Shown here: positions 1 to 64,000 of the stretch, in pieces
How the letters are laid out: each line of letters starts with the position of its first letter
Position numbering within the stretch: the stretch's first letter is position 1
Source: an uncultured virus (IMG/VR IMGVR_UViG_3300025470_000023)
Taxonomy: Duplodnaviria > Heunggongvirae > Uroviricota > Caudoviricetes
IMG/VR virus record: IMGVR_UViG_3300025470_000023
Reading direction: 5' to 3' (one strand)
DNA length: 64,000 nt
Made by a program: the position numbers and the translations under genes
Notes under the pieces: model-generated
Databases searched by the model: none
Told to the model about the DNA's origin: nothing
The model's input: only the letters and a program-made list of their open reading frames with translations

Positions 1-178
1 TATCCCACCATTCGGATGCAGGGCGCACCCACACGTTGTCTATTGAGCCACGCTCACGGTAGACAATCACCACCTCTCCGGTTGCTTCCATCTTGGCAAT
101 CTCAAGAACTTGATAGACCTTCCCGCTATGGTGTCGATAAAAGCCATCGGGTTTGGGGAGGATGTTTGTTTTACTCAT
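1..178 (-). CDS. DUF1653-like small phage protein (3' end beyond window)
   Basis: Manual translation MSKTNILPKPDGFYRHHSGKVYQVLEIAKMEATGEVVIVYRE...VWVRPASEW shows the YRH-G-Y-V...VVY...WVRP pattern. Confidence 0.6.
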   Translation of the reverse strand, partial: MSKTNILPKPDGFYRHHSGKVYQVLEIAKMEATGEVVIVYRERGSIDNVWVRPASEWWD

Positions 179-282
179 AACAGCACCTGCTTCACTATCC
201 AAACCAAAAAAATACACACCAATCCAGTAAGAAAGAAAAATACAAGGATGCCCAAAGCAATTTTTATATCTTCCTTATTCAT
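175..282 (-). CDS. small membrane peptide (35 aa)
   Basis: MNKEDIKIALGILVFFFLTGLVCIFLVWIVKQVLL; overlaps the neighbouring start and stop codons. Confidence 0.45.
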   Translation of the reverse strand: MNKEDIKIALGILVFFFLTGLVCIFLVWIVKQVLL

Positions 283-617
283 TCCATCCCCCTGCCAATC
301 TCAGCGGCTGCTCTTACGACGGCTCTACGGGTTGCGGCGTAGGGGTCGTCTCCATAGCCTTCATGTACCGGATAGGGCGGCTCATTTATGTATTGCGGTT
401 CGGCCCAGACGCGCTTCTTCACGTCATTAAAGTTCACATCAATTTCTAACTTCACCGCAAGGCGCAGAGCGTCAGAATCAGAGTTCAAAGGGTTCCACCC
501 TTGCGTATCACCGGGAATCTTATAGTAGTAATAGATACTCCCGTCTTTCATTTCCTCAAACAAAAGTTCAATCCCCGCCGCTTTCGCCGCGAGTTCTAGG
601 AGTGCTTTGTCAGTCAT
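279..617 (-). CDS. hypothetical phage protein
   Basis: ORF from ATG 617 (MTDKALLELAAKAAG...WNPL...DALRLAVKL...ATRRAVVRAAAEIG), a common phage pattern; GGAG RBS. Confidence 0.65.
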   Translation of the reverse strand: MTDKALLELAAKAAGIELLFEEMKDGSIYYYYKIPGDTQGWNPLNSDSDALRLAVKLEIDVNFNDVKKRVWAEPQYINEPPYPVHEGYGDDPYAATRRAVVRAAAEIGRGME

Positions 618-819
618 TGTCCTTCTCCCGTTCAGCGAGCATGGCATCTGCCACCTTGTATGCAACCGACGCTCTATCCGCGTGTGCATAGGCGTACTGC
701 AGTAATCCCTGCATCGCCTTGGCCGCGAACCAGTCGCGGAGGGACATACCCGGCACATGCAAGGAGTCATCTACTATTGAAGACGGAAACGCCGGGCCTC
801 CATTGTTCTTACTCATCAC
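610..819 (-). CDS. conserved small phage protein
   Basis: GGPAFP...GMSLRDWFAAKAMQG...AYKVADAMLAER. Confidence 0.7.
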   Translation of the reverse strand: MMSKNNGGPAFPSSIVDDSLHVPGMSLRDWFAAKAMQGLLQYAYAHADRASVAYKVADAMLAEREKDND

Positions 820-1238
820 GGTGCTCCTAATATGTAAAAGTCATCAATCACATTCCTCAACTTCATCCCTGTCCACAGCCTCCACTCGTCCTTGGTCGAG
901 CCATCGAGAGCCACTTCGAGTCCTTCGAGAATACGATCCCTGTCCTGTGCGCGATAGCCCTGCTCTATGAGATACGTCACCTCCTCGGTGATAATCTGAA
1001 TGTCCTCGTCCCTGAAGGGACGCCCCTTGAATTTATTCTTGTCCACCAATTCTTCCTCCGGTGCTGACCACAACTTGCCTGTGCGTATGCCTGAGATCAG
1101 GCCAGACGAGAGCCCATAAACCGTAGCGATTTCCTTACCCGAATGCCCACAGCGAAGCAGGTGTCGAATGATCTGCACTGCCTCCATCGTCAGCTTGGAC
1201 TGCCCGTTGTTCTCGCCGGGGTTTATGGACTTACTCAT
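816..1238 (-). CDS. HTH DNA-binding protein (N-terminus like the C-terminal HTH of HNH endonucleases)
   Basis: GENNGQSKLTMEAVQIIR...IATVYGLSSGLISGIRTGKLW; GGAGGAG RBS. Confidence 0.55.
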   Translation of the reverse strand: MSKSINPGENNGQSKLTMEAVQIIRHLLRCGHSGKEIATVYGLSSGLISGIRTGKLWSAPEEELVDKNKFKGRPFRDEDIQIITEEVTYLIEQGYRAQDRDRILEGLEVALDGSTKDEWRLWTGMKLRNVIDDFYILGAP

Positions 1239-1534
1239 CACTCCTCCCATGTAACCTGCACTACCTTACATTTCTCCGGCGCATGACACGCCCACCCTGC
1301 CGCATCGTCCTGATAATCAAAGAGCCTAGACCTAGACTCGTCCGGGTACACCACCATCCATGCGTGTTTCTTCGCCGGCTTAGGCTCGAGCCTCTCGATC
1401 AGGGCTTTCATCCCGTGGTAATCCGTAAGATCCCCTCCATGTTCGATCTCATAGGTATATCCCTGCTCTGCGGTAAAGCGCAGGGCGGTCAGCGCAAGGT
1501 ATGCTTCCACAGCGTTCAATTCATAGGTCTTCAT
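1238..1534 (-). CDS. hypothetical protein
   Basis: 98-aa ORF tightly packed in the minus-strand operon. Confidence 0.55.
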   Translation of the reverse strand: MKTYELNAVEAYLALTALRFTAEQGYTYEIEHGGDLTDYHGMKALIERLEPKPAKKHAWMVVYPDESRSRLFDYQDDAAGWACHAPEKCKVVQVTWEE

Positions 1535-1535
1535 C

Positions 1536-1754
1536 TCACTTCCCCTTGTATTGGTATTCCAAACACATTGCGCCTAACCCGGCGGGGCGTGACAGCGTGC
1601 ACTCCCATTTACTATCGAGGGTCACAGAGGGCGGAGCGGTTACGCACAGCAAAAGACCTACGCCACCGCTGAACATCAGCGCCCACAGCGGCCACGTTTC
1701 ACGAACAAACTCACCAAACAAAGCAATCTTCTTCATCGTTTTCTCCATGCACAT
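1536..1754 (-). CDS. hypothetical membrane protein
   Basis: 72-aa ORF with a hydrophobic segment. Confidence 0.45.
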   Translation of the reverse strand: MCMEKTMKKIALFGEFVRETWPLWALMFSGGVGLLLCVTAPPSVTLDSKWECTLSRPAGLGAMCLEYQYKGK

Positions 1755-1844
1755 AAGGTGTGCAGACCTAGTTAGGGGGCGGGGATACTCCTATCAGCCA
1801 TTGGTTAAAATGGTTGCCCGCCCGAACATATTTGAACACATCTA

Positions 1845-2075
1845 TTAATGAACGTAAATAGCCTGACCTCTTTGAGCCAAGTGCATGGCGATATCTATCG
1901 CATCGTCCACCTCCTGTGGGCTGTAGCATCTCGTTGCTGAATACTGTGTCTCTACCAACATGAACTCAACCTCACCGTCTTCACCCATCTCAGGGCGAAC
2001 AGAGGCCATACCATCCAGTACGAACTTCCACCTAAGAGCCATCTTGTTCTGCACGTAGCTTTCTCCTGTGCTCAC
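1845..2075 (-). CDS. hypothetical protein
   Basis: 76-aa ORF in operon context. Confidence 0.5.
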   Translation of the reverse strand: MSTGESYVQNKMALRWKFVLDGMASVRPEMGEDGEVEFMLVETQYSATRCYSPQEVDDAIDIAMHLAQRGQAIYVH

Positions 2076-2421
2076 TAGGCACGGCTGTCTTTATCTCAAG
2101 GTAGTATATGCCCGGAGCATAGAAGAATCCTACGTCATCAAGCTCAGACCCCGGCGGGAGTAGGTGAAGCAGAGACATAGACTCTGTGGCCCACTCAGGT
2201 AACTCTTCCTCGGTCACATAGTAGACCTCGTTGTCTGAGAGATCGTGCACAAGATACGCACTCTCACCCTGCCTATACTCCACACGTATTCGTGCCTTGA
2301 TGCTTTGCTTCTTCCGCGCCATCGCCATGCTGAACGCATTGATCTCAGGTACAGCTAAACCCCAAGTCATTTGCATCGTCAGCTTGGTCATCGCATCGGC
2401 CATCGGGTCACTCTTCTTCAC
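2032..2421 (-). CDS. hypothetical early protein
   Basis: 129-aa ORF; LPEW..E.MSLLHLL...DDVG motif shared with its neighbour. Confidence 0.55.
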   Translation of the reverse strand: MKKSDPMADAMTKLTMQMTWGLAVPEINAFSMAMARKKQSIKARIRVEYRQGESAYLVHDLSDNEVYYVTEEELPEWATESMSLLHLLPPGSELDDVGFFYAPGIYYLEIKTAVPSEHRRKLRAEQDGS

Positions 2422-3019
2422 AGTCCATCTCCATAAAGTACATCCTGTCTCCGGTATGCCCAGTACGCGCGCTACCTATCCCTTCGAGGTACACATCATC
2501 AGGCAGGAGCAGAAGCATGGCTAACTTGTCCTTCTCTTTGTTGGTCATGCGGTCCATGAACACAGGGTTGGGCCACTGATTACGCACGTGCTTCATCCAT
2601 CCCTCGGCTTTCTCTAGCAGTACATAGTCACCATTGACCCAAGCACACTTATCCCATTGCGGTACCTTACTCCACTTAACTCGGCGTAGGTTGATCGTCT
2701 CTCGGCCTGTTTCATCCTGCCCGGCGCGTTTTATCGCACCATCAATGACATAGACAATCGAACCCTCTGCGCCCTTCTTGGACGCATACTTGTAGGGAAC
2801 CTTGTACCCCACACCATCGACGTATTTATTCATAGGCGTGGTCGGGTCCATGAGGATGCGTAGCCTACGCTCATTCTCCTTGTTGAGTTGATCTACAAAG
2901 CACGGCTGACTGTAGTTGGCATAGATGCCCATCATGACGGGGCTATCCGCACAGACCTCCTTCAGCCTCGCGTAGTTGTAGTACATCTTGTAACGAACGG
3001 TTTCTCTCATTGCGTACAT
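2408..3019 (-). CDS. hypothetical early protein
   Basis: 203-aa ORF abutting the VWA gene. Confidence 0.6.
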   Translation of the reverse strand: MYAMRETVRYKMYYNYARLKEVCADSPVMMGIYANYSQPCFVDQLNKENERRLRILMDPTTPMNKYVDGVGYKVPYKYASKKGAEGSIVYVIDGAIKRAGQDETGRETINLRRVKWSKVPQWDKCAWVNGDYVLLEKAEGWMKHVRNQWPNPVFMDRMTNKEKDKLAMLLLLPDDVYLEGIGSARTGHTGDRMYFMEMDCEEE

Positions 3020-3020
3020 A

Positions 3021-4178
3021 TCAAACCTCCAAACGAATAGTTACGCCGATCGGGGAACGCTGATCGGTAGTTATCGCCCACAGTGAGGGCGCACAGGATG
3101 TAGTCGGGAAGGGCGTATACCCATCCGTAAGAACAAGGATTGCCTCGGGGCGCAGGTTCTTCTCCACGATGTAGTCAAACGCCACGCGCATATCCGTACC
3201 ACCACCGCCCTTGAGATCACGCGCATCGCGCAGAGTATGGTAGTTGGACTCATCGAAGATACGATGCCCTTGAATATCTGCGTCACAGTCGATGACATGA
3301 ATCAGGGAAGGCTTGACCGTCTCAACCAACGCGACAAGCTCGCTGAAGAAGATGGAAGCCAGTAGGTCATCGACAGAACCAGACGTATCACGAATCACAG
3401 CCAAGCAACCCATCGACTCGCTGATCGAAGATGGCAGATAGATATCGTGCTGTAGCCACCGCCGATTGGGACGCCGCCATGTGCTGTCATCCTTACCACA
3501 ACTAAGCTCGGTCATGAACTCACTAAGCTGATCACGCCAATTAACCTTGGGCTCAAGCAAGTCCTTGATAGACTTGGATACATCACCACCCTGCTTACCC
3601 GCAAGGATCTGACCCTGACGAATGGCCTGCTCTACCTCCTTACGTATTGCATCCTTCTCTTCCTCAGTCAGGTCATCGAAGTCATGCTCATCGAACTCAT
3701 CACCCGCACCGCCCCCACCGCCACCATCCTGCTCATCCTTGAGGATGTTAAACACCTCCTGCGTATTCATACCTCGGAACCGCTCATCGAGTAGCGCCCC
3801 CTCGGGCAGAGTGATGAAGTCCTTGTACTTGGCAGACAGGTCAGCGATCTCTAGGTTAATCACATAGTCAGCAGACTGATTAGCCAGTCGCTTGTCCTCA
3901 TCCCACAGATGCTTCCACAACCAGTGATGCTGATAGACCTTGTGCAGATTCTCATGGAGGATGAGGCCATGCAGATCAGAGGTAGACAACTTATCCACGA
4001 ACTCAGCGCCATACCATGTATCTCTACCATTGGTGCAAGCAGTACGTACTGTCTCGCTGATCTCGGTCTTGCCTACCATGAACACACCAGAGTAGAGCAT
4101 GGTCGCTTGGTGTCCCATCATCTGTACGTGTGCTTTCTCTATACGTTGCTTGGGGGTCAGGTTATTCATTGTTGTCAC
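3021..4178 (-). CDS. DUF2201-like metallopeptidase + VWA domain protein
   Basis: HENLH (HExxH), acidic/Gly linker, MIDAS DTSGS, GGGGTD, LTDG motifs. Confidence 0.85.
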   Translation of the reverse strand: MTTMNNLTPKQRIEKAHVQMMGHQATMLYSGVFMVGKTEISETVRTACTNGRDTWYGAEFVDKLSTSDLHGLILHENLHKVYQHHWLWKHLWDEDKRLANQSADYVINLEIADLSAKYKDFITLPEGALLDERFRGMNTQEVFNILKDEQDGGGGGGAGDEFDEHDFDDLTEEEKDAIRKEVEQAIRQGQILAGKQGGDVSKSIKDLLEPKVNWRDQLSEFMTELSCGKDDSTWRRPNRRWLQHDIYLPSSISESMGCLAVIRDTSGSVDDLLASIFFSELVALVETVKPSLIHVIDCDADIQGHRIFDESNYHTLRDARDLKGGGGTDMRVAFDYIVEKNLRPEAILVLTDGYTPFPTTSCAPSLWAITTDQRSPIGVTIRLEV

Positions 4179-4494
4179 TCCTCATTGCCATAAACTCTTG
4201 GGGTGTAAGAAAGGTGTTGCCCTCTGAGTGGCGCACCGCTTGCTCCCATTCTTCTATCTGCTTTGCCGTCATGCCTGTGCAGTCATAGGCAGGGTACTCA
4301 GTCACACATACGTCGGGCACACCGTAGTCCTTTACATACTTGATGTTCGGCTCGTCTGGTCGGTACGCATCACCGAAACCAACTGCATACCTAGCAAATA
4401 TCTCCTGCACCTTATGTGCCTGCTCAAGAGGAAGGATCACATTGCCTCCCCACCCTATGTTGACCCTACCGTAAATCTCTTTAGGCTTGCTCAT
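4162..4494 (-). CDS. hypothetical protein
   Basis: 110-aa ORF with AGGAG RBS between the AAA and VWA genes. Confidence 0.6.
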   Translation of the reverse strand: MSKPKEIYGRVNIGWGGNVILPLEQAHKVQEIFARYAVGFGDAYRPDEPNIKYVKDYGVPDVCVTEYPAYDCTGMTAKQIEEWEQAVRHSEGNTFLTPQEFMAMRSDNNE

Positions 4495-4529
4495 TGCTAT
4501 CTCCTATGGGGCGGTCACCCGCCCCGTTG

Positions 4530-4549
4530 AACTTCATACGTATGAAGTT
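4530..4549. repeat. 20-bp palindrome copy 1 (AACTTCATACGTATGAAGTT)
   Basis: Exact; overlaps the stop codon of the AAA gene. Confidence 0.95.
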
Positions 4550-5630
4550 ACTTGGTGAACAGATACATATTATTTTTTGCCCACGCGGTGAAGTCAGCGA
4601 AGGTAGCCGCGAGTGCCATCTTCTCACCACGCATAATGGTCTTGGCGAATAGCGCCTGCACTTCCTTGGGCAGACGCTTGCAGTAGGTCATCCATGCACC
4701 GAACGTCTCACGATCCACACGCATACACGCCTTGGATACGATCATGCAGTTAGCCACAGCAGAGGACGATACCTTGGTAGCGTCAGGGTCACGGATGATC
4801 TGATCCCACGTAGGCAACTCCTCATCCAACTTGACGATGGTCATCATGTCCAACGCCGCCGCCTCACCAATCGCACCCGCCAAAGCATGAAGGCGAACAT
4901 CATCAGGCAGATGCTTGGTCGCACGGTATACCTTGCTCGCACTCTCCATAGAACGATGCGTAACGACAGCCGTACGTGGGCACCGCGGGTCATTGATATA
5001 TCGGTTGCTCGCAGGATCTTCGACCTCCTTGAAGGACTGGAACATCTGCGGGAACTCGATCACCGTACCAATCACCACAGGCTCAAGCTGATGAGCAATA
5101 GCGTAGTCCTCGACCCACTCCATAGCAGTCGGCTTACGAATCTCACACTGCACCATACGATTGCGAGCATGGGCAGGGATCACATCACCCAGACCTTCGA
5201 TGGATAGGTTGGTCGTAGCGAATACGATTGAACCCTCGGGGAACAGATACCCACCCAATGCACGTTCAAGGATAGGACGCAGTGACGCATTGAGTACCGC
5301 TCGCATCGCCTTGCCTAACTCATCGAACATACAGATGACAGGCTTATCCAGATGCACACCGAACTCCTCGTTGGGTACGAACCGGCACACCTCGACACCA
5401 TCAACCGTCATGATCTTGGGAATCAGGAAGTCACCTACGTCCTTGATGGTCATGTCCACGTAGCAGTAGTGGTACTTGTCCCCGAACTTCTTCTTGAGTG
5501 ACTTGAGCATGGATGACTTACCGATACCCATCTCACCCGAGAACAGATAGGTCACAAGATGCCCAGAGGACGCGAGCAACTCGGTTGCATCGGCAAGAGA
5601 TACAGATGAATACGCCTTAGAAACTTTCAT
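4548..5630 (-). CDS. MoxR-like AAA+ ATPase
   Basis: Walker A GEMGIGKS, Walker B CMFDE, ATTN sensor, ARNR arginine finger; linked to the VWA gene. Confidence 0.85.
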   Translation of the reverse strand: MKVSKAYSSVSLADATELLASSGHLVTYLFSGEMGIGKSSMLKSLKKKFGDKYHYCYVDMTIKDVGDFLIPKIMTVDGVEVCRFVPNEEFGVHLDKPVICMFDELGKAMRAVLNASLRPILERALGGYLFPEGSIVFATTNLSIEGLGDVIPAHARNRMVQCEIRKPTAMEWVEDYAIAHQLEPVVIGTVIEFPQMFQSFKEVEDPASNRYINDPRCPRTAVVTHRSMESASKVYRATKHLPDDVRLHALAGAIGEAAALDMMTIVKLDEELPTWDQIIRDPDATKVSSSAVANCMIVSKACMRVDRETFGAWMTYCKRLPKEVQALFAKTIMRGEKMALAATFADFTAWAKNNMYLFTK

Positions 5631-5656
5631 GATTACACTCCTAAAAATAATTACAA

Positions 5657-6541
5657 TTAGAACTCGAACTTGCTGAGGAGATCGTCGATCTCCTGCTTCA
5701 CTGACAGTCGTGCGCTGTCATTCTTCTTCAGGTCAGTCAGGTCCATACCATTCAACGTAGAGTAAAGTTCCCTACGCATCTGCTCCATCTTGGGATCACC
5801 CGTCAGGTTCAGATCCTTCATCATCGCGCAGAGATCGAGCGCAGTATCAAGTGTGGACTGATACATCTTGCCCTTCTCATCCTTGGACACACGCAGTTGG
5901 TTACTCAAAGTCTCGGTTATCTTCTTAACTCGCTCCCATAGTGATGACATAGCTTCACTAACTGCCTTGTTAGCCTCACGCTCGAACTGCTCCTGTAGAA
6001 ACTGCAACCCCTGATTGCCAACGTCAACCCGGAAGTCACCTGTCTGCGGGACAGGGTGATAGCTATACTCGAAGTAGAACTTACGGCGCACCTCATCGAC
6101 AGTCGGGTACTCATTCACATCGAACATGGAGTTCAGTCGGAACTGCGCTATCTGCCTAGCCTGTGCATACTCGATCAGCACCAACTCAACCATGTCATAG
6201 AAATGCTTCTGCCTATCCTGCATCTCCTGATCGAAACCATTCCATAACTTCTCGGTAGACAGCACGTTCACACCATCGAACGTCCACGGTACAGTCTCAC
6301 GCTTGCACCAATTCCTACTATCCGCACCGAACTTATTGATCGCCTCCAACTCCTTGAAGTCAGGCATGATGTTCTTGTTGTATGCACCCACGTTACCCTG
6401 AGCACCCGCATCATTCTTAACCTTCTCGGTCTGTTGCTTGTCCTTACGTCTTGTGTTCCAGATACCGATCTTCAGATTCACAAGGACTGCACTGCTGTGC
6501 AGGGTCGGGGCAACAGAAACTAAATTAACAACAGCGTTCAT
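5657..6541 (-). CDS. hypothetical alpha-helical protein (DUF3150-like)
   Basis: 294-aa ORF with AGGAG RBS; YPTVDEVRRKF motif; position next to AAA/VWA genes. Confidence 0.6.
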   Translation of the reverse strand: MNAVVNLVSVAPTLHSSAVLVNLKIGIWNTRRKDKQQTEKVKNDAGAQGNVGAYNKNIMPDFKELEAINKFGADSRNWCKRETVPWTFDGVNVLSTEKLWNGFDQEMQDRQKHFYDMVELVLIEYAQARQIAQFRLNSMFDVNEYPTVDEVRRKFYFEYSYHPVPQTGDFRVDVGNQGLQFLQEQFEREANKAVSEAMSSLWERVKKITETLSNQLRVSKDEKGKMYQSTLDTALDLCAMMKDLNLTGDPKMEQMRRELYSTLNGMDLTDLKKNDSARLSVKQEIDDLLSKFEF

Positions 6542-6570
6542 GATTCACTCCTAAACGAAAGGTCGAAAAG

Positions 6571-6590
6571 AACTTCATACGTATGAAGTT
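6571..6590. repeat. 20-bp palindrome copy 2
   Basis: Exact; about 37 bp downstream of the -10 box of the 6628-6656 promoter. Confidence 0.95.
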
Positions 6591-6627
6591 GGAACTAAGC
6601 GGATACAGTCCGCCAACTGTGGAATAC

Positions 6628-6656
6628 ATTATACACTACTTGACACAGCTTGTCAA
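6628..6656 (-). promoter_or_regulatory. consensus sigma70 promoter
   Basis: TTGACA (6656-6651), 17-bp spacer, TATAAT (6633-6628). Confidence 0.9.
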
Positions 6657-6800
6657 GCCCTACAGAAATCATAAATAGTGGTAGCGCCTGATCGGAGATA
6701 TAAGACGGGTGCAACGCACCGATGACCATCGCTACCTGCCAAGGTTATTATGCAAGGGGCCACTCATGGCTTACGCCCCGGAGGTCTACACCTCCCACCG

Positions 6801-7052
6801 TTAATCGAATTCTATCAGCGCAATGAGTGGGTACGCTTCTTTGATCTTCCTCTTGACTGCACGAGGGGCACACCCTGCGGGTATATATGCCACGCTATAG
6901 GGGGAACGTACGTGATGATCCAGATACCACTTGTCCGTATGAAAGTACGTTGCTACATAGAGTCGGCCTGATCCATTGCCTATGTATACGTGCATCCGGT
7001 TCATACCCTTCGATGTTTCCTTCTCTAAATTTATGACGACCCACTCTCGCAT
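6801..7052 (-). CDS. hypothetical early protein
   Basis: 83 aa, GGAGAG RBS. Confidence 0.55.
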   Translation of the reverse strand: MREWVVINLEKETSKGMNRMHVYIGNGSGRLYVATYFHTDKWYLDHHVRSPYSVAYIPAGCAPRAVKRKIKEAYPLIALIEFD

Positions 7053-7060
7053 ATCTCCTC

Positions 7061-7378
7061 CTAACTCAGCATTATTGTCAGCAGAGGGATCTGTCTATCT
7101 ATCTCCTCTACGAAGTCGGGTTCGATCTCTCGCATATACGTTAGGTTCGACGTACCATCACCCTCGTATGTAGTCCACGCCATCGCTTCACCATTAGGCC
7201 AATACACAGCCACATGGACGGGCACTCTAATATCTCGCTTGATACCATTCCCTGTGACGGAGCACCGCACTCCGTCACTCACTCGCGTTATGGTTACTCG
7301 GCTCAGTCGCACAAACTCGTGATCTTCGCTCCCATACTCAAACGAAAACTTCTCACCACCATCGGGGTTGTGCACCAT
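7061..7378 (-). CDS. hypothetical early protein
   Basis: 105 aa, GGGAG RBS. Confidence 0.5.
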   Translation of the reverse strand: MVHNPDGGEKFSFEYGSEDHEFVRLSRVTITRVSDGVRCSVTGNGIKRDIRVPVHVAVYWPNGEAMAWTTYEGDGTSNLTYMREIEPDFVEEIDRQIPLLTIMLS

Positions 7379-7420
7379 ACTCCCACCTCGCGAACGATTT
7401 ACTCTTGGTTGGTTTCTTGG

Positions 7421-7789
7421 TCATTGGTCATTCTCCTTCAGACGCACAAACCTACGCTCTACTTTTTCTACTGTGAATGTGTACGTGGAATACCACAGAT
7501 CCAGTTCGCCTCGCTTCCACTTCTCGATATCCCATTTGTCAGCTACGTAACTATGGGCAGTCTCTAGCACACTGATATCCACGCGCCCATCTTCCTCGCA
7601 GGCATCGAGTTCGATCTCATAGTCATCGTCGACACCCACGAAAGAGCGCAACATATCAAGCAGATCAGGGATAGTCTCAGCGCCCCACCTCTCGTTACCC
7701 GCAAAACTGACGTATCCACCATCGGGGTCGCACCCAGTCTCGTAGTGATCCTGTTCACCGAACTTATGCCAACCGTTTACTTCGTACAT
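7421..7789 (-). CDS. hypothetical acidic early protein
   Basis: 122 aa, AGGAG RBS. Confidence 0.6.
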   Translation of the reverse strand: MYEVNGWHKFGEQDHYETGCDPDGGYVSFAGNERWGAETIPDLLDMLRSFVGVDDDYEIELDACEEDGRVDISVLETAHSYVADKWDIEKWKRGELDLWYSTYTFTVEKVERRFVRLKENDQ

Positions 7790-7826
7790 TGCTTATCTCC
7801 TGTTGAGGGCGGGGCGAGGCCCCGCC

Positions 7827-7846
7827 AAGTTCATACGTATGAAGTT
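7827..7846. repeat. 20-bp palindrome copy 3 (1 mismatch)
   Basis: AAGTTCATACGTATGAAGTT; overlaps the stop codon of the 7845..8114 gene. Confidence 0.9.
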
Positions 7847-8114
7847 ACCCACGAGTCCACAGTGGTTCGTACTCACACACATGGTAAAAGTCCTTGAGAT
7901 CATTCGCCGTAGCGAACCCACACAACTCGTCGCGTGACCACATCGTCACGTGATTACTCGTAGTCCTGCTATACGTAGCAGTGGTACGCACCGCTCCCAC
8001 TCCCGGCATGAACGCACCCACAGGGGTAGCGTAAGAGAAGAATATCCGCGCACCATTCTCATAAGTACGCTCATGGCAGTTCTTCGCGCCGAACTTTTTA
8101 GTCGTGTATTTCAT
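7845..8114 (-). CDS. hypothetical early protein
   Basis: 89 aa with FSYATPVG...YSRTTSNH phage motif; AGGAG RBS. Confidence 0.65.
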   Translation of the reverse strand: MKYTTKKFGAKNCHERTYENGARIFFSYATPVGAFMPGVGAVRTTATYSRTTSNHVTMWSRDELCGFATANDLKDFYHVCEYEPLWTRG

Positions 8115-8154
8115 TGCAATCTCCTAAAACAACTCGGTAACGCCGAGCGTCGTG

Positions 8155-8174
8155 AACTTCATACGTATGAAGTT
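8155..8174. repeat. 20-bp palindrome copy 4
   Basis: Exact; about 35 bp downstream of the -10 box of the 8210-8238 promoter. Confidence 0.95.
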
Positions 8175-8209
8175 CGGAAGCGAGTGGGATTTCTCCAACT
8201 CAGGCTACC

Positions 8210-8238
8210 ATTATACACACATATACATGGCTTGTCAA
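8210..8238 (-). promoter_or_regulatory. consensus sigma70 promoter
   Basis: TTGACA-17-TATAAT; same GTAGGGCTTGACAAGC context as the 6628 promoter. Confidence 0.9.
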
Positions 8239-8346
8239 GCCCTACGGACTTTGGAGTTCCCGCGTAAATAGGGTGTTTTTGGGGCCTACCCTGCGTTTGA
8301 TGGGCACTTCGCCCCCATAAGGGGCGAAGCCAGTAGAGCCACCCAC

Positions 8347-8366
8347 AACTTCATACGTATGAAGTT
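8347..8366. repeat. 20-bp palindrome copy 5
   Basis: Exact; 1 nt after the stop codon of 8368..8643. Confidence 0.95.
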
Positions 8367-8367
8367 C

Positions 8368-8643
8368 CTACTCGTCACCCCATCCTTCGCCTTGAAGGGC
8401 AATCAGGAGTGTGGGTTTCATTTCTTCTACCCAGTTCCGCACAGGACGGGGCAAGTTGTCTTGGTTTATGAGCGAATGTTCGTTCCGGTTATGCACCTCG
8501 AACACAGGTGGTGTTATCTTCACTCGCCCTCTGATTGTCAGACTGAAGGATAGCTTGAATATCCTCCCCGCATGGGTTAGTTCCACAAGGATGTATTGGC
8601 TATCCCCGAAGGAGTACATCTGCAGAACAGTGACCTCATCCAT
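8368..8643 (-). CDS. hypothetical early protein
   Basis: 91 aa, GGAGG RBS. Confidence 0.55.
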   Translation of the reverse strand: MDEVTVLQMYSFGDSQYILVELTHAGRIFKLSFSLTIRGRVKITPPVFEVHNRNEHSLINQDNLPRPVRNWVEEMKPTLLIALQGEGWGDE

Positions 8644-8875
8644 GCTGAAGCCTCCAATCCTCGTATGTAGCGTTGATGACAGCTAGGCAGGTGATTTCCT
8701 GATTAGCGAAGGTTGGTGAGCGTAGCGCCGCTTGTGGTTTATAGTGATAGACGTATGCACCCTCTAGTCGTTGGAAGTGTGTAACAAAGAAACCAATCGC
8801 TTTCCTGTGCTCTAGCTTTAGCTTGTCCATAAAAGATAAAACGTCATCCGCGCTTTTGAATATGAGAGCATCCAT
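8636..8875 (-). CDS. hypothetical early protein
   Basis: 79 aa, operon packing. Confidence 0.5.
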   Translation of the reverse strand: MDALIFKSADDVLSFMDKLKLEHRKAIGFFVTHFQRLEGAYVYHYKPQAALRSPTFANQEITCLAVINATYEDWRLQHG

Positions 8876-8876
8876 C

Positions 8877-9803
8877 TTATTTCCTCGTCAGGTCGAACAC
8901 AGCACACCAGTCCTGAGCCGCGTTGGGTTGTTCGCTGATGCGTGTTTTCTGTGAGTGGGTGTAGCGCACATCCTGTTTGAAGTTCGGCACGGAGAGTTTT
9001 AACGCGGCCACTTGTAGATGCAGTTTGATCGACCGTCCTCCCATCGTGTTCTCTATATCCTCGAACCGCCCTACGTATGTGCGCTTGTAGTCCTCCGGGT
9101 TGTAACGCTTGGTTGTGGATACGTACTTGCCATCGACCTTCTCTATCTTCACTACGGTGCGCCGAATGAACGGTTTGTGTTCGGCTATATAATTGTCCAG
9201 CTCCGATAGCGTAGCGCGCTGTGCCTTTTCTTTGGGTTTGGCACGATGCAGAACTTTTCTTTCAAGCGTGCGGATACGGCGCATCATGCGCTCACGTTCC
9301 AGTTCCTCCTCTGTCTTTCTATTATGTGCCATGTGCTCGCCACGGATCATGCGCTCGCGGTACTGCTCGACCCACTCATCCATAGCACGGGCAACAAGGG
9401 CAACGTCATTCCGGTATCGCCTACGCATGCGCGCGGCGGTTTTCTTATACTCATGCTCGGGCGGGTTCAGTCGATCAGCACGTAGTTCTTCCTTCTTACT
9501 CAGGTCGTAAATGTGGCATTGGCATTGTGCTCCTTTGTAGGGAGTGCCCTTGTAGAACCCTGTCAGTTTTGAACAGATGAAGCTATCGGTGAGCCTGAGT
9601 GTTTCATATCCTCCACATTCGTAAAGCTCTTTGGCTACTTGGGCCTTGATGTAGAGGGTGTCGGTGTCGGGTTCGTAGCGCATACTGGCAGTTCGGTAGA
9701 ACTCGCGTTCCTCGGGTGTAAGTTCTTTCTTTTCTGCACGAGCATTGCTATCCACACGGATAACGTCAACTGAATTGTTCATGAGATCGCGTAGCATACC
9801 CAC
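8877..9803 (-). CDS. putative DNA-binding protein; N-terminus resembles the primase-helicase C-terminal domain
   Basis: 308 aa, AGGAGG RBS; RYEPDTDTLYI versus RFEPDTKMLYI in 54557..57481. Confidence 0.6.
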   Translation of the reverse strand: MGMLRDLMNNSVDVIRVDSNARAEKKELTPEEREFYRTASMRYEPDTDTLYIKAQVAKELYECGGYETLRLTDSFICSKLTGFYKGTPYKGAQCQCHIYDLSKKEELRADRLNPPEHEYKKTAARMRRRYRNDVALVARAMDEWVEQYRERMIRGEHMAHNRKTEEELERERMMRRIRTLERKVLHRAKPKEKAQRATLSELDNYIAEHKPFIRRTVVKIEKVDGKYVSTTKRYNPEDYKRTYVGRFEDIENTMGGRSIKLHLQVAALKLSVPNFKQDVRYTHSQKTRISEQPNAAQDWCAVFDLTRK

Positions 9804-10220
9804 TAAAAACCTCCTATGTGGTGTTCAGCCCTTGCGGGGCGCGGGATTAAAAGGACGGACTAAATGTAACAGAAAAACGAGGAACCGACAACTTTAATGG
9901 ACGGGCTAGGTGTGACGGGGGATGAGCGGGTTCTTTAGTTTAGAAAAAGGTTTTATAAATAAAAAAGCACCAAGCTATAGATAGAGAGATAGAACGGGAG
10001 GAGTAGACAGAGATAGACATAGCCGGGGAGATACTCGCTAAAGTTTTATATATTATTTTTTATAAAACTTATTATAGAGAGAGAAAGCCCGTTGCCTCCC
10101 GTTGCCTCTAAGGGCTGTGCATAAAAAGTCCTGTAGTGCCTACTTTCCGCGCTTCTAATTTTTATTCTTTACCCTCGCGTCTGGTGTGGGCTGCACGTAG
10201 CCTGCCATGCTTTTATCACC

Positions 10221-10240
10221 AACTTCATACGTATGAAGTT
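10221..10240. repeat. 20-bp palindrome copy 6
   Basis: Exact. Confidence 0.95.
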
Positions 10241-10285
10241 CAAACCACCACGCCCCTTGCCATCCTACTGGCTTCTCATCTCTAC

Positions 10286-10305
10286 AACTTCATACGTATG
10301 AAGTT
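10286..10305. repeat. 20-bp palindrome copy 7
   Basis: Exact. Confidence 0.95.
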
Positions 10306-10427
10306 CGCCCCTCGTCGTGCGCCCTCGCGCGCCTCATCCCTGACGCCCCTTGCCCGACTACTGGCTTCGTGAGAGCGTCCACAAGGCGCGAAACGAACGT
10401 AGGGTAGGCTGACCTACCTTCAGACAC

Positions 10428-10457
10428 AAAAAAGCCCGTCACGCGAACGTGACGGGC
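10428..10457 (-). terminator. rho-independent terminator
   Basis: GCCCGTCACG-TTCG-CGTGACGGGC followed by TTTTTT on the minus strand. Confidence 0.85.
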
Positions 10458-10470
10458 AGGAGGGAGGAAC

Positions 10471-10545
10471 TTAGAATTTTTCAATCAATCCGGGGAGGAT
10501 CAACAAACCGAAGATCAAGAACCAAATAACGTATTTATCTTTCAT
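10471..10545 (-). CDS. 24-aa hydrophobic peptide
   Basis: MKDKYVIWFLIFGLLILPGLIEKF, GGAG RBS. Confidence 0.5.
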   Translation of the reverse strand: MKDKYVIWFLIFGLLILPGLIEKF

Positions 10546-10586
10546 GGTATCTCCGAAAGTGGGGCCGATTGCTCGGCCCCGTATGG

Positions 10587-10658
10587 TTAATATGTGGTGC
10601 AAGAGTGAGTGAGAATGTATAACCCTAGCATCACGATCATGTAGACGGTGAATCTCAT
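10587..10658 (-). CDS. 23-aa hydrophobic peptide
   Basis: MRFTVYMIVMLGLYILTHSCTTY; ATGA overlap with the upstream stop. Confidence 0.4.
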   Translation of the reverse strand: MRFTVYMIVMLGLYILTHSCTTY

Positions 10659-11293
10659 TTCTTTACCGTCAGTTTGCCCTTCGCGTCGAGTACCGCGTAT
10701 CCCTTAGCAACTAGCGTGGACTTGAAAGCCGCGATGATTTTTTCGTCGGCTTTCTTGACCGTCTTAACATCGACCCCGAGAGTCTCGAACACCCCGAGAG
10801 CGATCGCCCCGAAACCTTCGCGATCCAGTGAGAGAATCAGTGATTCAGTGCAAGGGATATCAGCCGCGGCCAATTTGATGACCTTGCCGTCGATCAGGTC
10901 GATGTGCCGCGTCTTTTCCTTGAATCGGCTCGGGTTGAGGTCCGTTACTTCGTACCCATTCTTGCCGCCATTGTAGAAATTTTTCATGGCGGAAAGGTTG
11001 TTAGCAACCGAACCCTTTTCAAGTCCCTGCTGGGTTTGAGAGTCCATCAAGGCTTTGATACCCGAATTTGTTTTAGCCGTGCCCGTCCACTTCCAACCTG
11101 CCAGCTTTGCGGCTTTCAGGTTGAGGTTGAGTTCGGCGCGGTGAACTTCGACCGCCGCTTTCACGGCTTCCCGAGTCTTTTTCATGGACTCGCGGCCATC
11201 GGCTTGCGCCTTGACCATTGCGCCAACCGCATTACCGGCATTGGTGAGAAAGCCGACGATTTCGGCTATTGGTTTTTTGGCTTGTGCTGCCAT
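10655..11293 (-). CDS. basic early protein, unknown function
   Basis: 212 aa, Lys/Ala rich, GGAG RBS, first gene after the 11378-11405 promoter. Confidence 0.7.
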   Translation of the reverse strand: MAAQAKKPIAEIVGFLTNAGNAVGAMVKAQADGRESMKKTREAVKAAVEVHRAELNLNLKAAKLAGWKWTGTAKTNSGIKALMDSQTQQGLEKGSVANNLSAMKNFYNGGKNGYEVTDLNPSRFKEKTRHIDLIDGKVIKLAAADIPCTESLILSLDREGFGAIALGVFETLGVDVKTVKKADEKIIAAFKSTLVAKGYAVLDAKGKLTVKK

Positions 11294-11377
11294 AGTAAAT
11301 CTCCAATCAGTTTGTTAAAGAACGAACCGAACGCGCGGTTCGATTGCGTGGTTGGCTTGTTGCCTTCCACGGTTCCC

Positions 11378-11405
11378 ATCATACACCAATAGCTAACCGT
11401 GTCAA
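11378..11405 (-). promoter_or_regulatory. sigma70-like promoter
   Basis: TTGACA-16-TATGAT. Confidence 0.65.
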
Positions 11406-11414
11406 CCCTTGTTT

Positions 11415-11434
11415 AACTTCATACGTATGAAGTT
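11415..11434. repeat. 20-bp palindrome copy 8
   Basis: Exact; 9 bp upstream of the -35 box. Confidence 0.95.
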
Positions 11435-11842
11435 CAAAGATCCGCTTAGAGGAAGGCGCGTAGCGCGGGCGCATGATGCGCGAACGCGCGCGAACGCGCG
11501 GGCGCAGGCGCGTGGGCGCGACCCCACCTCCGGGGGGAGGCCCCTCTGGTCAGCGGAGTCCCACGCGCGCACATAAACTGTGATCCGCACATTCAATCCC
11601 CATTTTCCAATCTCACATTCTGGGTCCCATCCTCACTAAAAATTTTTACTACATAACCCAAGCTCACATAGTGAGCCCCACCCCCTCTTCCCCCTACATA
11701 CCCCCAAACCCTTTGGGTCCCATCCAACTCAAAAAATTTCCATACAAAATTTTGTATACTATTCTATAGCACCCGCTATACGTTTGATTCGCCCTTTGCC
11801 TCGTGCTATCGTCATGCCTTCTGGTACTTCGTGTGACCTGCG

Positions 11843-12373
11843 ATGGACAATTTATATTTTGAGCTGGACGATTGGGCACCTGATGGTGCCATCGACGATG
11901 TTCCCGTGCCACTTGAGGCACGTTGCCCTATGGAAGAGATCTTTTCTCGCGCAAGCTTTCAGGCAGGCAAGCTGCCTTCCGACAAGGAAGTGCCTTTATC
12001 CGCTGAAGACAAGCAATGGCTGGCGCAAAAGGCCACTACCCCCGAGAACACCAGCCCTCCACCCAGCTATGCGGCTGAAAGATTCTTCAAAAGCCAGCTT
12101 GAGCGGTTCAATTTCGTCATGCCTGCCTCTCAGGAACAGTGGCAGAACTATGTGATGTACAAGTATTTCGAGCTTTCACTCGATCCAGACCCGAAAATCA
12201 GCAAACCTGCGCTTGATTCTCTCGCAAAATCGTCCGTAGTCGGCCTCGCAACCGAGAAAACGGAGATCAACATCAACACGATGCCTACCGCAGACCTCGA
12301 AAAGGAACTTCTGAGTGCCATAAAGCGGTTCTCTGGCGAAAAAGTGATCGAAGGGACGGCGGAGAGGCTATAA
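11843..12373 (+). CDS. probable terminase small subunit
   Basis: Abuts terL; ALDSLAKSSVVGLATEKTEI C-terminal pattern. Confidence 0.6.
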   Translation: MDNLYFELDDWAPDGAIDDVPVPLEARCPMEEIFSRASFQAGKLPSDKEVPLSAEDKQWLAQKATTPENTSPPPSYAAERFFKSQLERFNFVMPASQEQWQNYVMYKYFELSLDPDPKISKPALDSLAKSSVVGLATEKTEININTMPTADLEKELLSAIKRFSGEKVIEGTAERL

Positions 12374-13885
12374 ATGCTCGATCTCACTCCCGAACAGATA
12401 GAAAACCTCCTCGCAAGCGCCCCAAAGAGCGAAAAAGCGAAGATTTTAGGGCTCATTGATGAGCTGCATACCCGTAAGGTACGCGCGCAGGCACAGGATG
12501 ACTTCATTGCCTACGTAAAAGCGGTCTGGCCGGACTTCATATCGGGTACCCATCACCGACGCATCGCGAAGCTCTTTGAAGCCGTAGCCCGTGGGGAGAA
12601 AAAGCGAGTCATCATCAACCTTGGCCCTCGCCACACGAAGAGTGAGTTTGCCTCCTACCTGCTGCCGTCATGGATTCTGGGTAAATCCCCCAAGAAAAAG
12701 GTGATGCAGATCAGTAACACTGCCGAGCTGGCCGAAGGATTCGGTCGTAAGGTGCGTAACCTCGTGGACAGCAATGAGTACAAGAAAATCTTCCCAGAAG
12801 TTGAGCTCCGAACCGACTCCAAGGCGGCTGGACGTTGGAACACTAATTACAATGGTGAGTACTTTGCTTCTGGTGTTGGTGGTACCGTTACTGGTCGCGG
12901 TGCTGATCTACTTATCATCGACGACCCTCACTCAGAAGGGGAAGCGGTACTTGCCCAGCACAACCCCGAGATCTACGACAAAGTATTTGAGTGGTACACC
13001 TCGGGACCCCGGCAGCGCTTACAGCCGGGCGGGGCCATAATCATCGTTATGACAAGATGGTCATTGCGTGACCTGACTGGACAAGTTTTAGAGGCGTCCG
13101 CCTCTCGCGGCGGCGATAAGTGGGAGGTGATTGAGTTCCCTGCCATCATGCCCTCCGGCAAACCCCTCTGGCCTGAATTCTGGCCGCTGAAAGAACTGGA
13201 AGCCATTCGTCAGGAACTGCCGAATAGCAAGTGGATGGCGCAGTATCAGCAGGAACCCACCTCTGAGTCGAATGCCATCATCAAACGGGAGTGGTGGCAA
13301 CCATGGCCGCACGAGAAACCGCCGCCTGTAGACTTCATCATCATGGCGATGGACACAGCCTTCGAGAAAAAGACCTCTGCTGACTACAGCGCTGCAGTCA
13401 TATTCGGTGTATTCGATAACGAGGAGGACGGAGGCCAGCCGAACCTGATCCTTCTAAACTCTTGGCGCGAGCGGCTCGAGTTCCCCGAGCTGAAAGCGAA
13501 AACGCTGGAACTGTACCAAGAGTGGGAGCCTGATGCGGTGATTATCGAAAAGAAGGCTTCGGGCGCTCCGCTGATCTACGAACTGCGGCGTATGGGCATT
13601 CCGGTGCAAGAGTTCACCCCCAACAAGGGTAATGACAAGATTACTCGTTTGAATGCGATCGCGGACATATTCGCCTCGGGGAAAGTCTGGTCGCCAGAGA
13701 AACGCTGGGCGGAAGAGGTCATCGACGAAGTCGCCTCATTCCCGGCAGGTAGAAACGATGACTTGGTGGACTGCGTGTCCCTCGCGCTGGCGCGCTTCCG
13801 TTCGGGTGGGTTCATCGGCACGGCGATGGACAAGGAGTACGAGAACGAGTGGATGTTTAAAGGGCGAAAGGCGGCATACTATTGA
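12374..13885 (+). CDS. terL: terminase large subunit
   Basis: Walker A-like GPRHTKS, Walker B LLIIDD, VMTRW, nuclease DTA...DYSA and DDLVD. Confidence 0.95.
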   Translation: MLDLTPEQIENLLASAPKSEKAKILGLIDELHTRKVRAQAQDDFIAYVKAVWPDFISGTHHRRIAKLFEAVARGEKKRVIINLGPRHTKSEFASYLLPSWILGKSPKKKVMQISNTAELAEGFGRKVRNLVDSNEYKKIFPEVELRTDSKAAGRWNTNYNGEYFASGVGGTVTGRGADLLIIDDPHSEGEAVLAQHNPEIYDKVFEWYTSGPRQRLQPGGAIIIVMTRWSLRDLTGQVLEASASRGGDKWEVIEFPAIMPSGKPLWPEFWPLKELEAIRQELPNSKWMAQYQQEPTSESNAIIKREWWQPWPHEKPPPVDFIIMAMDTAFEKKTSADYSAAVIFGVFDNEEDGGQPNLILLNSWRERLEFPELKAKTLELYQEWEPDAVIIEKKASGAPLIYELRRMGIPVQEFTPNKGNDKITRLNAIADIFASGKVWSPEKRWAEEVIDEVASFPAGRNDDLVDCVSLALARFRSGGFIGTAMDKEYENEWMFKGRKAAYY

Positions 13886-14331
13886 ACATGTATATACATT
13901 TGAGGGGTGATGTTATGAAGCAAGAAAAGCTATGTGAGAGCGAAGATATGACGTTTGAAGATGAGTGGGATAAAGACGGCAACCGCGTGAAGTTCCTGCC
14001 CGGCAACAAGGAGTACGAGGCCGAGAAGGACTACAGCCGCTACTATCCCGATCCTGTGGACCAGCAGAAGTTTAACGAGGACATGGGCGTGGAGAATGTA
14101 AGGCAGATGGTTGCAGGCATCGCGAGCACCCGGCAGGTGGGAGGAGATCACTACAAGAGAATGGACATTCAGCCATGGGATGTGGTCGACCACGGGCCTA
14201 GGCAGCAGGCTATTGGGTTTTACAGGTACAATGCGCTCAAGTACATTATGCGCGCAGGTGAGAAGGGTGCTTTTAAGGAAGACATCCAGAAGGCGCATCA
14301 CTATCTGCAGAAACTCCTCGAACTTCTATAG
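13882..14331 (+). CDS. DUF3310 (SaV / T7 gp1.7-like) protein
   Basis: QVGGDHY...IQPWD...NALKYIMRAGEKG...EDIQKAHHYL. Confidence 0.8.
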   Translation: MNMYIHLRGDVMKQEKLCESEDMTFEDEWDKDGNRVKFLPGNKEYEAEKDYSRYYPDPVDQQKFNEDMGVENVRQMVAGIASTRQVGGDHYKRMDIQPWDVVDHGPRQQAIGFYRYNALKYIMRAGEKGAFKEDIQKAHHYLQKLLELL

Positions 14332-14339
14332 GCACACAC

Positions 14340-17216
14340 ATGGCTATCCCCAATATCGACAAGGCTATGCTTCCTCAGTCTCCGTTTCTTATGGAAGATG
14401 ACGATGCGCCGATTGAAATTGATATTGGAGATCCTAACGAGCCGGTAGAGGTAGAAGCGGACATAGAGCTCGACAAGCAGCCTGCATTTGATTCCAATCT
14501 GGCCGAGTTCATCGACGAAAGTCACCTTGCTTCCCTTGCCTCCGATCTCATGGAGGACTTTGACAACGACAAGATGTCGAGAAAAGAGTGGGAAAGGACT
14601 TATGTCGACGGGCTGGACCTTCTCGGACTAAAAATCGAGGAGCGCAGCGAGCCGTGGAGCGGTGCCTGCGGAGTATTCCATCCCATCCTCTCTGAAGCGG
14701 TTATTCGTTTTCAAGCTGAAATGATCGCGGAGACCTTCCCGGCGCAAGGGCCGGTGAGGGCGAAAATCGTGGGTAAGGACGACCGGGCGACGCAGGAAGC
14801 AGCCAAGCGGGTAGTGGAGGATATGAATCACCACCTGACGGACAAGATGGTGGAGTTTCGCCCCGAGCATGAAAAGATGCTGTGGGGGCTGGCGCTCTCG
14901 GGTGCTGGGTTCAAGAAGGTGTATTACGACCCGACAATGGACCGCCCGACTTCGATGTACGTCCCGGCAGAAGACCTGATCATCCCTTACGGTGCCTCGG
15001 ATCTGCGGTCGGCACCACGCATTACGCATGTGATGCGGAAAACCAAGAATGAAATCAAGAAGCTCCAATACACGGGGTTCTACCGGGATATTGACCTCGG
15101 AGAGCCGACCAAGCTTATTGACGAGATTCAGCGCCGCAAGGATGACGCTGAAGGGTACGCACAGCTCGATGACGATCGGTATCAGCTCCTTGAAATCAGC
15201 ATAGACCTCGACCTGCCCGGCTTTGAAGATACGGACGAAGAGGACGGTGAAGAGACAGGGATTGCACTGCCCTACATAGTGACCATCGACCGGGGAACGG
15301 AAGAAGTTCTCGCCATTCGGCGTAACTGGGACGAGCATGATCCGCTCAAGGAAAAGAAACAGCACTTCGTACAGTACACGTACATTCCGGGGTTTGGTGC
15401 CTACGGATACGGGCTGATTCACCTGCTGGGTGGGTCCGCGAAAAGCGCGACTTCGATTACTCGCCAGCTTGTGGATGCTGGCACACTGTCCAACCTTCCG
15501 GGCGGACTCAAGTCAAGGGGGCTCCGAATCAAGGGTGATGACACTCCCATCATGCCCGGCGAATGGAGAGATGTGGACGTTCCTTCCTCCAACATCAAGG
15601 ACAATATCCTCCCCCTCCCCTACAAGGAACCGAGCGCAACGCTGTTCCAGCTTCTGCAAAACGTAGTCGATGAAGGGCGCAAGCTGGCGGCAGTCAGCGA
15701 TGTGAAGTTCGGTGAAGTCAATGGGGAAGCTCCGGTAGGCACCACGCTGGCGATTCTCGAGCGTGAGCTCAAGGTGATGAGTGCCGTTCAGGCGCGCGTC
15801 CATGCGTCCATGGCGCAGGAGTTCAAACTGATCGCGGGGCTCATCCGCGACTTCACCGCGCCGACCTATGACTACATGCCTGACTTCGGTGCCAAACCCA
15901 CCGCGAAGAAGGAAGATTACGATCAGGTCGACATCATTCCGGTCAGTGATCCTAATGCCTCCACCATGGCGCAGCGGATCATTCAGTATCAGGCTGCGAT
16001 TCAGCTTGCTCAGCAGTCTCCGCAAATCTATAACCTGCCGGTTCTTCACCGTCAGATGCTTGAAGTTATGGGTATCAAGGACGCGGATAAGATCGTTACG
16101 GTACCGGAAGACGACGAGAAGCCGACCGACCCAGTCACTGAGAACATGGAGATTCTCAAGCAAAAGCCCTGCAAGGCGTTCATCGAGCAGGACCACGAGT
16201 CGCATATCACCATCCACATGAGCATGATCAACGACCCGAAGGTCGCCGCGATCATGGGGCAAGATCCGAACGCTAACGCCATCAAGGCGGCGCTTATGGC
16301 CCATGTGCAGGAGCACGTAGGGTTCCGCTACCGTCAGGAGCTTCAGCAGCAGTTGGGTGTCAGCCTGCCGCCGCCGGATACACAGCTCAAACCGGAACTC
16401 GCTGCGCAGCTCGCGCAGCTCTCGGCACAGGCAGCACAGCAGCTTGTTCAGGCCAATCAGGCGCAGGCGCAGCAACAGCAGAATCAGCAGGCCGCGCAGG
16501 ACCCCGTGGTTCAGATGCAGCAGAAGGAACTGCAGCTTAAAGAGCAAGAGATCAACGACAAGAAGTTCCTCGAACTCGAGAAACTGAAGACGCAGAAAGA
16601 AATTGCGATGATCAACAACGAGGCCAAGCTGCTCCTTCAGCATGAGGACGCGCAGGTCGAAGGGTTGTTCAAGGGCATGGACATGGCCATCCAGCAACAG
16701 AACGCAACACAAATGGCTCCGCCGCCGGGTGGACCCGGCCCGCAAACGCCTCCGCCGCCCGGCCCTCAAGGTCCGCAAGGAGGTCCACCTGCCCCACCAC
16801 CGCCCGGTATGGCTGATGGCGGAAGCACCACAGACAAGATCAATCAATACGCACGGAAGGGCCAGTACGCGGTGGCTGATGCGCTAGGTATGGGTGATGC
16901 GACAAGGCACTCTACGGAAATGGCCGACCAGTATTACCCCGGTGAAGAGCACAATCTTCGCGGAGACGCATTGCGTCACCTGCTCTGGCAGGGAGAACTA
17001 CAGCAGCAGTACGGAGATATTCCGGCGTCAATGGCTGGTTGGGCGCATGAGAAGCTTAGTTCTGACAGCCCTGCGGAAGAAGAAATGGATACGTTCAACA
17101 ACGAGTTGGGGCGGCGTCTCGGATCAGAGACCGCCAACAAGGAAGAGCTGCTGGCACGAGCACGCGCCGCAGTGGATAAAGGCGAAGCACACACCATAGG
17201 GAAACCTAAAAAATGA
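14340..17216 (+). CDS. portal protein with an extra C-terminal domain
   Basis: Follows terminase; P22-like portal features (GFKKVYYD, Q-rich barrel), then a Pro-rich linker and about 135 extra aa. Confidence 0.9.
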   Translation: MAIPNIDKAMLPQSPFLMEDDDAPIEIDIGDPNEPVEVEADIELDKQPAFDSNLAEFIDESHLASLASDLMEDFDNDKMSRKEWERTYVDGLDLLGLKIEERSEPWSGACGVFHPILSEAVIRFQAEMIAETFPAQGPVRAKIVGKDDRATQEAAKRVVEDMNHHLTDKMVEFRPEHEKMLWGLALSGAGFKKVYYDPTMDRPTSMYVPAEDLIIPYGASDLRSAPRITHVMRKTKNEIKKLQYTGFYRDIDLGEPTKLIDEIQRRKDDAEGYAQLDDDRYQLLEISIDLDLPGFEDTDEEDGEETGIALPYIVTIDRGTEEVLAIRRNWDEHDPLKEKKQHFVQYTYIPGFGAYGYGLIHLLGGSAKSATSITRQLVDAGTLSNLPGGLKSRGLRIKGDDTPIMPGEWRDVDVPSSNIKDNILPLPYKEPSATLFQLLQNVVDEGRKLAAVSDVKFGEVNGEAPVGTTLAILERELKVMSAVQARVHASMAQEFKLIAGLIRDFTAPTYDYMPDFGAKPTAKKEDYDQVDIIPVSDPNASTMAQRIIQYQAAIQLAQQSPQIYNLPVLHRQMLEVMGIKDADKIVTVPEDDEKPTDPVTENMEILKQKPCKAFIEQDHESHITIHMSMINDPKVAAIMGQDPNANAIKAALMAHVQEHVGFRYRQELQQQLGVSLPPPDTQLKPELAAQLAQLSAQAAQQLVQANQAQAQQQQNQQAAQDPVVQMQQKELQLKEQEINDKKFLELEKLKTQKEIAMINNEAKLLLQHEDAQVEGLFKGMDMAIQQQNATQMAPPPGGPGPQTPPPPGPQGPQGGPPAPPPPGMADGGSTTDKINQYARKGQYAVADALGMGDATRHSTEMADQYYPGEEHNLRGDALRHLLWQGELQQQYGDIPASMAGWAHEKLSSDSPAEEEMDTFNNELGRRLGSETANKEELLARARAAVDKGEAHTIGKPKK

Positions 17217-17395
17217 CTGGACTAGAAATCCTGCAGAAAGAATTGAACGAGCTCATTGAAGCTCGCAAAGACGCGATCGCCTTCGGGCACGCTGTTGACT
17301 ACGCCGAGTATCGGCATCTCGTTGGGGTAATCACAGGTCTGACCTCAGCGCTGGAACGTGTAAAAGACCTGCGTAAGTACGAAGAGGAAATCTGA
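17213..17395 (+). CDS. small head-region protein
   Basis: 60 aa, DYAEYRHLVGVITGL; coupled overlaps on both sides. Confidence 0.7.
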   Translation: MTGLEILQKELNELIEARKDAIAFGHAVDYAEYRHLVGVITGLTSALERVKDLRKYEEEI

Positions 17396-17784
17396 TGTCT
17401 GTCGCTAACATCGACGCTGAAAAGACTCAAGAAAGTGCAGAGAAGCTGGCCGAACGTCTCCCTGAGCCAAAGGGATACAAGATGCTGGTGGTAAAGCCGG
17501 AAATCAACAAGACTACGGATGGCGGCATCGCTATCGCTGACATTACCGCCAAGCGCGAAGAAGCGGGGGCAGTCGTTGGTCTTGTCCTCAAACAAGGCGA
17601 TATGTGCTACATGGACAAGGATAAGTTCCCCACGGGTCCGTGGTGCAAGGAAGGAGATTTTGTCCTCCTCCGCGCGTATTCTGGCTCCCGGTTCTCTGTA
17701 GATGGCAAAGAGTTCATCATCGTGAATGATGATCAGATTGAGGGTACTGTTGCTGATCCACGCGGTATCAACCGCGCATACTAA
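17395..17784 (+). CDS. groES: co-chaperonin GroES (Cpn10)
   Basis: PKGYKMLV, KTTDGGIAI mobile loop, GDFVL..YSG, DGKEFIIVNDDQI. Confidence 0.85.
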   Translation: MSVANIDAEKTQESAEKLAERLPEPKGYKMLVVKPEINKTTDGGIAIADITAKREEAGAVVGLVLKQGDMCYMDKDKFPTGPWCKEGDFVLLRAYSGSRFSVDGKEFIIVNDDQIEGTVADPRGINRAY

Positions 17785-17793
17785 AGGTGATTT

Positions 17794-18765
17794 ATGGCAA
17801 GAGAAGACGATTTAGACTTTTCCGATGACGAGGAAGTCCACGTAGTAGGGCGCAAGGTTCTCGCAGAGAACACTCGTGTAGCGCCTGAAGAAGATGAATA
17901 CGAAGTCGTAGACGATACGCCTGAAGAAGATCAAGACCGCCCGCCTCTGGCGCTGGACGACGATGACTTAGATCAGGAAGAAGAGCAGGAGAGCTATTCA
18001 AAACGCGTCAAAAAGCGTATCGACCGGCTAACACACAAGATCAATGACGAGCGGCGCGAAAAAGAACGTCTCGCGCGCGAGCACGCGGAAGCCGTCAAAA
18101 TTGCGCAGATGTTTTACAACCGCGCGCAGGAGCTTGAGCAGACCGTAACTTGGGGTTCAGGACGCCTGACTGAAGAAGCGACAAACCGGCTCGAGTACCA
18201 GCAGCAGATTGCTCAGGACAAGTATCGCAAGGCATTTGAAGCGGGCGATACAGATGGAGTCATTGATGCGCAGAATGAGCTCAACAAACTGGCTATCGAG
18301 CGTAGTCAGATTGGGCAATGGACACCACCTGCACCACAACCTCCACGAGCACCTTTACAACAGGAAAACAATCCTGTATATAACCAACCAGCACCTGTTC
18401 AGCCTCAGCAACCACCCGCAAGGGACTATAAGGCAGAAGCATGGTCAGCCCAGAATCCTTGGTTTGGCAAGGACGAAGAGATGACTGCATTCGCCTACGG
18501 GGTACATGAACGGCTAGTAAAATCCGGTGTCGATCCTACCTCTGACGAGTATTACGGCAAGGTGGACGCCCGCATGAGGGAGATGTTCCCTCAAAACTTT
18601 AACCAACGTACCAAGAAAGTAAGCACTGTAGCATCGGTTGGTAGAACCACCGCACCAAAAAAGACCGCAGTGACCAAATCTGAAGACGCACTTATTAAGC
18701 GACTCGGGATTAAGCCAGAGGCTTACCTTGCTGAGAAACGCAAACTGGAGCAACGCAATGGCTAA
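17794..18765 (+). CDS. capsid scaffolding protein (probable)
   Basis: Acidic N-terminus, coiled coil, position upstream of the capsid genes. Confidence 0.7.
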   Translation: MAREDDLDFSDDEEVHVVGRKVLAENTRVAPEEDEYEVVDDTPEEDQDRPPLALDDDDLDQEEEQESYSKRVKKRIDRLTHKINDERREKERLAREHAEAVKIAQMFYNRAQELEQTVTWGSGRLTEEATNRLEYQQQIAQDKYRKAFEAGDTDGVIDAQNELNKLAIERSQIGQWTPPAPQPPRAPLQQENNPVYNQPAPVQPQQPPARDYKAEAWSAQNPWFGKDEEMTAFAYGVHERLVKSGVDPTSDEYYGKVDARMREMFPQNFNQRTKKVSTVASVGRTTAPKKTAVTKSEDALIKRLGIKPEAYLAEKRKLEQRNG

Positions 18766-19216
18766 TATCGACCGTTCGCTTAGACAGAATGAAACGCGAG
18801 AAAAAGAAGTTCGCATGGACTCTTGGAAACCCGCGCACGATCTTCCTGTGCCTAACCCCATTGATGGGTATGGCTTTCGCTGGATTCGAGTCGCCATGAT
18901 GGGTAACCCCGATCCGGCTAATATGGCTCGCGCCAGACGCGAAGGCTGGGTGCCTTGTAAGGCTTCTGATCATCCAGAGATCAGCTCAGATTTTGCTGCG
19001 TTTGGTTTGGCTCCGACCTCTGACCTCATCGAGATCGGCGGTTTGGTGCTGTGCAAAGCACCAAAGGAATTGATTAATCAGCGCTATGCGTACTATGAGA
19101 ACATGACTCAGAAGCAGACGCAGTCCGTAGACAACAATCTTTTCCGCGAAAATGATCCTAGGATGCCCCTCTTTAGAGAAGGGAAGTCCAAAGTGTCTTT
19201 TGGTAGCGGTTCCTAG
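18758..19216 (+). CDS. conserved head-region protein
   Basis: FRWIR...REGWVP...GGLVLCK motif. Confidence 0.7.
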   Translation: MANIDRSLRQNETREKEVRMDSWKPAHDLPVPNPIDGYGFRWIRVAMMGNPDPANMARARREGWVPCKASDHPEISSDFAAFGLAPTSDLIEIGGLVLCKAPKELINQRYAYYENMTQKQTQSVDNNLFRENDPRMPLFREGKSKVSFGSGS

Positions 19217-19254
19217 TCTCTAGGGGCCGGTTCATTCAAAATTAGGAGTTTTAT

Positions 19255-19917
19255 ATGGCATATCCTAACGGTATCGGCCCCTCCGGTTTGGTTCCTGTTA
19301 ACCTGATCGGTGGTCGTGTTTATAGCGGAGCGATTCGTGAAATTCCGATTGCATCTGGGTACGCTCAGAACATCGGCTATGGCGATTTCGTCACTTACAC
19401 CACTGATGGCACCATCGTTCGTGTTGACACTGCTGCGGGTCAGAAAGCTGCTTTTGCAGCGGCTCCAGTTGGTATCTTCCTTGGATGTCAGTATTCACCG
19501 AGCACCGGCCTCAAGCAGCCGCTGTGGTCACAGTACTGGCCGACGGGCACCACGATCCTCACCGACAGCGCTAACACTAACTACGGTTATGGTTGGGCAT
19601 ACGTCTGTGAAGACCCCGATGCTGTCTTTGTAGCTACCGTTTCTAACGGTTCAGGCGCTCTGTACACCTCTAGCGCAGCTACTCAGGCTAACGTAGGCCA
19701 GAACATTGGCTACTACGTAAAGACGGGTCTGATTAACACCACGACTGGTGACAGCCTCGTGACTGTGGACCTCACCTCTGCAGCTACCACCAACACTCTG
19801 CCGCTGCGTATCGTTGACGTTGTCCGTTCTACGGCTCTGTCTGATGGTACCTACCAGCAGGTTCTGGTGAGCTTCAATGCAGGCTTCCACTTCTATCGTC
19901 AGGCCACTGGTATCTAA
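19255..19917 (+). CDS. capsid-associated (decoration/cement-like) protein
   Basis: Beta-rich, optimal codons, AGGAG RBS, directly upstream of the major capsid gene. Confidence 0.65.
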   Translation: MAYPNGIGPSGLVPVNLIGGRVYSGAIREIPIASGYAQNIGYGDFVTYTTDGTIVRVDTAAGQKAAFAAAPVGIFLGCQYSPSTGLKQPLWSQYWPTGTTILTDSANTNYGYGWAYVCEDPDAVFVATVSNGSGALYTSSAATQANVGQNIGYYVKTGLINTTTGDSLVTVDLTSAATTNTLPLRIVDVVRSTALSDGTYQQVLVSFNAGFHFYRQATGI

Positions 19918-19929
19918 GGAGTAACTTAA

Positions 19930-20844
19930 ATGGCTGCTATTTCACGCGCGCAATTACTTAAAGAGCTGCTCCCCGGCTTGAACGCCCTGTTCGGTCTGGA
20001 ATATGAGCGGTATGGCGAGGAATACAAGGAGCTTTTCGAGACCGAAAGCTCTGAGCGTTCCTTTGAAGAAGAACAGAAGCTCTCTGGCTTCGGTGCTGCC
20101 CCGGTTAAGGCGGAAGGTTCAGCGATTGCGTATGACAATGCGCAGGAAGCATGGAACACCCGCTACACCCACGAAACCATCGCTCTCGGCTTCTCCCTGA
20201 CGGAAGAAGCAATCGAAGATAACCTGTACGACTCACTGTCTGCTCGTTATACCAAGGCGCTGGCTCGTGCTATGGCTTACACCAAGGAAGTCAAGGCGGC
20301 TAACATTCTGAATAACGGCTTCAACTCGAACTACAAAGGTGGTGACGGTCAGGCTCTGTTCTCAAATGCTCACCCGCTGGTTTATGGTTCAACCATTTCC
20401 AACATTCCGACGACTGCAGCGGACCTGAACGAAACCTCACTTGAAAATGCGGTAATTCAGATCTCTCTGTGGACCGACGAACGTGGCCTGCTCATCGCAG
20501 CTAAGCCGAAGAAACTGATCATCCCGTCTGCACTGCAGTTCGTGGCGACCCGTATCCTCGAAACTGAACTGCGTGTTGGTACCTCCGACAACGACATCAA
20601 CGCTCTGAAGAACAACGGCTCAATCCCGGGCGGCTGGACTGTCAACCACTGGTTGACCGACACCAATGCTTGGTTCTTGACCACCGACGTTCCGAATGGC
20701 CTCAAGCACTTTGTCCGTACCCCCTTGGCGACTTCAATGGACGCTGATTTTGATACGGGGAACGCTAGGTACAAGGCGAGAGAGCGCTACAGCTTTGGAT
20801 GGTCCGATTTCCTCGGAGTATTCGGAAGTCCCGGAAGTTCCTGA
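19930..20844 (+). CDS. major capsid protein (Mu gpT-like, HK97 fold)
   Basis: AISRAQLLKELLPGLNALFG...GDGQALFSNAHP...KARERYSFGWSD; AAGGAG RBS. Confidence 0.9.
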   Translation: MAAISRAQLLKELLPGLNALFGLEYERYGEEYKELFETESSERSFEEEQKLSGFGAAPVKAEGSAIAYDNAQEAWNTRYTHETIALGFSLTEEAIEDNLYDSLSARYTKALARAMAYTKEVKAANILNNGFNSNYKGGDGQALFSNAHPLVYGSTISNIPTTAADLNETSLENAVIQISLWTDERGLLIAAKPKKLIIPSALQFVATRILETELRVGTSDNDINALKNNGSIPGGWTVNHWLTDTNAWFLTTDVPNGLKHFVRTPLATSMDADFDTGNARYKARERYSFGWSDFLGVFGSPGSS

Positions 20845-20864
20845 TTTATCAGGGTTTATCGGGA

Positions 20865-20892
20865 GAAAAGGGCCTTCGGGCCCTTTTCTTTT
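20865..20892 (+). terminator. rho-independent terminator after the capsid gene
   Basis: GAAAAGGGCC-TTCG-GGCCCTTTTC then TTTT. Confidence 0.9.
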
Positions 20893-20901
20893 GCCCGCAT
20901 G

Positions 20902-20930
20902 TTGACACAGCGTTCCTTCAGTGGTTTAAT
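20902..20930 (+). promoter_or_regulatory. sigma70-like promoter for the GIY-YIG gene
   Basis: TTGACA-17-TTTAAT. Confidence 0.65.
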
Positions 20931-20953
20931 ATCTTTACCAACCCGGAGGGCGC

Positions 20954-21769
20954 ATGAAGAACGTAATTTACAAAATCCGAAACGTAGTCAACGACCACTA
21001 CTACGTAGGCAGCACAGTCGACTCTCGCAAACGCTTTTGGGCGCATAGAAAAGCTCTTCGCTTAGGGAACCATGACTGCGTGCATTTGCAACGTGCATGG
21101 AACAAATATGGCGAGGACTGTTTTAAATTCGAAGTGCTAGAGACGCATAGCTCTAAAGACGAGTTGTACCCAGCGGAACAAAAATGGCTGGACGAGCATT
21201 TCGGTAAAGACTACTGCTACAACGTAGCTGCCCACGCCGACTCCCCTATGAGGGATGCGAGCCCAGAGATCCGGGCTAAATTAGCTGAAAAAACCAAAGC
21301 ATGGCTTAAACGAGAGGGACACCCTCGGCAAGGCGTAGCACATACAGAAGAATCCCGCGCTCAGATGTCAGAGACGCGTAAAGGTAAAGCAGCAGGCGCA
21401 GACCACTACCGCTACGGTAAAACAGTTTCAGAGGAGACACGTAAAAAGATTGGCGATGCTCAACGTGGTAAACCTAAAGCGCCCGGGAGAACCATATCCG
21501 CTGAAGGCCGTGCCAAAATCCGTGCCGCAGCTGAGGCGGGGCACTACAGTCACTGGGAAGGTCGCACTCATTCGGAGGAGTCAAAGGAGAAGATGGGCCG
21601 CGCCGTCATAGCGACGGATCCTGCTGGTGTAGAGCATAGGTTTGCTACAATCACTCAGCTTCGAAAGGAGCTTGGGCTGACTCCACCCACGGTGGATAGG
21701 GCTTTAAAATCTGGCAACGCCCTGACAAAAGGCAAAGCCGAGGGGTGGAGTTTTAGATATACTGACTGA
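20954..21769 (+). mobile_element. free-standing GIY-YIG homing endonuclease with NUMOD3 repeats
   Basis: VIYKIRN...YYVGST...RFWAH...LQRAWNKYG; repeated HTEESRAQMS / SEETRKKIG / HSEESKEKM. Confidence 0.9.
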
Positions 21770-21793
21770 GGACTGGGAGATCCCGGTCGGGAC

Positions 21794-21820
21794 AAGGGGG
21801 CTTCGGCCCCCTTTTCTTTT
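21794..21820 (+). terminator. rho-independent terminator
   Basis: GGGGGC-TTCG-GCCCCC then TTTTCTTTT. Confidence 0.9.
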
Positions 21821-21823
21821 GTC

Positions 21824-21852
21824 TTGACACTGAAAAATAAGTAAGCTACAAA
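21824..21852 (+). promoter_or_regulatory. sigma70-like promoter
   Basis: TTGACA-17-TACAAA. Confidence 0.5.
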
Positions 21853-21859
21853 GGCTCAA

Positions 21860-21930
21860 ATCTAGGGATTTTCTAATTGCCTGCTCGACCGCCCTAGCGG
21901 TACTCGCACAAGACGACAGGCGCATGTGCA
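21860..21930 (+). ncRNA. candidate pseudoknotted RNA (possibly Mu-gpT-DE motif)
   Basis: Complementary pairs CTAGGG/CCCTAG, GCCTG/CAGGC, ACCG/CGGT, GCACA/TGTGC; downstream of a gpT-like capsid gene. Confidence 0.5.
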
Positions 21931-21940
21931 TGAGGTTATC

Positions 21941-22438
21941 ATGGGATTCTCCACTTGGCTTGGCCCGATTCGCACGGGTACCGTAAAGGACACCACCGGA
22001 ACCACCGCTGGTACTGTCGCTAACTGCGGCGTCGTCAGTCTTTCTCAGAACTCTGTTGTGTCTCCTGCTACTACCGCTGGCACGACCACGATCGGTTGGA
22101 TTCCGGCAGGTTCTCAGATTCTCGGTATCGAACTCGACACCACCACGGCCTTCACCTTCACCGGAGGCACCACTCCAGCAGCCACCATTACGGTGGGTGA
22201 TGGGACCACGGCAAATAAGTTTGTCACCACGACCACTGTGACTTCTGCAGGTCGGGCTTCACTGGCCACCACTGGCTCATACGCCAACTGGGTAAGTATC
22301 GGTTCTGTCGATATTCCGGTCGTGGTCACGCTGGCCTTCACCGGCTCACCTTCTTCTGTCAATGCAGGTGCATTGAACCTCACGGTGCGTTACGCTCAGA
22401 AGAACAGCGATGGCACTGCAGCTCCAGCCTCTGCCTAA
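21941..22438 (+). CDS. virion structural protein
   Basis: Thr-rich beta protein; GAGG RBS before ATG 21941. Confidence 0.7.
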   Translation: MGFSTWLGPIRTGTVKDTTGTTAGTVANCGVVSLSQNSVVSPATTAGTTTIGWIPAGSQILGIELDTTTAFTFTGGTTPAATITVGDGTTANKFVTTTTVTSAGRASLATTGSYANWVSIGSVDIPVVVTLAFTGSPSSVNAGALNLTVRYAQKNSDGTAAPASA

Positions 22439-22451
22439 GAGACTGGTAGCG

Positions 22452-22685
22452 ATGGATGCGCAAAATATCATTAATATCACTGCAGCGGTCATCGGAGCAG
22501 TCATTGGTTGGTTTGTAAAAATCATGTGGGATTCTGTTAAAGAACTCCAGAAAGACGTGAAAGAAACCAACCAGTCTCTCCATGAGAACTACGTCCGTAA
22601 AGATGATTATCGAATCGACATGGCCGAAATAAAGGGTATGTTTAACCGGATCATGGACAAGTTGGACAACAAGGTGGACAAATGA
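22452..22685 (+). CDS. single-TM coiled-coil membrane protein
   Basis: MDAQNIINITAAVIGAVIGWFVK followed by a coiled coil. Confidence 0.65.
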   Translation: MDAQNIINITAAVIGAVIGWFVKIMWDSVKELQKDVKETNQSLHENYVRKDDYRIDMAEIKGMFNRIMDKLDNKVDK

Positions 22686-23023
22686 CACTGCCGTCCCGCG
22701 GTATTTCTCCAATTCAGCGTAAAGCTAGAGGAAATAAAATGGCTAAGAAATCAGGTATGCCTACTTTGGCAAAGAAAGAGTCTATGAAGGCTCGTGTAAC
22801 CAAGCGCGCTCCCGCACTGAACGCTATGTCTTTGGGTGCGGCTAATGCTCCTATGCCTCCGGCAGCAGGTCTCCGTACCGCTGGCCCTATGGGTATGAAG
22901 TCTGGCGGTTCTTGTGGCACCAAGAAGATGGCTTGCGGTGGCAAGGCGATGAAGGGCTACTATAAAGGTGGTTCTGTCGATGGCTGCATCTCTAAGGGCC
23001 ACACCAAAGGGAAGTTTGTCTGA
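22682..23023 (+). CDS. small basic virion protein
   Basis: MKSGG / MACGG / YYKGG repeats, DGCISKGHTKG end; alternative start at 22739. Confidence 0.65.
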   Translation: MTLPSRGISPIQRKARGNKMAKKSGMPTLAKKESMKARVTKRAPALNAMSLGAANAPMPPAAGLRTAGPMGMKSGGSCGTKKMACGGKAMKGYYKGGSVDGCISKGHTKGKFV

Positions 23024-23454
23024 TGGCTGGGGGCGGCGGGCAGGGAGTTGATTTATCTCAGCTTCAGCAGAGCTTATCGGGCGGTGCGAATAGCCAGTCT
23101 GGCTATAACAACTTTGCCGCCCCCAACCAAAACTTCATGTCCTACCAAGGACAGGGTCAGCCGAACCAGCCACAGGGTATTACGCCCGGCACTCCGCCTC
23201 CGGCGTTTGGCGCGACTCCTCAAAATCAGAATTTTATGTCAGGTCCTGATGTGACAGGCAATATGCCCGGCGGCAACGAAGGTTTTGATGGTAGCGGCAG
23301 TGATGGCGGCGTAGGTGGTCAGCCCGCCCCGATGCAGAGTCCTCTGCAGCAAGGCAACAAACCTCTGGGTATGAGCCAGTTTCAGCAGCCGCAAGGACTG
23401 CAGATTCAAGGAAACCCTACTTCACAAGTAGTGCAGAGGCCCCAGCAGAGGTAA
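23023..23454 (+). CDS. Q/G/P-rich low-complexity protein
   Basis: 143-aa ORF with TGATG coupling. Confidence 0.55.
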   Translation: MAGGGGQGVDLSQLQQSLSGGANSQSGYNNFAAPNQNFMSYQGQGQPNQPQGITPGTPPPAFGATPQNQNFMSGPDVTGNMPGGNEGFDGSGSDGGVGGQPAPMQSPLQQGNKPLGMSQFQQPQGLQIQGNPTSQVVQRPQQR

Positions 23455-23456
23455 GC

Positions 23457-23717
23457 ATGGCTAAGTCTCCCGCGTGGCAAAGAGCTGAAGGTAAAGACCC
23501 CAAGGGCGGTCTAAACGCCAAGGGTCGCGCCTCTGCCAAGAAGCAGGGCATGAACCTGAAACCCCCGGCCCCAAAGCCCAAGACAAAGGAAGACGCCGGA
23601 AGGAGAGCCTCCTTTTGCGCCCGAATGTCAGGTATGAAAAAGAAACTCACGAGCAGCAAGACTGCGAATGACCCAAATAGCCGCATCAACAAATCGTTGA
23701 AGGCGTGGAACTGCTGA
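23457..23717 (+). CDS. conserved small basic phage protein
   Basis: MAKSPAWQRAEGKDPKGGLNAKGRAS...SFCARM...SLKAWNC. Confidence 0.75.
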   Translation: MAKSPAWQRAEGKDPKGGLNAKGRASAKKQGMNLKPPAPKPKTKEDAGRRASFCARMSGMKKKLTSSKTANDPNSRINKSLKAWNC

Positions 23718-23727
23718 GGTAACGACA

Positions 23728-24252
23728 ATGACGATGCAATATGATGTAAAAGCCGCGCACATAAGTGTTTCTGGAATTATCCTAAGTGGGCGTGCGAGAC
23801 TGAAGCAGTTTACATTTGCCGGTACGGGTGGTCAGAACGGTAGGCTCGTGGCTTTTGACTGCCTGTCAGCGCCAACCGCCGCTACTTATGCTCAGTCAGG
23901 CACAAACACTGTTACGGTAACTAGCACCGCGCACGGGTTGGCTACGGGGGCGACAGTGGGTATTTCATACGCGTCTACTACAGGCGGTTCCGCTACCGAC
24001 GGCAATTACACTATTACGGTGACGGGGGCTAACACCTTCACGATTACCGATCCGAATAGCAACACGCTCAGCGGATCACCCCCTGCTTGTCAGTATGTTT
24101 CAGGCAGCAATCGCTGGATCACTACCTATGAAACTTTGACAGGATCTACGGCTACCTCAAGTGTGAATGTTCCCGGTGAAGGACTTTTGGCCGCTAACGG
24201 CATCTACGTCTACATGCTGAACATCGGTTTCGTAACCATCCATTACGGTTAA
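23728..24252 (+). CDS. virion structural protein
   Basis: Thr-rich, with a beta-barrel insert (VTVTSTAHGLATG...GNYTITVTGANTF). Confidence 0.65.
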   Translation: MTMQYDVKAAHISVSGIILSGRARLKQFTFAGTGGQNGRLVAFDCLSAPTAATYAQSGTNTVTVTSTAHGLATGATVGISYASTTGGSATDGNYTITVTGANTFTITDPNSNTLSGSPPACQYVSGSNRWITTYETLTGSTATSSVNVPGEGLLAANGIYVYMLNIGFVTIHYG

Positions 24253-24255
24253 GCC

Positions 24256-24318
24256 ATGACCACCTCCGGCGTCACAGATTGGAACCCGCAACTTGATGAG
24301 ATCGTTGAGGAAGCCTAG
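24256..24318 (+). pseudogene. orphaned 5' end of the adaptor gene
   Basis: MTTSGVTDWNPQLDEIVEEA* nearly matches MATSGTANWNPQLDEIIEES at 24949. Confidence 0.85.
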
Positions 24319-24320
24319 AT

Positions 24321-24959
24321 ATGAGAGCAATAAATCCAGAAACGACCAGATATGCGTATGTGCACTGTCGTCCTGATGGGTCTATTTTTTATGTAGGCAA
24401 GGGTGCTATGCGCCGAGCAAAAAATCTTAGGGAACGGAATGAGTACCATAAGCGGGTCGTAGCTAAGCACGGTAAGGAAAACATTTTTATCGGAACCATA
24501 GAATGCTCATCTGATGCGATATCACTAGAGTTGGAACGGGGCATCATCAAGTGTCTCAAACGTTCTGGAGTTAAACTAACTAATTGCACGGATGGTGGCG
24601 AGAAGGGCACAGTTTTAACACCGGAGACATTAGAGAAGTTGTCCATAGCGGCAAAAAAACGCGGCGTATCAGCAGCCTGCCGAACCGCTACCGTAACCGC
24701 GAGAAAAGGAAAACCGCTACCAGAAGCGCACAGATTGAAAGTATCGCGGAGTATGCAAGGTAAAGTATTCTCTGAAGAGCATCGACGTAATATCAGCGCT
24801 TCCGCTAAGAAAAGAGGCATGTCTCCACAAATAACAGCCGCAGCCCACGCTAAGACCAGAGGCAGGGTGCAATCTGAAGAGGAGCGCGCAATGCGGAGCG
24901 CAGCGCTGTTAGAATCATGGCGCAGGCGTAAAGCGGAGGCAACAAATAATGGCGACTAG
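24321..24959 (+). mobile_element. GIY-YIG homing endonuclease with NUMOD3-like repeats
   Basis: YAYVHCRPDGSIFYVGKG...LELERGII...LTNCTDGGE; SEEHRRNIS repeats. Confidence 0.85.
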
Positions 24960-25653
24960 TGGAACAGCTAATTGGAACCCCCAGCTAGATGAAATTATTG
25001 AAGAAAGTTATGAAAGAGTTGGGGTCGAAATCCGCACGGGTTACCAAGCTCGTACCGCGCGACGAAGTCTCAACTATCTCATAACCGAGCTTGCTAACCA
25101 CGGGTTGAATCTTTGGACTTACGAAGAAGCGGACATCCCGCTCACCCAAGGACAGTACATTTACGATCTTCCAGAAGACTGCGTAGACCTTGTTGATCAA
25201 GTGATTCGACAGAATCCGGGTAGCCAATACAACCAGACCGATTTAGTTATCCCACGTATAGCCCTGCCGACTTATGACGCGATCCCAAACAAGCTGTCGC
25301 AAGGACGCCCCGTACAGGTATGGGTAAACAGGCAGTCACCTATCCCGAAAATTTACTTGTGGCAAGTGCCCAATCAATCGGGCTACTCTTTTCATTATTG
25401 GTATCTGCGCCGCGTTCAAGACGCTGGGCAGTCAGGTGCTACAACGCAAGATGTACCTTTCCGTTTTTACGAAGCATTGACCGCGGGACTTTCGTATCAT
25501 TTGGGTAGAAAACAACCGGATTTGGATATGAATAGACTGCAGATGCTGAAAGCGTCTTATGATGAAGCATTGCAGTTGGCAATGGATGAGGACAGAGATA
25601 AAAGTCCTGTGAGATTTGTTCCGATGGCTGGGTACTTGGGTGGTGGCTGGTAA
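24949..25653 (+). CDS. head-tail adaptor/connector protein (probable)
   Basis: TARRSLNYLITELANHG...GRP...VPFRFYEALTAGLSY; position in late cluster. Confidence 0.65.
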   Translation: MATSGTANWNPQLDEIIEESYERVGVEIRTGYQARTARRSLNYLITELANHGLNLWTYEEADIPLTQGQYIYDLPEDCVDLVDQVIRQNPGSQYNQTDLVIPRIALPTYDAIPNKLSQGRPVQVWVNRQSPIPKIYLWQVPNQSGYSFHYWYLRRVQDAGQSGATTQDVPFRFYEALTAGLSYHLGRKQPDLDMNRLQMLKASYDEALQLAMDEDRDKSPVRFVPMAGYLGGGW

Positions 25654-26036
25654 TGGCTACACGGTTCGCGAGTTATAAGCGGGCGTTCGGGTATTGCGAT
25701 CTTTGTGGCCAGCGCTATGACCTCAAGGTGATGAAAAAGATCTATATTATGGGGAAACTCATTAACACCAAACGGTGTACTGAGTGTTGGGAAATTGACC
25801 ATCCTCAGAATTGGGTCGGAATCATTGGTTCGCAGAAGGTTTCAAATGACCCGCAGGCTCTCCGTGAGCCTCGTCCTGACACGAACAGGAATGACTCTTG
25901 CGCTGACTTCGCTTTTAACCCTGTGGCTACCCAGCAGCTCACCACGTATCTGAACAATGTTAGAATTACGGCATTCACTTCGGTAGCTCCCGGCGCTGTG
26001 ATTGTTCCTCCGCTTCCGGGTAACGCACTTCTCTAA
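25653..26036 (+). CDS. zinc-finger protein
   Basis: CDLCG...CTECW, DPQALREPRPD. Confidence 0.7.
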   Translation: MATRFASYKRAFGYCDLCGQRYDLKVMKKIYIMGKLINTKRCTECWEIDHPQNWVGIIGSQKVSNDPQALREPRPDTNRNDSCADFAFNPVATQQLTTYLNNVRITAFTSVAPGAVIVPPLPGNALL

Positions 26037-26047
26037 GAGGTAACACG

Positions 26048-26218
26048 ATGGCCAAGCATGATGATGTCGCTGAAGACAAGAAACTGATCAAGCAGACTGT
26101 TAAAAAGTCCGCTCTGAAGGGCATGAAAAAGGGCGGTGTAACCTCCCTCGACATGAAGAAGTATGGGCGCAACCTCGCTCGTGCTATGAATCAGAAGGGG
26201 TCTAGCCGTGGCAAGTAA
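26048..26218 (+). CDS. small basic protein (56 aa)
   Basis: MAKHDDVAEDKKLIK...MKKGGVTSLDMKKYGRNLARAMNQ; GAGG RBS; below ORF-track cutoff. Confidence 0.65.
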   Translation: MAKHDDVAEDKKLIKQTVKKSALKGMKKGGVTSLDMKKYGRNLARAMNQKGSSRGK

Positions 26219-26378
26219 AGAACATCAGGAAGGCTCTGCAGAGTACAAAGGAATAAAGTCTGTTCCGACTCCCAAGTCCTCTGGGTACCCGAACAATATC
26301 GCATCTACGCAGACTGTCAAGACTCGCGGCACAGGCGCGCAGACGAAAGGCACTAAGCACAGCACCAAGATGGGCTAA
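26208..26378 (+). CDS. small basic protein (56 aa)
   Basis: GTG start; ends ...KTRGTGAQTKGTKHSTKMG; fills the gap to 26381. Confidence 0.6.
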   Translation: MASKEHQEGSAEYKGIKSVPTPKSSGYPNNIASTQTVKTRGTGAQTKGTKHSTKMG

Positions 26379-26380
26379 AC

Positions 26381-27043
26381 ATGTCATACGACATTACGAC
26401 ATACGCGGGGCTGGTAGAGGCAATACAAGCCTTTACTGAAGTTGATGAGGCGAGCTTCATCAGCAACATTCCTAACTTTGTTCAGGATGTAGAGCGGCTG
26501 GTTAATAACACCGTTGAGCTCCCCGCGTTTCGTAGGAATGTCACAGGCACAGCCACAGCTTCTTTTCCGTATCTGACGCTTCCGAGCGATTTTCTGTCCA
26601 CGTTCTCCGTGGCAGTGATGAACTCTGGAGACACACAGGCGGACGGCTATCGGTACATGCTGAACAAGGATGTGAACTACATCCGCGAGTTCTTTCCCTT
26701 CCCCGGTGTTACCGGAACGCCGCAGTACTACGCACTGTTCGACAACAACACGTACATTCTTGGGCCTACGCCTGATGTGAACTACGACATCGAACTGCAC
26801 TATTTTGCGTATCCGACTTCCATTGTGACCGCAGGGACTACGTGGTTGAGCACCAACTTCCCGAACGTATTGCTGTACGGCGCTCTGGTTGAGAGTTATA
26901 TATTTTTGAAGGGCGAGGCTGATTTGATCCAAGCGTATCAGACCAAGTACGATCAGGCTATGGCTCTGTTGAAGCAGCTCGGTGACGGTAAGGATCGTCA
27001 GGATGAATACAGGACCGTGCAGGTCAGGGACAAGGTTGTATGA
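26381..27043 (+). CDS. tail adaptor / tubular protein (probable)
   Basis: LPSDFL...GTPQYYA...GPTPD...TTWLSTNFPNVLLYGALVE. Confidence 0.7.
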   Translation: MSYDITTYAGLVEAIQAFTEVDEASFISNIPNFVQDVERLVNNTVELPAFRRNVTGTATASFPYLTLPSDFLSTFSVAVMNSGDTQADGYRYMLNKDVNYIREFFPFPGVTGTPQYYALFDNNTYILGPTPDVNYDIELHYFAYPTSIVTAGTTWLSTNFPNVLLYGALVESYIFLKGEADLIQAYQTKYDQAMALLKQLGDGKDRQDEYRTVQVRDKVV

Positions 27044-27465
27044 TCACACAATGCCTGACATCGTCATTTAAGCTGGAACTCCTCGAAGGGATTCACAACT
27101 TCTCCCTTGTGGGTGGTGATACCTTTAAGATCGCCCTGTATACGAGCGCGGCTAACATCGACTCCACCACTACGGTCTATACGACTTCTGGGGAGACTAC
27201 GGGTACGGGATACACCGCGGGTGGTGGCACGCTGACGGGTCTTGGGGTTACGCTCTCAGGCACTACGGCCTACACAAGCTGGCAGGATTTTACGTGGTCT
27301 AATTCCACGCTGACGACTGCGGGTGCGTTGATATACAATGCGTCTAAGGGTAACCGCTCCGTGGCGGTTCTGAATTTTGGTGGCTCCTACTCAACCAGCG
27401 CGGCCCCATTCACGGTAACTTTCCCGGCAAACAATAGCACCGCCGCGCCGGTTATCATTTACTGA
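27040..27465 (+). CDS. tail structural protein
   Basis: SFKLELL...FKIALYT...GYTAGG. Confidence 0.7.
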   Translation: MITQCLTSSFKLELLEGIHNFSLVGGDTFKIALYTSAANIDSTTTVYTTSGETTGTGYTAGGGTLTGLGVTLSGTTAYTSWQDFTWSNSTLTTAGALIYNASKGNRSVAVLNFGGSYSTSAAPFTVTFPANNSTAAPVIIY

Positions 27466-27472
27466 GGTTAAC

Positions 27473-28084
27473 ATGAGTAACGAACTTTCAAATTTTGGTG
27501 ACCACGCTGAAGTCTCTATGCAGGCCAACGCGGTTATTCCCGAAGGTATGGGCATCGAAGGTTCTTGGCACGTTGAGTGCCGAGACAAGGATGGCAACCT
27601 GAAGTGGACTGAAGAATTCCCTAATCTTGTCGTTGCCGCAGGTAAAGAACTCCTGCTCAATACGTTGCTTCGCACCTCGGGAACGTATACCACGGTAGGC
27701 CCGTTCTTGGGTCTGACTAAGGTCAGCCTGACCCCGGCAGCGACAGATACTATGGCCACGCTGGTTACGACCAATGCGGCTGAATTCACCAACTATACGG
27801 TGGGCGGCTCTGCGGTTCGCGGTACGGCGGTGTTTGCTGCGGCTACTTCTACGGGCACCACGCCTTCCAACGTGACTTCATCCACGGCTACGGCTATCAC
27901 CTACACCATCACGGGCGCGGGCGGTACGGTCTACGGATGCTTCTTGGTCACGGGTACGGGTGCTGTGAACACTCAGAGCTCAACGGCTGGCGTTCTGTAC
28001 TCCGAAGGCAATTTCAGTGTGGCTAAGACTACGACCGCTGGAGACACCGTCAGTTGCACGTACAGCACTAGCGCGACAAGTTGA
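27473..28084 (+). CDS. tail structural protein
   Basis: Thr-rich; LKW....NLVV..GK motif. Confidence 0.65.
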   Translation: MSNELSNFGDHAEVSMQANAVIPEGMGIEGSWHVECRDKDGNLKWTEEFPNLVVAAGKELLLNTLLRTSGTYTTVGPFLGLTKVSLTPAATDTMATLVTTNAAEFTNYTVGGSAVRGTAVFAAATSTGTTPSNVTSSTATAITYTITGAGGTVYGCFLVTGTGAVNTQSSTAGVLYSEGNFSVAKTTTAGDTVSCTYSTSATS

Positions 28085-28156
28085 TCTGATAAACTAAGCG
28101 CACCAAGGGCGGCTGGAACCGCCCTGAAGTGCTTCACCAACAATCTGTTAGGGAGA

Positions 28157-28675
28157 TTGAAGATGCGGAACGATCATATCATTGTTGAAAATGCCCAGCA
28201 ATTATGGGACTACGATCCAGAGACAGGCAGAATTTACTGGAAAGAGCCGAAGTGTAATGGTGCTATAAAGGCGGGACAGGAAGCGGGGTCTACAACGACA
28301 TCGGGTTATAGAGAGGTTAGAGTAGGCAGAAAGCCCGTTTTGGTCCACAGGGTAATCTGGTTTTTGTATTATGGTGAACTTCCTAGATGTCAGCTAGACC
28401 ACATAAACAGAGATCGGGCGGACAACAGAGTTTGCAATTTACGGATAGCGTATAACAACGCTAGCGATAACAACCAAAATAGGGCGGTAGGAAAAAACAA
28501 CACCTCTGGGTACAAAGGTGTTATATGGAACCCTAAGAACAGTAGATGGATAGTCCGACTTAAACATAAAGGGCGAAGCATGTATTTTGGGTCTTACCTC
28601 GATATCAAAGATGCCATAGCTGCTAGGAAAAGGGCAGAAGCAGAGCATTTTACTTTTATACATTCTCAGGAATAG
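28157..28675 (+). mobile_element. HNH-AP2 homing endonuclease
   Basis: YDPETG, HRVIW, LDHINRDRADNRVCNLR, NTSGYKGV...YFGSY AP2 domain. Confidence 0.9.
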
Positions 28676-28678
28676 GCC

Positions 28679-29176
28679 ATGGCTTTCGTCCTTGCTGACC
28701 GTGTGCAGGAAAGTTCGACAACAGCGGGTACGGGAACACTTACCCTGTCGGGCGCGGTCACGGGGTACAAAACCTTCAGCACCGGAATCGGTAACGGGAA
28801 CACCACCTATTACACGATCTTCGATTCCACTGCGAATGTCTGGGAAGTAGGACTCGGCACTGTCGGCGCCGGGACGCTATCGCGGGATACGGTCCTCTCC
28901 AATTCCTCCAATACGACCGCGCTGATTAGCTTCGCTGGTAACACAATCAATGTCTGGTGTGACTATCCTGCTACGCGCTCTGTCATTCAGGATGCAAGTC
29001 TTAACGGTACGGCTCCGCAGATCCGGGCTTCTAATGGCCTGTTGGTGACCGCTCAGACGGTCACGGCGAACTACACAATCGCATCAACGGATAACGCCAT
29101 CTCTCCCGGCCCCATCGCGGTCGCTTCGGGGATTACGGTCACGGTCAGTTCAGGCTCAGTTTGGGTGGTGGTATGA
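28679..29176 (+). CDS. tail fibre-associated structural protein
   Basis: MAFVLADRVQESSTTAGTGTLTL...WEVGLGT. Confidence 0.7.
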   Translation: MAFVLADRVQESSTTAGTGTLTLSGAVTGYKTFSTGIGNGNTTYYTIFDSTANVWEVGLGTVGAGTLSRDTVLSNSSNTTALISFAGNTINVWCDYPATRSVIQDASLNGTAPQIRASNGLLVTAQTVTANYTIASTDNAISPGPIAVASGITVTVSSGSVWVVV

Positions 29177-29787
29177 CGATTACGATCAACGGGACTACGG
29201 GTGTTACCTATCCTGCTGGCGGTACGGACAATGTCGCTGGATCTGGTGTGGGCACGACTGACTCTCAGACGCTGACGAATAAGACTTTAACTAGCCCAGC
29301 AATTACAGGAGCAACGCTTGGTGTAACTACTTTTAACGGTGGTGTAATCACTTCTGGTACGGCTCAAGCCACTACATCAGGAACGGCTGTAGGGTTTACT
29401 GGTATTCCAAGTTGGGTTAAGAGGATTACTATACAAAATAATGGCGTTGTCTCTAGTGGAGCGGCTCCTTTTATTCAGGTAGGCTCTGGAAGCTATGTAA
29501 GTACGGGGTACAATGCTGGATATGGATCTGGAGCTACGATAGTAAATACAACCAATGGAATTCTTTTTGGGGCAAGTGCGGCTTCATGGGGATCAATAAC
29601 TTTTACTTTACAAAATTCAAGCACTAATACATGGGTTGCTGCTGGGAGTGTGTGGAACACGTCAATCCCATTTGCTTTTGTAATTGCTGGACAAATTGCT
29701 CTTTCTGGTACTCTAGACCGTATTCAAATTTCAGTATCTTCCGGTGCATTTACCGCTGGCTCAGTCAACATTCTTTACGAAGGCTAA
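29173..29787 (+). CDS. tail fibre-like protein
   Basis: QTLTNKTLT repeat; FTGIPSWVKRIT...GTLDRIQI. Confidence 0.65.
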   Translation: MTITINGTTGVTYPAGGTDNVAGSGVGTTDSQTLTNKTLTSPAITGATLGVTTFNGGVITSGTAQATTSGTAVGFTGIPSWVKRITIQNNGVVSSGAAPFIQVGSGSYVSTGYNAGYGSGATIVNTTNGILFGASAASWGSITFTLQNSSTNTWVAAGSVWNTSIPFAFVIAGQIALSGTLDRIQISVSSGAFTAGSVNILYEG

Positions 29788-29790
29788 CCC

Positions 29791-30987
29791 ATGTCCGGCA
29801 ACATCAAGCTCAACACCCCCAGCAACGGATCGGTAACGATCTCAACGCCAGATACGGCCTCTGCTGTCACGGTCACTATCCCTGCGGCAACGGACACGGC
29901 TACGCTGAATACTCAAGCTCAGACGCTGACGAACAAGACGCTGACAGCGGCGGGGGCAAATTCAATCGAAGCCACATCAGGCCCAACGTCAACGCAGCTT
30001 GCTGGCAATAGAAACAAGATCATCAACGGCGCGATGATGATTGACCAGCGGAATGCTGGGGCGGCGGTTACTCCGGGTGCCGGCGGCACTTACATTCTTG
30101 ATCGCTGGAGTTTTGCTGTATCACAGGCATCTAAAATTTCTGTTCAGCAAAATGCAGGATCAGTCACCCCACCAGCAGGGTTTTCTAAATATTTAGGTGT
30201 TACGTCTCTATCTGCGTATTCTGCTACGGCATCAGAATTTTTTGATTTTGGTCAATTAGTAGAGGGACTTAATTGCGCTGATTTGTCATGGGGAACCGCA
30301 AGCGCGAAATCCATTACTTTATCCTTTTTAGTTTATTCAAGTCTCACAGGAACATTTGGCGGTGCAATAACAAACGGTTCGTTTAACAGGTCGTACCCGT
30401 TTTCATACACGATTTCTTCCGCCAATACGTGGACAACTGTTTCAATCACTATTCCCGGTGACACTTCTGGTACTTGGCTTACTACAAATGGCATTGGACT
30501 TCTGTTAGTTTTTGACATTGGTTGTGGGTCAAATTATAGAGGCACAGCAAATGCTTGGGCTGCTGGAACATATTACGGTGTCACTGGAACACAATCTGTA
30601 GTCGGAACCAACGGCGCAACCTTCTACATCACCGGAGTCCAGCTAGAAAAAGGCGCTACGGCTACACCGTTTGAGAACCGTCTTTACGGCACTGAGTTGG
30701 CGTTGTGTCAGAGGTATTACGAATCAGACGTTATCCCGTTTTGGGTAAACGCTATTTGGGCGGCAGGTAGTTACACCGCAGCAGGTAATAATAGCGCCCA
30801 GTTTCATACGCCAAAACGGGCTGTACCCACAGTAGCTGTTACGTATACATACCTAGATAACGTATCTGGAGCCAGCATAGTCAGCACTTATTCCGGGGGA
30901 TTTATTGCTACCTTAAACATAGTTGCTTACTCAACCTACCCGTATGCCCGAGCTTATATCTTTTACCAAGCATCGTGTGAGCTATGA
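29791..30987 (+). CDS. tail fibre protein
   Basis: NRNKIINGAMMIDQR...GVQLEKGATATPFE...ELALCQRYY. Confidence 0.75.
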   Translation: MSGNIKLNTPSNGSVTISTPDTASAVTVTIPAATDTATLNTQAQTLTNKTLTAAGANSIEATSGPTSTQLAGNRNKIINGAMMIDQRNAGAAVTPGAGGTYILDRWSFAVSQASKISVQQNAGSVTPPAGFSKYLGVTSLSAYSATASEFFDFGQLVEGLNCADLSWGTASAKSITLSFLVYSSLTGTFGGAITNGSFNRSYPFSYTISSANTWTTVSITIPGDTSGTWLTTNGIGLLLVFDIGCGSNYRGTANAWAAGTYYGVTGTQSVVGTNGATFYITGVQLEKGATATPFENRLYGTELALCQRYYESDVIPFWVNAIWAAGSYTAAGNNSAQFHTPKRAVPTVAVTYTYLDNVSGASIVSTYSGGFIATLNIVAYSTYPYARAYIFYQASCEL

Positions 30988-31211
30988 AATACCAACAACA
31001 AAAAAATACTTCTCCGACTGAATCAGCGCCAGCGACTGGTGTGTTGCTTGTGGAGGACGACGGAAAGATTTGGCTAGTTCCATTCGACCCCGCCAACAGC
31101 GATCTCCAAACCTTCAAGCGAGAAGTCTCCGAAGGCGTCGAACTCCAAGACCCTGATGGGAATGTGATGACGCAGGAAGAAGTAGATGCGTTCCTTAAAA
31201 CCATTCCGTAG
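30984..31211 (+). CDS. tail fibre-associated small protein
   Basis: VPFDPANSD motif directly after the fibre gene. Confidence 0.6.
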   Translation: MKYQQQKNTSPTESAPATGVLLVEDDGKIWLVPFDPANSDLQTFKREVSEGVELQDPDGNVMTQEEVDAFLKTIP

Positions 31212-31219
31212 GTAAAGCC

Positions 31220-32311
31220 ATGTCGGTAGTTAAAAGTAACGCCCATCAAGTAGGGCAATCCGTAACGGCCACCAACAATTTCACCCTCTATCAGCCTGCA
31301 TCCCCGGACGGCACGGTGCGCTTGGGTGTCGGTAACGCTGGAGCTACGACTGCTGATGTCATCACGGCTTCATCCTCCGCTGTTTCTTTTGGCGTACCGC
31401 TTGGGTTGCCTACTTGGACTACTGCGACTAGACCTGCGTCCCCTGCTACGGGAACTACGGGGTACAACACAGGGCAAAATACTATCGAGACTTGGAGCGG
31501 CGCTACTTGGTATGCTTCTTCAACCGCGCCTATTGTTTCAGCCTCTTATCTTATAGCCGCTGGTGGTGGTGGTGGTGCAAATCCGTTTATCACTGTTGAC
31601 TCTGCTGGTGGCGGTGGCGGTGCTGGTGGCCTATTATCTGGAACAGCAAATCTCACTGTAGGAACGGTTTATTCAATCACTGTAGGGGCTGGAGGGGCCG
31701 GCAATACAGGGGTCGATCAGGGTGGATCAGGAGGAAACTCTGTTTTTAACTCGCTTACAGCCATAGGCGGTGGTGGTGGAGCTCGGCAAAGTCGAACTGG
31801 TGCTAATGGTGGATCTGGTGGAGGGGGGAATTTATCCGCTGGTGGCTCCGGTACTTCAGGACAAGGATTTGCTGGAGGTACTGGACAATCAACGACTTCT
31901 CTTCAGGCTGGTGGAGGTGGTGGCGCTGGCGCAGTTGGCTCCAACAGCGGCAACGATAACGGCATTGGTGGCAATGGCGGCATAGGCGTTGCATCATCAA
32001 TAACGGGATCGTCCGTTTATTATGCTGGAGGTGGTGGTGGTGGTGGCTCTGTCACGGCAGGAACTGGAGGTTCTGGCGGCGGGGGCAATGCGTCAACGTC
32101 GACTACAGGAACTGCTGGAACAGTTAATACTGGAGGGGGCGCCGGAGGAAGCAGGGGTAATGTCACTGGTGCAAATGGTGGTTCAGGAGTGGTGATTCTT
32201 TCTGTTCCAACAGCGGCTTATTCCGGTACAACTACGGGATCACCAACAATCACAACATCCGGCTCAAACACCATCATCAAATTCACCTCCTCTGGGAGTT
32301 ACACAGCATGA
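31220..32311 (+). CDS. glycine-rich tail fibre protein
   Basis: AGGGGG repeats, GGSGVVIL, FTSSGSYTA end. Confidence 0.75.
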   Translation: MSVVKSNAHQVGQSVTATNNFTLYQPASPDGTVRLGVGNAGATTADVITASSSAVSFGVPLGLPTWTTATRPASPATGTTGYNTGQNTIETWSGATWYASSTAPIVSASYLIAAGGGGGANPFITVDSAGGGGGAGGLLSGTANLTVGTVYSITVGAGGAGNTGVDQGGSGGNSVFNSLTAIGGGGGARQSRTGANGGSGGGGNLSAGGSGTSGQGFAGGTGQSTTSLQAGGGGGAGAVGSNSGNDNGIGGNGGIGVASSITGSSVYYAGGGGGGGSVTAGTGGSGGGGNASTSTTGTAGTVNTGGGAGGSRGNVTGANGGSGVVILSVPTAAYSGTTTGSPTITTSGSNTIIKFTSSGSYTA

Positions 32312-32676
32312 GTCATTTCGCAAAAGTCCTTGATGGCAAAGTTATCCAAGTTATTGTCGCTGAAGCGGGTTTTTTCGATACGTTCGTGGACTCTTCTCCG
32401 GGGCAGTGGATACAGACCTCATACAACACTCGCGGCAATGTTCACTATGGGCCTGACGGGCAGCCGGATGGCGGTGAAGCGCTGCGTGGTAACTATGCGG
32501 GGATTGGGTTCAATTACGATGCGTCCATTGACGCTTTCTACCCGCCGCAGCCCTATCCGAGCTGGGTGCTGAGTCCTCTTACACTGCTGTGGGAATCCCC
32601 GGTGCCTTATCCCGCTGACGGCAAACTCTACAAATGGGACGAGGCCACCACTTCTTGGGTTGAAGTAACCCCGTGA
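32308..32676 (+). CDS. small partner of the glycine-rich fibre
   Basis: MSHFAKV...WIQTSYNT...RGNYAGIG...PQPYPSW. Confidence 0.7.
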   Translation: MSHFAKVLDGKVIQVIVAEAGFFDTFVDSSPGQWIQTSYNTRGNVHYGPDGQPDGGEALRGNYAGIGFNYDASIDAFYPPQPYPSWVLSPLTLLWESPVPYPADGKLYKWDEATTSWVEVTP

Positions 32677-33008
32677 GCAACATCTACGCTTGGACGATCA
32701 CCGCGATGGATTGTGTGCCGCAGGTAGACGGTCTGATGAATTATGTGGTGACCAGCCATTGGCTCTGCCAAGGCACGGATGGATCGTATACAGGCTCCGA
32801 GGCCAACACGGCAACCTTCGTCATTGATCCAAACAAGCCGGACTATATCCCCTACAACCAGCTCACCGAAGCCGAAGTTGTAGCGTGGACGCAGGCCGCG
32901 CTGGGGCCTGATATCATTCAAACTGTGTACGCATCTATCAACGCGCAGATTGAGACACAGGAGCATCCTGTAGTCGTGCAGCCGCCTCTACCTTGGAAGA
33001 CAGGCTAA
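32673..33008 (+). CDS. tail-associated hypothetical protein
   Basis: YIPYNQLTEAEVVAW...PLPW. Confidence 0.65.
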   Translation: MSNIYAWTITAMDCVPQVDGLMNYVVTSHWLCQGTDGSYTGSEANTATFVIDPNKPDYIPYNQLTEAEVVAWTQAALGPDIIQTVYASINAQIETQEHPVVVQPPLPWKTG

Positions 33009-33911
33009 ATGTTTGGTCGCTACGCCATATCGCAAGCACCGTTTGCTGGTCAATCGGGTAACTTCTACGCGCTCACGCGCAACGAGAACATAGGGCTTGC
33101 AGATTCATACGTAGCGACTTCGACCGCTTCGCTCTCGGTCACTGAGACCATCACCGTAAACGACACCAACGCGCAGCAGGACGTTTTCTACTTCGGGAAC
33201 GTGGATGCGGTCTTCTCTACGATTGACATCGAGACGGTCAACTCGGCTTTCCTGCAGTCTTTAACGGAGCCCGTCACTCTGACGGATACCCAAACCGCGT
33301 CCGCGGCTTTCCCCGTTTCTCGTACCGAGAACGTCACACTTGCCGACTCCAGCACGCAGGTTTCTGCATTCAACCAATCGCAGACGGAAAACATCACTCT
33401 GGCGGACACCTTCTCATTCACAGGTGTGCTGTACTTTGGTATCACGGAAGCGTTTACTTCCAAGGACACGCCGACCATCACGGCGCAGTACCCGCAGTCC
33501 ATAACAGAGAGCATCAATCTCGCGGACACCATCACTATCACCGCGCAGTTCAAAGGGTCGGTAACGGAAGCGCTGGCTTCACTCGATGCCTATCAAGCGG
33601 GTGTTGTGGTGTTGTTCACCATCAACGAGAATACGAGCCTTGCGGATTCGAGCGTGGCCAATTCAGGGTTTACGTTCCATCAGTATGAGGTTTTCAACGC
33701 GCTAGACACGCCGACGATCACAGCCCAGTTTGTTGTTGCTGAGAATGAAGCCTTTGCGATCAATACGCACCTAGAACTTCACGGCTGGATTAAGATCCCC
33801 GACCATCAGAACGCAAACTGGCAGGCGATCAATGATACTCAGACCGCGAATTGGACTCCTGTAGACGATGCCCAGACGCCAAATTGGGTAAACATTTTTG
33901 ACAAACAATAG
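33009..33911 (+). CDS. repeat-rich tail protein
   Basis: Approximately 20-aa TExxxLAD repeats. Confidence 0.7.
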   Translation: MFGRYAISQAPFAGQSGNFYALTRNENIGLADSYVATSTASLSVTETITVNDTNAQQDVFYFGNVDAVFSTIDIETVNSAFLQSLTEPVTLTDTQTASAAFPVSRTENVTLADSSTQVSAFNQSQTENITLADTFSFTGVLYFGITEAFTSKDTPTITAQYPQSITESINLADTITITAQFKGSVTEALASLDAYQAGVVVLFTINENTSLADSSVANSGFTFHQYEVFNALDTPTITAQFVVAENEAFAINTHLELHGWIKIPDHQNANWQAINDTQTANWTPVDDAQTPNWVNIFDKQ

Positions 33912-33919
33912 GTGACACC

Positions 33920-34153
33920 ATGAACCCAATCGTACTTTTTCTTCTCAAGCAGGTTGTTGATCTCATTCTTGGCTCCGACGTTTTTGAACGCGTGCTGGCT
34001 GCTGTAGAGCGCTGGGCGGATAAAGAAATCTCCGGCCTTGAAAAGAAACAGGGCGTTCTTGCTGAACTTGAAATCATCGGGTTGAACCTGACCAAGTCCG
34101 GTGCCAACTTCGCAGTAGAAGCTGCGGTACAGTATCTGAAGGCCAAAGCATGA
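33920..34153 (+). CDS. holin-like / lysis-region protein
   Basis: 77 aa in the lysis cluster. Confidence 0.5.
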   Translation: MNPIVLFLLKQVVDLILGSDVFERVLAAVERWADKEISGLEKKQGVLAELEIIGLNLTKSGANFAVEAAVQYLKAKA

Positions 34154-34395
34154 GCCTGAAAGACGACCTTAATCTTTCTACGGACACGGGGACTAACATC
34201 CTCGCGGTACTTGCCCCGGTGCTGACCTATGTGCTCTCTATGCCGGAAGGAACGGCAAAGCAAATTCTGGTGGGGCTATGTGTCACTGCGATCTCCGTCA
34301 ACCTCTATCTCATCAAGGGGAGCAAGGGGCAGGCCGTTCAGGGGGTAGATAGTTCCAAACCTTTGGAAGAGATTTTGAAGGAAGGCCGGGAATGA
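34150..34395 (+). CDS. holin (probable)
   Basis: Two hydrophobic segments, charged C-terminus, upstream of lysozyme. Confidence 0.55.
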   Translation: MSLKDDLNLSTDTGTNILAVLAPVLTYVLSMPEGTAKQILVGLCVTAISVNLYLIKGSKGQAVQGVDSSKPLEEILKEGRE

Positions 34396-34607
34396 TTCGC
34401 TTATTGGGTTTTTTGCTCCTCTCTGGGTGCGTCAGCGCGCCTGTAGCACCGAACCTGAAACTGCCCGAGCAGAACTGTCCGAAGCTGGATATAAAGCCCG
34501 TACCGCAGAAAGCCTATCTCGACATTCAAGGCGACAAGATTGTCTACGATGCTGGCGGGGAGCAGTTATTGCGGGGTTATGTAGCTTGCCGGGCTGCGCT
34601 ACGGTAA
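34392..34607 (+). CDS. lipoprotein, o-spanin-like
   Basis: Lipobox LLLSG-C, Pro-rich. Confidence 0.6.
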   Translation: MIRLLGFLLLSGCVSAPVAPNLKLPEQNCPKLDIKPVPQKAYLDIQGDKIVYDAGGEQLLRGYVACRAALR

Positions 34608-34712
34608 CGAACTACCTTAATTGCACACCCTCCGGGCAGTTGATCTACTTGAGCTTTGACAAAGGACTGATTGCGGGAGCATCGTGCCGATATGACATTG
34701 ACGGAAACTTAG

Positions 34713-35150
34713 ATGGACATAGGACGCAAGGGCGAAGATCTGATCAAGAGCTTTGAAAGCTGCAAGCTGACCGCGTACCGGGATCAGCGAGGCATTTGGA
34801 CATGCGGCTGGGGCGCTACAGGCCCCGATATTTCTGCGCGAACACATTGGACGCAGGACCAAGCCGATGCTCGTTTCGATAAGGACATTGAGATCAGAGT
34901 GAAACAGCTTAATGATTTTTTAGACGGCGCGCCTACGACGCAGGACCAATTCGATGCTTTGTTATCTCTAGGGTACAATATCGGCATGGGAGCGCTCAAA
35001 GGCTCTACAGCGCTTAGGAAACACATTATCGGTGATCATGCGGGAGCAGCTAATGCCATCCTCATGTGGAACAAAACTAACGGACAACCTAACAAGGGTT
35101 TAACCAGACGCCGCGAAGCGGAACGCAAGCTCTATTTGAGCGAGGATTAA
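34713..35150 (+). CDS. endolysin, GH24 lysozyme
   Basis: FES..LTAYRD..GIWTCGWG (E-D-T triad), QFDAL, GLTRRREAE. Confidence 0.9.
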   Translation: MDIGRKGEDLIKSFESCKLTAYRDQRGIWTCGWGATGPDISARTHWTQDQADARFDKDIEIRVKQLNDFLDGAPTTQDQFDALLSLGYNIGMGALKGSTALRKHIIGDHAGAANAILMWNKTNGQPNKGLTRRREAERKLYLSED

Positions 35151-35153
35151 CAG

Positions 35154-36239
35154 ATGTCATCAACTTATTCTTCCAACCTGCGTTTCGAGCTCATCGGTAA
35201 CGGTGAACAGGCCAATACGTGGGGCACCACAACCGACACCAACATCGGTACGCTGATCGAGGAATCCATTGCGGGACTTGTATCGGTGGATGTCACCGCA
35301 GCGAACGTCACGTTGATTTCTCTGAACGGAGCGTCTGACCAAGCTAGGCAGATGATCATTAACGTAACGGGTACGCCTAGCGCACCGCGTGTAGTTTTTG
35401 CCCCGACAACGTCAAAAGTTTATATCGTCTCCAACAACTCCACACAGGATGTGGATATTCAAACGACGGCTTTGGGCGACTCTTATACAGTCATGCCCGG
35501 TTTAGCTGCGATTGTCTATTCAGACGGGACCAACTTTTACTCGGCATCAGGCGACGCACTGCCAACTACGGGCGGCACGATCACAGGTAATCTTGAAGTC
35601 GATGGTACGCTGACGCGCGGTGGGTACACAGTCCTCAATGCAAGCAACTTCAATTCGTATGCCCCCACTAATTTGGGTGTAGGCGCCTCGGGCACTTGGG
35701 GGATCAGTATCTCGGGAACCGCGGGATATGCCATCTATCCTTCTGGCGGTGGAACTTTCATCACCTCATCTAACATTGGAAGCCAAAGTGTTAGCAGCGC
35801 AAGTAGCGCGACCAATGCGACCAACGTCGTCTCAGGCGGTAATGTCACCACGACCAGCGTGGGTGTAGGAACCGCGGCCTCAGGTTCTTCAGGCGACGTT
35901 CGAGCAACGGGCAATGTGACCGCATACTACACTTCAGACTCACGCCTCAAAAACGACCAGAAGAAGATCACCAGCCCGCTAGACAAGGTTAAGTCTCTCG
36001 ACGGAATAGAGTTCAACTGGAACGATGAGTTCCTGCGCCGTAATGGCGGCGAAGATAAGTTCTTCCTACGTAAGCATGATGTGGGTGTGATCGCTCAACA
36101 GGTGCAGAAAGTCGTACCCGAAGCGGTAGCGCAGAAGCCTGATGGTTTCCTTGGCGTGCAGTACGACAAACTCATTCCACTGCTGATCGAAGCCATTAAA
36201 GAACTCTCCACCAAGATCGAGGAACTGGAGGCCCGCTAA
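35154..36239 (+). CDS. tail fibre with C-terminal peptidase S74 intramolecular chaperone
   Basis: TSDSRLKN...GVIAQQVQKVVPEAV...YDKLIPLLIEAIKEL. Confidence 0.85.
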   Translation: MSSTYSSNLRFELIGNGEQANTWGTTTDTNIGTLIEESIAGLVSVDVTAANVTLISLNGASDQARQMIINVTGTPSAPRVVFAPTTSKVYIVSNNSTQDVDIQTTALGDSYTVMPGLAAIVYSDGTNFYSASGDALPTTGGTITGNLEVDGTLTRGGYTVLNASNFNSYAPTNLGVGASGTWGISISGTAGYAIYPSGGGTFITSSNIGSQSVSSASSATNATNVVSGGNVTTTSVGVGTAASGSSGDVRATGNVTAYYTSDSRLKNDQKKITSPLDKVKSLDGIEFNWNDEFLRRNGGEDKFFLRKHDVGVIAQQVQKVVPEAVAQKPDGFLGVQYDKLIPLLIEAIKELSTKIEELEAR

Positions 36240-37132
36240 TGACGATGAATAGCTCAGGGCCGATCTCTCTTGGCGGCTCCGTCACCGGGCAGTCCATCAA
36301 TCTTGAGATCCTACAGACTGCTACGACTCAGGTCTCTTTAAACGACTCAAAAGTTCGCACGCTGGCCCAAGTTCCGTCCGGGCAGATCACAATGCCCGCC
36401 AATTTCTGGGGTAAAAAATACGCAGCAAATAGCGCCTACTATTTTATGATGGGCGGCGGTGGGAATAGCGCGGGCGCGGGCGGCGGTCAGATGATCGGGC
36501 AAAATACGGGAGCGCAGGCTACAGCGCTTTCAGGCACCTACACGGTTGTTGTGGGTGGAGCAGGTGCGTCTTCCAGCATAAGCTGGGGCGCTACGGCCAT
36601 AGCGGGCGGTACGGGGCCTTCGTACTACGCTTCTTATTGCGCCACTCCGGGTAACGGAGCATGTGGTGCTGGGGCTGTTGTAGCTTATGAAGCTGGGGCG
36701 TGTTCTCCGGGTACTGGGTATTATGGCTACGGCGGCGGCGCTAGTATCTGGGGCGGATTTCCTAATCAGGACTCTTTAGGTGGCGGAGGCGGAGGGCTAG
36801 GCAGTCCGGGCGGTTCGGCTAACATATCCTACGGATCGGGTGCCGGGGGCAACGGCGTTACGTCTTCGTTTAACTATGCAGGATCAGCTATCTACTATGG
36901 TGGCGGTACGGGTGGACAACCTTTTATTTGTAGGCCCGGCGTGAACTGTAACATTGGTGCTAATGGCGCGGGTGTTGGCCCTAATACGGGTGGTGGCGGT
37001 TCTTCTGGTATCGTTATCATCCGTACCCCAGATTCATTCCCCCAGTGCCCTACTACGGGCTCCCCATCTATTGTGCAATCCGGCGGGTACTATTGGTACA
37101 CGTTCAACGGCTCCGGCACAATTACGTTCTAA
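36239..37132 (+). CDS. glycine-rich tail fibre protein 2
   Basis: SSGPISL N-terminus, GGSSGIVII, YTFNGSGTITF end. Confidence 0.7.
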   Translation: MTMNSSGPISLGGSVTGQSINLEILQTATTQVSLNDSKVRTLAQVPSGQITMPANFWGKKYAANSAYYFMMGGGGNSAGAGGGQMIGQNTGAQATALSGTYTVVVGGAGASSSISWGATAIAGGTGPSYYASYCATPGNGACGAGAVVAYEAGACSPGTGYYGYGGGASIWGGFPNQDSLGGGGGGLGSPGGSANISYGSGAGGNGVTSSFNYAGSAIYYGGGTGGQPFICRPGVNCNIGANGAGVGPNTGGGGSSGIVIIRTPDSFPQCPTTGSPSIVQSGGYYWYTFNGSGTITF

Positions 37133-37141
37133 GAGGAAGGT

Positions 37142-37420
37142 ATGTCCCATTTCGCAGAGTTAGATGAAAACAGCATGGTTAAAATGGTCATCGTCGTGAA
37201 TAACGAGGTGCTCAATGATCTGCCTTTTCCTGAGTCTGAACCGCTAGGAATCGAGTTCTGCAAGTCTCTCTTTAGCCATGAAACCAACTGGAAACAGACT
37301 TCAATAAACCATAATTTTAGGAATCAATACGCCCGGCGTGGGTTCTTTTATGACGCAGAAAGAGATGGCTTCTACGATCCTGAAGCTCCTGAAGGCTACC
37401 CTGACTACGAAGTAAGCTAA
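37142..37420 (+). CDS. paralog of 32308..32676
   Basis: MSHFAEL...WKQTS...FRNQYA...FFYDAERDGFY. Confidence 0.7.
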   Translation: MSHFAELDENSMVKMVIVVNNEVLNDLPFPESEPLGIEFCKSLFSHETNWKQTSINHNFRNQYARRGFFYDAERDGFYDPEAPEGYPDYEVS

Positions 37421-37578
37421 TGTTCGTTGACAAACCTAAAGCCCAAGCTCGTTACGATGTCTGCAAACCTTGCGAATTTTTCAAAAAAGAGCAAGCTCAA
37501 TGTACCCAGTGTGGGTGCTACATGAAGCTCAAGGTAAAGTTCGAGAAATCCAAATGCCCTGAGGGGAAGTGGGAATAA
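37420..37578 (+). CDS. small Cys-rich protein (DUF6171-like)
   Basis: RYDVCKPC...CTQCGCYMKLK...CPEGKW; 52 aa, below ORF-track cutoff. Confidence 0.65.
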   Translation: MFVDKPKAQARYDVCKPCEFFKKEQAQCTQCGCYMKLKVKFEKSKCPEGKWE

Positions 37579-37579
37579 T

Positions 37580-40126
37580 ATGGCACAGCAACAGCTTCAG
37601 GTCCTCCAGCTCCGCCCTGGATGCAACAGAGAAGGCACGTCTTATTCGGGTGAAGGTGGTTGGTACGCCTGCGACAAAGTGCGTTTTCGCTCGGGCCTTC
37701 CAGAAAAACTGGGGGGTTGGGTGCCGTATGGTTCAGGAAGCTATGTAGGCACATGCAAACATTTTGCTGAGTGGGTTTCGCTGTCCGGCTATTACCTGTT
37801 GGGTGTAGGGACCAATCTCAAATACTACATTCTTACGGGTAACACCTACTTCGATATCACGCCAATTAGGCAGACGGACACGGGTCTCAGCAATCCGTTC
37901 TATCCTATCTACTCTACGCTGGCCTCAAACATTGGTGCTACGGATACGACCATTTTCGTCGCATCAGGTACGTCGTTCGACTTTATCTCTCCATTTGTCA
38001 TTCTGATTGGCTCGGAGCAGATTTACGTTTCCTACGCCGGTGGTACGACGCTTTCTGGTTGTATTCGCGGGTACAACGGCACCACGGCGGCGGCACATTC
38101 TTCAGGTGCGGTAGTTAGTAGCTCTTGGATGGTGGTGAATGATCCCGGTAATGGTGCTACCCCCGGCGATTTTGTTACGTTCAGTGGGGCGACCGCTTTT
38201 GGTCCGTATACAGCAGCGCAGCTTAATAAAGAATTCCAGATTCAAGATGCTGGCGGGTCGTACATTTGCTTTGACTGTGGGGTGCAGTCTACTTCATCGA
38301 CCAATGGCGGCGGTACGGTCACAGCGGCCTATCAGATTTACACGGGTCTTCCCTACACCGAAACTTTGAGTGGTTGGGGTTCTGGGGTTTGGGTAGGGCT
38401 TCCTCTGGGTGCAGGTGCTACGACTCTGTCTTCCACCATTAACTCTTCCGTAACGACTATCCCTGTCGTGGATGCGTCTTCCTTTGCTTCTTCCGGCTAT
38501 GCCATCATCGAGTCTGAGATCATTCAGTACTCTGGCAAGACCAGCAATACTCTGACTGGCGTAACGCGCGGTATCTCAGGCAATGCAACTGGGCACATGG
38601 TAGGCATTGGGGTTAATGGTGTTGTCTACAGCGCGGGTTCGCGCGGCTGGGGCACAGGTTATTCCGGAGGGGGGTTTGCAGAAGAGCTTCGCCTTTGGAG
38701 CGCCAGTAACTTTGGTCAGGATCTGTTCTTCAACCCAAGAAACGGTGGTCTTTATTACTGGAACGCCGCTACGAGCTTAAACGCCGCGGGGCAGGTGACT
38801 GGGCGCGGTATCAACATGACCAGCACGACGTTTTCTAACGTCACTCTAGGTGACATCGTCGTAGGTAACACTTATGCTATTCGCTCTTTGGGGTCTACCA
38901 CGCAGACTCAATGGAACACGTTGGCGGGTACTACAGGCGTAACCTACGCCGGTGGCGATATCTTTAACTGTGCGGCTACGATTGCTACAGGCTATGGTTC
39001 TGGTGTGGTCTACGATCCTGCAATTCCTGTCGTGTCTGCAATCGTTCTAACAACAGACGAACGCCATGTAATTTCTTATGGATGCAACGACGCCGTTTCA
39101 GGAAGTCTGACTCAGGACCCCATGTTTATTTCATGGTGTGATCAGGAACAACCGCAGGTGTGGTATCCCACAGTGACGAACACGGCAGGCTCATACCGCC
39201 TGACCTACGGAAGCCGTATCATTGCGGCAGTCAAAACTCGTCAGGAAATCCTTGTCTTCACGGATACGGCCCTCTACTCCCAGCAGTATCTGGGCGCGCC
39301 TTATGTGTATGGGTTCAATCCAATTTCTGTTGACATCACGATCGTCAGTCAAAATGCCGCGGTATCAACCAACGGCATCACCTACTGGATGGGCCAAGAC
39401 AAGTTCTATGCGTACTCTGGGCGTGTGGATACACTGCCTTGCGCACTTCGTCAGTATGTCTTTGATGATATCAATGCGGATCAGCTCGAGCTGGTCTACT
39501 GTGGCACGAACGAAAAATACAACGAAGTCTGGTGGCACTACCCATCAGCGGGTTCCGTTATCAACGACAAGTACGTCGTCTATAACTACCTTGAAAAGCT
39601 CTGGTACTACGGCATTTGGGATGTGGATGGGTTAGGGGTTGTTGAACGCTCCGCATGGTATGACTCGCACATCATTGGAAATCCAGTCGCCGCGGTGAAC
39701 AACATCACAGTGCAGCATGAAACGGGATGTGATGATGGGTCTGTAAACCCTCCGGCGGCGATTGACGCTTACATTGAAACTTCTGACTTCGACATCGGAG
39801 AAGGCGGTTATCAGTTCAGCTTCGTCAAGCGCATTATTCCTGACATGGACTTCATTGGGTCTGTGAACGCCACACCGTCAGTAACCATGACAGTCAAAGC
39901 GCGGAACTATCCGGGTCAAGGCGTTGCGGGTACTACATCGGCGCAGAACATTTCAGGCGCTGTTGCTGGTAAAGAAATCACCACGCAGGTCTACGATTAC
40001 ACACAAATGATCTGGGTGCGTATCAGAGGCAGGCAGCTCTCGTTCCGTGTTGAGAGTACGGACCTTGGTGTTAAGTGGCAGATGGGTACGCCCCGTCTTG
40101 AGCTGCAGCCGGATGGGAGAAAGTAA
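37580..40126 (+). CDS. tail nozzle / DNA-stabilisation protein (P22 gp10-like)
   Basis: 848-aa beta-propeller-like protein; ISWCDQE, EVWWHYPS, RIRGRQ; precedes the ejection genes. Confidence 0.7.
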   Translation: MAQQQLQVLQLRPGCNREGTSYSGEGGWYACDKVRFRSGLPEKLGGWVPYGSGSYVGTCKHFAEWVSLSGYYLLGVGTNLKYYILTGNTYFDITPIRQTDTGLSNPFYPIYSTLASNIGATDTTIFVASGTSFDFISPFVILIGSEQIYVSYAGGTTLSGCIRGYNGTTAAAHSSGAVVSSSWMVVNDPGNGATPGDFVTFSGATAFGPYTAAQLNKEFQIQDAGGSYICFDCGVQSTSSTNGGGTVTAAYQIYTGLPYTETLSGWGSGVWVGLPLGAGATTLSSTINSSVTTIPVVDASSFASSGYAIIESEIIQYSGKTSNTLTGVTRGISGNATGHMVGIGVNGVVYSAGSRGWGTGYSGGGFAEELRLWSASNFGQDLFFNPRNGGLYYWNAATSLNAAGQVTGRGINMTSTTFSNVTLGDIVVGNTYAIRSLGSTTQTQWNTLAGTTGVTYAGGDIFNCAATIATGYGSGVVYDPAIPVVSAIVLTTDERHVISYGCNDAVSGSLTQDPMFISWCDQEQPQVWYPTVTNTAGSYRLTYGSRIIAAVKTRQEILVFTDTALYSQQYLGAPYVYGFNPISVDITIVSQNAAVSTNGITYWMGQDKFYAYSGRVDTLPCALRQYVFDDINADQLELVYCGTNEKYNEVWWHYPSAGSVINDKYVVYNYLEKLWYYGIWDVDGLGVVERSAWYDSHIIGNPVAAVNNITVQHETGCDDGSVNPPAAIDAYIETSDFDIGEGGYQFSFVKRIIPDMDFIGSVNATPSVTMTVKARNYPGQGVAGTTSAQNISGAVAGKEITTQVYDYTQMIWVRIRGRQLSFRVESTDLGVKWQMGTPRLELQPDGRK

Positions 40127-40440
40127 TGGCTAATGCTAACCGTACCGCGGCCCCGGTCCTCCCACTGCCGCCGATGGAATATGACGTGCAGTATCTGAAC
40201 AATTTGGTTCGACTGCTCAATTTCTGGATTCAGCAGACTCAAAACCCCGGTGATATCCGCGGCACTGCTGTTACAATTACAGATAGAGAGGGTAAGCTCG
40301 CATTATCCGTACAGTCTGCCGAGATGGTCGATGAAAATGTGTTCATCCTTGCGGAGCTTCCGACCAGCGCGACGGGTCTGGCTAAAAACCAAGTCTGGCG
40401 TGACCCTGCCACCAACATTCTTCACATAACGCCTCCGTAG
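40126..40440 (+). CDS. tail-associated hypothetical protein
   Basis: LPLPPMEYD...LPTSATGL. Confidence 0.65.
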   Translation: MANANRTAAPVLPLPPMEYDVQYLNNLVRLLNFWIQQTQNPGDIRGTAVTITDREGKLALSVQSAEMVDENVFILAELPTSATGLAKNQVWRDPATNILHITPP

Positions 40441-40448
40441 GAGCGAGC

Positions 40449-41849
40449 ATGTACCACACCACATCTAAAGGCATCGCGGCTCTCGGGCGTAATGGGGATG
40501 ACACTCTTCTTCATGTAAAGAAAGATGAGCTCGCGGGTCTCGAAGCGCTATTAGGTCCTGTTACGACCAACCCCAAGACGGGGCTTCCTGAAGCCTTTAA
40601 CTGGACAGATATCTTGACCTCTTTAGGTTTAGGTATTGCGGGTGCTTTGACTGGCGGCGCGGCGGCTCCTGCATTTGGGGCTATTGGTAGCACTATTGTC
40701 GGCGCAGGTACAAGCGCTCTGGCTGGTGGAGCATTGAGCTCTGCACAGGGTAAAGGTTTTGGTCCCGGCGCTGTCGGAGGCGCGATTAGTGGGGGTATGG
40801 GAGGGTTTGGCGCTGCTGATATTCCGGGCGGACCAGTCGCTAGCGCAGCAGAAAAAACCGCAGGCGCTTCTATAGAACTAGACAATCCATCGGTATGGGA
40901 TCAGTACGGCTCTAATCTGGCACAGCAAGGCTCAGCCATGCTCACCAAGCCGGGTATGGAATACCTTATGCAGCCTGTAGGGTTAGGCACGATGCTAGGC
41001 GCTACGGCGCAGGGCACAATGGAGCAAGCCAGCACAGGCGCTACGCAGCTACGTAATCAAAAGCTACAGCAGGCAAAAGCAGATGCTGAACAGCGGCAGT
41101 ACTTCGCGAGTCTGGGCTTCCCCCTTCCTTCTGGGACCGCGGGCACTTCTACCGACCCTAACCAGCAGCGTGACTATTTTGGCAATCTAATCTACGGTAA
41201 GGCCGCGGGCGGGCCGATCGAAATGTCGCGTACGGTAGGTGGAGTGCCAATACACACCACTGTCCCTCCGAAGTATGTGTCGCAGTTTGAAAACTCTGAT
41301 GTGCAGGACAATCTCGACCCCGCTTTACAGAACCTACAGGGGATCGCACAGGGTGTGCAGCAGAAACTGAGCGGGCAGGGTTTCGCTACTGGCGGGTACA
41401 TGAACACAAACCCCTTTAGCCCTCAAGATTTTTACCCTCAGTCTCGCATCGCGAGCGCGCAGCCTTATGCTGCTGCAGGAAACACCGGAGTCATTAACAC
41501 TCTCGCGCACGGGGCGAGCTTCGCTGAAGGTGGCTCAACCTACGATAAAGGCGGTTTCCTCGACGGCCCCGGCGATGGAATGAGCGATGACATTCCTGCC
41601 AACATTGATGGGCAGGAAGAAGTACGTCTGGCAGATGGTGAGTTTGTTGTGCCTCCAGAACTTGTCAGCCTCATTGGTGGTGGCGATCCTGAAGAGGGTA
41701 AGCGACTCCTTGATCAGCTTCTCCCCATGGTGCGGCAGGCAGCGCACGGTAAGAAAGAGCAGATAAAGCAGGGTGCAGGTAAACTAGCCGCAGAAAAACT
41801 CTTGGTAAGAAAAGGACATGCAGGAAGTTCAGGAATCGCAGCAGGTTAG
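40449..41849 (+). CDS. internal virion / ejection protein
   Basis: GRNGDDTLLHV...TTNPKTGLPEAF, hydrophobic Gly-rich segment, GPGDGMSDDIPA...LADGEFVV. Confidence 0.7.
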   Translation: MYHTTSKGIAALGRNGDDTLLHVKKDELAGLEALLGPVTTNPKTGLPEAFNWTDILTSLGLGIAGALTGGAAAPAFGAIGSTIVGAGTSALAGGALSSAQGKGFGPGAVGGAISGGMGGFGAADIPGGPVASAAEKTAGASIELDNPSVWDQYGSNLAQQGSAMLTKPGMEYLMQPVGLGTMLGATAQGTMEQASTGATQLRNQKLQQAKADAEQRQYFASLGFPLPSGTAGTSTDPNQQRDYFGNLIYGKAAGGPIEMSRTVGGVPIHTTVPPKYVSQFENSDVQDNLDPALQNLQGIAQGVQQKLSGQGFATGGYMNTNPFSPQDFYPQSRIASAQPYAAAGNTGVINTLAHGASFAEGGSTYDKGGFLDGPGDGMSDDIPANIDGQEEVRLADGEFVVPPELVSLIGGGDPEEGKRLLDQLLPMVRQAAHGKKEQIKQGAGKLAAEKLLVRKGHAGSSGIAAG

Positions 41850-42258
41850 TATTGACGAGTTTCGTCATGCGATTGACGCCGCTATCGAACGAGGCGAGCT
41901 GGCTCCTGTTGATACTCCTCTTACCCATTATCATACTCCTGACCTGTACGCTCGTCGGATTGTGGTGCCTGCTGGATCTATTTTTACCACGATGGTTCAC
42001 AAGACGGATCATATTGCCGTGGCGCTACGGGGGGTTATAGCTTTCTATGACCAAGATCGCATAGAGCATATCGTGCGCGCGCCCGAAGTAATGGTGACTA
42101 AAGCAGGTACGCAACGAGTGGTCGCCGTCCTTGAAGAATGCGAATGGGTCACTGTGCATCACTGTGCAGAGCAGGACGATAAGAAGGTTAAGGACGCGCT
42201 GGGATTCGAGACTATGGCTGAGTACGAAGCCACTAAATTGCTGGGAGTAGTGACATGA
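41818..42258 (+). CDS. cupin-fold protein
   Basis: HYHTPDLYARRIVVPAG...HKTDH...GTQR...WVTVH. Confidence 0.65.
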   Translation: MQEVQESQQVSIDEFRHAIDAAIERGELAPVDTPLTHYHTPDLYARRIVVPAGSIFTTMVHKTDHIAVALRGVIAFYDQDRIEHIVRAPEVMVTKAGTQRVVAVLEECEWVTVHHCAEQDDKKVKDALGFETMAEYEATKLLGVVT

Positions 42259-42773
42259 CTTTGGTTGTTTCTATTGGAGTAGCTATTTTGCCTGAATCAG
42301 TTATGGCGGCAGTAGGAGGCACAGTCGCAGCGGGCACAGGAGTAGCGGGAACCGCAGCGGCAACCACAGCAGGTGCGCTAACGGCAGGTGCACTAGGCGC
42401 AGGTACAGTAGGCGCGGTAGGTTATGGGGCTAGTCAAATGATGAAAGGTCCTCCTAAGTCCACGCCAAATGTCCCTACGCTCGCTCCGGGGCTTTCTCCA
42501 GCCATGACAGCAAGCCAAGTCAATACGTCGGCTCCCGCAGCGCCCCTTAGCGGGCTCGCTTCCATCGGGCAACAAAAAGCACCGGGTATGGCCCACGGCG
42601 GGCAAGTACCACTAAAGAATGGCGCGTACATCATCCCGGCGGACGTAGTCAGCGCACTAGGCAACGGGTCATCTAAGGCGGGCGCGGAATTCCTCCGCAG
42701 GCTCATGGAAGAAGTGAAACACAATGCGGTAGGCCGACACGGGTTAGGAGCGGTGAAGCGTGACGCTGCTTAA
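42255..42773 (+). CDS. internal virion protein
   Basis: Hydrophobic N-terminus; MAHGG...YIIPADVVSALGNGSS resembles the 40449 C-terminal domain. Confidence 0.65.
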   Translation: MTLVVSIGVAILPESVMAAVGGTVAAGTGVAGTAAATTAGALTAGALGAGTVGAVGYGASQMMKGPPKSTPNVPTLAPGLSPAMTASQVNTSAPAAPLSGLASIGQQKAPGMAHGGQVPLKNGAYIIPADVVSALGNGSSKAGAEFLRRLMEEVKHNAVGRHGLGAVKRDAA

Positions 42774-43176
42774 TGTTCAGCAGGTTCCGCTGGAGTATGT
42801 AAACCAAGTCTGGCCGCAGGTTGAACGATTTATAGACGATGCCTTGCACTATGCGCATGGCGATTACACAGTAGATGATGCACGGGTCTACGCTACCCTT
42901 GGGCAATGGTCACTCATTGTCGGTGTAGATGATCAGAACTTAGTTCACGGGGCGCTTTTAGTGTCTTATTTTAATCGGCCTCATGCGCGTGTTGCATTTG
43001 TTGCGGCTATCGGTGGTCGACACATAGCGAGTAGAGAAAACTGGGCGCAGTTTGAGGCTATAATTAAAGCTAACGGGGCAACCCATCTGGAAGGCGCAGC
43101 AAGAGAATCCATAGTTCGTCTATGGTCGCGCTATGGAATGGAGCCGAAATACACAATCGTAGGCAAAGATCTGTAG
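42760..43176 (+). CDS. GNAT-fold protein (P22 gp14 / T7 gp13-like position)
   Basis: AFVAAIGG...GATHLEGAARES..RLWSRYG. Confidence 0.6.
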   Translation: MTLLNVQQVPLEYVNQVWPQVERFIDDALHYAHGDYTVDDARVYATLGQWSLIVGVDDQNLVHGALLVSYFNRPHARVAFVAAIGGRHIASRENWAQFEAIIKANGATHLEGAARESIVRLWSRYGMEPKYTIVGKDL

Positions 43177-43186
43177 AGGTGCCATT

Positions 43187-45124
43187 ATGGGCGGCGGCGT
43201 ACCAGCAAGTACTACTTCAACAACCACGGTCAATCAATCACCGTGGCAAAATCCCACGTACCAAGCGCTTATGCTAGGTACTCAAAACAATCCGGGTCCG
43301 GTCACCAATATCCTCCGCAGCAACGCGGGAATGATGAACGCATATAACAACCTGCTCGCTCAGGGTGTTACGCCTATGGATGTGGTGCGTTCCAACCAAT
43401 TTAACCCCACGGCAGGCGGCGCGGGTACGTCCTTTCAACCTACACAAAAAGCTGCTGAAGGCGGCATCATGGGGGTGCGTAAGTTCGCCTCTGGTAGCTC
43501 TACGGCACCTAAAGACATTTCTTCAGGGCAGGCTAATCATTTAGCTCAGCTTCAGAAACGGGTAGACGCAAATAAACCGCTCAGTGCTAGTGACCAGAAC
43601 GTCTATAACTACTTAACTCAAACCCGTCAGGCGTATACCGACTACCAGAACCAACAGCAAACGCAAACGGACAATACCGCTACGGCGCAGCAGGGGCTCC
43701 TCGATCAGTCTATGGGGCAAACCGCCTTCACGCGGGTAAACCCGCAAACCGGCGCACTTGAGTCAACCAACCCGCTGTTCAACCAAGCAGTAGGCGAAAT
43801 TCAACAGGCGCAGCAACTACCGTCTCAATTTGGGCAGGCGACGAATGCCTATAATCAGGCCCTATCTGGCCTACAGGGGATGACCAATTATACCCCGCAA
43901 CAGGTGCAAGCTATGCAGGAGCAGGCGGCGCAGTATCAAGCCTCCCTAATGAATGCCCCTGCAGATATCAGCGCGCAAAGTTATGATGCGGCGCAGGCGC
44001 AAGCCGCCCAGATGAATCAACCCCAAGATGTGCAGGCTGTGCGTACACGCGCGGCTCAAATGCAGGGACCTCAGTCTTGGAACGCTCCGGGCACTGTACA
44101 ACAGTACATGGACCCTTATATTCAAAGCGTCATTGCTTCGCAGCAAGGGTTAGCTAACCGGCAGTTTGCGCAACAGCAGAACCAGCTTCGCAGTCAGGCA
44201 ACCGGGCAGCACGCCTTTGGCGGCGCGAGGGAAACCCTTGCTGAACAGAACGCACAGTTAAACCAGAACATTGCCAATCAGAACCTCGCGGCACAAGGGC
44301 TCTCGAATGCCTACACCACAGGGCTCGGCCAGTTCAACACGGCGCAGGGTCAGGGACTTCAGGCAGGTCAGGCAAATCTCTCAGCGGCGATGCAGGCAAA
44401 CCTTGCGAATCAGCAGGCGGGTATGACCGCTCAGCAGCTCAATCAGGCCGCAGGGCTCACCACGGGGCAAGCTAATCTGTCGGCGGCGCAGCAGACCGCA
44501 CTGGCGAATCAAAACGCGCTCAATACTCAGCGGTCTCAGTACGTCACTCAAGCTCTGCAGGCAGCACAAACCAATTATGGTGGTCAGCTTACCGCGGCTC
44601 AACAGAACCAAGTGGCTCAGAATGCTGCAGCGCAGTTCAATGCTCAGTCGCAAAATCAGATCAATCTGGCAAACCAGCAGGCGTCTCTGCAAGCCGGATT
44701 GGCTAACCAAAGCGCAGGTCTGCAAGCTAACCAGCAAAATCTCGGTGCCTATGGGCAGATGCTAACAGGAGCTGGGGGTCTGGGTTCCCTAGGCGCTTCG
44801 CAGGCGTCCACTAACCTCGCCAACATCGGGGCTCTCGGTCAGGGTGCAAGTGCTTGGCAGAATCTTGGGCAGCAGTATCTCAACACGCAGACACAGAACG
44901 CACAGAACGCCATCAACTTCCCGAGCAGCCTCTATAGCGGTGCGCTGAATGCGATCAATGCTCAGCCTTCTACGGGTGGTACCAACACCGCGTTCGGTAC
45001 GTCTACTCCGGCATCTCCGTTCGGTAAAGCGCATGGCGGTGAGGTCGAAGCGCATAAGGAATGGGATAAGGCCAAGGGCGGTAAGACTGTGAAGAAAGGC
45101 ATTGCATCTAAAGGGTGGAACTAA
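43187..45124 (+). CDS. DNA ejection / pilot protein
   Basis: YMDPY, AFGGAR, long Q/A/N-rich ANQ repeats. Confidence 0.7.
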   Translation: MGGGVPASTTSTTTVNQSPWQNPTYQALMLGTQNNPGPVTNILRSNAGMMNAYNNLLAQGVTPMDVVRSNQFNPTAGGAGTSFQPTQKAAEGGIMGVRKFASGSSTAPKDISSGQANHLAQLQKRVDANKPLSASDQNVYNYLTQTRQAYTDYQNQQQTQTDNTATAQQGLLDQSMGQTAFTRVNPQTGALESTNPLFNQAVGEIQQAQQLPSQFGQATNAYNQALSGLQGMTNYTPQQVQAMQEQAAQYQASLMNAPADISAQSYDAAQAQAAQMNQPQDVQAVRTRAAQMQGPQSWNAPGTVQQYMDPYIQSVIASQQGLANRQFAQQQNQLRSQATGQHAFGGARETLAEQNAQLNQNIANQNLAAQGLSNAYTTGLGQFNTAQGQGLQAGQANLSAAMQANLANQQAGMTAQQLNQAAGLTTGQANLSAAQQTALANQNALNTQRSQYVTQALQAAQTNYGGQLTAAQQNQVAQNAAAQFNAQSQNQINLANQQASLQAGLANQSAGLQANQQNLGAYGQMLTGAGGLGSLGASQASTNLANIGALGQGASAWQNLGQQYLNTQTQNAQNAINFPSSLYSGALNAINAQPSTGGTNTAFGTSTPASPFGKAHGGEVEAHKEWDKAKGGKTVKKGIASKGWN

Positions 45125-46515
45125 TGACCGCAGCAATTACGGACGACTCTTACAACCAGCAGGTTACGTCAATCTTTGACTTCCTGAAGAGCGCCTCGCC
45201 GCAGCAGTTGGCTCAGGTATCACAGGCGGTTCAACAGAACCCGCAAAGCCCGGAAGCTACCGCTTTGGCTATGGCTACGAACTACCAGCAGCAGATGCGT
45301 TCAGGGCAGGCTCAGGCTCCGCAGCAAACGGTATATCAGAAACATATCGCGCAGCTTTTGCAGAGTATTCAGCCTCCCGCCCAGCCCGCCCCCATGCAGA
45401 GCGGCATCGCCGCTGCGGGACCCAATCAATACGCGCTACAAGCGGCGGCAGCGCAAGATCCTATGCGCAACGCAGGTATCGGTGCGGCTCCTGAGAATAC
45501 GCCTATGCAGCAGGCTGCGACGGGCGGTTTGGTTGCTCTTGCGCATGGTGGATCAGTACGTGGGTTTAGCGGGCTAGATGGTAGCTATGCGGTTCCTGAA
45601 TTGGGCTCATACGATGCGCCTGAAGAAGAGGAAGAAAGCGAAGCCGCTGACGAGCGTCAGCTTGCTGAAGACCAGTACGACGAAGATACAGGCGAGCCTG
45701 TAAACCAGCATGTACAGTATAAAGACGTACCCAAGACGCGCATTCCTCGACAGGATGGCCCTGATCTTCACACTCCGGCTCCGGGGAGCTCTGCGGCGCA
45801 AGCGCAGAAAAAATCAGCTACCGATGCCGTCAAGAAAGCATCTAATGAATTGCTGGATGTATATGGACCGTCTTATTCTATTTCTCCCGATCTCCTGAGC
45901 AAACTAGATAAGATGCAACAGGGGGCGACCAGAGATAAATGGATTGGTGCTCTGGCCTCGGGTATTGGCAATTTACTTAGTGCGCAAACTCCGTACATGA
46001 GCCAAGCTGTGGGCCAAGGGCTTATCGGCGGTCTCGCCGGATACCAGCAGGGTGCCAAGGAAGAAGGCGATATCGAAAAGCAGACACTACAACTTCAGAT
46101 GGCTGCAGAGAAGGAAGCGCACGCGGATAAACGGTCCGCAGTTAATTCAATCCTTGCACAGCAGGCAGCTACGCTTAAAGCGCAGCGTGAACGTGAGCTT
46201 GAAATGGATAAGCTCAAGGCTAAGGGCTACACCGATCTGCAGGTGGCTTCTATTCTCGCGGGACGCGGCGCTGCCGGTAATGTTGTCGATCCCAATGAAC
46301 GCAGTCAGCGCATCAAAGAAGCCGCCCAGCAGATCGCTAGTTCTTCTCAGGCATTGCAAGAAGCATGGAGCCCTGACCGTATTCGATTGGAAGCCGAAAG
46401 GCAGGTCGATGCAGAAATGGCCCGCGCACCTTCAGCGTTGAAGGGAGTTAATCCCGCACCGTATAATCCCCTGCAGGCTTACGGATTCATCGGAGGCCCA
46501 CTAGGCGGTCGTTAG
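45124..46515 (+). CDS. internal virion / ejection protein
   Basis: Q/A-rich, amphipathic GALASGIGNLL segment, coiled coil. Confidence 0.65.
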   Translation: MTAAITDDSYNQQVTSIFDFLKSASPQQLAQVSQAVQQNPQSPEATALAMATNYQQQMRSGQAQAPQQTVYQKHIAQLLQSIQPPAQPAPMQSGIAAAGPNQYALQAAAAQDPMRNAGIGAAPENTPMQQAATGGLVALAHGGSVRGFSGLDGSYAVPELGSYDAPEEEEESEAADERQLAEDQYDEDTGEPVNQHVQYKDVPKTRIPRQDGPDLHTPAPGSSAAQAQKKSATDAVKKASNELLDVYGPSYSISPDLLSKLDKMQQGATRDKWIGALASGIGNLLSAQTPYMSQAVGQGLIGGLAGYQQGAKEEGDIEKQTLQLQMAAEKEAHADKRSAVNSILAQQAATLKAQRERELEMDKLKAKGYTDLQVASILAGRGAAGNVVDPNERSQRIKEAAQQIASSSQALQEAWSPDRIRLEAERQVDAEMARAPSALKGVNPAPYNPLQAYGFIGGPLGGR

Positions 46516-46525
46516 AGGATAAAAT

Positions 46526-49500
46526 ATGGCTGAAGAATACGGATTGGCTAACCTTCTCGCTGGTCAATCAATACCCGCTGATGACTCTGGCTTAGGGCAA
46601 ATATATGGCGGGGGAGACAGCTACACTGCTCAACCTCAAGCGCCTTCTTCAGCTACCGCGATTCCTCCGGGGTATAGGCCCGTACCATTACCTAATGGTG
46701 GGTTTGTCTTTGCCTATAAGGACCATACCGACGAGCAAGCTATTGCAGCTTACCAAGCGGCGCAGGGGGCGCAGCATCCCCAGCATAAGCCGATCCCTCA
46801 TGGGCACGCGGCTGCACGCGAGCCGGTAGCGCCTGAATTCAAGCAAGCGCAGCGTGAGCCGCGCTACGAAGCGTTTGATCCTATCACTGAAGTGCTTAAC
46901 GCTGAGAACCAGCTTGATCGCGCTTCGATCGAGGAAATCCCCCGCGCCTATAAATATGCGCTGACTCCAGCGCAGGCGGCTCAGGTTAAACGCCAAGAGG
47001 AAAAAGCAGCACTCGCCGCGCAACCTCGTGATCCTGAAAAGCAGGGGTTCATTCCCGCTGTAGGAGCTGGCTTTGCTCGTGAGATCGGGAGTGTAGGACG
47101 CTTCGCTTCAGAAAGTGCTCAACCGTTTGCTCCGGGTGTAGCGCAGACCATCAAGGAAGTCACACAACCTGCGGAAGCTAAGGCCAAGGAACTTCATCAG
47201 CCTATCTCTGACATTGAGATTGCCGAAGCAAAACAGAAAGGATTCGTACCTTACGCTGGCGCTCAGCTTACGCGTGCCGGAGATATTCTAGGTGGGTTTG
47301 CTGGTGAGTGGGGTGTTCCCGGTATTGTCAGTAGGGCAGGTGCTCCGGGTAGGGCTATCAGTGGTGGGCTGACGTTTGCACAGCTTTATGGCGATCTGTC
47401 TCGTCGTGCCGAAGAATCCGGTGTGGAACTCTCATTGCCAGAGAAGTACGCAGGGGCCGCAATCAGCACCGCTATTTTTCAGTTGGCCCCCAACTTCGTA
47501 ACCAAGGGCTTGCCCCTCAATGTGCTGGCTCCGTCTGCTAAAGCCATTGTCGATATCTATGAAAAGGAAGGTGCAGAAGCTGCGCAGAAAGCTGTAGGGT
47601 CTTTGGCTGGCAATATCGTCAAGAGCTATGGCTCAGGTGTTGTAGGCGGAACTGCCGCTATGGCCGGTACGGAAGCGGTAACTCGTCACATGCTGGGTCA
47701 ACCGCAGATTACACCTGAAGAAACTCTAGAGATGGCTAAGGACGCTGCGATTATCAGTGCTCCTATGAGTATTCTCCACGGGCGCGCGGCAACGGCGGAA
47801 GCACAGAAAGGCTATAGAGAAGGCGCGGCGCGAGCATATAGAGAAGATCAGAGACTGCAGCAACAGGTTGACGCTATCAACCAAGAGAACGCGGAGCGTA
47901 CATGGCCCGAAATGCGTACGGAAGGGCAAAGAGCTGACCAAACGCAGGGTACTGAGCATATTGAGACTCCCGGCGTAGCCGAGCCTGCACCGCCGACTGG
48001 CGAGATCAACCTGCTTCAACCTGTTGACTGGCACCCTACGGGTGATGGGTTCCCTAATACGGTCGAGGGGTTGAAGGGTTTCATCGCGCACCATAAAGAC
48101 AAGCTACAGAATGAGGTGGCTCGCCGTAACCCAGAGGTTGCTGCACCCATTGAAGGTGCGCTTAAAGAAGCGAACAAAAGACTTACGGCGCTTCGCCGTA
48201 CCGCACAGAAAGGTGAGGCTCCGACTCCTCCGGGTATTCCTCCGTCAGCAGAGTTGTTGCCTTGGCCGGGCGAAGCGCCGCCGGAAGCCGTTACACCCGA
48301 AGCTCCAGTCGTTACACCCGAAGCTCCGCCTCCGGTTGAGGCTGTTACACCCGAAGCTCCCGCCGCACCTTGGCCTGTAGAAGCTCTCGGGCTGAAACCG
48401 AATGCCGCGCTGACTAAGCGCCTCGCCAAGCTGGATATGAATAACCCAGAGCACATCGAAGCTATTTCCGATGAGCTAAACAAGACACGCGTGCAGATCG
48501 AGCCTGAGAAGCTGGCTGCACTGTCAAATCATTTTGATGCTATTATAAAGCCTAGTAAAACAACAGAGCAGAAGGCTTATGGCGCGCAAGGCGAACAGAA
48601 CATCATTCCAAAAAGGCCACCAACTGTGGACCTCGGAACGCAAAGAAAAACTACAGAACTCTTTAGCCCAGAAGCGCAAAGAGGGATGGAGCTCCTTACC
48701 CAAAGGATACAAGATGTCGCCCGAAGTTATACAGAAGAGGGGCGAAACCCGGCGCAAGAATTGCTTAGGCAAACGATACCTACACAAAAGTTGCAACAAG
48801 ACATATTGGGTCATTTGGACACCCTCGGGGAAACGGTACGAGCATCGGGTGATTATGGAGCAGTTGCTAGGGAGATCATTACTGAAATCGGAGCACGTTC
48901 ACCACAAGGACGGGGACGGCTTGAACAACTCACCCGAAAACTTGGAGCTTCTGAGCAGCAGCGCCCACGCGAAAGAGCACCATCACTTACCTCTAGGGAA
49001 ATGGGCCAAGAACCACGAGGTGTGCTTGAAATGCCACAGCAAGGAGCGAAAGCACCTAGCGAAAGGCTTATGCACGAGGTGTTACCAACAAAACAAGCAG
49101 GAGAAATAGATGCCCTCAACAAGCAAATCTCAAGCACGCCTGATGGCGGCAGCGGCGCACAACCCGTCTTTCGCGAAGAAGGTGGGGATCAAGCAGTCAG
49201 TGGCCAAGGAGTGGAACCAAGCGGACAAGGGGAGCAAGCTGCTGAAGTCGAAGCCCCGAAAGAAGTAGAGGCCATCCAGCAAGAAGCGCGTTCGCTCCAA
49301 CCGGGAGATATTATCGCCAACGATATGGGTGATAGAGTTGAGATCGTGAAATTGGGTGGTACGCTTAAAGACGGCACACAGTTGTATGAATGGCGTGACC
49401 CTGATGACCCCAATTTTGGTCCTACGAAGATGGCTACTTCTTCTCCTGAAGGTAGTGAAGGCGTGCTCTCTATACATACACTGCTGTCCCCATACCAATA

Positions 49501-52500
49501 TCTTACGCCTGAAGGCGAACGTAAGAGCGCTCCCGGCGCTACTATAACTAGAGCACAAGAAGCACCTAAAACGGAAGAAGAGCTCACAGCGGTAGAACCG
49601 CAAAACCCTCGCGAAGCGTGGGAAGCCATGCGTAGTGAAGGCGATCCTGACCATAAGGCCCTACCGCGCGAAGCGCAGATTGCATGGAAAAGAGCCTTTG
49701 ATGACGGCGCTGCAGACAAGGCTTTCTTCGATCAGCTAAAGACCGCGATCACTCCAGAAGCAGATAGGCAGGCTGGCGAGACAGAAGAAGCCGTTGCCCC
49801 TTCTAAAAAAGACTACGATGGTGATGAGTTCCTCTATAGCCGCGGTGAGAAACCAAAAGAAGCAACTAGCCGGGAGATGATCCATGAGACGATCAAGAAC
49901 ATCACTGGTGATAAGCCTACCGCTTGGAGCGTAAAAATCCATGACACGGTAGAAGATGCACAGAATCATTTGAATGAGGCTGTTTATGAAAAGCTGGATA
50001 GGGATTACCCGGCTATTATGCGGGCTATTGACCATTTTGAACGCACGGGAGAGCTAGACCCTAATGATCCTTACTTGCCTCGTGGTGGTGTTGTATCTCG
50101 TGAGCGGCATATAGATATCCTGCGCGGAATAGCCAGTGATATACGCAAGAATGCTGAAGCTAAAGGGCTTACGGGGTTAAAACTTGAGCCCGATGCTAGA
50201 GGTTTCGTGCTGGGGAACAAAGCGCATTTCGTTGTAGAAAACATCCCTAAAGGGCGGGAACTTGGGGTGATGCTGCATGAGGTGGGTGATCACCTCGGTA
50301 TGGAAAAACTGTTGGGTACAGAACAGCGCTCTAGACTCGCAGCTAAAGTTGCCGATTGGGCCAAGACGCATAAAGGTCTTGAAGGTGACGTTGCTCGCGC
50401 TGCTATTGAACGTTCTCGTGGTGATGAATCAGAACACATCGCTTACTTTGTAGAAGAAGCGGTTAACCACGGCGTTGACCCCACTGCATGGAAGCCGAAC
50501 TCTGGGTTTAGTGTCTGGTTCCGTCAGCTCTTGGCTGCATTCAAAGCTGGCTTACGCAAACTCGGTATCAAGAATGTTGATCGTCTGTCTGCTCAAGATA
50601 TCGTAGATATGGCCTATGGTGCGGCGCACCTTGAGTTGCGCAGTCGTTGGCATGGTGCCCCTAAAGACTTCAGAAAATTCCAGCTCAAGTATCGCGGCAC
50701 TGGGGAAGGCGGCTTAGAGCCGGGTGATAGAAACGCTGAACACTTTACCGACATGATTGGTTGGGGGCATTACATGTCCGGTCGGCGTGGTATCGCTGAA
50801 GAATATCGTGATCGCCTGTCTGCGCAAGCTAAGCGTGGTACTGGAGCATTAGACCTTAAAGACTATAAAAAAGATTTTGATGTAGGCACTGACAAAGCGA
50901 CCGCTTTTAGCGATGCCTATGAGATTTTACATGAAACTCGGGGGGATTTTATTAAGGCTAGGCGGCGCATAGGTTTGCACGCGCAAGAATTCACTGATGC
51001 CCTAAATGGAGTGTGGCCCACACCTAAAAATCTTCCAGATCTTATAAAACAGGCAGAGAAAGAACGTGACCTCGCATTACAGTTTATAGACACGTTTGAA
51101 AAGCACGGAGCTGAGTATATTCCGGGCGAGCAACCAGAACCCACACTCTATAAACTCGGCATCAACGCCTTCGACCATGAGCTTATCGACTGGGAAAAAC
51201 CCCTGTCTGAGCAAAGCCCTGACGTACAGCGCGTAGCTAATCGCGTAAAGAAGAAGCTGGAAAAAGAAGGAGTGCTTGACGACGTTGTCGATACGCTTAA
51301 TTCAAATTGGGAAGACATCTCAGGTAGAGACTTCTATCGGTATGTGATGCGTAAAGCACGGGATACCGATGCTATTCCAGAGTTGTATGACTTGAGCGCC
51401 GTTAACGCAGAGAAGGCGGCATCTGAGTATTTGGACTCTCAAGGGATCAAAGGCATCAAGTACCCGACCCAAGGAGGGCAGGGTCCGGGCCACAACTACG
51501 TCATCTTTAGCGACAAGAATGTTCATATCGCGGGTAAGAATGTGCCGCGCACTGAAGCTGAAGGTATTCGCTACTCGCGTGCTCCTGAAGGGGAAGAAGA
51601 ACGTCCCCCGCTAACCAAGATTGATCGCAGCTCTACCCTAAAGACGATCGCTAAGACTTTGAAGCGCGCGGCGTTGGCGGTTAGTGATCCGAGTGCTATG
51701 TCTGAGGAGTATGCCAAGTTCCGGCGGCGGGTGATCGCTGAGTCTGCAGGTCTGACCAAAGCTCTCGAGAATGAGCCTACCTACGATCCTGATACCGGCA
51801 TTCGCGTGGACTATCTGCGGAACCAATACGACAGTGCCTATCAGTTATCTCTGGAAGGTCTGTTCAATGGTGTGCCTGTGCTTGAGCCTAAGACGGGTGT
51901 TGTGCGTATTCAGCCGACGACTCGTACCAATCTCGATCGCATCATGGCAGATGCAGCTAAGCTACCGCTCAAAGTCTCCTATGACGGGCAGAAAAAGGAA
52001 CCGCTCGAAGTCATGGCGGATATCTTCCGTATCAAGATGGGTGAACAGGAACTCAAAGAATACGAAGAAGCCAAGGTTAAGCTAAGAGCAATCGAACAGT
52101 TGCCAGAAGCTACGCGCAATCAGACCGACACCAAGGCGGAAATGGATAGGCTTAAAGAGCTTATCACTAATCAAGAAAGAGGCATTGGTCGTGAGCGTAA
52201 TGTCACCCGCGAAGACATTCGCTGGGCTAATGACGAGATTCAACACGTACCGGGAGTGCAGGATATTCTGGATCGTTGGGGTGAGACTAACCAAGAGCTG
52301 CTACGTTTTGCGCGTGACACCAACTGGATCACTCCTGAGAAGTATGAAGAATGGTCGGAGCGGCCCTCATACATCCCCATGTATAAGCCGATGGAAGATA
52401 TCCTAGCAGAGCGCGACGAGACACCTGCATTCCCCGGTGGTGGTCCTAAGACTGTCGGTAAGCTGTTCGGTAAGACAGGTGCGGCTAGTGCATTCCCTGT

Positions 52501-54463
52501 GAATGTTTTTGAGAGCTTGTCTCAGCACTATACGTCGATGATCACCAACTCCATGATGAACAACGTCAAGTATAGAGCCTTCCAGCAGCTTGAACGGGTA
52601 GGGTTGGCAGAGCGCGTTGCACCCACATACAAGGGTAAGGATGCTGTAAAGGCGCGCGCCGCTGGTAAAGACTTCCTCTATAAAGTGAAGGACGAAGAGG
52701 CATTCCGTTCGCTGACGATGGCGAATATGTACAGCAACCCGTTCCTTGATCTAGTGGCGATCCCGGCTAATGTGGTTCGCCGTACGGCGCTGTTCCTGAA
52801 CCCTGCTTACTACTACAGGACGATGATCCATGATCCTCTCGCCGCTACGCTGACTACGACAGCTAAAGGCGCGATCGGCCCTGTGACTCCTGCAGATGCC
52901 CTGTATCAGATAGGCAAGCGGGCTGCGGGTTTTGATAAGTCGGCTAAGGATCTGCAGTACTACGGAATCAGCGGGCTCGCTAACATGGACGCCAACATGC
53001 ACCGTTTCGCGCGGGCTCTTGGCGACTCACCGAAATATAACAAGTGGCTCCAGTACATTGATAAGGTCCACTCTTCTTTCGATGACGCTACGCGTACCAT
53101 CGTCTATGAGGCGGCTAAGAAGGAAGCGGCTAAGGATGGCATCACTGATCCGCAGGTGATTAACGATATCGCCGCTGTTAAGGCTCGGGACTTTGCTGAC
53201 TTTGCGGCCAAGGGCTCTAGTCAGCTCGTGCGTATAGCAGGTAAGCAGACTCCGTTCCTTCACGCGCATTTTGTGGGTCTGGATAAAATGCTTCGCTCTG
53301 CTACAGGGCACGGTAAGGACTCCAAGGAAGGTAAGGCTCAGCGTGATCGGTTTGTCGCTGGCGCTACGCTTGCGGCGAGTGCTGTAGTGGCTATTACTCT
53401 CGCTAACATACGTGACAAGCGATACCGGGACCTGCCTATCGGTGAGTGGTCCAAGAACATCATTGCTGGATTTGATGATGAAGGGCGCGCAATCAAGATC
53501 CCTGTACCACAGGAAATTGGCTTCTGGTTCAAGTTTGTTCCTGAGCTCATGACCCGTATGCTGATGGGCGTTAGTGATAAGCCTGAAGCGAGCAAGGCAT
53601 TTCACGGTATGGCGATAGATACATTGCTTCCTCCGGGTCTGGCTGACCCGATCAGTATCGCGGTGCGTGGTTGGTTGCAGATGCAGACGAATACCGAGTT
53701 GCATAGTGGCCTCCCGATTGAAAGCCCGCAGGAACAGTTGCTCCTGCCAGAAGACAGGGACAAGAGAGCGACTATCTTTAGTAAGGCTCTGCGTGATCAA
53801 CTCAAGAAGTATGGGTTGTCGGAAGACTTCTCACCAGATAAGTTCGACAGCTTTATGCGCTCCTATCTCACTACAATCTGGGATAACTCTGCTCTGGCCG
53901 CGACGATGATCCATGATGCCTATACAGGCAAACGCAGTCTGTTTGAACTGCCTTTCAACAAAGACTTCACGGAAGTGTACCCCGGCGCTAAGGCATTCTT
54001 CAGCAATCCGAGAAACATCTCAGCTACGCCGCGCTTCTACGATATGGCCAAGCCGCTCTATGAAACGCTCAAGTCAGTCAATGCGGCGGCACACGGAGAA
54101 ATGGATGACTCCGTAGAACGGTTTGATGAGTTACGCAATGATCCTGTTGTGATGCAACGCTACCGTATGGCGAAAGTGGCGGCTAAGTATCGGTCTAAGA
54201 TTTCAGCTTTGGAAAAGGCGATCGAACAGCTTGATAACAGGCAGGATCTCACTGAGGCGCAAAGGCGCAAACTTTACTGGGACCGCATCAAGGATCGCAA
54301 TGAACTTGCTAGAACTGCTGTAAATGAGCTCTCCAAGGGCCTAATGCAGGACAAGAAGTTCAAGGACGATGTAGAGAAATCTTGGAAGCTCTCTGTGTCT
54401 CCTGAAGACCTCGAACGCGAGATAGGTAAGTTCAAGGAAAATACAGGTGATACGGAAGAATAA
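46526..54463 (+). CDS. giant polyvalent ejection protein (metallopeptidase-like, ART-like and LPD38-like domains)
   Basis: 2645 aa; LHEVGDH; WHG...GTGEG...GWGHY...GIKGIKY...NYVIF; IKIPVPQEIG C-terminal region. Confidence 0.8.
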   Translation: MAEEYGLANLLAGQSIPADDSGLGQIYGGGDSYTAQPQAPSSATAIPPGYRPVPLPNGGFVFAYKDHTDEQAIAAYQAAQGAQHPQHKPIPHGHAAAREPVAPEFKQAQREPRYEAFDPITEVLNAENQLDRASIEEIPRAYKYALTPAQAAQVKRQEEKAALAAQPRDPEKQGFIPAVGAGFAREIGSVGRFASESAQPFAPGVAQTIKEVTQPAEAKAKELHQPISDIEIAEAKQKGFVPYAGAQLTRAGDILGGFAGEWGVPGIVSRAGAPGRAISGGLTFAQLYGDLSRRAEESGVELSLPEKYAGAAISTAIFQLAPNFVTKGLPLNVLAPSAKAIVDIYEKEGAEAAQKAVGSLAGNIVKSYGSGVVGGTAAMAGTEAVTRHMLGQPQITPEETLEMAKDAAIISAPMSILHGRAATAEAQKGYREGAARAYREDQRLQQQVDAINQENAERTWPEMRTEGQRADQTQGTEHIETPGVAEPAPPTGEINLLQPVDWHPTGDGFPNTVEGLKGFIAHHKDKLQNEVARRNPEVAAPIEGALKEANKRLTALRRTAQKGEAPTPPGIPPSAELLPWPGEAPPEAVTPEAPVVTPEAPPPVEAVTPEAPAAPWPVEALGLKPNAALTKRLAKLDMNNPEHIEAISDELNKTRVQIEPEKLAALSNHFDAIIKPSKTTEQKAYGAQGEQNIIPKRPPTVDLGTQRKTTELFSPEAQRGMELLTQRIQDVARSYTEEGRNPAQELLRQTIPTQKLQQDILGHLDTLGETVRASGDYGAVAREIITEIGARSPQGRGRLEQLTRKLGASEQQRPRERAPSLTSREMGQEPRGVLEMPQQGAKAPSERLMHEVLPTKQAGEIDALNKQISSTPDGGSGAQPVFREEGGDQAVSGQGVEPSGQGEQAAEVEAPKEVEAIQQEARSLQPGDIIANDMGDRVEIVKLGGTLKDGTQLYEWRDPDDPNFGPTKMATSSPEGSEGVLSIHTLLSPYQYLTPEGERKSAPGATITRAQEAPKTEEELTAVEPQNPREAWEAMRSEGDPDHKALPREAQIAWKRAFDDGAADKAFFDQLKTAITPEADRQAGETEEAVAPSKKDYDGDEFLYSRGEKPKEATSREMIHETIKNITGDKPTAWSVKIHDTVEDAQNHLNEAVYEKLDRDYPAIMRAIDHFERTGELDPNDPYLPRGGVVSRERHIDILRGIASDIRKNAEAKGLTGLKLEPDARGFVLGNKAHFVVENIPKGRELGVMLHEVGDHLGMEKLLGTEQRSRLAAKVADWAKTHKGLEGDVARAAIERSRGDESEHIAYFVEEAVNHGVDPTAWKPNSGFSVWFRQLLAAFKAGLRKLGIKNVDRLSAQDIVDMAYGAAHLELRSRWHGAPKDFRKFQLKYRGTGEGGLEPGDRNAEHFTDMIGWGHYMSGRRGIAEEYRDRLSAQAKRGTGALDLKDYKKDFDVGTDKATAFSDAYEILHETRGDFIKARRRIGLHAQEFTDALNGVWPTPKNLPDLIKQAEKERDLALQFIDTFEKHGAEYIPGEQPEPTLYKLGINAFDHELIDWEKPLSEQSPDVQRVANRVKKKLEKEGVLDDVVDTLNSNWEDISGRDFYRYVMRKARDTDAIPELYDLSAVNAEKAASEYLDSQGIKGIKYPTQGGQGPGHNYVIFSDKNVHIAGKNVPRTEAEGIRYSRAPEGEEERPPLTKIDRSSTLKTIAKTLKRAALAVSDPSAMSEEYAKFRRRVIAESAGLTKALENEPTYDPDTGIRVDYLRNQYDSAYQLSLEGLFNGVPVLEPKTGVVRIQPTTRTNLDRIMADAAKLPLKVSYDGQKKEPLEVMADIFRIKMGEQELKEYEEAKVKLRAIEQLPEATRNQTDTKAEMDRLKELITNQERGIGRERNVTREDIRWANDEIQHVPGVQDILDRWGETNQELLRFARDTNWITPEKYEEWSERPSYIPMYKPMEDILAERDETPAFPGGGPKTVGKLFGKTGAASAFPVNVFESLSQHYTSMITNSMMNNVKYRAFQQLERVGLAERVAPTYKGKDAVKARAAGKDFLYKVKDEEAFRSLTMANMYSNPFLDLVAIPANVVRRTALFLNPAYYYRTMIHDPLAATLTTTAKGAIGPVTPADALYQIGKRAAGFDKSAKDLQYYGISGLANMDANMHRFARALGDSPKYNKWLQYIDKVHSSFDDATRTIVYEAAKKEAAKDGITDPQVINDIAAVKARDFADFAAKGSSQLVRIAGKQTPFLHAHFVGLDKMLRSATGHGKDSKEGKAQRDRFVAGATLAASAVVAITLANIRDKRYRDLPIGEWSKNIIAGFDDEGRAIKIPVPQEIGFWFKFVPELMTRMLMGVSDKPEASKAFHGMAIDTLLPPGLADPISIAVRGWLQMQTNTELHSGLPIESPQEQLLLPEDRDKRATIFSKALRDQLKKYGLSEDFSPDKFDSFMRSYLTTIWDNSALAATMIHDAYTGKRSLFELPFNKDFTEVYPGAKAFFSNPRNISATPRFYDMAKPLYETLKSVNAAAHGEMDDSVERFDELRNDPVVMQRYRMAKVAAKYRSKISALEKAIEQLDNRQDLTEAQRRKLYWDRIKDRNELARTAVNELSKGLMQDKKFKDDVEKSWKLSVSPEDLEREIGKFKENTGDTEE
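48579..49109 (+). mobile_element. HNH homing endonuclease nested in the +1 frame of the giant gene
   Basis: YEHRVIMEQLLGRSL...HVHHKDGDGLNNSPENLELL plus C-terminal CxxC...GLCxxC. Confidence 0.85.
49110..49268 (+). CDS. 52-aa basic protein nested in the +1 frame of the giant gene
   Basis: MPSTSKSQARLMAAAAHNPSFAKKVGIKQSVAKEWNQADKGSKLLKSKPRKK; AGGAG RBS; ATG directly after the HNH stop. Confidence 0.7.
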   Translation: MPSTSKSQARLMAAAAHNPSFAKKVGIKQSVAKEWNQADKGSKLLKSKPRKK

Positions 54464-54500
54464 AAAGAACCCCGCGGGAGTGAGGCGCGGGGTATAAAAA
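54462..54500. terminator. probable terminator between convergent late and replication units
   Basis: ACCCCGCG...CGCGGGGT hairpin flanked by A tracts. Confidence 0.55.
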
Positions 54501-54556
54501 GGGGGGATTGAACAATGATTCGACCGCGCGTAGTTTATGAGGCGGTCTATAGGCTG

Positions 54557-57481
54557 TCAATGTTCCTGAAGTGAGCTCTCATTCAGGCCGATCAGGGTAG
54601 CGTCGAAGCAATGTGCGAGGACAGACCCGCCGGGGAGCTTGGTGCCTTTACCTAGCTGACACCGCTCATCGCGCAGGATCACCTGCTCGTCTCTCAGGCC
54701 GTTGATGAAGGGGCCGTAGGGCAAGCGCCGCAGGCTGCACCAATTCCGCAGGACATTCGACGCGATGTAGAGCATCTTGGTGTCTGGCTCGAACCGCCCG
54801 ACCAACTCACCCGTAGCTAACTGAGGTGGCACCGATGCCGCTAATACGCCGTCCACAGGGTCTAGATTGCCCCCTACGACCACGATGTTCCTGTGGTGCT
54901 CGTTGATGAATTCACCGATGACTTCGTAGGTGTTGTTGCTAGACTCCTGCTCGATGACTTCCTTCGTATCCTTCACCTGCTCCAAGGCCCAATTCCATAC
55001 GCGCTCAATGTCGATATCATGCAGACCCAACTGCTTGGCGATCTCAGCCCCAGTAAAGGCGCAGGACAGAGCCGCTGAATAGAAGCGATGCTCCTGACTG
55101 AACTCAGCCTCTCTATCGAAACGGACCTTGATCTCGTTTCTGCGAAGCAGTACGGATTCCAGATTGGGCACCACGAACTTCATGAACTCCTCACCCGCAA
55201 GGCCGTAGTTGCCGAGGAGCAGGTGGTTGAACAGATAGTCAGATTCTTCCTTGGTCAGTGTCTCATCCTTCTGAATCTCGATCTCAAGAATACGATACCG
55301 TTCCCCGTCTGAGGATGCCTTGAACGACTTGATCGTATCGTAGAGGCTGTTGTTCCCCGAGGTCAGCACCATCGTAGCCCATGAGGCGTTGTTCTTACGC
55401 TCCGCATTAACCTGAGCCTGCATACGGTTACGCCCTCTGTTGAAGGATATGCGGAACACGAAGTCACTGGCCTGCTCTGGCTCGATGTTGGTGATTTCGT
55501 CCACGGTCATGATGATGTGGTTCAGTACACCGATGCGGCTCTCTCGTGAGAGCGGAGTGTCATTTTCGTTGAGCAGGGCTTCCTGCGGGTGCCCCCAGAC
55601 GCTATTCGCCGCCATCTGCGCCGTAGACTTACCTACACCTGATGCTGTGTTGGTCAGGTGCGTGATCATACTGCCGAGCCCTGCGAACTTGTATAGAGCA
55701 GACCCGAAGCTCATAAAGAGAGCCAGTGCTCGCGCCTCGTTCCCCGGCTTGTTGTACGTGTTGATAACTTGCTTCCATGCGTCCAGTCGGCCCTCTGATC
55801 GGTAGATAGGCGCGATCTCCTTGGTCGCTGATGAGGGTGGGCTATAAACGACTGTGCCCTGATTGGTGATTTCTCGTCCGCCGATGACGAACCGTGTGTC
55901 ATTGTCGTGCCATCCGAATTGCATACGCGCTTGCTCCGCTTTGTCTTGTTCCTGTAGAAACCGCACCCAATCGTTGATATATCGACGAATTAGGTCCATA
56001 CGCCGATCAATCTCGGCTACACCTTTACTGGATAGAATCTCCTGACACTTATCCTTCTTGGTGATCTGGCTCAGCGCCGCAGTGAATTCATCCATGCCGT
56101 CTTTCGGTAGGATGTGCGCGATCTGAATCATTTCGTCCCGCTCGGGGTCGTTAATACGTTTCTGCACCCACAGGTCATAGGGATAGATCAGGGTCTCATC
56201 GAGGTCTTCATCCCCCGTTTCCTCACCGTCATCATCCTTGCTTTTCCCTAGCTTGCCTTTGATTGCGACACCGCCGTTCTTGGGGCGAAGCCACGGCTTG
56301 GGGTATTCCAGAGGGATTTCGATATCTACGAACTCCTTGAGGCCCTTGTGCCAGATCTGTTCCTTGAGATTATCCGTAGCAGTAGCCGGAGTGATGATGA
56401 TCCCCAAAGCGATCGGACTGTTGATTTTGCCTCTCAGGGGGCAACCCAAGCATATAGCGGCGCGCCCTTGATGCGCCTGAAAGGTACTGCACTTATGCGG
56501 AAAGGCTTCTAGCGTACCCTCGGCCTTGGCGATCGTATCTTCCGGGTCATAGGCGGGGTGCTGATTAGAGATCTTGTGGATGGCAGTCTCCCAATCCACG
56601 CAACGCCTAGCGATAGATAGTACACTGCGCCAGACTGGTTCTGGAGTACCCTCATGATCACGAGCGGCCATGGCGATCTGTTCGCACCCCATGCTACGGG
56701 AGATCTTCTGCTTGACCTGCTTCCCGTCTTTGTCGGTTACGGTCTCGATCACATCTTCGTAGGTCAGGCTTTTCTTTACGATCTTCGAGAACTTGGCCTC
56801 GATATCCTTCTCTACGACGGCCTTCATGATGGCCTCATCGCGCCCGGACATTTCCCGTGCTTCGACGAGTCCTATCAGCAATTTGAATTGGGGTAGATCG
56901 ACAGGCTCCGCGAGCTTAATGGCGCGGACTTCTTTGGGGTTCGAGCGATCCTTGTTGTTGAATGTGCCGGGCACACGCAGGATACGCGCACCATCAGCCG
57001 TGACCACGGGATCAGCATCGAAGCTGTAGTTTTCAGACGTACGCTTCAGAGCATCAGCTACTGGCTTCCAATCATTATAGGTCAGCGGTGTTTCGAGCGC
57101 CCAATACAGATGGAGCCCACGCCCTGAATTGACGATCGTGGGTAAGGGGAGGCGAGTCTCCTCTAGAAATGTTTGCAGGGCAAGCATCCCTGCCTTCTGA
57201 TTCTCATACGGCTTGCCGGGGCCGCAGTCGATATCCATGTAAAAAGATTTATAACCCTCGGCATTCTTCGCGCTACGCTTACCGGCAGGGTCCTTGAATG
57301 TGGCGCAACCAAAGTAGACTTCGCGCCCAGCTTCCGACAGGGCGTTGATCGTGCCTTCTGCTTCTTCTACGGAAGCATGAAAACTTTGCTTGGGCGGTTG
57401 TGAGCTATCGCTCATCAGCCCCATGATGCAGACATGTCCGGTCGGGGCTAAAACCAGACGGAAAAACTCACTCCTTGACAT
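54557..57481 (-). CDS. primase-helicase (prim-pol N-terminus + DUF927-like ATPase)
   Basis: MDIDC, SGRGLHLYW, RILRVPGT, FGWH, SGVGKST, TVDE; start ATG 57481. Confidence 0.85.
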   Translation of the reverse strand: MSRSEFFRLVLAPTGHVCIMGLMSDSSQPPKQSFHASVEEAEGTINALSEAGREVYFGCATFKDPAGKRSAKNAEGYKSFYMDIDCGPGKPYENQKAGMLALQTFLEETRLPLPTIVNSGRGLHLYWALETPLTYNDWKPVADALKRTSENYSFDADPVVTADGARILRVPGTFNNKDRSNPKEVRAIKLAEPVDLPQFKLLIGLVEAREMSGRDEAIMKAVVEKDIEAKFSKIVKKSLTYEDVIETVTDKDGKQVKQKISRSMGCEQIAMAARDHEGTPEPVWRSVLSIARRCVDWETAIHKISNQHPAYDPEDTIAKAEGTLEAFPHKCSTFQAHQGRAAICLGCPLRGKINSPIALGIIITPATATDNLKEQIWHKGLKEFVDIEIPLEYPKPWLRPKNGGVAIKGKLGKSKDDDGEETGDEDLDETLIYPYDLWVQKRINDPERDEMIQIAHILPKDGMDEFTAALSQITKKDKCQEILSSKGVAEIDRRMDLIRRYINDWVRFLQEQDKAEQARMQFGWHDNDTRFVIGGREITNQGTVVYSPPSSATKEIAPIYRSEGRLDAWKQVINTYNKPGNEARALALFMSFGSALYKFAGLGSMITHLTNTASGVGKSTAQMAANSVWGHPQEALLNENDTPLSRESRIGVLNHIIMTVDEITNIEPEQASDFVFRISFNRGRNRMQAQVNAERKNNASWATMVLTSGNNSLYDTIKSFKASSDGERYRILEIEIQKDETLTKEESDYLFNHLLLGNYGLAGEEFMKFVVPNLESVLLRRNEIKVRFDREAEFSQEHRFYSAALSCAFTGAEIAKQLGLHDIDIERVWNWALEQVKDTKEVIEQESSNNTYEVIGEFINEHHRNIVVVGGNLDPVDGVLAASVPPQLATGELVGRFEPDTKMLYIASNVLRNWCSLRRLPYGPFINGLRDEQVILRDERCQLGKGTKLPGGSVLAHCFDATLIGLNESSLQEH

Positions 57482-57506
57482 AACGCCGCCTGAACTAAAG
57501 TGGAAG

Positions 57507-57528
57507 AAAAGGGGCGGCGAACCGCCCC
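57507..57528 (-). terminator. rho-independent terminator after the SSB-like gene
   Basis: GGGGCGG-TTCG-CCGCCCC then TTTT. Confidence 0.75.
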
Positions 57529-57540
57529 CACCGACGAAAC

Positions 57541-58497
57541 TTAGTCGTCGTCTCCCCACTCAGCCAGAATGGAGGTCAGGTCTTGTTCACCCGCTTTCGG
57601 TGCAGGTGCAGAGGACTTCTTTTCTTTCACGACAGGTTCAGACACAACCTCAGCTTCTTCTACAGGAGCCGGAGTCGGAGGAGCGATAGCCGCCGGAGCG
57701 GGGCGCGGAGGCATGGTAGGTGCCGCAGTCTTACGTGCGTCCATTGCTGCCGGAGTATAGCTGATGGCGTTTAGTGCATCTTCACCCTGCCCCTTTTCGA
57801 TGATGATCGCGTACTGTTCATCGGACAGGTAGTCCACAGGACGGAAGAGCAGTTTAGGCGTAGCCGATGAAGTATCGAAACGCATCTCAGTGATGACGTT
57901 ACGAATACCCGCACCATGACCGTAGAGGAACTTGAGGTACGCACGGAACGGCATCATGCCATTGACGGGATCACCGAACACGGACTGCGAAGGCAGGACG
58001 AGCTGATACACATCAGAGTTTTCAAGGTTAGCCGTAAGAGCTTCAGGGTCCTGACTATTGTTAGCCAATACAACTGCGAGACGCTGACTGAAGCGGCAGG
58101 CACGGGAGGTGCCTTGACCTGATCCCTTGGCATTCATTGGGCAGTTAGCACAGGAAGCAGACTGTGGGCTGGCCGCGCGAGCATCGGGCTTTGTACCATC
58201 GTTGGAGAAACAGGTCGGCTGTGTGACTTCACCTTCCTTGTAGACACCATCGTAGTAGGTCCGGCTCACCTTCTCAGCGGCGTTGACGATCACGATATCC
58301 ATAGAGCGATCGTCGCTCTTGGTGACTTCCTGCCCATCGACAATCATACGGAAGACGTTGCCACGGATGGAGATACGCTTGTTGCCTGACCCTGACGAGC
58401 CGATCATGCGCTTGGTCAGGTCATCCGTATTGTTACGGACATGGTTAGGTACAACAGCTTTTTGATTACGGAAAATGGTCAAATCAGCCATGTTCAA
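57541..58497 (-). CDS. ssDNA-binding protein (probable)
   Basis: CFSNDG...CANCP...ACRFSQRLAV, acidic tail EWGDDD, replication cluster. Confidence 0.65.
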   Translation of the reverse strand: MNMADLTIFRNQKAVVPNHVRNNTDDLTKRMIGSSGSGNKRISIRGNVFRMIVDGQEVTKSDDRSMDIVIVNAAEKVSRTYYDGVYKEGEVTQPTCFSNDGTKPDARAASPQSASCANCPMNAKGSGQGTSRACRFSQRLAVVLANNSQDPEALTANLENSDVYQLVLPSQSVFGDPVNGMMPFRAYLKFLYGHGAGIRNVITEMRFDTSSATPKLLFRPVDYLSDEQYAIIIEKGQGEDALNAISYTPAAMDARKTAAPTMPPRPAPAAIAPPTPAPVEEAEVVSEPVVKEKKSSAPAPKAGEQDLTSILAEWGDDD

Positions 58498-58742
58498 ATC
58501 CTCGTTAATGTATTTGATTGTTCTGCAAGAGCGAGCACATCCGCTCGCTTGAAGCGCACTTGTTGGTTAAAGCCCACTCGGTAGGCTGTCAAAATCCCCC
58601 GCTTTCGCCAGTTGTGGAGGGTTGCTCGGGACACCCCAAGCTCCGCCATAACCTCAGCGGTGGTCATCACATTTTCCTCCGTAGGGGGAGGATCATAAGG
58701 CTCGAAAAATTCATCGTCAATCTCATCAAAATCATCCATCAC
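58494..58742 (-). CDS. excisionase/MerR-like HTH protein
   Basis: MTTAEVMAELGVSRATLHNWRKRG...VRFKRADV. Confidence 0.8.
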   Translation of the reverse strand: MMDDFDEIDDEFFEPYDPPPTEENVMTTAEVMAELGVSRATLHNWRKRGILTAYRVGFNQQVRFKRADVLALAEQSNTLTRI

Positions 58743-59131
58743 TTTTTCCTCACGCTAATGACGTACTCGCTGTCACTCGACAGCCCCATAGGCACCATCT
58801 CCGGGTTCTCCTCCAACAAGTTCTTCATATTGGTCTGATGGATGCGTTGTTCCAGAAGGTGGTACGCATCGTGCTCCTTGATAAACTGGTACATGGACTC
58901 CCAATCGGTGGTCTTGTACCTGACGCTCAGCTTGCGCGTTGCTGTACCGTGGGCTGTCTTGACACTGTCTGCGCCCATCTCCTTGCAGATTTCGAGGAGC
59001 ATATCGCTCACCTTGGTCTGCTTCTCCTTGAGCACGGCGTCTGCCGCTTCAAAGTCCTGCGACAGTTTCTGTCGCGCTGAGCGCAACTTGATGTATGCGC
59101 TGATCAGCTTGTCTGCTGTTACTTCACTCAT
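58739..59131 (-). CDS. conserved replication-region protein
   Basis: YIKLR...SVKTAHGT...DWESMYQFI...LLEQRI; AGGAG RBS. Confidence 0.7.
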   Translation of the reverse strand: MSEVTADKLISAYIKLRSARQKLSQDFEAADAVLKEKQTKVSDMLLEICKEMGADSVKTAHGTATRKLSVRYKTTDWESMYQFIKEHDAYHLLEQRIHQTNMKNLLEENPEMVPMGLSSDSEYVISVRKK

Positions 59132-59173
59132 CGTCCACTCCTAAATCAACCGCTACACTAACGGCGTATGGTC

Positions 59174-59201
59174 ATTTTACACACTTATATTACCCTGTCA
59201 A
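59174..59201 (-). promoter_or_regulatory. sigma70-like promoter
   Basis: TTGACA-16-TAAAAT. Confidence 0.5.
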
Positions 59202-61685
59202 CTCCTGTTGATACATATCTAACAAAGTTTCTTGCGCCAGAGTCCTTTCCTCCAAAGCTTTGTAGAGCTGGCGCTCCACGGCTGAGCTAACCAACTTCAC
59301 CACAAGGCACGGGTTTCTCTGCCCCGCTCTATGCACTCGGGCGTTCGCTTGTAGCCAGATTTCTGCGGAGGTCACAGGACCGAACCAGATGATCGTATTG
59401 GCCGCTGTCAAAGTGACACCATGCGCGGCTGACTGAGGCTGAATGATTAGAACGTGCGGGTTGGGCGTAGTCTGGAAGTCATTGAAAATCTCTGCCCTGC
59501 GTTTGGCTGACACCCCGCCGTGTATGGTGGCCGTAGTGATGCCCTGCTTCTCAAGGTACGTCTGTACCATGTCGATTGAATGTCTGAAGTTGCAGAAGAT
59601 CAGAACCTTGTGGCTACTCTCCTGTACGACCTCAAGCATCTCCTCTAACTTATTCTTACAGTCGAACTCGACAACCTCGCCGCTATCCGAATACACCGAC
59701 CCACAGTTGTGGACGATGACGGGACCTTCTTTCCCCGCTACAACAAACCTAGACCGGGGTCCGCAGTTAAGTAGGTCGTAAGTTGCTTCCCTTTGTTTGG
59801 GGACGCTTTCAGTGCCAAATCTATAGGCCAACCCGCCTTCAGGCGTCTTCTCAAGGTGACAGACTTGAGTCCGTATTCCTCTGCTGCTTGTGCTACAGTC
59901 ATTTTTCCATTCGGTGTGTCTATAAGAATGTTCACCCTCGTGTTGCGCCCCTGATCCTTGGGTGTAGCCCACCGGCAATTCTCCGGTGAATACGGGCCGT
60001 TGTTGTCTATCCTGTCTAGCGTAAGCCCGTCCTTGTGCATAGGCCCCATATCCGACCAGAACATCTCGAATGAAGACCGCCAGCGTTCGCACACCACAAT
60101 TCCACGTTCTCCGTAATTTTTGTAGTCCTTGTCTAAAGGATCGTGACAACGCGCTACCATGCTGTGATAGTTTGAATACACTGGCTTTTTGCTCATTTTG
60201 TGTTTCTCGTTGCCGTGGTGGCATCCGCAACTTCTTGGGTGCTTCCTGTGCTTTGCTCTTAGATACTGACTCCTGCGAATTACGCGCCGCCCACAATCGC
60301 ACAGGCAAAGCCACGTCGCGCATTGCACCGAAATTCCGCTCGTCGTTCCAGCTCTCTCTATAACTGTCAGGTACCCGAACTTCTGTCCTATTAAATCTTT
60401 TGCTGGATTTGCCATAAATAATATCCTCCGCTGTCTGCCATCCTGCGGTGGTGAGAACCCTATGGTCCGAAGTCATACGTACACCGTAGCACTCGCGCAC
60501 TTCTTTAAGCCCACGACATGCCAGCCCATCATGTGCTACCCATTCTTCACCATCCCACACTCTATGCGCTGTGGTTACTTCTTGAATCGGTACCCACCCA
60601 ACGTCTGTAAGTACAGGTGTATTATACGCAATACAAGATATTTGTAACAGTTTGTTCATACCCACTGCCGCATTGAACGCTGTGATATCTGCACTGGCAA
60701 CTTGGATCAGCATCTCTTTCTTGAGGAGCTTGTAGTATTTCTCCTGTTGCGCTGTGAGGGGCGTGTCACGCTCAGAGTAAAGAAGCTCTGGTAGATCGAG
60801 GCACTCATCCTTGGTGAACCTGATGGCAGGCTGAAGCACCTCATGGACTACCTGCTGTGCCTCGGGTTTGGGGATGTATTTGAACGCGCTGATCTTCAGC
60901 ATGACTCGATCGCGGAACAACCCTACGAACTGCGGAACACTCGTGGGATTCATCATCTTGGCGAGGCCGTAGGCATCGAGTGGGCTCTGTGCCGCAGGTG
61001 TGCCCGTCAGCATCCACACCCATGTGTCCGGTCCGATCAGGCTATTGATCATCTTCCAACGCTTGGTCGTTGCTGTCTTGATGTAGTTGGCCTCATCCAG
61101 AACAATAAGGTCGAACCCACCCAGAGCCAGCTCGCTACGCACGGACTCCACACCATCGTAGTTGATAATGACGAACTCGGCATTGGAGTCGATCACCTTG
61201 GCTCGCTTGGCTTTCGATCCGTGGGCAATGTCTACCCTACGCTTCATGACCGTCCTGAATAGATCTGCTCTCCATGCTGAGTCCATGATAGACAGAGGGC
61301 AAATGACGAGTACCCTGCGAATGAACCCGAGCTTCATGAGATAGTCAGCCGCCCAGATAACGGACACGGTTTTGCCTAGCCCCTGCTCGTTCCAGCAAAA
61401 TGCTCTACGGTTGAGGGTCAGAAAGGCGGCGGTTTCCTTCTGGTGATCGAAGGGCGTGTATCTCCCCGGCCAATCGTATTGACGCACGATAGGAGCCGGT
61501 GCTTTCTTGAAGCCCAGATTGCGAAGGATCTTTGTGTTAGGCAGGTTCCATTTGACTGCCACCTCGTAGCCGTTGCCATTGGGTAGCGAAACTTCCTTCA
61601 CTACCGCAGACTTCGGAATCACTTCGGTGATCTTCTCTGGATTGCGGGTGCGCACGATGAGTGCGCGGTCCTCTACGATTTCCAT
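59190..61685 (-). CDS. SNF2-family helicase containing an intein
   Basis: QGLGKT, LDEA, LTGTP, HGVTLTAA, QANARVHRAGQ; 310-aa insert between LLQIS and CGSVY. Confidence 0.9.
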   Translation of the reverse strand: MEIVEDRALIVRTRNPEKITEVIPKSAVVKEVSLPNGNGYEVAVKWNLPNTKILRNLGFKKAPAPIVRQYDWPGRYTPFDHQKETAAFLTLNRRAFCWNEQGLGKTVSVIWAADYLMKLGFIRRVLVICPLSIMDSAWRADLFRTVMKRRVDIAHGSKAKRAKVIDSNAEFVIINYDGVESVRSELALGGFDLIVLDEANYIKTATTKRWKMINSLIGPDTWVWMLTGTPAAQSPLDAYGLAKMMNPTSVPQFVGLFRDRVMLKISAFKYIPKPEAQQVVHEVLQPAIRFTKDECLDLPELLYSERDTPLTAQQEKYYKLLKKEMLIQVASADITAFNAAVGMNKLLQISCIAYNTPVLTDVGWVPIQEVTTAHRVWDGEEWVAHDGLACRGLKEVRECYGVRMTSDHRVLTTAGWQTAEDIIYGKSSKRFNRTEVRVPDSYRESWNDERNFGAMRDVALPVRLWAARNSQESVSKSKAQEAPKKLRMPPRQRETQNEQKASVFKLSQHGSALSRSFRQGLQKLRRTWNCGVRTLAVFIRDVLVGYGAYAQGRAYARQDRQQRPVFTGELPVGYTQGSGAQHEGEHSYRHTEWKNDCSTSSRGIRTQVCHLEKTPEGGLAYRFGTESVPKQREATYDLLNCGPRSRFVVAGKEGPVIVHNCGSVYSDSGEVVEFDCKNKLEEMLEVVQESSHKVLIFCNFRHSIDMVQTYLEKQGITTATIHGGVSAKRRAEIFNDFQTTPNPHVLIIQPQSAAHGVTLTAANTIIWFGPVTSAEIWLQANARVHRAGQRNPCLVVKLVSSAVERQLYKALEERTLAQETLLDMYQQELTG
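59706..60635 (-). mobile_element. intein (310 aa)
   Basis: Block A CIAYNTPVLT, block B MTSDHRVLT, block F TYDL, terminal VHN with +1 Cys. Confidence 0.92.
59738..60415 (-). mobile_element. HNH-type homing endonuclease nested in the +1 frame inside the intein
   Basis: DLIGQKFGYLTV, WLCLCDCG, SCGC, YGERGIVVCERW, TLDRIDNNGPYSPENCRWAT; GGAGG RBS 9 nt upstream. Confidence 0.9.
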
Positions 61686-61737
61686 GTGTACCTCTGATAG
61701 CAACCACGTTAAGGCCGTGGCAGGAGCCTATCCAACA

Positions 61738-61962
61738 TTAAAGCAGGTCGTAGTCTTCGCCGTCAAAGACCTCGAACAGAGTTGGTTTGTTAGGGTTTTT
61801 GTTGAAGTACCATGCCTTCAACTTGGTCAGGTTGAACTTGCGCTCACGCGCGGCAATCTTGAAGGTAAACTGCACCATCGCGTCTACATGACGTTCGATC
61901 AGCTCCTCGGGAAAGCCGGACTCTCGCGCAATATCCTTAACTGCTCTAGTCGCTACTCTCAT
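61738..61962 (-). CDS. hypothetical protein
   Basis: 74 aa, ATGA coupling with the upstream gene. Confidence 0.55.
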   Translation of the reverse strand: MRVATRAVKDIARESGFPEELIERHVDAMVQFTFKIAARERKFNLTKLKAWYFNKNPNKPTLFEVFDGEDYDLL

Positions 61963-62240
61963 TTTTTCTCTGGCTTATCGTACGTACCCTTCATAGAGCC
62001 ATCACTATTCCGTTTGAAACTACGATTGGCACTGGGAGATTCTAGGAAGTACCCCGTCTTGTTGGAACCGCCCTTGGATAGCGCCTTCCTATGGGCAATG
62101 TCCTTGCCCTTACGATCTACACCATCCTTGTCTAGCTTACGCCGAGCGCGTTGGCGCTCTAGCTTAGCTTCAAGTACACCGCCTTTTTTCTTCTGGCGAG
62201 CTTTTTCGGTTACCCATTCCTGCTTATAGTTCCGTGGCAT
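61959..62240 (-). CDS. small HNH-family protein
   Basis: RNYKQEW...GKDIAHRKALSKGGSN...SANRS. Confidence 0.7.
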   Translation of the reverse strand: MPRNYKQEWVTEKARQKKKGGVLEAKLERQRARRKLDKDGVDRKGKDIAHRKALSKGGSNKTGYFLESPSANRSFKRNSDGSMKGTYDKPEKK

Positions 62241-62241
62241 T

Positions 62242-62910
62242 TTAGTCTCCTTGATGAGGGCAACTCGTTACGTTGCACCACTTTCGGCAAAGACCGTTCG
62301 GGCGAGGGTTCCACACATCAGTCTGATAGGCATTTTCCAGAGCGGATAACAGCCCATGCAATTCAGAGAAGATGCTCAACCCATACTCTGCCGAGAAGTC
62401 TTGCTTCCTGTGATCTTTCTTTACTACAAAGAGTAGCATGGTTTTGATCTTTTCTATCTCTGGGTATTTGAGAAACAGGGCAGCGGCCATGAGAGCAAGC
62501 TGGCGAGTGTCGGCGTATCGGCTTTCTCCTGTCTTGTAATCCAGTACCCATGCCCGATTGCCATCGACAATAACCAAATCTGCAATACCTCGAAACCAAA
62601 CTTCAGGGTCGTAGTAATCGCACGTTTCCAACCGCCCATCGACTTTCTTCACTCCCAATTTCATTTCACAGAACTTCTCGCCCGGATAGGCAACGAGCTT
62701 ATCGAGGTAATCTTGTATAAAGCTGAACCTCTGTGGAATGGGAGTGCCGTCTCGAATGTATTCCTCTGCCGCCTTATGCAGTTGCTCGCCGTAGATAGCC
62801 TTCTCTCCTTGCGTGAAGGGAACTTCCTTGGTGACCTTCTCCGCCTGATACTTGCGAGGGCAAGTCTCAAACGTCTTCAGTGCGCTGTACGACCATGCGG
62901 GTTGTTTCAT
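62242..62910 (-). CDS. PD-(D/E)XK exonuclease (Cas4/RecB-like)
   Basis: WSYS...CP, GIADL, DYKTG, QLALMA, LCRKWC...CPH. Confidence 0.85.
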   Translation of the reverse strand: MKQPAWSYSALKTFETCPRKYQAEKVTKEVPFTQGEKAIYGEQLHKAAEEYIRDGTPIPQRFSFIQDYLDKLVAYPGEKFCEMKLGVKKVDGRLETCDYYDPEVWFRGIADLVIVDGNRAWVLDYKTGESRYADTRQLALMAAALFLKYPEIEKIKTMLLFVVKKDHRKQDFSAEYGLSIFSELHGLLSALENAYQTDVWNPRPNGLCRKWCNVTSCPHQGD

Positions 62911-64000
62911 GCTTCCAGTTTCTTCATCTTGAATGACAGGTCTCTACCGTATCCACCCTCGGCATCTAGGGGTAGGCCCTCGGCCCACTTGGGAGGAACG
63001 CGAAGCTCGGTGATGATAAACCGTCTGGCCTCATCAGCCTCGTCCTCGGGCACTACGCAATAGACCGCATCGTGAATGGTAAGTGCCGCCGGGTACTTCT
63101 TGTTGATCCGTACCATCGCTTCACCCATTACGCATCTAGCCAACGCTTGAATTGTATTCTGATAGCACTTCGGCCCGTGAATACGTTCAAGTTTCTTGCG
63201 TACTTTGTAGCGCCACTCGGTGCGCCCGTTCTCTTCCACTTGGTGTAAATCTGGATAGCGTAAGGACAACCCAGACGGCAGTATTATACCATGCTGGCCC
63301 ATCACTTCGAGGGGTAGCACCTCACCAAACTGGAAGATGTAGTGATCGCGTATGTGCTGTAGAACCTTCTCGCCTTCATACCACGATTCTTTTACCTTGG
63401 TGTACTCGGTACGGTAGCGGTTAACCAGAGTTTGTGCGAGGTCTTCTCCAATGTCTTTCCCTGACAGTACCTTGATGGCATTCCTGAGCTTCTTATGTCC
63501 GGTGCCATAGATCAGTGAGAGCTGTGATTGCTTGCCGATGAAGCGTTGATCGTCGTCCACTTCCTCGTAGGCTACGCCGAAAATCGGCGCAATGAAGTCT
63601 CGATAGAGGTCGCGTCCTTCGGCAAGTAACTGCACCTTGTCCATCTGCCCGGCAAAGTAGAGACCCACACGGAGCTCGATGTTCGACAAGTCAGCACCCA
63701 CGATGACGTATCCGTCAGGCGCAACGATCGCCTTCTTCAGCGTGGACCCACGCGGTACGTTCTGTAGGTTAATTTTATCCGTAGCTGACCATCGGCCCGT
63801 CATGGCTCCATAGTATTTCAGCGGTACGGGCAGTGCTCCACCGATCTTCGCCATTTCAATGAACCGTTCGGTGCGCGTCTCCTCAAGCGTAGACTTAACA
63901 CCCACACGCGCGGCGGCGAGTGTCTGAATACGGAGGTCTTCGTGCTCCAACAGGGCCTTCATTCCTTCGTCAGTCTTGGCGAACGCATAGGCTTGCTTGC
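62907..64000 (-). CDS. DNA polymerase family A (5' part beyond window)
   Basis: TGRWS, NLQN, motif A DLSNIELR, motif B R..GK..LSLIYG, motif C TIHD. Confidence 0.9.
   Translation of the reverse strand, partial: KQAYAFAKTDEGMKALLEHEDLRIQTLAAARVGVKSTLEETRTERFIEMAKIGGALPVPLKYYGAMTGRWSATDKINLQNVPRGSTLKKAIVAPDGYVIVGADLSNIELRVGLYFAGQMDKVQLLAEGRDLYRDFIAPIFGVAYEEVDDDQRFIGKQSQLSLIYGTGHKKLRNAIKVLSGKDIGEDLAQTLVNRYRTEYTKVKESWYEGEKVLQHIRDHYIFQFGEVLPLEVMGQHGIILPSGLSLRYPDLHQVEENGRTEWRYKVRKKLERIHGPKCYQNTIQALARCVMGEAMVRINKKYPAALTIHDAVYCVVPEDEADEARRFIITELRVPPKWAEGLPLDAEGGYGRDLSFKMKKLEA

What the first reader, a model, noticed from the sequence alone, without database searches (positions are those of the whole stretch)
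49110..49268. Second nested gene: a 52-aa basic protein directly after the nested HNH, same +1 frame
Seen: TAG-ATG junction, AGGAG RBS and the product MPSTSKSQARLMAAAAHNPSFAKKVGIKQSVAKEWNQADKG...; it is below the ORF-track cutoff. From memory (unverified), this resembles a family of small phage late proteins (MPSxSKKQ..FMAA.AHNP.FAKKVGI) usually free-standing near capsid genes, and I find no such copy in the head cluster here. Inference: about 690 bp of the giant gene is a dual-coding two-gene mini-operon, and the HNH may have homed next to this small gene.
Basis: partly seen in the sequence, partly recalled or inferred. Interest (0 to 1): 0.8.

Follow-up and report, generated by a model that had tools for sequence, protein, structure and literature searches.

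The report
Conserved small gene inside giant gene
A freshwater phage keeps its only copy of a very common 52-amino-acid protein gene one base out of step inside a giant virion-protein gene, and in this strain a selfish DNA-cutting gene has moved in just ahead of it, so ordinary annotation misses two genes.

Summary
Confirmed. 49110-49268 is a real gene (PHROG 16759) in the +1 frame of a 2645-codon LPD38 virion gene. It is nested at the same spot in 28 loci (19 distinct sequences). All 19 have a Shine-Dalgarno and a start codon. Changes are mostly silent in its frame and almost never in the giant's. It is the only copy in 5 of 5 records searched. More distant capsid relatives fuse the same module to a post-capsid protein, whose counterpart here lacks it, so the gene probably moved. 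The HNH is a late arrival: 2 of 28 loci, a net 546-nt insert that replaced the small gene's ribosome site and first ~8 codons. The two-gene unit is therefore strain-level; the nesting is older. Function is inferred (about 0.55): a basic three-helix head-internal module needing a free N-terminus. Two proteins that start with it are in published virion mass spectrometry. Translation is not shown. Hidden HNHs are in print (ShiLan); I found no paper on nested genes in polyvalent giants. This scan has noted the same kind of arrangement before on other DNA.

The parts
46526..54463 (+). Host gene: 2645-aa large polyvalent virion (probable ejection) protein with LPD38; read through both nested genes
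   Evidence: PF18857 E 3.2e-15; frame open in all 27 nested loci
49110..49268 (+). Nested 52-aa basic protein gene, +1 frame, PHROG 16759 family; three helices; pI 10.9
49099..49103 (+). Shine-Dalgarno AGGAG of the small gene, inside the last HNH codons; the -30..+20 region is nearly unstructured (-1.7 kcal/mol)
48579..49109 (+). Nested 176-aa HNH endonuclease with C-terminal Cys/His finger, +1 frame; catalytic and Cys residues intact; weak ribosome site
   Evidence: (PF13392 E 2.7e-11)
48544..49140 (+). Inserted cassette (597 nt replacing 51 nt; net 546 nt = 182 codons): HNH plus a new ribosome site and first ~8-10 codons of the small gene
22682..23023 (+). Post-capsid gene of the family that carries the module at its N-terminus in relatives; here it has the same C-terminal motif but no module (probable former home)

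Best explanation
The 52-codon ORF is a real, separately initiated gene. Ribosomes start at its own Shine-Dalgarno inside the late mRNA of the giant virion gene, while other ribosomes read the same DNA one base back as an acidic, loosely constrained linker of the giant protein. History (inferred): (1) in an ancestor of this freshwater phage clade, the module left its usual place at the front of a post-capsid protein and became fixed in a linker of the giant gene; (2) recently, in one lineage, an HNH cassette entered in front of it, adding 182 codons without breaking the giant frame and bringing a new ribosome site and new first codons. That keeps the small gene working and may remove the nuclease's own target. 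Function (inferred, about 0.55): a basic three-helix module that acts with a free N-terminus as a head-internal protein, binding packaged DNA or the core, in the manner of T4 internal proteins. Shown here: sequence anatomy, selection pattern, insertion limits, distribution. Not shown: translation, virion location of this copy, nuclease activity. The stated confidence is for the whole account; that the gene is real I put at about 0.96.
For: Selection: in 19 distinct nested sequences, pairwise codon differences are 2294 silent / 1451 replacing in the small frame and 80 / 3664 in the giant frame (pairs are not independent). Against the HNH-less relative L155, differences are 0/0/26 by giant codon position in the giant-only flank and 1/0/8 by small-gene position inside the gene. 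Initiation: SD run of 4 or more in 19 of 19, against 12.8% of 2119 other +1 ATG/GTG; 16 ATG and 3 GTG starts. Read-through: the -1 frame is open in 27 of 28 pattern hits but in 1 of 75 non-nested homologues. Over the HNH, 0 of 40 stop-risk sites end in T against 13 of 80 other sites (Fisher p 0.0045), and 0 of 30 HNH homologues have an open -1 frame. Only copy in 5 of 5 records, 3 rated complete. Relocation: the module is fused in the post-capsid cluster of 4 relatives (capsid identity 78-82%) and absent there in 3 nested-clade genomes. Insert limits from two HNH-less alleles. Virion link: CBB_322 (30 peptides, 43.57% coverage) and phAPEC6 gp161c (6 peptides, 28.9%) begin with the module. 16 of 17 internal copies follow a [LIVM]-x-E site, background 2.6%.
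Against: No transcript, ribosome or proteome data for this phage. The mass spectrometry concerns longer fusion proteins, and I did not see whether peptides cover the module. The free-standing 201phi2-1 gp383 carries no virion note although its neighbour gp382 does. The module is 53-77% identical across phage groups with very different heads, which fits a host target as well as a head role. No solved fold matches (best Z 3.2). The 28-locus set was chosen with a motif typical of the nested clade, so 27 of 28 is not the nested share of the family. The tree does not resolve one origin. The window and L150 are identical over 48536-49247, but they share other 1-kb identical tracts, so recent homing is not proven. 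How an HNH with about 12 expected -1 stops became read-through is unexplained.
Confidence: 0.68

Rival explanations
1. The gene is real and nested as described, but its product binds a conserved host factor (ribosome, RNA polymerase, protease) in the infected cell or after ejection, rather than serving as a head or DNA-packing protein.
For: Very high identity across podophage-like, Rak2-like and phiKZ-like phages; invariant N-terminal residues; free-standing 201phi2-1 gp383 is not annotated as a virion protein; giants of this clade carry polyvalent domains such as ART-PolyVal.
Against: Head-cluster position in capsid relatives; fusion to MS-detected virion proteins; internal copies sit behind protease-type sites. 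A packaged and ejected effector would fit both readings.
Confidence: 0.3
2. The +1 frame is reached by a ribosomal frameshift from the giant frame, giving a truncated giant protein that ends in the module, not a separate small protein.
For: The module does occur inside longer proteins (17 of 150 representatives).
Against: SD plus start codon at the module's first residue in 19 of 19 nested sequences. The HNH cassette supplied a new SD and ATG, and an in-frame TAG directly precedes the start in the window.
Confidence: 0.04
3. The HNH cassette is a self-splicing intron or intein, so the mature giant lacks the 182 codons.
For: Homing endonucleases commonly sit in introns or inteins (PMC2988022, passages).
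Against: The ORF fills nearly the whole insert, the insert replaces 51 nt rather than adding cleanly, the giant frame is purged of stops, and the giant has no intein-domain hit in Pfam.
Confidence: 0.05
4. The ORF is a decayed relic or a chance frame, and conservation reflects the giant protein or a DNA or RNA signal.
For: Short ORF; +1 frames of such linkers often give spurious ORFs (11 other SD-led +1 ORFs or internal starts of 45 aa or more listed).
Against: The silent-change pattern follows the small frame; 92% mean identity in the small frame against 59% in the giant frame, among giants only 22-28% identical in their C-terminal part.
Confidence: 0.02

Closest known systems
PHROG 16759 (unknown function) and the N-termini of PHROG 22033 / 25121 virion structural proteins (CBB_322, 121Q gp51, phAPEC6 gp161c; 201phi2-1 gp383)
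   Same: Same sequence family (E 9.9e-23, 5.8e-16, 3.7e-15); 2964 clusters at E up to 0.001.
   Different: Those are ordinary free-standing or fused genes; here the gene lies wholly inside another gene. No function is assigned to the module.
ShiLan domain and Pacc40 gp60 hidden HNH insertions in actinophage methylases (PMC11855218; read parts 1, 3 and 4 of 6)
   Same: Out-of-frame HNH with zinc finger, no stop in the host frame, no intron or intein detected, patchy among relatives.
   Different: The host here is a giant virion gene, probably essential (inference). The insert lies in a linker, replaces 51 nt, and rebuilds the start of a third, already nested gene. ShiLan inserts between two codons of conserved residues.
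Embedded spanin genes Rz/Rz1 of lambdoid phages (recalled, not from a call)
   Same: A whole gene in the +1 frame of another, with separated forms in other phages.
   Different: Not a lipoprotein (no cysteine); no evidence that the two products form a complex; the outer frame here behaves as a passive linker.
T4 internal proteins and gp21-processed core proteins (PMC5694885, passages)
   Same: Small basic head-internal proteins; cleavage after Glu frees a new N-terminus, as the [LIVM]-x-E sites before internal copies suggest.
   Different: No sequence or fold match found; this copy has no propeptide. A functional analogy only.
Large polyvalent proteins with LPD38 (PMC5512222, passages; phi24B gp47, bioRxiv 10.64898/2026.04.10.717836, passages)
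   Same: LPD38 is confined to phage-type polyvalent proteins; gp47 is detected in virions and proposed as an ejection protein.
   Different: The term search of PMC5512222 gave no passage on genes nested in other frames.

Membership tests
PHROG 16759 | Profile match over most of the model | tested here: met
   E 9.9e-23, positions 1-45 of 58
DUF3008 (PF11450) | Pfam profile match | tested here: not met
   0 of 27 family members hit it at E up to 10; only an Atlas feature lead at 0.93, 37% of that cluster
Embedded (nested) same-strand gene | Complete ORF inside another ORF in a different frame | tested here: met
Embedded (nested) same-strand gene | Own initiation signal kept among relatives | tested here: met
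   19 of 19
Embedded (nested) same-strand gene | Selection on the inner frame and an open outer frame | tested here: met
Embedded (nested) same-strand gene | Both proteins shown to be made | not testable with these tools
   no ribosome or proteome data
Rz1-type embedded spanin | Lipoprotein signal with a lipobox cysteine | tested here: not met
   the 52-aa sequence has no cysteine
ShiLan-type hidden HNH insertion (the upstream ORF) | HNH with zinc finger in another frame; host frame free of stops | tested here: met
ShiLan-type hidden HNH insertion (the upstream ORF) | Present in some relatives and absent in others | tested here: met
   2 of 28 nested loci; insert-free alleles
ShiLan-type hidden HNH insertion (the upstream ORF) | Clean insertion between two codons of conserved host residues | tested here: not met
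   597 nt replace 51 nt in a variable linker
ShiLan-type hidden HNH insertion (the upstream ORF) | Spread by homing between divergent phages | tested here: inconclusive
   the two carriers are 97-98% identical overall and identical over the insert; one event suffices
Group I/II intron | Conserved intron RNA core | tested here: inconclusive
   no Rfam match at E up to 1 in 47500-50500; splicing not testable
T4 internal proteins | N-terminal capsid-targeting propeptide cut after Glu | tested here: not met
   this copy starts directly at the module; such sites occur only before internal copies in other phages
T4 internal proteins | Packaged inside the head | not testable with these tools
   indirect only: fused homologues in virion MS

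The most novel reading that the evidence does not exclude
Linkers of giant ejection-protein genes work as landing sites for whole genes. A conserved head module moved out of the capsid cluster into the +1 frame, and a splice-less homing endonuclease now uses that nested gene's 5' end as its target. It spreads by replacing the gene's ribosome site and first codons while leaving three reading products intact: a homing system aimed at a hidden gene inside an essential gene.
Probability: 0.4. Interest if true: 0.8.

Novelty: new variant of a known kind. Interest (0 to 1): 0.62.

Why it matters
It shows that a pre-existing, widely conserved gene can move into another gene's alternative frame and stay there across giants that are only about 25% identical. 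This differs from the usual picture of overlap by de novo overprinting. It exposes a blind spot, since gene callers report only the giant. It gives exact insert limits and paired HNH-plus and HNH-minus alleles for testing how an endonuclease spreads without splicing. It also defines an unnamed module of about 3000 clusters, shared by phiKZ-like, Rak2-like and freshwater phages, that can be studied in cultured phages.

Tried and rejected
No sigma-70 site passed at the HNH or the small gene (4 found against 5.8 expected in 46000-55000); an A/T-rich stretch at about 48540 is not claimed as a promoter. No Rfam match. No RNA holder listed, so nothing is concluded on expression. Solved structures: no sequence hit better than E 0.79, no fold at Z 5 or more; BFVD gave only the family itself. 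DUF3008 lead not confirmed. An unbiased sample of related giants failed: one search was unusable, one search gave 4 loci (3 contigs already held; L130 lacks the region) and only the own genome, so the share of related giants with the nested gene is unknown. Three cultured LPD38-like giants lack the module in the fetched stretches. The genome-contig hit L164 has no module and was dropped as chance; L093 is a free-standing copy and was dropped from the nested set. Searches for the HNH donor gave no context: its giant-frame reading occurs only in P0001 and P0002 among proteins of 1454-4629 aa; the nearest protein is 66% identical and no locus for it was found; 1 of 79 small-gene loci has an HNH-like gene nearby, on the other strand. 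The small-protein tree is unresolved (3 changes against 13.7 shuffled); the capsid tree was not displayed because the script failed at that step, and G003 was not evaluated there. A homodimer prediction was never run because the queue was full, so self-association is untested. Literature searches listed no paper on this family or on nested genes in polyvalent giants (listings only; most subscription journals are not in the library). No supplements were read; peptide tables there could show whether the module itself is in virions.

Full report
Observation. The window is a tailed-phage genome stretch (terminase, portal and capsid hits); the sequencing runs that hold it are mostly freshwater metagenomes. 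ORF 46526-54463 encodes 2645 aa with an LPD38 domain. In its +1 frame lie a 176-aa HNH ORF (48579-49109) and, with no gap, the 52-aa ORF (49110-49268), preceded by AGGAG at 6 nt. The peptide has pI 10.9; the giant-frame reading of the same DNA has pI 4.1.

The small ORF belongs to a large family. It matches PHROG 16759 (E 9.9e-23) and the first 46 positions of two 'virion structural protein' PHROGs. A profile of 27 members finds 2964 clusters at E up to 0.001, and 155 cultured-phage records match, mostly phiKZ-like and Rak2-like phages. AlphaFold gives three helices (mean pLDDT 76.9); no solved fold stands out.

Nesting is a clade trait. Of the best 80 IMG/VR hits, one is this genome, four are nested in giant ORFs and 75 are free-standing or fused. 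A giant-frame search gave 13 loci, 12 nested. A DNA pattern for the clade's motif gave 28 loci, 27 nested; this set is biased towards the clade by design. With L092, 28 nested loci give 19 distinct cores. Pairwise codon differences are 2294 silent / 1451 replacing in the small frame and 80 / 3664 in the giant frame; the minimum changes per small-codon position are 35, 26 and 63. The clearest single test is against the close relative L155: in 59 giant-only codons all 26 differences fall at the giant's third position, while in small-gene codons 10-52 eight of nine fall at the small gene's third position. All 19 have an SD run of 4 or more, against 12.8% of 2119 other +1 starts. Their start regions tend to be less folded than the rest of the gene (median rank 0.09 in 16). 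The giant frame is open only where the gene is nested: 1 of 75 non-nested homologues has an open -1 frame. So the small frame is under protein selection and the giant frame is kept open as a linker.

The gene probably moved there. The nested copy is the only one in 5 of 5 records searched, three rated complete. Among the 75 non-nested loci, 9 have a window-like capsid gene 1.7-4.3 kb upstream. In four examined in full (capsid identity 78-82%), the module is the N-terminus of a post-capsid protein; a fifth was cut short by the contig end. The window has a protein of that family at 22682-23023 with the same C-terminal motif (E 7e-8 pairwise) but no module, and so do two other nested-clade genomes; four nested-clade capsids are 87-93% identical to the window's. 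The direction of the move rests on the wide spread of the non-nested forms; the tree alone does not fix it.

The HNH came later. Only this genome and L150 carry it. Giants P0003, P0005 and P0006 share the flanks but lack it. Against L155 the window has a net 546 extra nt, and similarity resumes at about codon 8-10 of the small gene. A contig of run X15 independently joins 48543 to 49141, skipping 597 nt with 51 other letters between. The cassette therefore replaced the old SD, the start (GTG in L155) and the first codons with its own. The HNH is intact against four relatives. Its -1 frame has no stop where about 12-13 are expected by codon resampling (P 1e-7 to 7e-7). The more cautious within-gene test gives p 0.0045, and 0 of 30 homologues are open. 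A second X15 contig holds a diverged HNH, with 9 of the 14 listed differences at HNH third positions (my count from the table shown). Free-standing homing endonucleases cut away from their own gene and are often weakly translated or coupled to neighbours (PMC2988022, passages). That fits the weak HNH ribosome site and the TAG-ATG junction, but homing here is inference.

Function. Among the best 150 representatives, 133 have the module at the start and 17 internally; 16 of those 17 directly follow [LIVM]-x-E (these 17 are related, so this is not 16 independent events). Prohead proteases of T4, phiKZ and SPN3US cut after Glu (PMC5694885, passages); the I/L-x-E form for T4 is recalled. This suggests that the module is used with a free N-terminus inside heads. 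CBB_322 and phAPEC6 gp161c begin with the module (CBB numbering matched by gene number and neighbours) and are in virion MS tables (PMC5259590; PMC7247149; passages). The LPD38 giant of phi24B is proposed to be an ejection protein (bioRxiv 10.64898/2026.04.10.717836, passages). I therefore favour a head-internal, DNA- or core-binding role, made from the same late mRNA as the ejection protein (about 0.55). A host-binding effector role (about 0.3) is the main rival, given its conservation across unrelated heads and the lack of a virion note for 201phi2-1 gp383.

Relation to known systems. It is a member of PHROG 16759 and, by sequence evidence, a nested gene. It is not an Rz1-type spanin, not DUF3008 by Pfam, and not a T4 internal protein by sequence. 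The HNH works like the ShiLan element (PMC11855218, parts 1, 3 and 4 of 6 read) but fails its clean-insertion feature. Searches listed no paper on this family or on nested genes in polyvalent giants, and a term search of PMC5512222 showed none. Earlier notes of this scan report small basic genes, and once an endonuclease beside one, nested in giants of other genomes; they are unchecked AI notes, and gave me the ShiLan lead.

Verdict. Real and well supported as a nested gene; a new variant of a known kind. The added value here is the reconstructed order of events and the exact start-replacing insertion. Interest 0.62.

Noticed in passing
L165:2765 and 6866 (Aeromonas phiARM81mr), L166:6563 (Achromobacter CF418P1), L167:7700 (Synechococcus MinM2): Cultured phages with related giants hold other SD-led +1 ORFs of 54-69 aa that the records do not annotate. 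They are untested, but could be checked by proteomics.
   Followed up: no
window 20954-21769 and 24321-24959, 28157-28675: A GIY-YIG homing endonuclease directly follows the capsid gene; two further ORFs in the head-tail region look endonuclease-like by eye.
   Followed up: no
window 40449-46515, 22682-23023, 26048-26218, 14340-17216: A short [MYFLA][AKR]xGG motif recurs in several structural-region proteins, and occurs twice or more in 63 of 88 longer module-bearing proteins (shuffled mean 1.7). It may be a processing or packaging signal.
   Followed up: partly
window 49210-49226 and relatives: 14 of 15 distinct nested peptides have Trp at position 35 where 47 of 50 non-nested have Phe; Phe-Asn codons can create TAA in the giant frame. 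Partly circular, because the pattern search selected on Trp.
   Followed up: partly
L150 versus window 49265-51590: Two near-identical phages differ by a swapped module of the giant gene that begins right after the small gene's end (2645 vs 2254 aa).
   Followed up: no
L096:4001-4141 (Rhizobium phage RHph_TM3_14A): The small gene is free-standing about 200 nt downstream of a giant gene, in a genome of similar layout.
   Followed up: partly
L136, L153, L156, 350-600 nt upstream of the small gene: SD-led leucine-rich +1 ORFs of 45-54 aa; possibly only the shifted reading of Pro/Ala-rich linkers.
   Followed up: no
window 14340-17216: The portal protein carries a C-terminal DUF6973 domain.
   Followed up: no

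What the first reader, a model, noticed from the sequence alone, without database searches (positions are those of the whole stretch)
48579..60415. Shared rule: both nested endonucleases use the +1 geometry that lets wobble changes remove host-frame stops
Seen: offsets from the host ORF starts are 2053 nt (from 46526) and 1288 nt (from 61703), both 1 mod 3. In this geometry each host codon is the HEG wobble base plus the first two bases of the next HEG codon. A host stop then needs T before AA/AG/GA and can always be removed by a synonymous HEG change. Two dissimilar HNH subfamilies use this arrangement in one genome. Inference: a general overprinting strategy for homing endonucleases that gene callers miss because they forbid full overlaps.
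Basis: inference. Interest (0 to 1): 0.85.

Follow-up and report, generated by a model that had tools for sequence, protein, structure and literature searches.

The report
Two endonuclease genes nested out-of-frame
This freshwater phage carries two selfish endonuclease genes written inside larger genes in a shifted reading frame, one inside a self-splicing intein and one in a giant protein's linker; the layout is real and under selection, but it was described in 2025.

Summary
ORF 48579-49109 (+, HNH_3) lies inside the 2645-aa ORF 46526-54463. ORF 60415-59738 (-, HNH-like) lies inside the SNF2 helicase ORF 61703-59190. Both start 1 mod 3 after the host start.

The host frame has 0 stops across each nested gene. 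The three free-standing endonuclease genes of the window have 15-21 stops in that frame, and synonymous resampling expects 12-15 (0 of 1000 resamples reach 0).

The helicase case is a 310-aa intein whose middle is only an open spacer. It belongs to a family seen in 14 other viral contigs and in the APSE-1, Caulobacter and Shewanella phage polymerases. The giant-protein case has no intein or intron: it is a net 546-nt in-frame insert, absent from close relatives.

Both kinds were published in 2025 (Gosselin, Arsenault, Gogarten), and this scan has met the intein kind before on other DNA.

The "+1 rule" is not established: five of six lineages tested here use that frame (one-sided p = 0.11), and Jerseyvirus polymerase inteins use the other frame.

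Verdict: new members of a known kind, with a frame bias worth a systematic test.

The parts
46526..54463 (+). Host gene A: 2645-aa large polyvalent-type protein (LPD38 domain at aa 2297-2451)
   Evidence: ORF list; Pfam LPD38 3.2e-15; full-length homologues of 2094-2576 aa
48579..49109 (+). Nested HEG 1: 176-aa HNH_3 endonuclease gene, codons starting at host codon position 2
   Evidence: Pfam HNH_3 2.7e-11; 11 PHROG families annotated HNH, best 5e-15; 0 host-frame stops against 12.3 expected
48542..49141 (+). Insert carrying HEG 1 (boundaries approximate): net 546 nt = 182 codons relative to the empty allele, in a polar linker
   Evidence: Protein alignment with five homologues that lack it; DNA comparison with the empty allele L075, anchors 612 nt apart against 66 nt; no Rfam family at E up to 1
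48571..48575 (+). Weak Shine-Dalgarno-like GAAGG, 3 nt before the ATG of HEG 1
   Evidence: Read from the sequence; function inferred
59190..61703 (-). Host gene B: SNF2-family helicase precursor, 837 aa from the first possible start
   Evidence: Pfam SNF2-rel_dom 6e-22 at aa 105-339 and Helicase_C 7.8e-18 at aa 685-794; relatives without the intein span about 1.4-1.5 kb
59706..60635 (-). Intein, 310 aa: starts CIAYNTPVLT, block B TSDH, ends VIVHN followed by Cys
   Evidence: Boundaries; profile match to the Mtu RecA intein, E 3.6e-4; model residues 1-76 and 281-310 fold confidently, 77-279 have pLDDT under 50; the listed top Foldseek matches are inteins or intein-like Hint domains, best 4.7e-4
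59738..60415 (-). Nested HEG 2: 225-aa HNH-like protein (N-terminal Cys cluster, core, C-terminal helix-turn-helix); its last ~20 codons overlap intein block F
   Evidence: phrog_374 2.8e-60; 0 host-frame stops against 15.1 expected; the HEG frame is better conserved than the host frame; model pLDDT 80
60424..60429 (-). Shine-Dalgarno GGAGGA, 8 nt before the ATG of HEG 2
   Evidence: Sequence; purine-rich SD-like stretches sit before the start codon in most of the 12 aligned family members (my reading)
20954..21769 (+). Free-standing control: GIY-YIG + NUMOD3 HEG
   Evidence: Pfam; 21 stops in the wobble+2 frame
24321..24959 (+). Free-standing control: HEG-like ORF (phrog_314)
   Evidence: PHROG 7.7e-15; 17 stops
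28157..28675 (+). Free-standing control: HNH_3 HEG
   Evidence: Pfam HNH_3 6.6e-11; 15 stops

Best explanation
Two selfish homing-endonuclease-type genes sit wholly inside essential-looking phage genes without breaking them. In each case the reading frame of the host gene is kept free of stop codons across the nested gene.

Case 1, the SNF2 helicase. The host frame encodes an intein. About 115 N-terminal and 30 C-terminal residues form the Hint splicing fold. The roughly 165 residues between them are an unconserved, unstructured spacer that exists only as the stop-free alternative reading of the endonuclease gene. The intein, spacer included, is presumably spliced out of the helicase. The endonuclease is made separately from its own GGAGGA-ATG start inside the mRNA.

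Case 2, the 2645-aa polyvalent protein. There is no intein and no intron. A 546-nt cassette, barely larger than the 531-nt HNH gene, lies in a polar linker. The host protein simply keeps 182 extra residues. The HNH is again translated from its own ATG.

In both cases the endonuclease is inferred to cut alleles that lack the insert, so that repair copies the insert in (homing).

Host-frame openness is achieved by never using a T-ending codon before a codon that starts with AA, AG or GA. This costs the endonuclease no amino-acid change.

Shown: both ORFs, the open frames, their departure from chance, the presence/absence polymorphism, the Hint fold and the spacer's lack of confident structure.
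Inferred: splicing, separate translation, nuclease activity and homing.
For: Departure from chance:
- 0 stops against 12-15 expected; 0 of 1000 synonymous resamples reach 0.
- No wobble T before AA/AG/GA in 0 of 60 and 0 of 64 junctions, against 25-27% in the three free-standing HEGs.

Intein:
- Cys1, TSDH and HN+Cys motifs are present.
- Profile match to the solved Mtu RecA intein, E 3.6e-4.
- In the model, residues 1-76 and 281-310 have pLDDT 78-88 and residues 77-279 are under 50.
- The listed top Foldseek matches are inteins or intein-like Hint domains, led by mini-inteins with probability 1.00.

Selection on the arrangement:
- 15 of 33 IMG/VR loci holding HEG 2 homologues (47-100% identity) are nested, all with 0 host-frame stops. 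The 10 host ORFs I scanned are all SNF2 helicases. The other 18 loci are free-standing or fragmentary, and their ORFs have 3-70 stops.
- The HEG frame is better conserved than the host frame in the overlap, for example 58% against 33% and 52% against 30%.
- All 12 aligned family members have a start codon, and most are preceded by an SD-like stretch.

Insertion polymorphism:
- The closest phage-database helicases (Rollin, RHph_TM3_14A, Effie, Xp15) lack the intein.
- Five of six close homologues of the giant protein (P0006, P0008-P0011) lack the insert; P0007 has it.
- The net insert is 546 nt.
- A 98%-identical variant (L074) has 0 differences over the 729 nt of the insert region. The preceding 1.5 kb has about 4% differences.
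- No Rfam intron match.
Against: - No expression, splicing or cleavage data exist. No RNA run was listed for this DNA.
- HEG 2 has no Pfam HNH match. In the weak profile alignment to I-HmuI (E 0.025), the general-base His position reads Arg.
- Its best structural match, PacI, is only Z 6.2, and Foldseek gave nothing at E up to 0.001. It may therefore bind DNA without cutting.
- HEG 1 has only a weak ribosome-binding site with a short 3-nt spacer.
- Identity of the insert between two alleles is also seen in other 1-kb stretches of the same comparison, so recent homing is only suggested.
- How a cassette with 12-15 expected stops became stop-free before it could be tolerated in a coding gene is unexplained.
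Confidence: 0.8

Rival explanations
1. The +1 geometry is a real preference. Nested HEGs end up with their codons starting at host codon position 2 because only in that frame can every host-frame stop be removed by a synonymous NNT-to-NNC change.
For: - Five of the six lineages tested here are at offset 1:
  - the HNH-like gene in SNF2 and PolA inteins;
  - the DUF559 (VSR-like) gene in helicase inteins of L038, MR14, a Vibrio phage, CP-T1 and phi673;
  - the window's HNH_3;
  - the Ralstonia phage GP4 DarB-like protein;
  - the actinophage methylase HNH in Applejack and SG4.
- In 39 free-standing HEG ORFs, 28 hold at least one stop in the other frame that needs an amino-acid change.
Against: - 5 of 6 gives a one-sided p of only 0.11.
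- The lineages are few and were found through homologues of this window's genes, so the sample is biased.
- Jerseyvirus inteins use offset 2 with a homologous intein and HEG.
- The favoured frame starts with more stops to remove: 10.3 against 6.0 per 100 codons.
Confidence: 0.4
2. There is no frame rule. The shared offset in this genome is coincidence plus inheritance, and either sense frame can host a nested HEG.
For: - Two cases sharing one of two frames has probability 1/2.
- The helicase case inherited its frame from a family 47-100% identical across 15 loci.
- Jerseyvirus shows that the other frame works, with 0 stops and no Met followed by I/M/T/N/K.
Against: The 5:1 tally across three endonuclease families (HNH_3/HNH, phrog_374 HNH-like, DUF559) and both intein and intein-less settings.
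Confidence: 0.5
3. HEG 2 is no longer a nuclease. It would be a DNA-binding remnant or co-opted factor kept by the intein, with the intein moving by other means or not at all.
For: - No Pfam HNH hit.
- Arg at the position of the catalytic His in the alignment to I-HmuI.
- Only modest fold matches.
Against: - Strong conservation of the HEG frame over the host frame.
- Homologous units sit in SNF2 helicase and in two different PolA sites.
- Intein-free alleles exist in relatives.
- 1140 phage records hold homologues, many annotated as HNH endonuclease.
Confidence: 0.25
4. The open host frames are chance or an assembly artefact (paired frameshift errors around an in-frame endonuclease domain).
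For: None beyond the window being a metagenomic assembly.
Against: - 0 of 1000 resamples reach 0 stops.
- The same arrangement appears in independent assemblies and in isolate genomes (APSE-1, GB2A, SFCi1, GP4).
- The stretch is held by runs listed under 19 different studies.
- Each nested ORF has its own start and stop.
Confidence: 0.01
5. The insert in the giant-protein gene is a group I intron carrying an HNH gene and is removed from the mRNA.
For: HNH genes are common passengers of phage group I introns (established knowledge).
Against: - No Rfam family matches 47500-50500 at E up to 1.
- The insert (546 nt net) leaves only about 15 nt beyond the 531-nt ORF.
- A spliced intron would not need a stop-free host frame, yet 0 stops are seen against 12.3 expected.
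Confidence: 0.03

Closest known systems
APSE-1 (Hamiltonella phage) DNA polymerase P45 intein with nested P46
   Same: The intein is homologous (34% identity over the whole 306-310 aa, E 5e-51) and so is the nested protein (41% identity, E 5e-52). The offset is the same, 1 mod 3, and the host frame has 0 stops. RefSeq annotates P46 as an HNH endonuclease inside P45.
   Different: The host gene is a family A polymerase, not an SNF2 helicase. P46 is annotated from an internal Met, which drops the N-terminal Cys cluster. The original 1999 paper could not be read here.
Actinobacteriophage inteins with a homing endonuclease in a separate reading frame (Gosselin et al., bioRxiv 10.1101/2025.01.02.630785; passages read)
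   Same: The splicing domain and extein are in one frame, and a complete endonuclease ORF lies in another frame of the endonuclease region. The in-frame middle has no recognisable structure. The authors propose that a free-standing HEG invaded an intein.
   Different: Their sense-strand case is an endonuclease VII-like gene in actinophage proteins. Here it is an HNH-like gene in an SNF2 helicase of a freshwater phage with about 52% G+C. They give no codon-junction analysis. Their label 'frame 3' could not be mapped to my offsets.
ShiLan domain: hidden out-of-frame HNH in a mycobacteriophage DNA methylase (Arsenault, Gosselin, Gogarten 2025, PMC11855218; abstract and sections 6, 18, 19 read)
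   Same: An intein-less, intron-less insert that gives no stop in the host frame, holds an out-of-frame HNH and has a patchy distribution among close relatives. This matches the window's insert at 48542-49141. In Applejack and SG4 methylases the HNH is also at offset 1 with 0 host-frame stops.
   Different: - Host gene: a giant LPD38 polyvalent protein rather than a methylase.
- G+C: about 52% rather than about 61%, so far more stops had to be avoided.
- HNH protein: unrelated (no phage-database match for P0001).
- Start: here an ATG with a weak SD is present, whereas the paper invokes leaderless GTG initiation.
- Frame label: the paper calls the frame 'third'; my arithmetic on two apparent family members gives host codon position 2.
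Fractured genes / split inteins with a free-standing HEG between the halves (Dassa et al. 2009; known to me only through citations in the preprint, and recall)
   Same: A free-standing-type endonuclease gene occupies the endonuclease position of an intein.
   Different: There the host frame is broken and the intein works in trans. Here the host frame reads through, so the intein stays in one piece.
Genes split by a free-standing HEG, for example the DNA polymerase I of Escherichia phage phi G17
   Same: A homologue of HEG 2 sits inside a replication gene.
   Different: The polymerase is annotated as two CDS either side of the HEG, so the host gene is in pieces rather than read through.

Membership tests
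Intein (Hint splicing domain) | N-terminal Cys/Ser, block B TxxH, C-terminal His-Asn followed by Cys/Ser/Thr | tested here: met
   C357 (CIAYNTPVLT), TSDH and VIVHN|C in the host protein. C1, T55, H58, H309 and N310 are invariant in 9 aligned sequences.
Intein (Hint splicing domain) | Hint fold | tested here: met
   Model ends have pLDDT 78-88. Foldseek top matches are mini-inteins (Ssp DnaB, DnaX, DnaE, Mtu RecA), best E 4.7e-4, probability 1.00. Profile against PDB: PI-MtuI 3.6e-4. Pfam gave no Hint hit on the whole protein at E 0.01.
Intein (Hint splicing domain) | Protein splicing activity | not testable with these tools
   Inferred from intact motifs and from the host being a conserved replication helicase.
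HNH endonuclease (Pfam HNH_3), ORF 48579-49109 | Profile match above the curated cut-off, with the His/Asn/His residues of the motif | tested here: met
   HNH_3 43.3 bits against cut-off 24.8. The motif HVHHKDGDGLNNSPENL...H is read from the translation.
HNH endonuclease, ORF 60415-59738 | Profile match to a curated HNH model | tested here: not met
   No Pfam HNH family at E up to 10 and no NCBIfam hit. Only PHROG families annotated as HNH match (phrog_374 2.8e-60).
HNH endonuclease, ORF 60415-59738 | Beta-beta-alpha-metal fold with a catalytic His | tested here: inconclusive
   Profile against PDB: I-HmuI E 0.025, with Arg where I-HmuI has its His. VIA-align best match is PacI, Z 6.2, rmsd 2.7, 78 residues aligned. 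Foldseek found no match at E up to 0.001.
Homing endonuclease gene (mobile) | Presence/absence polymorphism at one site among close relatives | tested here: met
   HEG 1: P0007/L074 have the insert; P0006, P0008-P0011 and L075 lack it. Intein with HEG 2: absent from the closest phage-database helicases.
Homing endonuclease gene (mobile) | Site-specific cleavage of the empty allele | not testable with these tools
   No assay was possible.
Out-of-frame-endonuclease intein (Gosselin et al. 2025) | Complete endonuclease ORF in another frame of the intein's endonuclease region, host frame open, in-frame middle unstructured | tested here: met
ShiLan-type hidden-HNH insertion (Arsenault et al. 2025) | No intein or intron signature; in-frame insert with no host-frame stop; out-of-frame HNH; patchy distribution | tested here: met
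   No Hint family and no Rfam hit. Net insert 546 nt, divisible by 3. 0 host-frame stops. Patchy distribution. Not homologous to the ShiLan HNH family as sampled: P0001 has no phage-database match.
Group I intron with HEG | Match to a group I intron covariance model | tested here: not met
   0 Rfam matches at E up to 1 in 47500-50500.

The most novel reading that the evidence does not exclude
Nested homing-endonuclease genes preferentially sit with their codons starting at host codon position 2. The standard code makes NNT and NNC synonymous, so only in that register can an endonuclease gene be made completely stop-free in the host frame at no protein cost. This would turn it into a portable read-through cassette able to colonise inteins and disordered linkers of large phage proteins. 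The 5:1 tally here, across three endonuclease families, would be the first sign of such a code-driven rule.
Probability: 0.35. Interest if true: 0.65.

Novelty: new member of a known kind. Interest (0 to 1): 0.45.

Why it matters
Nested out-of-frame endonuclease genes are usually left out of annotation: 11 of the 13 phage records I fetched omit them. Inteins are then labelled as 'mini' or 'splicing domains only', and inserts in large proteins go unexplained.

This window shows both known forms side by side in one phage. It also extends the intein-less form from actinophage methylases to a giant polyvalent protein of a phage with about 52% G+C, where a dozen stops had to be avoided.

The window further gives a simple, quantitative signature (no wobble T before AA/AG/GA) that could be used to find such genes. 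If the frame bias holds up, it would be a neat case of genetic-code structure shaping where selfish genes can live.

Tried and rejected
- **Whole genome.** None is held for this window.
- **Phage-database searches with no match.** Megablast of 57000-63000; tblastn of the giant protein's residues 401-1200; tblastn of P0001.
- **APSE-1 1999 paper.** Not held.
- **Literature search** for 'intein, HNH, alternative reading frame': 0 papers.
- **Sequencing runs.** No RNA holder was listed. Contigs of four runs (X10-X13) laid on 47900-49800 showed no joint skipping the insert. They only reproduced the insert-bearing variant, so they say nothing about mixed populations.
- **Other nested cases among homologues of the free-standing genes.**
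  - 0 of 57 distinct ORFs related to the window's GIY-YIG and HNH_3 genes have an open alternative frame.
  - 0 of 11 bacterial-genome homologues of P0001 do.
- **Four records where a homologue lies next to a polymerase or Cas4 gene** (HCTV-6, BE22, phi G17, MR16). All proved to be free-standing or gene-splitting, not nested.
- **Endonuclease VII query.** Run to reach the actinophage 'frame 3' inteins; none appeared among the 60 of 1719 records shown. That published case remains unchecked.
- **Nested-ORF scan of all loci held.** It gave 59 candidates. I sent 22 of the unexplained ones to PHROGs; only the L038 ORF matched anything.
- **Homology between the two intein-less hosts.** The giant protein and the GP4 DarB-like protein show no similarity at E 1e-3.
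Full report
**What is there**

The window is a phage genome fragment of about 52% G+C. It carries a terminase, structural genes, a DUF927 primase-helicase, a PD-(D/E)XK nuclease and a family A polymerase. Identical or near-identical DNA occurs in several IMG/VR contigs. It also occurs in freshwater metagenome runs listed under 19 studies.

- A 2645-aa ORF at 46526-54463 (+) contains a 176-aa ORF at 48579-49109 (+).
- An 837-aa ORF at 61703-59190 (-) contains a 225-aa ORF at 60415-59738 (-).
- The offsets are 2053 and 1288 nt, both 1 mod 3.

So each host codon is the wobble base of one nested codon plus the first two bases of the next.

**Is it more than chance?**

The host frame has 0 stops across each nested ORF. 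The same relative frame of the three free-standing endonuclease genes in the window has 21, 17 and 15 stops.

- Resampling synonymous codons with the genome's usage expects 12.3 and 15.1 stops. None of 1000 resamples reaches zero for either gene.
- Permuting each gene's own codons expects 3.0 stops (15 of 1000 reach zero) for the first gene and 11.7 (0 of 1000) for the second.
- The first gene therefore avoids T-ending codons in general. The second uses them freely, but never in a dangerous position.
The free-standing ones give 21 of 82, 17 of 62 and 15 of 60.

**Identity of the nested genes**

The ORF at 48579 is an HNH_3 protein (Pfam 2.7e-11) with an intact motif and a C-terminal CxxC...CxxC.

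The ORF at 60415 is less clear:
- It matches phrog_374 (2.8e-60) and other PHROG families annotated as HNH.
- It matches no Pfam HNH model, even at E up to 10.
- A profile of 15 family members hits I-HmuI weakly (E 0.025), with Arg at the position of the catalytic His.
- Its model (pLDDT 80) best matches the HNH enzyme PacI at Z 6.2. Foldseek finds nothing at E up to 0.001.

I therefore call it HNH-like. Its nuclease activity is not shown. The two nested proteins are unrelated to each other.

**The helicase case is an intein**

The SNF2 domains lie at residues 105-339 and 685-794. Between them the host frame reads C357-IAYNTPVLT ... TSDH ... VIVHN666|C, which is an intein of 310 aa.

Evidence for the intein:
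- A profile of nine such inteins matches the Mtu RecA intein (3.6e-4).
- In the AlphaFold model, residues 1-76 and 281-310 are confident. Residues 77-279 have pLDDT under 50.
- The listed top Foldseek matches are inteins or intein-like Hint domains, led by mini-inteins.
- The closest phage-database helicases lack the intein.

The nested gene starts at intein residue 74 and ends 10 residues before the intein's end. Its first ~40 codons overlap a conserved part of the N-terminal splicing region, with V86, R87, P89, D90 and R113 invariant. Its last ~20 codons overlap block F. That tail of the nested protein is unstructured in its model, with residues 216-225 under pLDDT 50.

**The intein unit is an old family**

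- Of 33 IMG/VR loci with homologues of the nested protein, 15 (47-100% identity) are nested with 0 host-frame stops.
- The 10 host ORFs I scanned from these are all SNF2 helicases.
- The 18 more distant loci hold free-standing or fragmentary ORFs with 3-70 stops in that frame.
- In the phage database the best hits lie inside annotated DNA polymerase genes of Caulobacter phages, Shewanella phage SFCi1 and the APSE phages.
- APSE-1, GB2A and SFCi1 have homologous inteins, the same offset and open host frames.
- Across the family the nested frame is consistently better conserved than the host frame over the overlap (88/63, 58/33, 52/30, 43/28 %).
- All 12 aligned members have a start codon, and most are preceded by an SD-like stretch. 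In the window this is GGAGGA with an 8-nt spacer.

So the nested protein is what is under protein-level selection. The host frame is mainly kept open.

**The giant-protein case has no intein**

The host has only an LPD38 domain. Around the nested gene there are no Hint motifs and no Rfam match.

- Of six close homologues, one (P0007, 99% identical) has the insert.
- The other five (48-88% identical) read ...LAALSNHFDA-[IL]KPKE[AV]PSAEQIPETGA-PDGGSGAQP... straight through.
- DNA of an empty allele (L075) and of an insert-bearing variant (L074) shows a net insert of 546 nt against the 531-nt ORF.
- The site lies in a polar, low-hydrophobicity stretch.
- Between the window and L074 the insert region has 0 differences in 729 nt. 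The 1.5 kb before it has about 4% differences. Other 1-kb stretches are also identical, so this only suggests recent transfer.

**Comparison with what is known**

The scan's earlier notes pointed me to two 2025 papers, which I then read in part.

- Gosselin et al. describe inteins with endonucleases in another frame or on the antisense strand. They propose that free-standing endonuclease genes invaded inteins.
- Arsenault et al. describe the ShiLan domain. It is an intein-less, intron-less insert in a mycobacteriophage methylase that gives no host-frame stop and hides an HNH.

Both of the window's cases are therefore new members of described kinds. The APSE-1 record has shown the nested P46 since its deposit.

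**Testing the 'shared rule'**

The code argument is correct. In 39 free-standing endonuclease ORFs:
- The wobble+2 frame has 10.3 stops per 100 codons, all removable by NNT-to-NNC changes.
- The other sense frame has 6.0 stops per 100 codons.
- Of those, 0.63 per 100 (in 28 of 39 ORFs) follow a Met codon and need an amino-acid change.

For frames in nature I could test six lineages.

At offset 1:
- A. The HNH-like gene in SNF2 and PolA inteins, including Streptococcus phage Javan104.
- B. A DUF559/VSR-like gene in inteins at the DExH motif of helicases. I found it in a second intein of locus L038 and in Pseudomonas phage MR14, a Vibrio phage, CP-T1 and Corynebacterium phage phi673.
- C. The window's HNH_3.
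- D. An HNH-like gene inside the DarB-like giant protein of Ralstonia phage GP4. It is present in GP4 and Gamede, while the match to Gerry is split around that region.
- E. The methylase HNH of Applejack and SG4.

At offset 2:
- F. The Jerseyvirus polymerase inteins (EnJE6, Ent1). Their intein and nested protein are homologous to lineage A. They have 0 stops in that host frame and 27-28 in the other.

Five of six gives a one-sided binomial p of 0.11. The sample was reached through this window's own genes, so it is biased.

The ShiLan paper calls its frame 'third'. Applejack is named by PMC12613952 as having such a methylase. In Applejack and SG4, my arithmetic puts the HNH at host codon position 2. 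I therefore did not count the published 'frame 3' labels either way.

No free-standing homologue has an open alternative frame: 0 of 39, 0 of 57 and 0 of 11 ORFs.

**Verdict**

- The mechanism (read-through host frame, separately translated selfish endonuclease, intein splicing in one case and a tolerated linker insert in the other) is well supported by sequence, but has not been tested at the bench.
- The proposed +1 rule is logically sound and leans the right way. It has a clear counter-example and is not established.
- The nested gene is annotated in only 2 of the 13 phage records I fetched (APSE-1 and Applejack).

Noticed in passing
L038:837-1707 (intein), L038:994-1698 (nested ORF); also L039, L181-L184: In a related freshwater contig the SNF2 helicase gene has a second intein at the DExH motif. 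That intein holds a 234-aa DUF559 (VSR-like) ORF out of frame: offset 1, 0 host-frame stops against 16 in the other frame, and 0 of 66 wobble T before AA/AG/GA. Homologous nested ORFs sit in the helicase genes of Pseudomonas phage MR14, Vibrio phages including CP-T1, and Corynebacterium phage phi673. None of them is annotated.
   Followed up: partly
L070:6058-6612 inside CDS from 2817 (Ralstonia phage GP4, MH638294.1): An intein-less HNH-like ORF is nested at offset 1 in the DarB-like giant protein. It is present in GP4 and Gamede, while the match to Gerry is split around that region. This is a second case of a nested endonuclease gene in a giant virion-type protein. The host protein is not homologous to the window's.
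   Followed up: partly
L071:2848-3591, L073:2680-3423 (Salmonella Jerseyvirus DNA polymerase inteins): These inteins are annotated as 'splicing domains' only. They carry an unannotated 247-aa HNH-like ORF in the other sense frame (offset 2). The intein and the ORF are both homologous to the window's, so the frame relation has changed within one family, or homologous genes invaded homologous inteins twice.
   Followed up: partly
L175:7237-7863 in 6659-8218; L176:2501-3127 in 2116-3894: The methylase-nested HNH of mycobacteriophages Applejack and SG4 starts at host codon position 2 by direct arithmetic. The 2025 paper on the ShiLan domain calls its frame 'third' and quotes a GTG start and a TAAC end. 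These two records read ATG and TAGC instead. Either ShiLan differs slightly or the paper's insert boundaries are offset.
   Followed up: partly
window 49265 onward, compared with L074 (5036 onward): A 98%-identical variant of the giant-protein gene diverges completely right after 49264 and rejoins at 51593. This gives a protein 391 aa shorter (P0007, 2254 aa), so a modular swap or deletion lies next to the endonuclease insert.
   Followed up: no
window 15513-16847 (-): A 444-aa antisense ORF lies opposite the 958-aa ORF at 14340-17216. It is unusually long for about 55% G+C. I did not examine it.
   Followed up: no
window 20954-21769, 24321-24959, 28157-28675, 48579-49109, 59738-60415: There are five endonuclease-type selfish genes in 64 kb: two GIY-YIG-like, two HNH_3 and one HNH-like. 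The three free-standing ones sit between structural genes.
   Followed up: partly
L179:1187-4609 (Escherichia phage phi G17): DNA polymerase I is annotated as two CDS separated by a homologue of the window's HNH-like gene. This is the 'gene in pieces' alternative to the read-through solution.
   Followed up: no

Follow-up and report, generated by a model that had tools for sequence, protein, structure and literature searches.

An HNH-type endonuclease gene nested out of frame within the SNF2 helicase intein of a freshwater phage

Described inteins with an endonuclease in a second frame

Inteins whose endonuclease is encoded in a different frame from the splicing domain are known from Hamiltonella phage APSE-1, from brucellaphages (2015) and, as a class, from preprints of 2025-26. 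The closest to the helicase intein studied here is the P45 intein of APSE-1 with its nested CDS P46 (AF157835 / NC_000935), which belong to the same intein and HNH families. RefSeq names P46 an "HNH endonuclease" and annotates it in a shortened form of 141 aa. The APSE polymerase intein is mentioned in PMC7313666, and in the literature that we searched we found no paper stating the two-frame logic for APSE. When our HNH protein was compared with APSE-1 by tblastn, we observed 41.1% identity over residues 5-214 (E 2e-41). As in our intein, the APSE-1 nuclease frame is offset by +1, the filler is open and the junctions follow the pattern C...HN/C (a slash marks a splice junction). The host genes differ, since that of APSE-1 encodes a family-A DNA polymerase (YGGKS/C...HN/CENICQ) and ours an SNF2 helicase.

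For brucellaphages of the Tb/Pr group, an out-of-frame HNH was described in 2015 within the intein of the large terminase (PMC4422536). We liken it to our intein by that description only, and its host gene is a terminase rather than an SNF2 helicase. The actinobacteriophage inteins of Gosselin, Arsenault and Gogarten (10.1101/2025.01.02.630785) resemble ours in that the endonuclease is described as lying within the intein in another frame and the host-frame product as unstructured; the preprint proposes that a free-standing endonuclease gene invaded a mini-intein. Its same-strand case carries an endonuclease VII-like enzyme in "frame 3" and its others are antisense, whereas our HNH lies in the +1 frame. 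In that account the layout is deemed rare and possibly transitional; the family studied here, in contrast, resides in phages of other hosts, is very numerous and was never seen in frame. The cyanobacterial dnaX intein of Phillips, DeSimone and Gogarten (10.64898/2026.09.14.751524, a preprint that credits Gorbalenya 1998) likewise holds an overlapping ORF with dN/dS reported as low in the endonuclease frame and raised in the host frame. Unlike ours, it is described as residing in a cellular gene, where mini-intein alleles occur alongside it, and its +2 ORF encodes a LAGLIDADG enzyme.

The ShiLan domain, an insertion in a phage methylase (PMC11855218), shares with our intein an out-of-frame HNH, an open host ORF and a disordered host-frame product. 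As described there, however, it has no splicing domain, so that the protein product retains the insert; no ribosome-binding site was found, and the authors put forward leaderless initiation. Fractured genes with split inteins (Dassa et al. 2009, PMC2677866) also place a separate endonuclease gene between intein halves, but in that report the host gene is physically split and its product trans-spliced, whereas our host frame runs continuously through the endonuclease gene. The phiCbK inteins (TerL, RNR) were considered as well and are unrelated to ours. An earlier note on this DNA had implied that the two-frame arrangement was new. That implication does not stand given APSE-1 P45/P46, which is of the same family, and the out-of-frame intein endonucleases of PMC4422536 and the two preprints.

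Layout of the helicase intein and its nested gene

The DNA analysed, hereafter the window, is a 64,000-nucleotide stretch of IMG/VR record IMGVR_UViG_3300025470_000023. All features below lie on its minus strand. The precursor gene is an SNF2-family helicase ORF of 837 aa with a TTG start (59190..61703), which matched SNF2-rel_dom (6e-22) and Helicase_C (7.8e-18) in Pfam and the DNA helicase family phrog_62 (3.2e-99) in PHROGs. Going by relatives, the real helicase start is possibly the ATG at 61685, 18 nt downstream of the TTG. The ORF comprises an N-extein that ends in ...NKLLQIS (60636..61703), a class-1 intein of 310 aa (CIAYNT...VIVHN; 59706..60635), and a C-extein with the Helicase_C domain and the stop codon (CGSVYSDSG...; 59190..59705). 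At the splice junctions (LLQIS/C...VHN/C), Cys1 is encoded by TGT at 60635-60633 and Asn310 by AAC at 59708-59706, directly followed by Cys+1.

The best phage helicase matches consisted of two adjoining pieces without the insert. Alignment to intein-less helicases, which the earlier note had proposed, read straight across the junction in both Rhizobium phage RHph_TM3_14A (KLLQVA-TGWVY) and Caulobacter phage RW (KCHQLA-NGAIY). As judged from these alignments, the intein was shown to be inserted precisely and in frame at a conserved site, and to be absent from homologues.

Within the intein, an N-terminal splicing region with blocks A and B (residues 1-75, 60411..60635) and a C-terminal splicing region with blocks F and G (residues 281-310, 59706..59795, ...TYDLLNCGPRSRFVV...VIVHN) flank a host-frame filler (residues 76-280, 59796..60410). 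The splicing blocks had been read as intact, and an alignment of 38 relatives bore this out, with C1, T55, H58, D287, F297, H309 and N310 conserved. The nucleophile at intein position 1 is Cys in 38/38, and the TxxH of block B reads T55-S-D-H58 in the window, with T55 and H58 in invariant columns. In the top 150 library proteins, HMM-defined boundaries of the full-length copies gave C..HN/C junctions in 140, C..SN/C in six and C..HN/S in one. An intein profile run against PDB sequences matched the Neq Pol intein (7e-6) and the Mtu RecA intein (1e-5). The AF2 model reached a pLDDT of 93-97 over residues 1-70 and 281-310 (94-97 and 93-96, respectively), and its best Foldseek matches, mini-inteins included, were all inteins (Ssp DnaB, 6frg, E 9e-4; Mtu RecA; Npu DnaE; probability 1.00). 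Based on the predicted model, we are confident that the splicing region adopts a Hint fold.

The nested ORF (59738..60415) encodes 225 aa, ends in TAG and covers intein residues 74-299, that is, the stretch between blocks B and F. Since (61703-60415) mod 3 = 1, it is in the +1 frame. A GGAGG Shine-Dalgarno-like motif (60425..60429) lies 9 nt upstream of its ATG (60415), and the bases of this motif double as the intein codons Ala-Glu-Asp. The last ~17 codons of the nested ORF overlap intein block F, and this part of its product is predicted to be disordered. All positions given in the earlier note hold.

When the +1-frame protein was compared with PHROGs, it matched phrog_374 (2.8e-60) and phrog_3377 (5.1e-53), both of which are named HNH endonuclease. 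None of the Pfam HNH models matched it at E<=1, and it gave an HTH_psq match in Pfam (0.0017). The HMM search for Hint and HNH that the earlier note had suggested was answered in part: Hint emerged from the PDB-sequence profile, AF2 and Foldseek and HNH from PHROGs, but Pfam found neither in either frame. Against PDB sequences, the HNH profile matched only I-HmuI (E 0.44). AF2 modelled the nested protein with a mean pLDDT of 86.1 and residues 1-205 folded. The protein has a Cys-cluster beta domain at its N terminus and a helix-turn-helix at its C terminus. Foldseek of this model against the PDB returned nothing at E<=1e-3. The best match of a wide structural search (VIA) was PacI (3m7k_A; rmsd 2.5 over 76 aligned residues, model residues 70-162) with a Z of 6.1, which is below the tool's "clear" level. 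The motif reads LDRIDNN and a canonical general-base His is not evident; in PacI the general base is a Tyr (PMC4081073). Y101, Y142, N146 and N158 are invariant. R135 is invariant in a 10-sequence alignment and nearly so in a 36-sequence alignment, and D137 and N138 are conserved only in the former. We assign the protein to the HNH endonucleases at the level of its predicted fold, with moderate confidence. The family match and the confident fold agree with the original description of a complete HNH-type ORF of 225 aa with its own ATG, Shine-Dalgarno motif and stop.

Selection in two frames and the start of the nested gene

Both frames had been described as open. Across the HNH ORF of the window we counted no stop codon in the host frame but 21 in the third frame. 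To judge this count, we fixed the HNH protein and redrew its codons from the window's codon usage. None of 100,000 such synonymous resamplings kept the host frame open, and the mean was 12.8 host-frame stops. The same was seen across nested copies, 17/17 of which had no host-frame stop and 5-22 stops in the third frame. Purifying selection had been predicted for the +1 frame, and in six close pairs we found a dN/dS of 0.10-0.19 in the HNH frame versus 1.10-2.35 in the host frame. In 45/45 pairs, substitutions peaked at third codon positions of the HNH frame and identity was higher in the HNH frame than in the host frame. These comparisons show selection on the protein sequence of the HNH; in the host frame it would exclude stop codons only.

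The earlier note had also taken the host-frame middle for non-domain sequence. In accordance with this, we found no family match for these ~200 residues, the AF2 pLDDT is below 50 at residues 103-274, and the segment is predicted to be disordered. The filler, as supported by the substitution patterns, would be translated within the precursor without amino-acid constraint and kept stop-free. The locus is a clean, statistically strong overprinted gene pair in which one frame is selected only for openness.

Could two compensating indels, introduced by sequencing or assembly, mask an ordinary in-frame HNH intein? Such an artefact is barely credible. Contigs from four other runs have no indels across 59190-61703, none in particular that would restore an in-frame HNH; 70 unique loci, as well as isolated phages (RW, APSE-1), show the same +1 offset; and a stop-free second frame would have no explanation were the HNH in frame. 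The two-gene layout in the window is real and kept by selection, as our analysis confirmed.

It is also very improbable that the HNH ORF is a relic that is not expressed, in which case the element would amount to a mini-intein with a long linker. The lack of an evident canonical HNH histidine would fit a relic. However, the low dN/dS of the HNH frame, the confident fold and the retention of invariant Cys, Tyr, Asn and Arg columns speak against it, as does an ORF that is intact in 70/70 unique nested loci, down to about 40% identity.

Among the 70 unique relatives, 65 have a start codon at the conserved aligned position (ATG in 42, GTG in 23), and 62 of these 65 have a purine-rich motif 4-15 nt upstream. 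The motif is made of conserved intein codons (AED or EGW), hence it may be conserved on account of the intein and not as a signal under selection in its own right. The HNH frame is also open for 19 codons upstream of the ATG (244 codons stop-to-stop versus the 225-codon ORF). A +1 ribosomal frameshift from the helicase frame could thus yield a fusion of N-extein, N-intein and HNH without internal initiation. The open upstream codons would permit this, initiation within a translated ORF is inefficient, and the Shine-Dalgarno-like bases have a second role as intein codons. We nonetheless regard frameshifting as decidedly unlikely, given that nearly all relatives have an aligned start codon and most of them the motif upstream of it. 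Moreover, the HNH is modelled as a whole folded protein starting at residue 1, and free-standing relatives begin at the same place.

Three sigma-70-like sites were found in the region versus 2.3 expected, so that an internal promoter is not indicated above chance; one of these sites (60648-60621, minus strand, 10/12 matches) is at the intein 5' end. RNA structure around the nested start was nothing unusual (z -0.68), and no RNA run was listed as containing the sequence.

Taken together, these results make it probable that the window holds a mobile class-1 intein in a freshwater phage SNF2 helicase gene, with its homing endonuclease encoded by a separate, overlapping gene. We infer independent translation, splicing and cleavage/homing as follows. 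Ribosomes in the helicase frame would make a precursor whose Hint halves (residues 1-75 and 281-310) are bridged by a filler of ~200 residues that is unconstrained and probably disordered. The whole insert would then be spliced out of the protein, with LLQIS ligated to CGSVY. On the same mRNA, ribosomes would initiate at the internal GGAGG-N9-ATG and read the +1 frame, giving the 225-aa, PacI-like HNH nuclease, which has DNA-binding modules of its own. Presumably this enzyme cuts helicase alleles that lack the intein in co-infecting phages, and repair would then copy the intein in. A two-frame reading, with splicing that discards the filler and a nuclease that is translated separately, had been put forward in the earlier note; the Hint fold, the unconstrained filler, purifying selection in the +1 frame and the conserved start support it, with independent translation and splicing as its conditional parts.

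Recurrence, mobility and reach of the family

Among 190 loci with an HNH relative, 91 scored as nested in +1, corresponding to 71 unique loci. One of these, L118, was a GC-rich false positive and was removed, which left 70. The +1 ORF, whose conservation had been in question, is kept throughout the homologous inteins that we examined. The intein itself has matches in at least 1,315 protein clusters at E<=1e-30. Host ORFs of nested loci were SNF2 helicases (5/5 sampled) or family-A polymerases (6/6 sampled), and the intein/HNH family occupies several insertion sites in these two unrelated host genes. The better tree groups the nested HNHs together (held-together tree lnL +97, p-AU 0.97). A single clade of nested HNHs, spread over several sites in two host genes, implies that intein and HNH move as a unit.

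A hint of mobility is that the exteins are less alike than the HNH and the splicing blocks. The intein's presence is also patchy, as intein-less alleles exist. Between the window and locus L005, alikeness was 0.89 for the HNH versus 0.63 and 0.53 for the exteins; with locus L052, the values were 0.52 versus 0.27 and 0.25. In 15-nt bins of the extein flanks, third positions next to the junction were no more identical (0.29-0.42) than those farther out and gave no sign of co-conversion. As for an intein-less allele of the window's phage, none of the contigs from the four runs bridged the intein site without the insert, although contigs cannot show absence.

We considered that the nested HNH might be expressed but a passenger, a free-standing nuclease that came to lodge in a mini-intein able to tolerate it and that works for itself or for the phage (e.g., by competitor exclusion) while the intein is inherited vertically. 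Close free-standing HNH relatives are common in phages and prophages; such an invasion is the origin proposed for these layouts in 10.1101/2025.01.02.630785; and the flanks lack a co-conversion signal. Against a passenger, the HNH varies together with the splicing blocks, the two jointly show higher conservation than the exteins, and one clade of nested HNHs is found at several insertion sites in two unrelated host genes. On balance we consider a passenger unlikely and retain the nested HNH as the probable homing endonuclease of a mobile intein.

A form with the order N-splice-HNH-C-splice in one frame was found in 0/150 of the top intein-bearing proteins and in 0/75 longer HNH-bearing proteins. 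We lean slightly towards one joint reading, in which the two-frame layout is the ancestral, stable state of one of the largest phage intein families. A single capture of a PacI-like HNH by a mini-intein would have spread to several SNF2 helicase and family-A polymerase sites and thousands of protein clusters, never as an in-frame fusion. About 200 codons would be constrained only against stops, with the nuclease start signal written in splicing-domain codons.

If the layout is indeed ancestral and stable, a large share of phage inteins would have been wrongly entered as endonuclease-less in protein-level censuses. The mobile unit of the intein would here be two cooperating genes, not one bifunctional protein. 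The nuclease escapes both gene callers and intein surveys at the protein level, and in Caulobacter phage records "DNA polymerase" is the sole annotation; counts of "mini" versus "full" phage inteins, and models of the homing cycle built on them, may therefore be biased. As this large family has members in phages that can be cultured (APSE, and Caulobacter phage RW, where the intein and HNH reside in the polymerase), expression and homing are directly testable.

In the search for in-frame forms, several candidates proved otherwise on reading. L125, L131, L135, L162 and L168, scored as long in-frame ORFs, and L129, scored as nested in +2, are GC-rich or spurious upstream extensions and have no intein. 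L081 is a low-quality copy with an N. Only one of the 75 longer in-frame-HNH proteins, P0173, also matched the intein, and it is not a bifunctional intein. P0173, which comes from a single contig, crosses from the host frame into the HNH frame and terminates at the HNH stop.

An out-of-frame endonuclease ORF within a helicase intein

The window, part of a phage genome with a GC content of 52.4%, carries a terminase (12374-13885), a portal gene (14340-17216) and, on the minus strand, a replication module of primase/helicase, exonuclease and family-A polymerase; its sequence is present in freshwater metagenome runs. An 837-aa ORF (59190..61703, minus) was identified as an SNF2-family helicase by Pfam (SNF2-rel_dom, 6e-22, residues 105-339; Helicase_C, 7.8e-18, residues 685-794) and PHROGs (phrog_62, DNA helicase, 3.2e-99). 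Between the two Pfam domains lies a 310-residue intein (59706-60635, minus), reading CIAYNT...VIVHN followed by Cys, whose +1 frame holds a nested ORF of 225 codons (59738..60415, minus) with an ATG start, a TAG stop and GGAGG (60429-60425, minus) ahead of a 9-nt spacer. The ORF listing and the sequence bore out all coordinates of the earlier note, which had proposed that protein splicing discards off-frame filler while an HNH-type endonuclease is translated independently. A sigma-70-like site (GTTACA-16-TATAAT, 10/12 matches; 60621-60648, minus) coincides exactly with the junction of extein and intein and precedes the nested ATG by ∼205 nt; such sites were no more numerous in the region than chance would give. 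Elsewhere in the window, a very long ORF (46526-54463, plus, 2645 aa) has as its sole PHROG match the endolysin-like phrog_873 (9.6e-10, residues 1244-1457); its product would presumably belong to the virion or tail and bear a lytic domain.

Model searches of both frames, suggested in the earlier note, were borne out in part: the +1 ORF matched HNH families in PHROGs, and Pfam gave neither Hint nor HNH. For the intein frame, Pfam returned zero families. A profile built from 38 relatives matched solved inteins (Neq Pol, 7.3e-6; Mtu RecA, 1.1e-5), and in Foldseek the intein model drew only inteins as top matches, the first being Ssp DnaB (6frg, E 9e-4, probability 1.00). That model is confident at its two ends (residues 1-70, pLDDT 94-97; residues 281-310, pLDDT 93-96), but residues 103-274 score below 50. 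Across the 38 relatives, C1, T55, H58, D287, F297 and N310 are invariant and H309 nearly so. Since the intein-less helicases of Rhizobium phage RHph_TM3_14A (KLLQVA-TGWVY) and Caulobacter phage RW (KCHQLA-NGAIY) run uninterrupted across the junction, the insert is precise; alignment to such alleles had been proposed in the earlier note.

The +1 ORF matched ten PHROG families, the best two both named HNH endonuclease (phrog_374, 2.8e-60; phrog_3377, 5.1e-53), and in Pfam gave a weak C-terminal helix-turn-helix alone (HTH_psq, 0.0017). An AlphaFold2 model from an alignment of 36 relatives had a mean pLDDT of 86.1, with residues 1-205 folded and the last ∼17 residues, which overlap intein block F, below 50. 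Foldseek found zero matches to this model in the PDB at E<=1e-3. In a wide VIA search the top match was the HNH restriction enzyme PacI (3m7k_A; rmsd 2.5, 76 residues aligned, model residues 70-162) at Z 6.1, below the tool's clear level, a match that would fit a ββα-metal nuclease. The general-base His of canonical HNH enzymes is not evident in the nested ORF, whose motif is LDRIDNN. PacI uses a tyrosine in its place (PMC4081073), and Y101 and Y142 are invariant in the 36-relative alignment. We therefore call the nested protein HNH-type and PacI-like with moderate confidence.

Coding constraint on the two frames

Across the HNH ORF, the host (helicase and intein) frame contains 0 stops and the third same-strand frame 21. 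When the HNH protein was held fixed and codons were drawn from the window's usage, the host frame was open in 0 of 100,000 resamples, with a mean of 12.8 stops. For nine family members, shuffling synonymous codons within the gene preserved an open host frame in 0 to 19 of 20,000 trials. Free-standing HNH relatives have 1 to 45 stops in the corresponding frame, but because many of them are AT-rich, the third-frame count and resampling are the better controls. An in-frame HNH hidden by assembly indels was the rival reading raised in the earlier note. Contigs of four other runs cover the helicase gene with no inserted or missing letter, and one record spans 59190-61025 with one substitution.

The prediction that purifying selection acts on the +1 frame held: in six close pairs, dN/dS was 0.10-0.19 in the HNH frame vs 1.10-2.35 in the host frame. 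Comparison of ten nested genes put the substitution peak at HNH third positions in 45/45 pairs (19, 14 and 62 for the window vs locus L003), and HNH-frame identity exceeded host-frame identity in the same 45/45 (0.88 vs 0.61 for that pair). In one freshwater metagenome run, X11, a divergent natural form of the HNH region (window 60187-60385) differs mostly with period 3, which by arithmetic corresponds to HNH third codon positions.

The nested start lies at a conserved position in 65 of 70 nested loci (ATG in 42, GTG in 23); four of the other five were missed by the search pattern and one has its start further upstream. A purine-rich motif precedes the conserved start by 4-15 nt in 62/65. Since these bases double as codons for conserved residues of the intein (AED in the helicases; EGW or KGW in the polymerases), conservation of the motif alone does not prove a ribosome-binding role.

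Distribution and origin of the nested layout

In a blastn search of phages, the first relatives came from Caulobacter phages RW, KcrB, RLK and GB2A, whose DNA polymerase has this layout: a homologous intein (CIAKFTPVLT...LIVHN/C; slashes mark junctions) holds a 213-aa +1 ORF at a locus annotated as 'DNA polymerase' only. Scanning viral contigs (33 and 80 loci) and genome contigs (80 loci) raised the total to 192 loci, RW included, of which 190 contain an HNH relative. Script scoring placed 91 as nested in +1 within a long ORF, 93 as free-standing, five as 'long in-frame ORF' and one as '+2 nested'; on reading, these last two classes proved GC-rich or spurious and without an intein. De-duplication left 71 unique nested loci, or 70 without the GC-rich false call L118. 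The +1 ORF is conserved throughout the homologous inteins inspected. Both junctions were located in 65/70, the other five being pattern misses or truncated contigs. Sampled host ORFs were SNF2 helicases (5/5) and family-A polymerases (6/6), each gene type with several neighbouring insertion sites. The window's own family-A polymerase (62907-63998, minus) reads KCYQN-TIQALARCVMGE without an insert, and at locus L104 a related intein splits the same motif (KCYQN/CLAEGT...IVHN/CIQALARCVMGE); an unoccupied site for a sister intein is therefore present in the window phage. In the L015/L016 helicase (ORF 963-4253), another insert seems to lie close to the N-terminal ATP-binding motif (DPG/CVSADTEY...IFATGN/TGKT).

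Exteins were less alike than the HNH and splicing blocks: window vs L005, 0.63 and 0.53 for exteins vs 0.89 for both HNH and C-terminal splicing block; window vs L052, 0.27 and 0.25 vs 0.52 for HNH and 0.63 and 0.74 for splicing blocks. Synonymous sites beside the junction gave no co-conversion signal. When 130 HNH sequences were placed on a tree, nested members formed two supported clades (helicase, 29; polymerase, 39). A tree keeping all 68 together was 97 log-likelihood units better than the free quick tree (p-AU 0.97), so that one common origin is not rejected and is favoured.

The 38-intein profile, run against 1.84 billion representative proteins, matched 4,019 at E<=0.001, 2,925 at E<=1e-10 and at least 1,315 at E<=1e-30, and the family is estimated to be very large. 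Among the best 150 proteins, 148 matched the whole profile including the filler (host-frame residues 76-280), a similarity suggesting that nested ORFs lie behind library proteins; P0034 (1-275) and P0086 (1-276) were nearly whole, and the best stretch in P0096 was 1-109. An in-frame HNH was found in 0 of these 150 (hmmsearch, E<=10). Ten of them contain two full-length intein copies, and some listed proteins show three to four matched stretches. Among 75 longer proteins with an in-frame HNH, P0173 alone (634 aa, one contig) also matches the intein. We rejected this helicase allele as an in-frame form: partway along, its reading switches from the intein to the HNH frame and then terminates at the stop of the HNH ORF, making it a copy in decay or the product of an assembly indel. 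In P0192 (610 aa), an HNH relative forms an in-frame N-terminal fusion with an SNF2 helicase that lacks an intein.

Known systems and a second two-frame intein

The idea of a two-frame intein and endonuclease is not new. Actinophage inteins are described with antisense endonucleases or an endonuclease VII-like one in 'frame 3' (Gosselin et al., bioRxiv 10.1101/2025.01.02.630785), and a dnaX intein with a +2 LAGLIDADG ORF by the same per-frame dN/dS logic as ours, in a study that credits Gorbalenya 1998 (Phillips et al., 10.64898/2026.09.14.751524). Hidden HNH genes are also reported inside a methylase insertion without a splicing domain (PMC11855218). In APSE-1, whose protein shares 41.1% identity with the window HNH (E 2e-41), the DNA polymerase CDS P45 encloses, in the +1 frame, CDS P46, which is named HNH endonuclease; P45 has the same intein motifs and an open filler. 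A literature search, with subscription journals and preprint supplements outside it, found no publications on this family's two-frame design or its occurrence in SNF2 helicases. The observation and its mechanistic reading are sound, and the window element joins an already known kind of out-of-frame endonuclease intein. To this kind our analysis adds strong stop-avoidance statistics, a census at the DNA level in which none of 70 unique loci has an in-frame form, evidence favouring a single origin and an estimate that puts the family as very large.

At L003:867-1700, on a contig shared with L036 and L004/L037, the related helicase has a second intein, placed at its DExx motif (LLIVDE/CFVEG...YLVHN/CNAYKN; Pfam PT-HINT, 1.9e-7). 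Its +1-frame nested ORF (994..1698, 234 aa) matches DUF559 (PF04480, 1.4e-6), a Vsr-like nuclease family; this two-frame layout is therefore used by another endonuclease family too, within the same gene.
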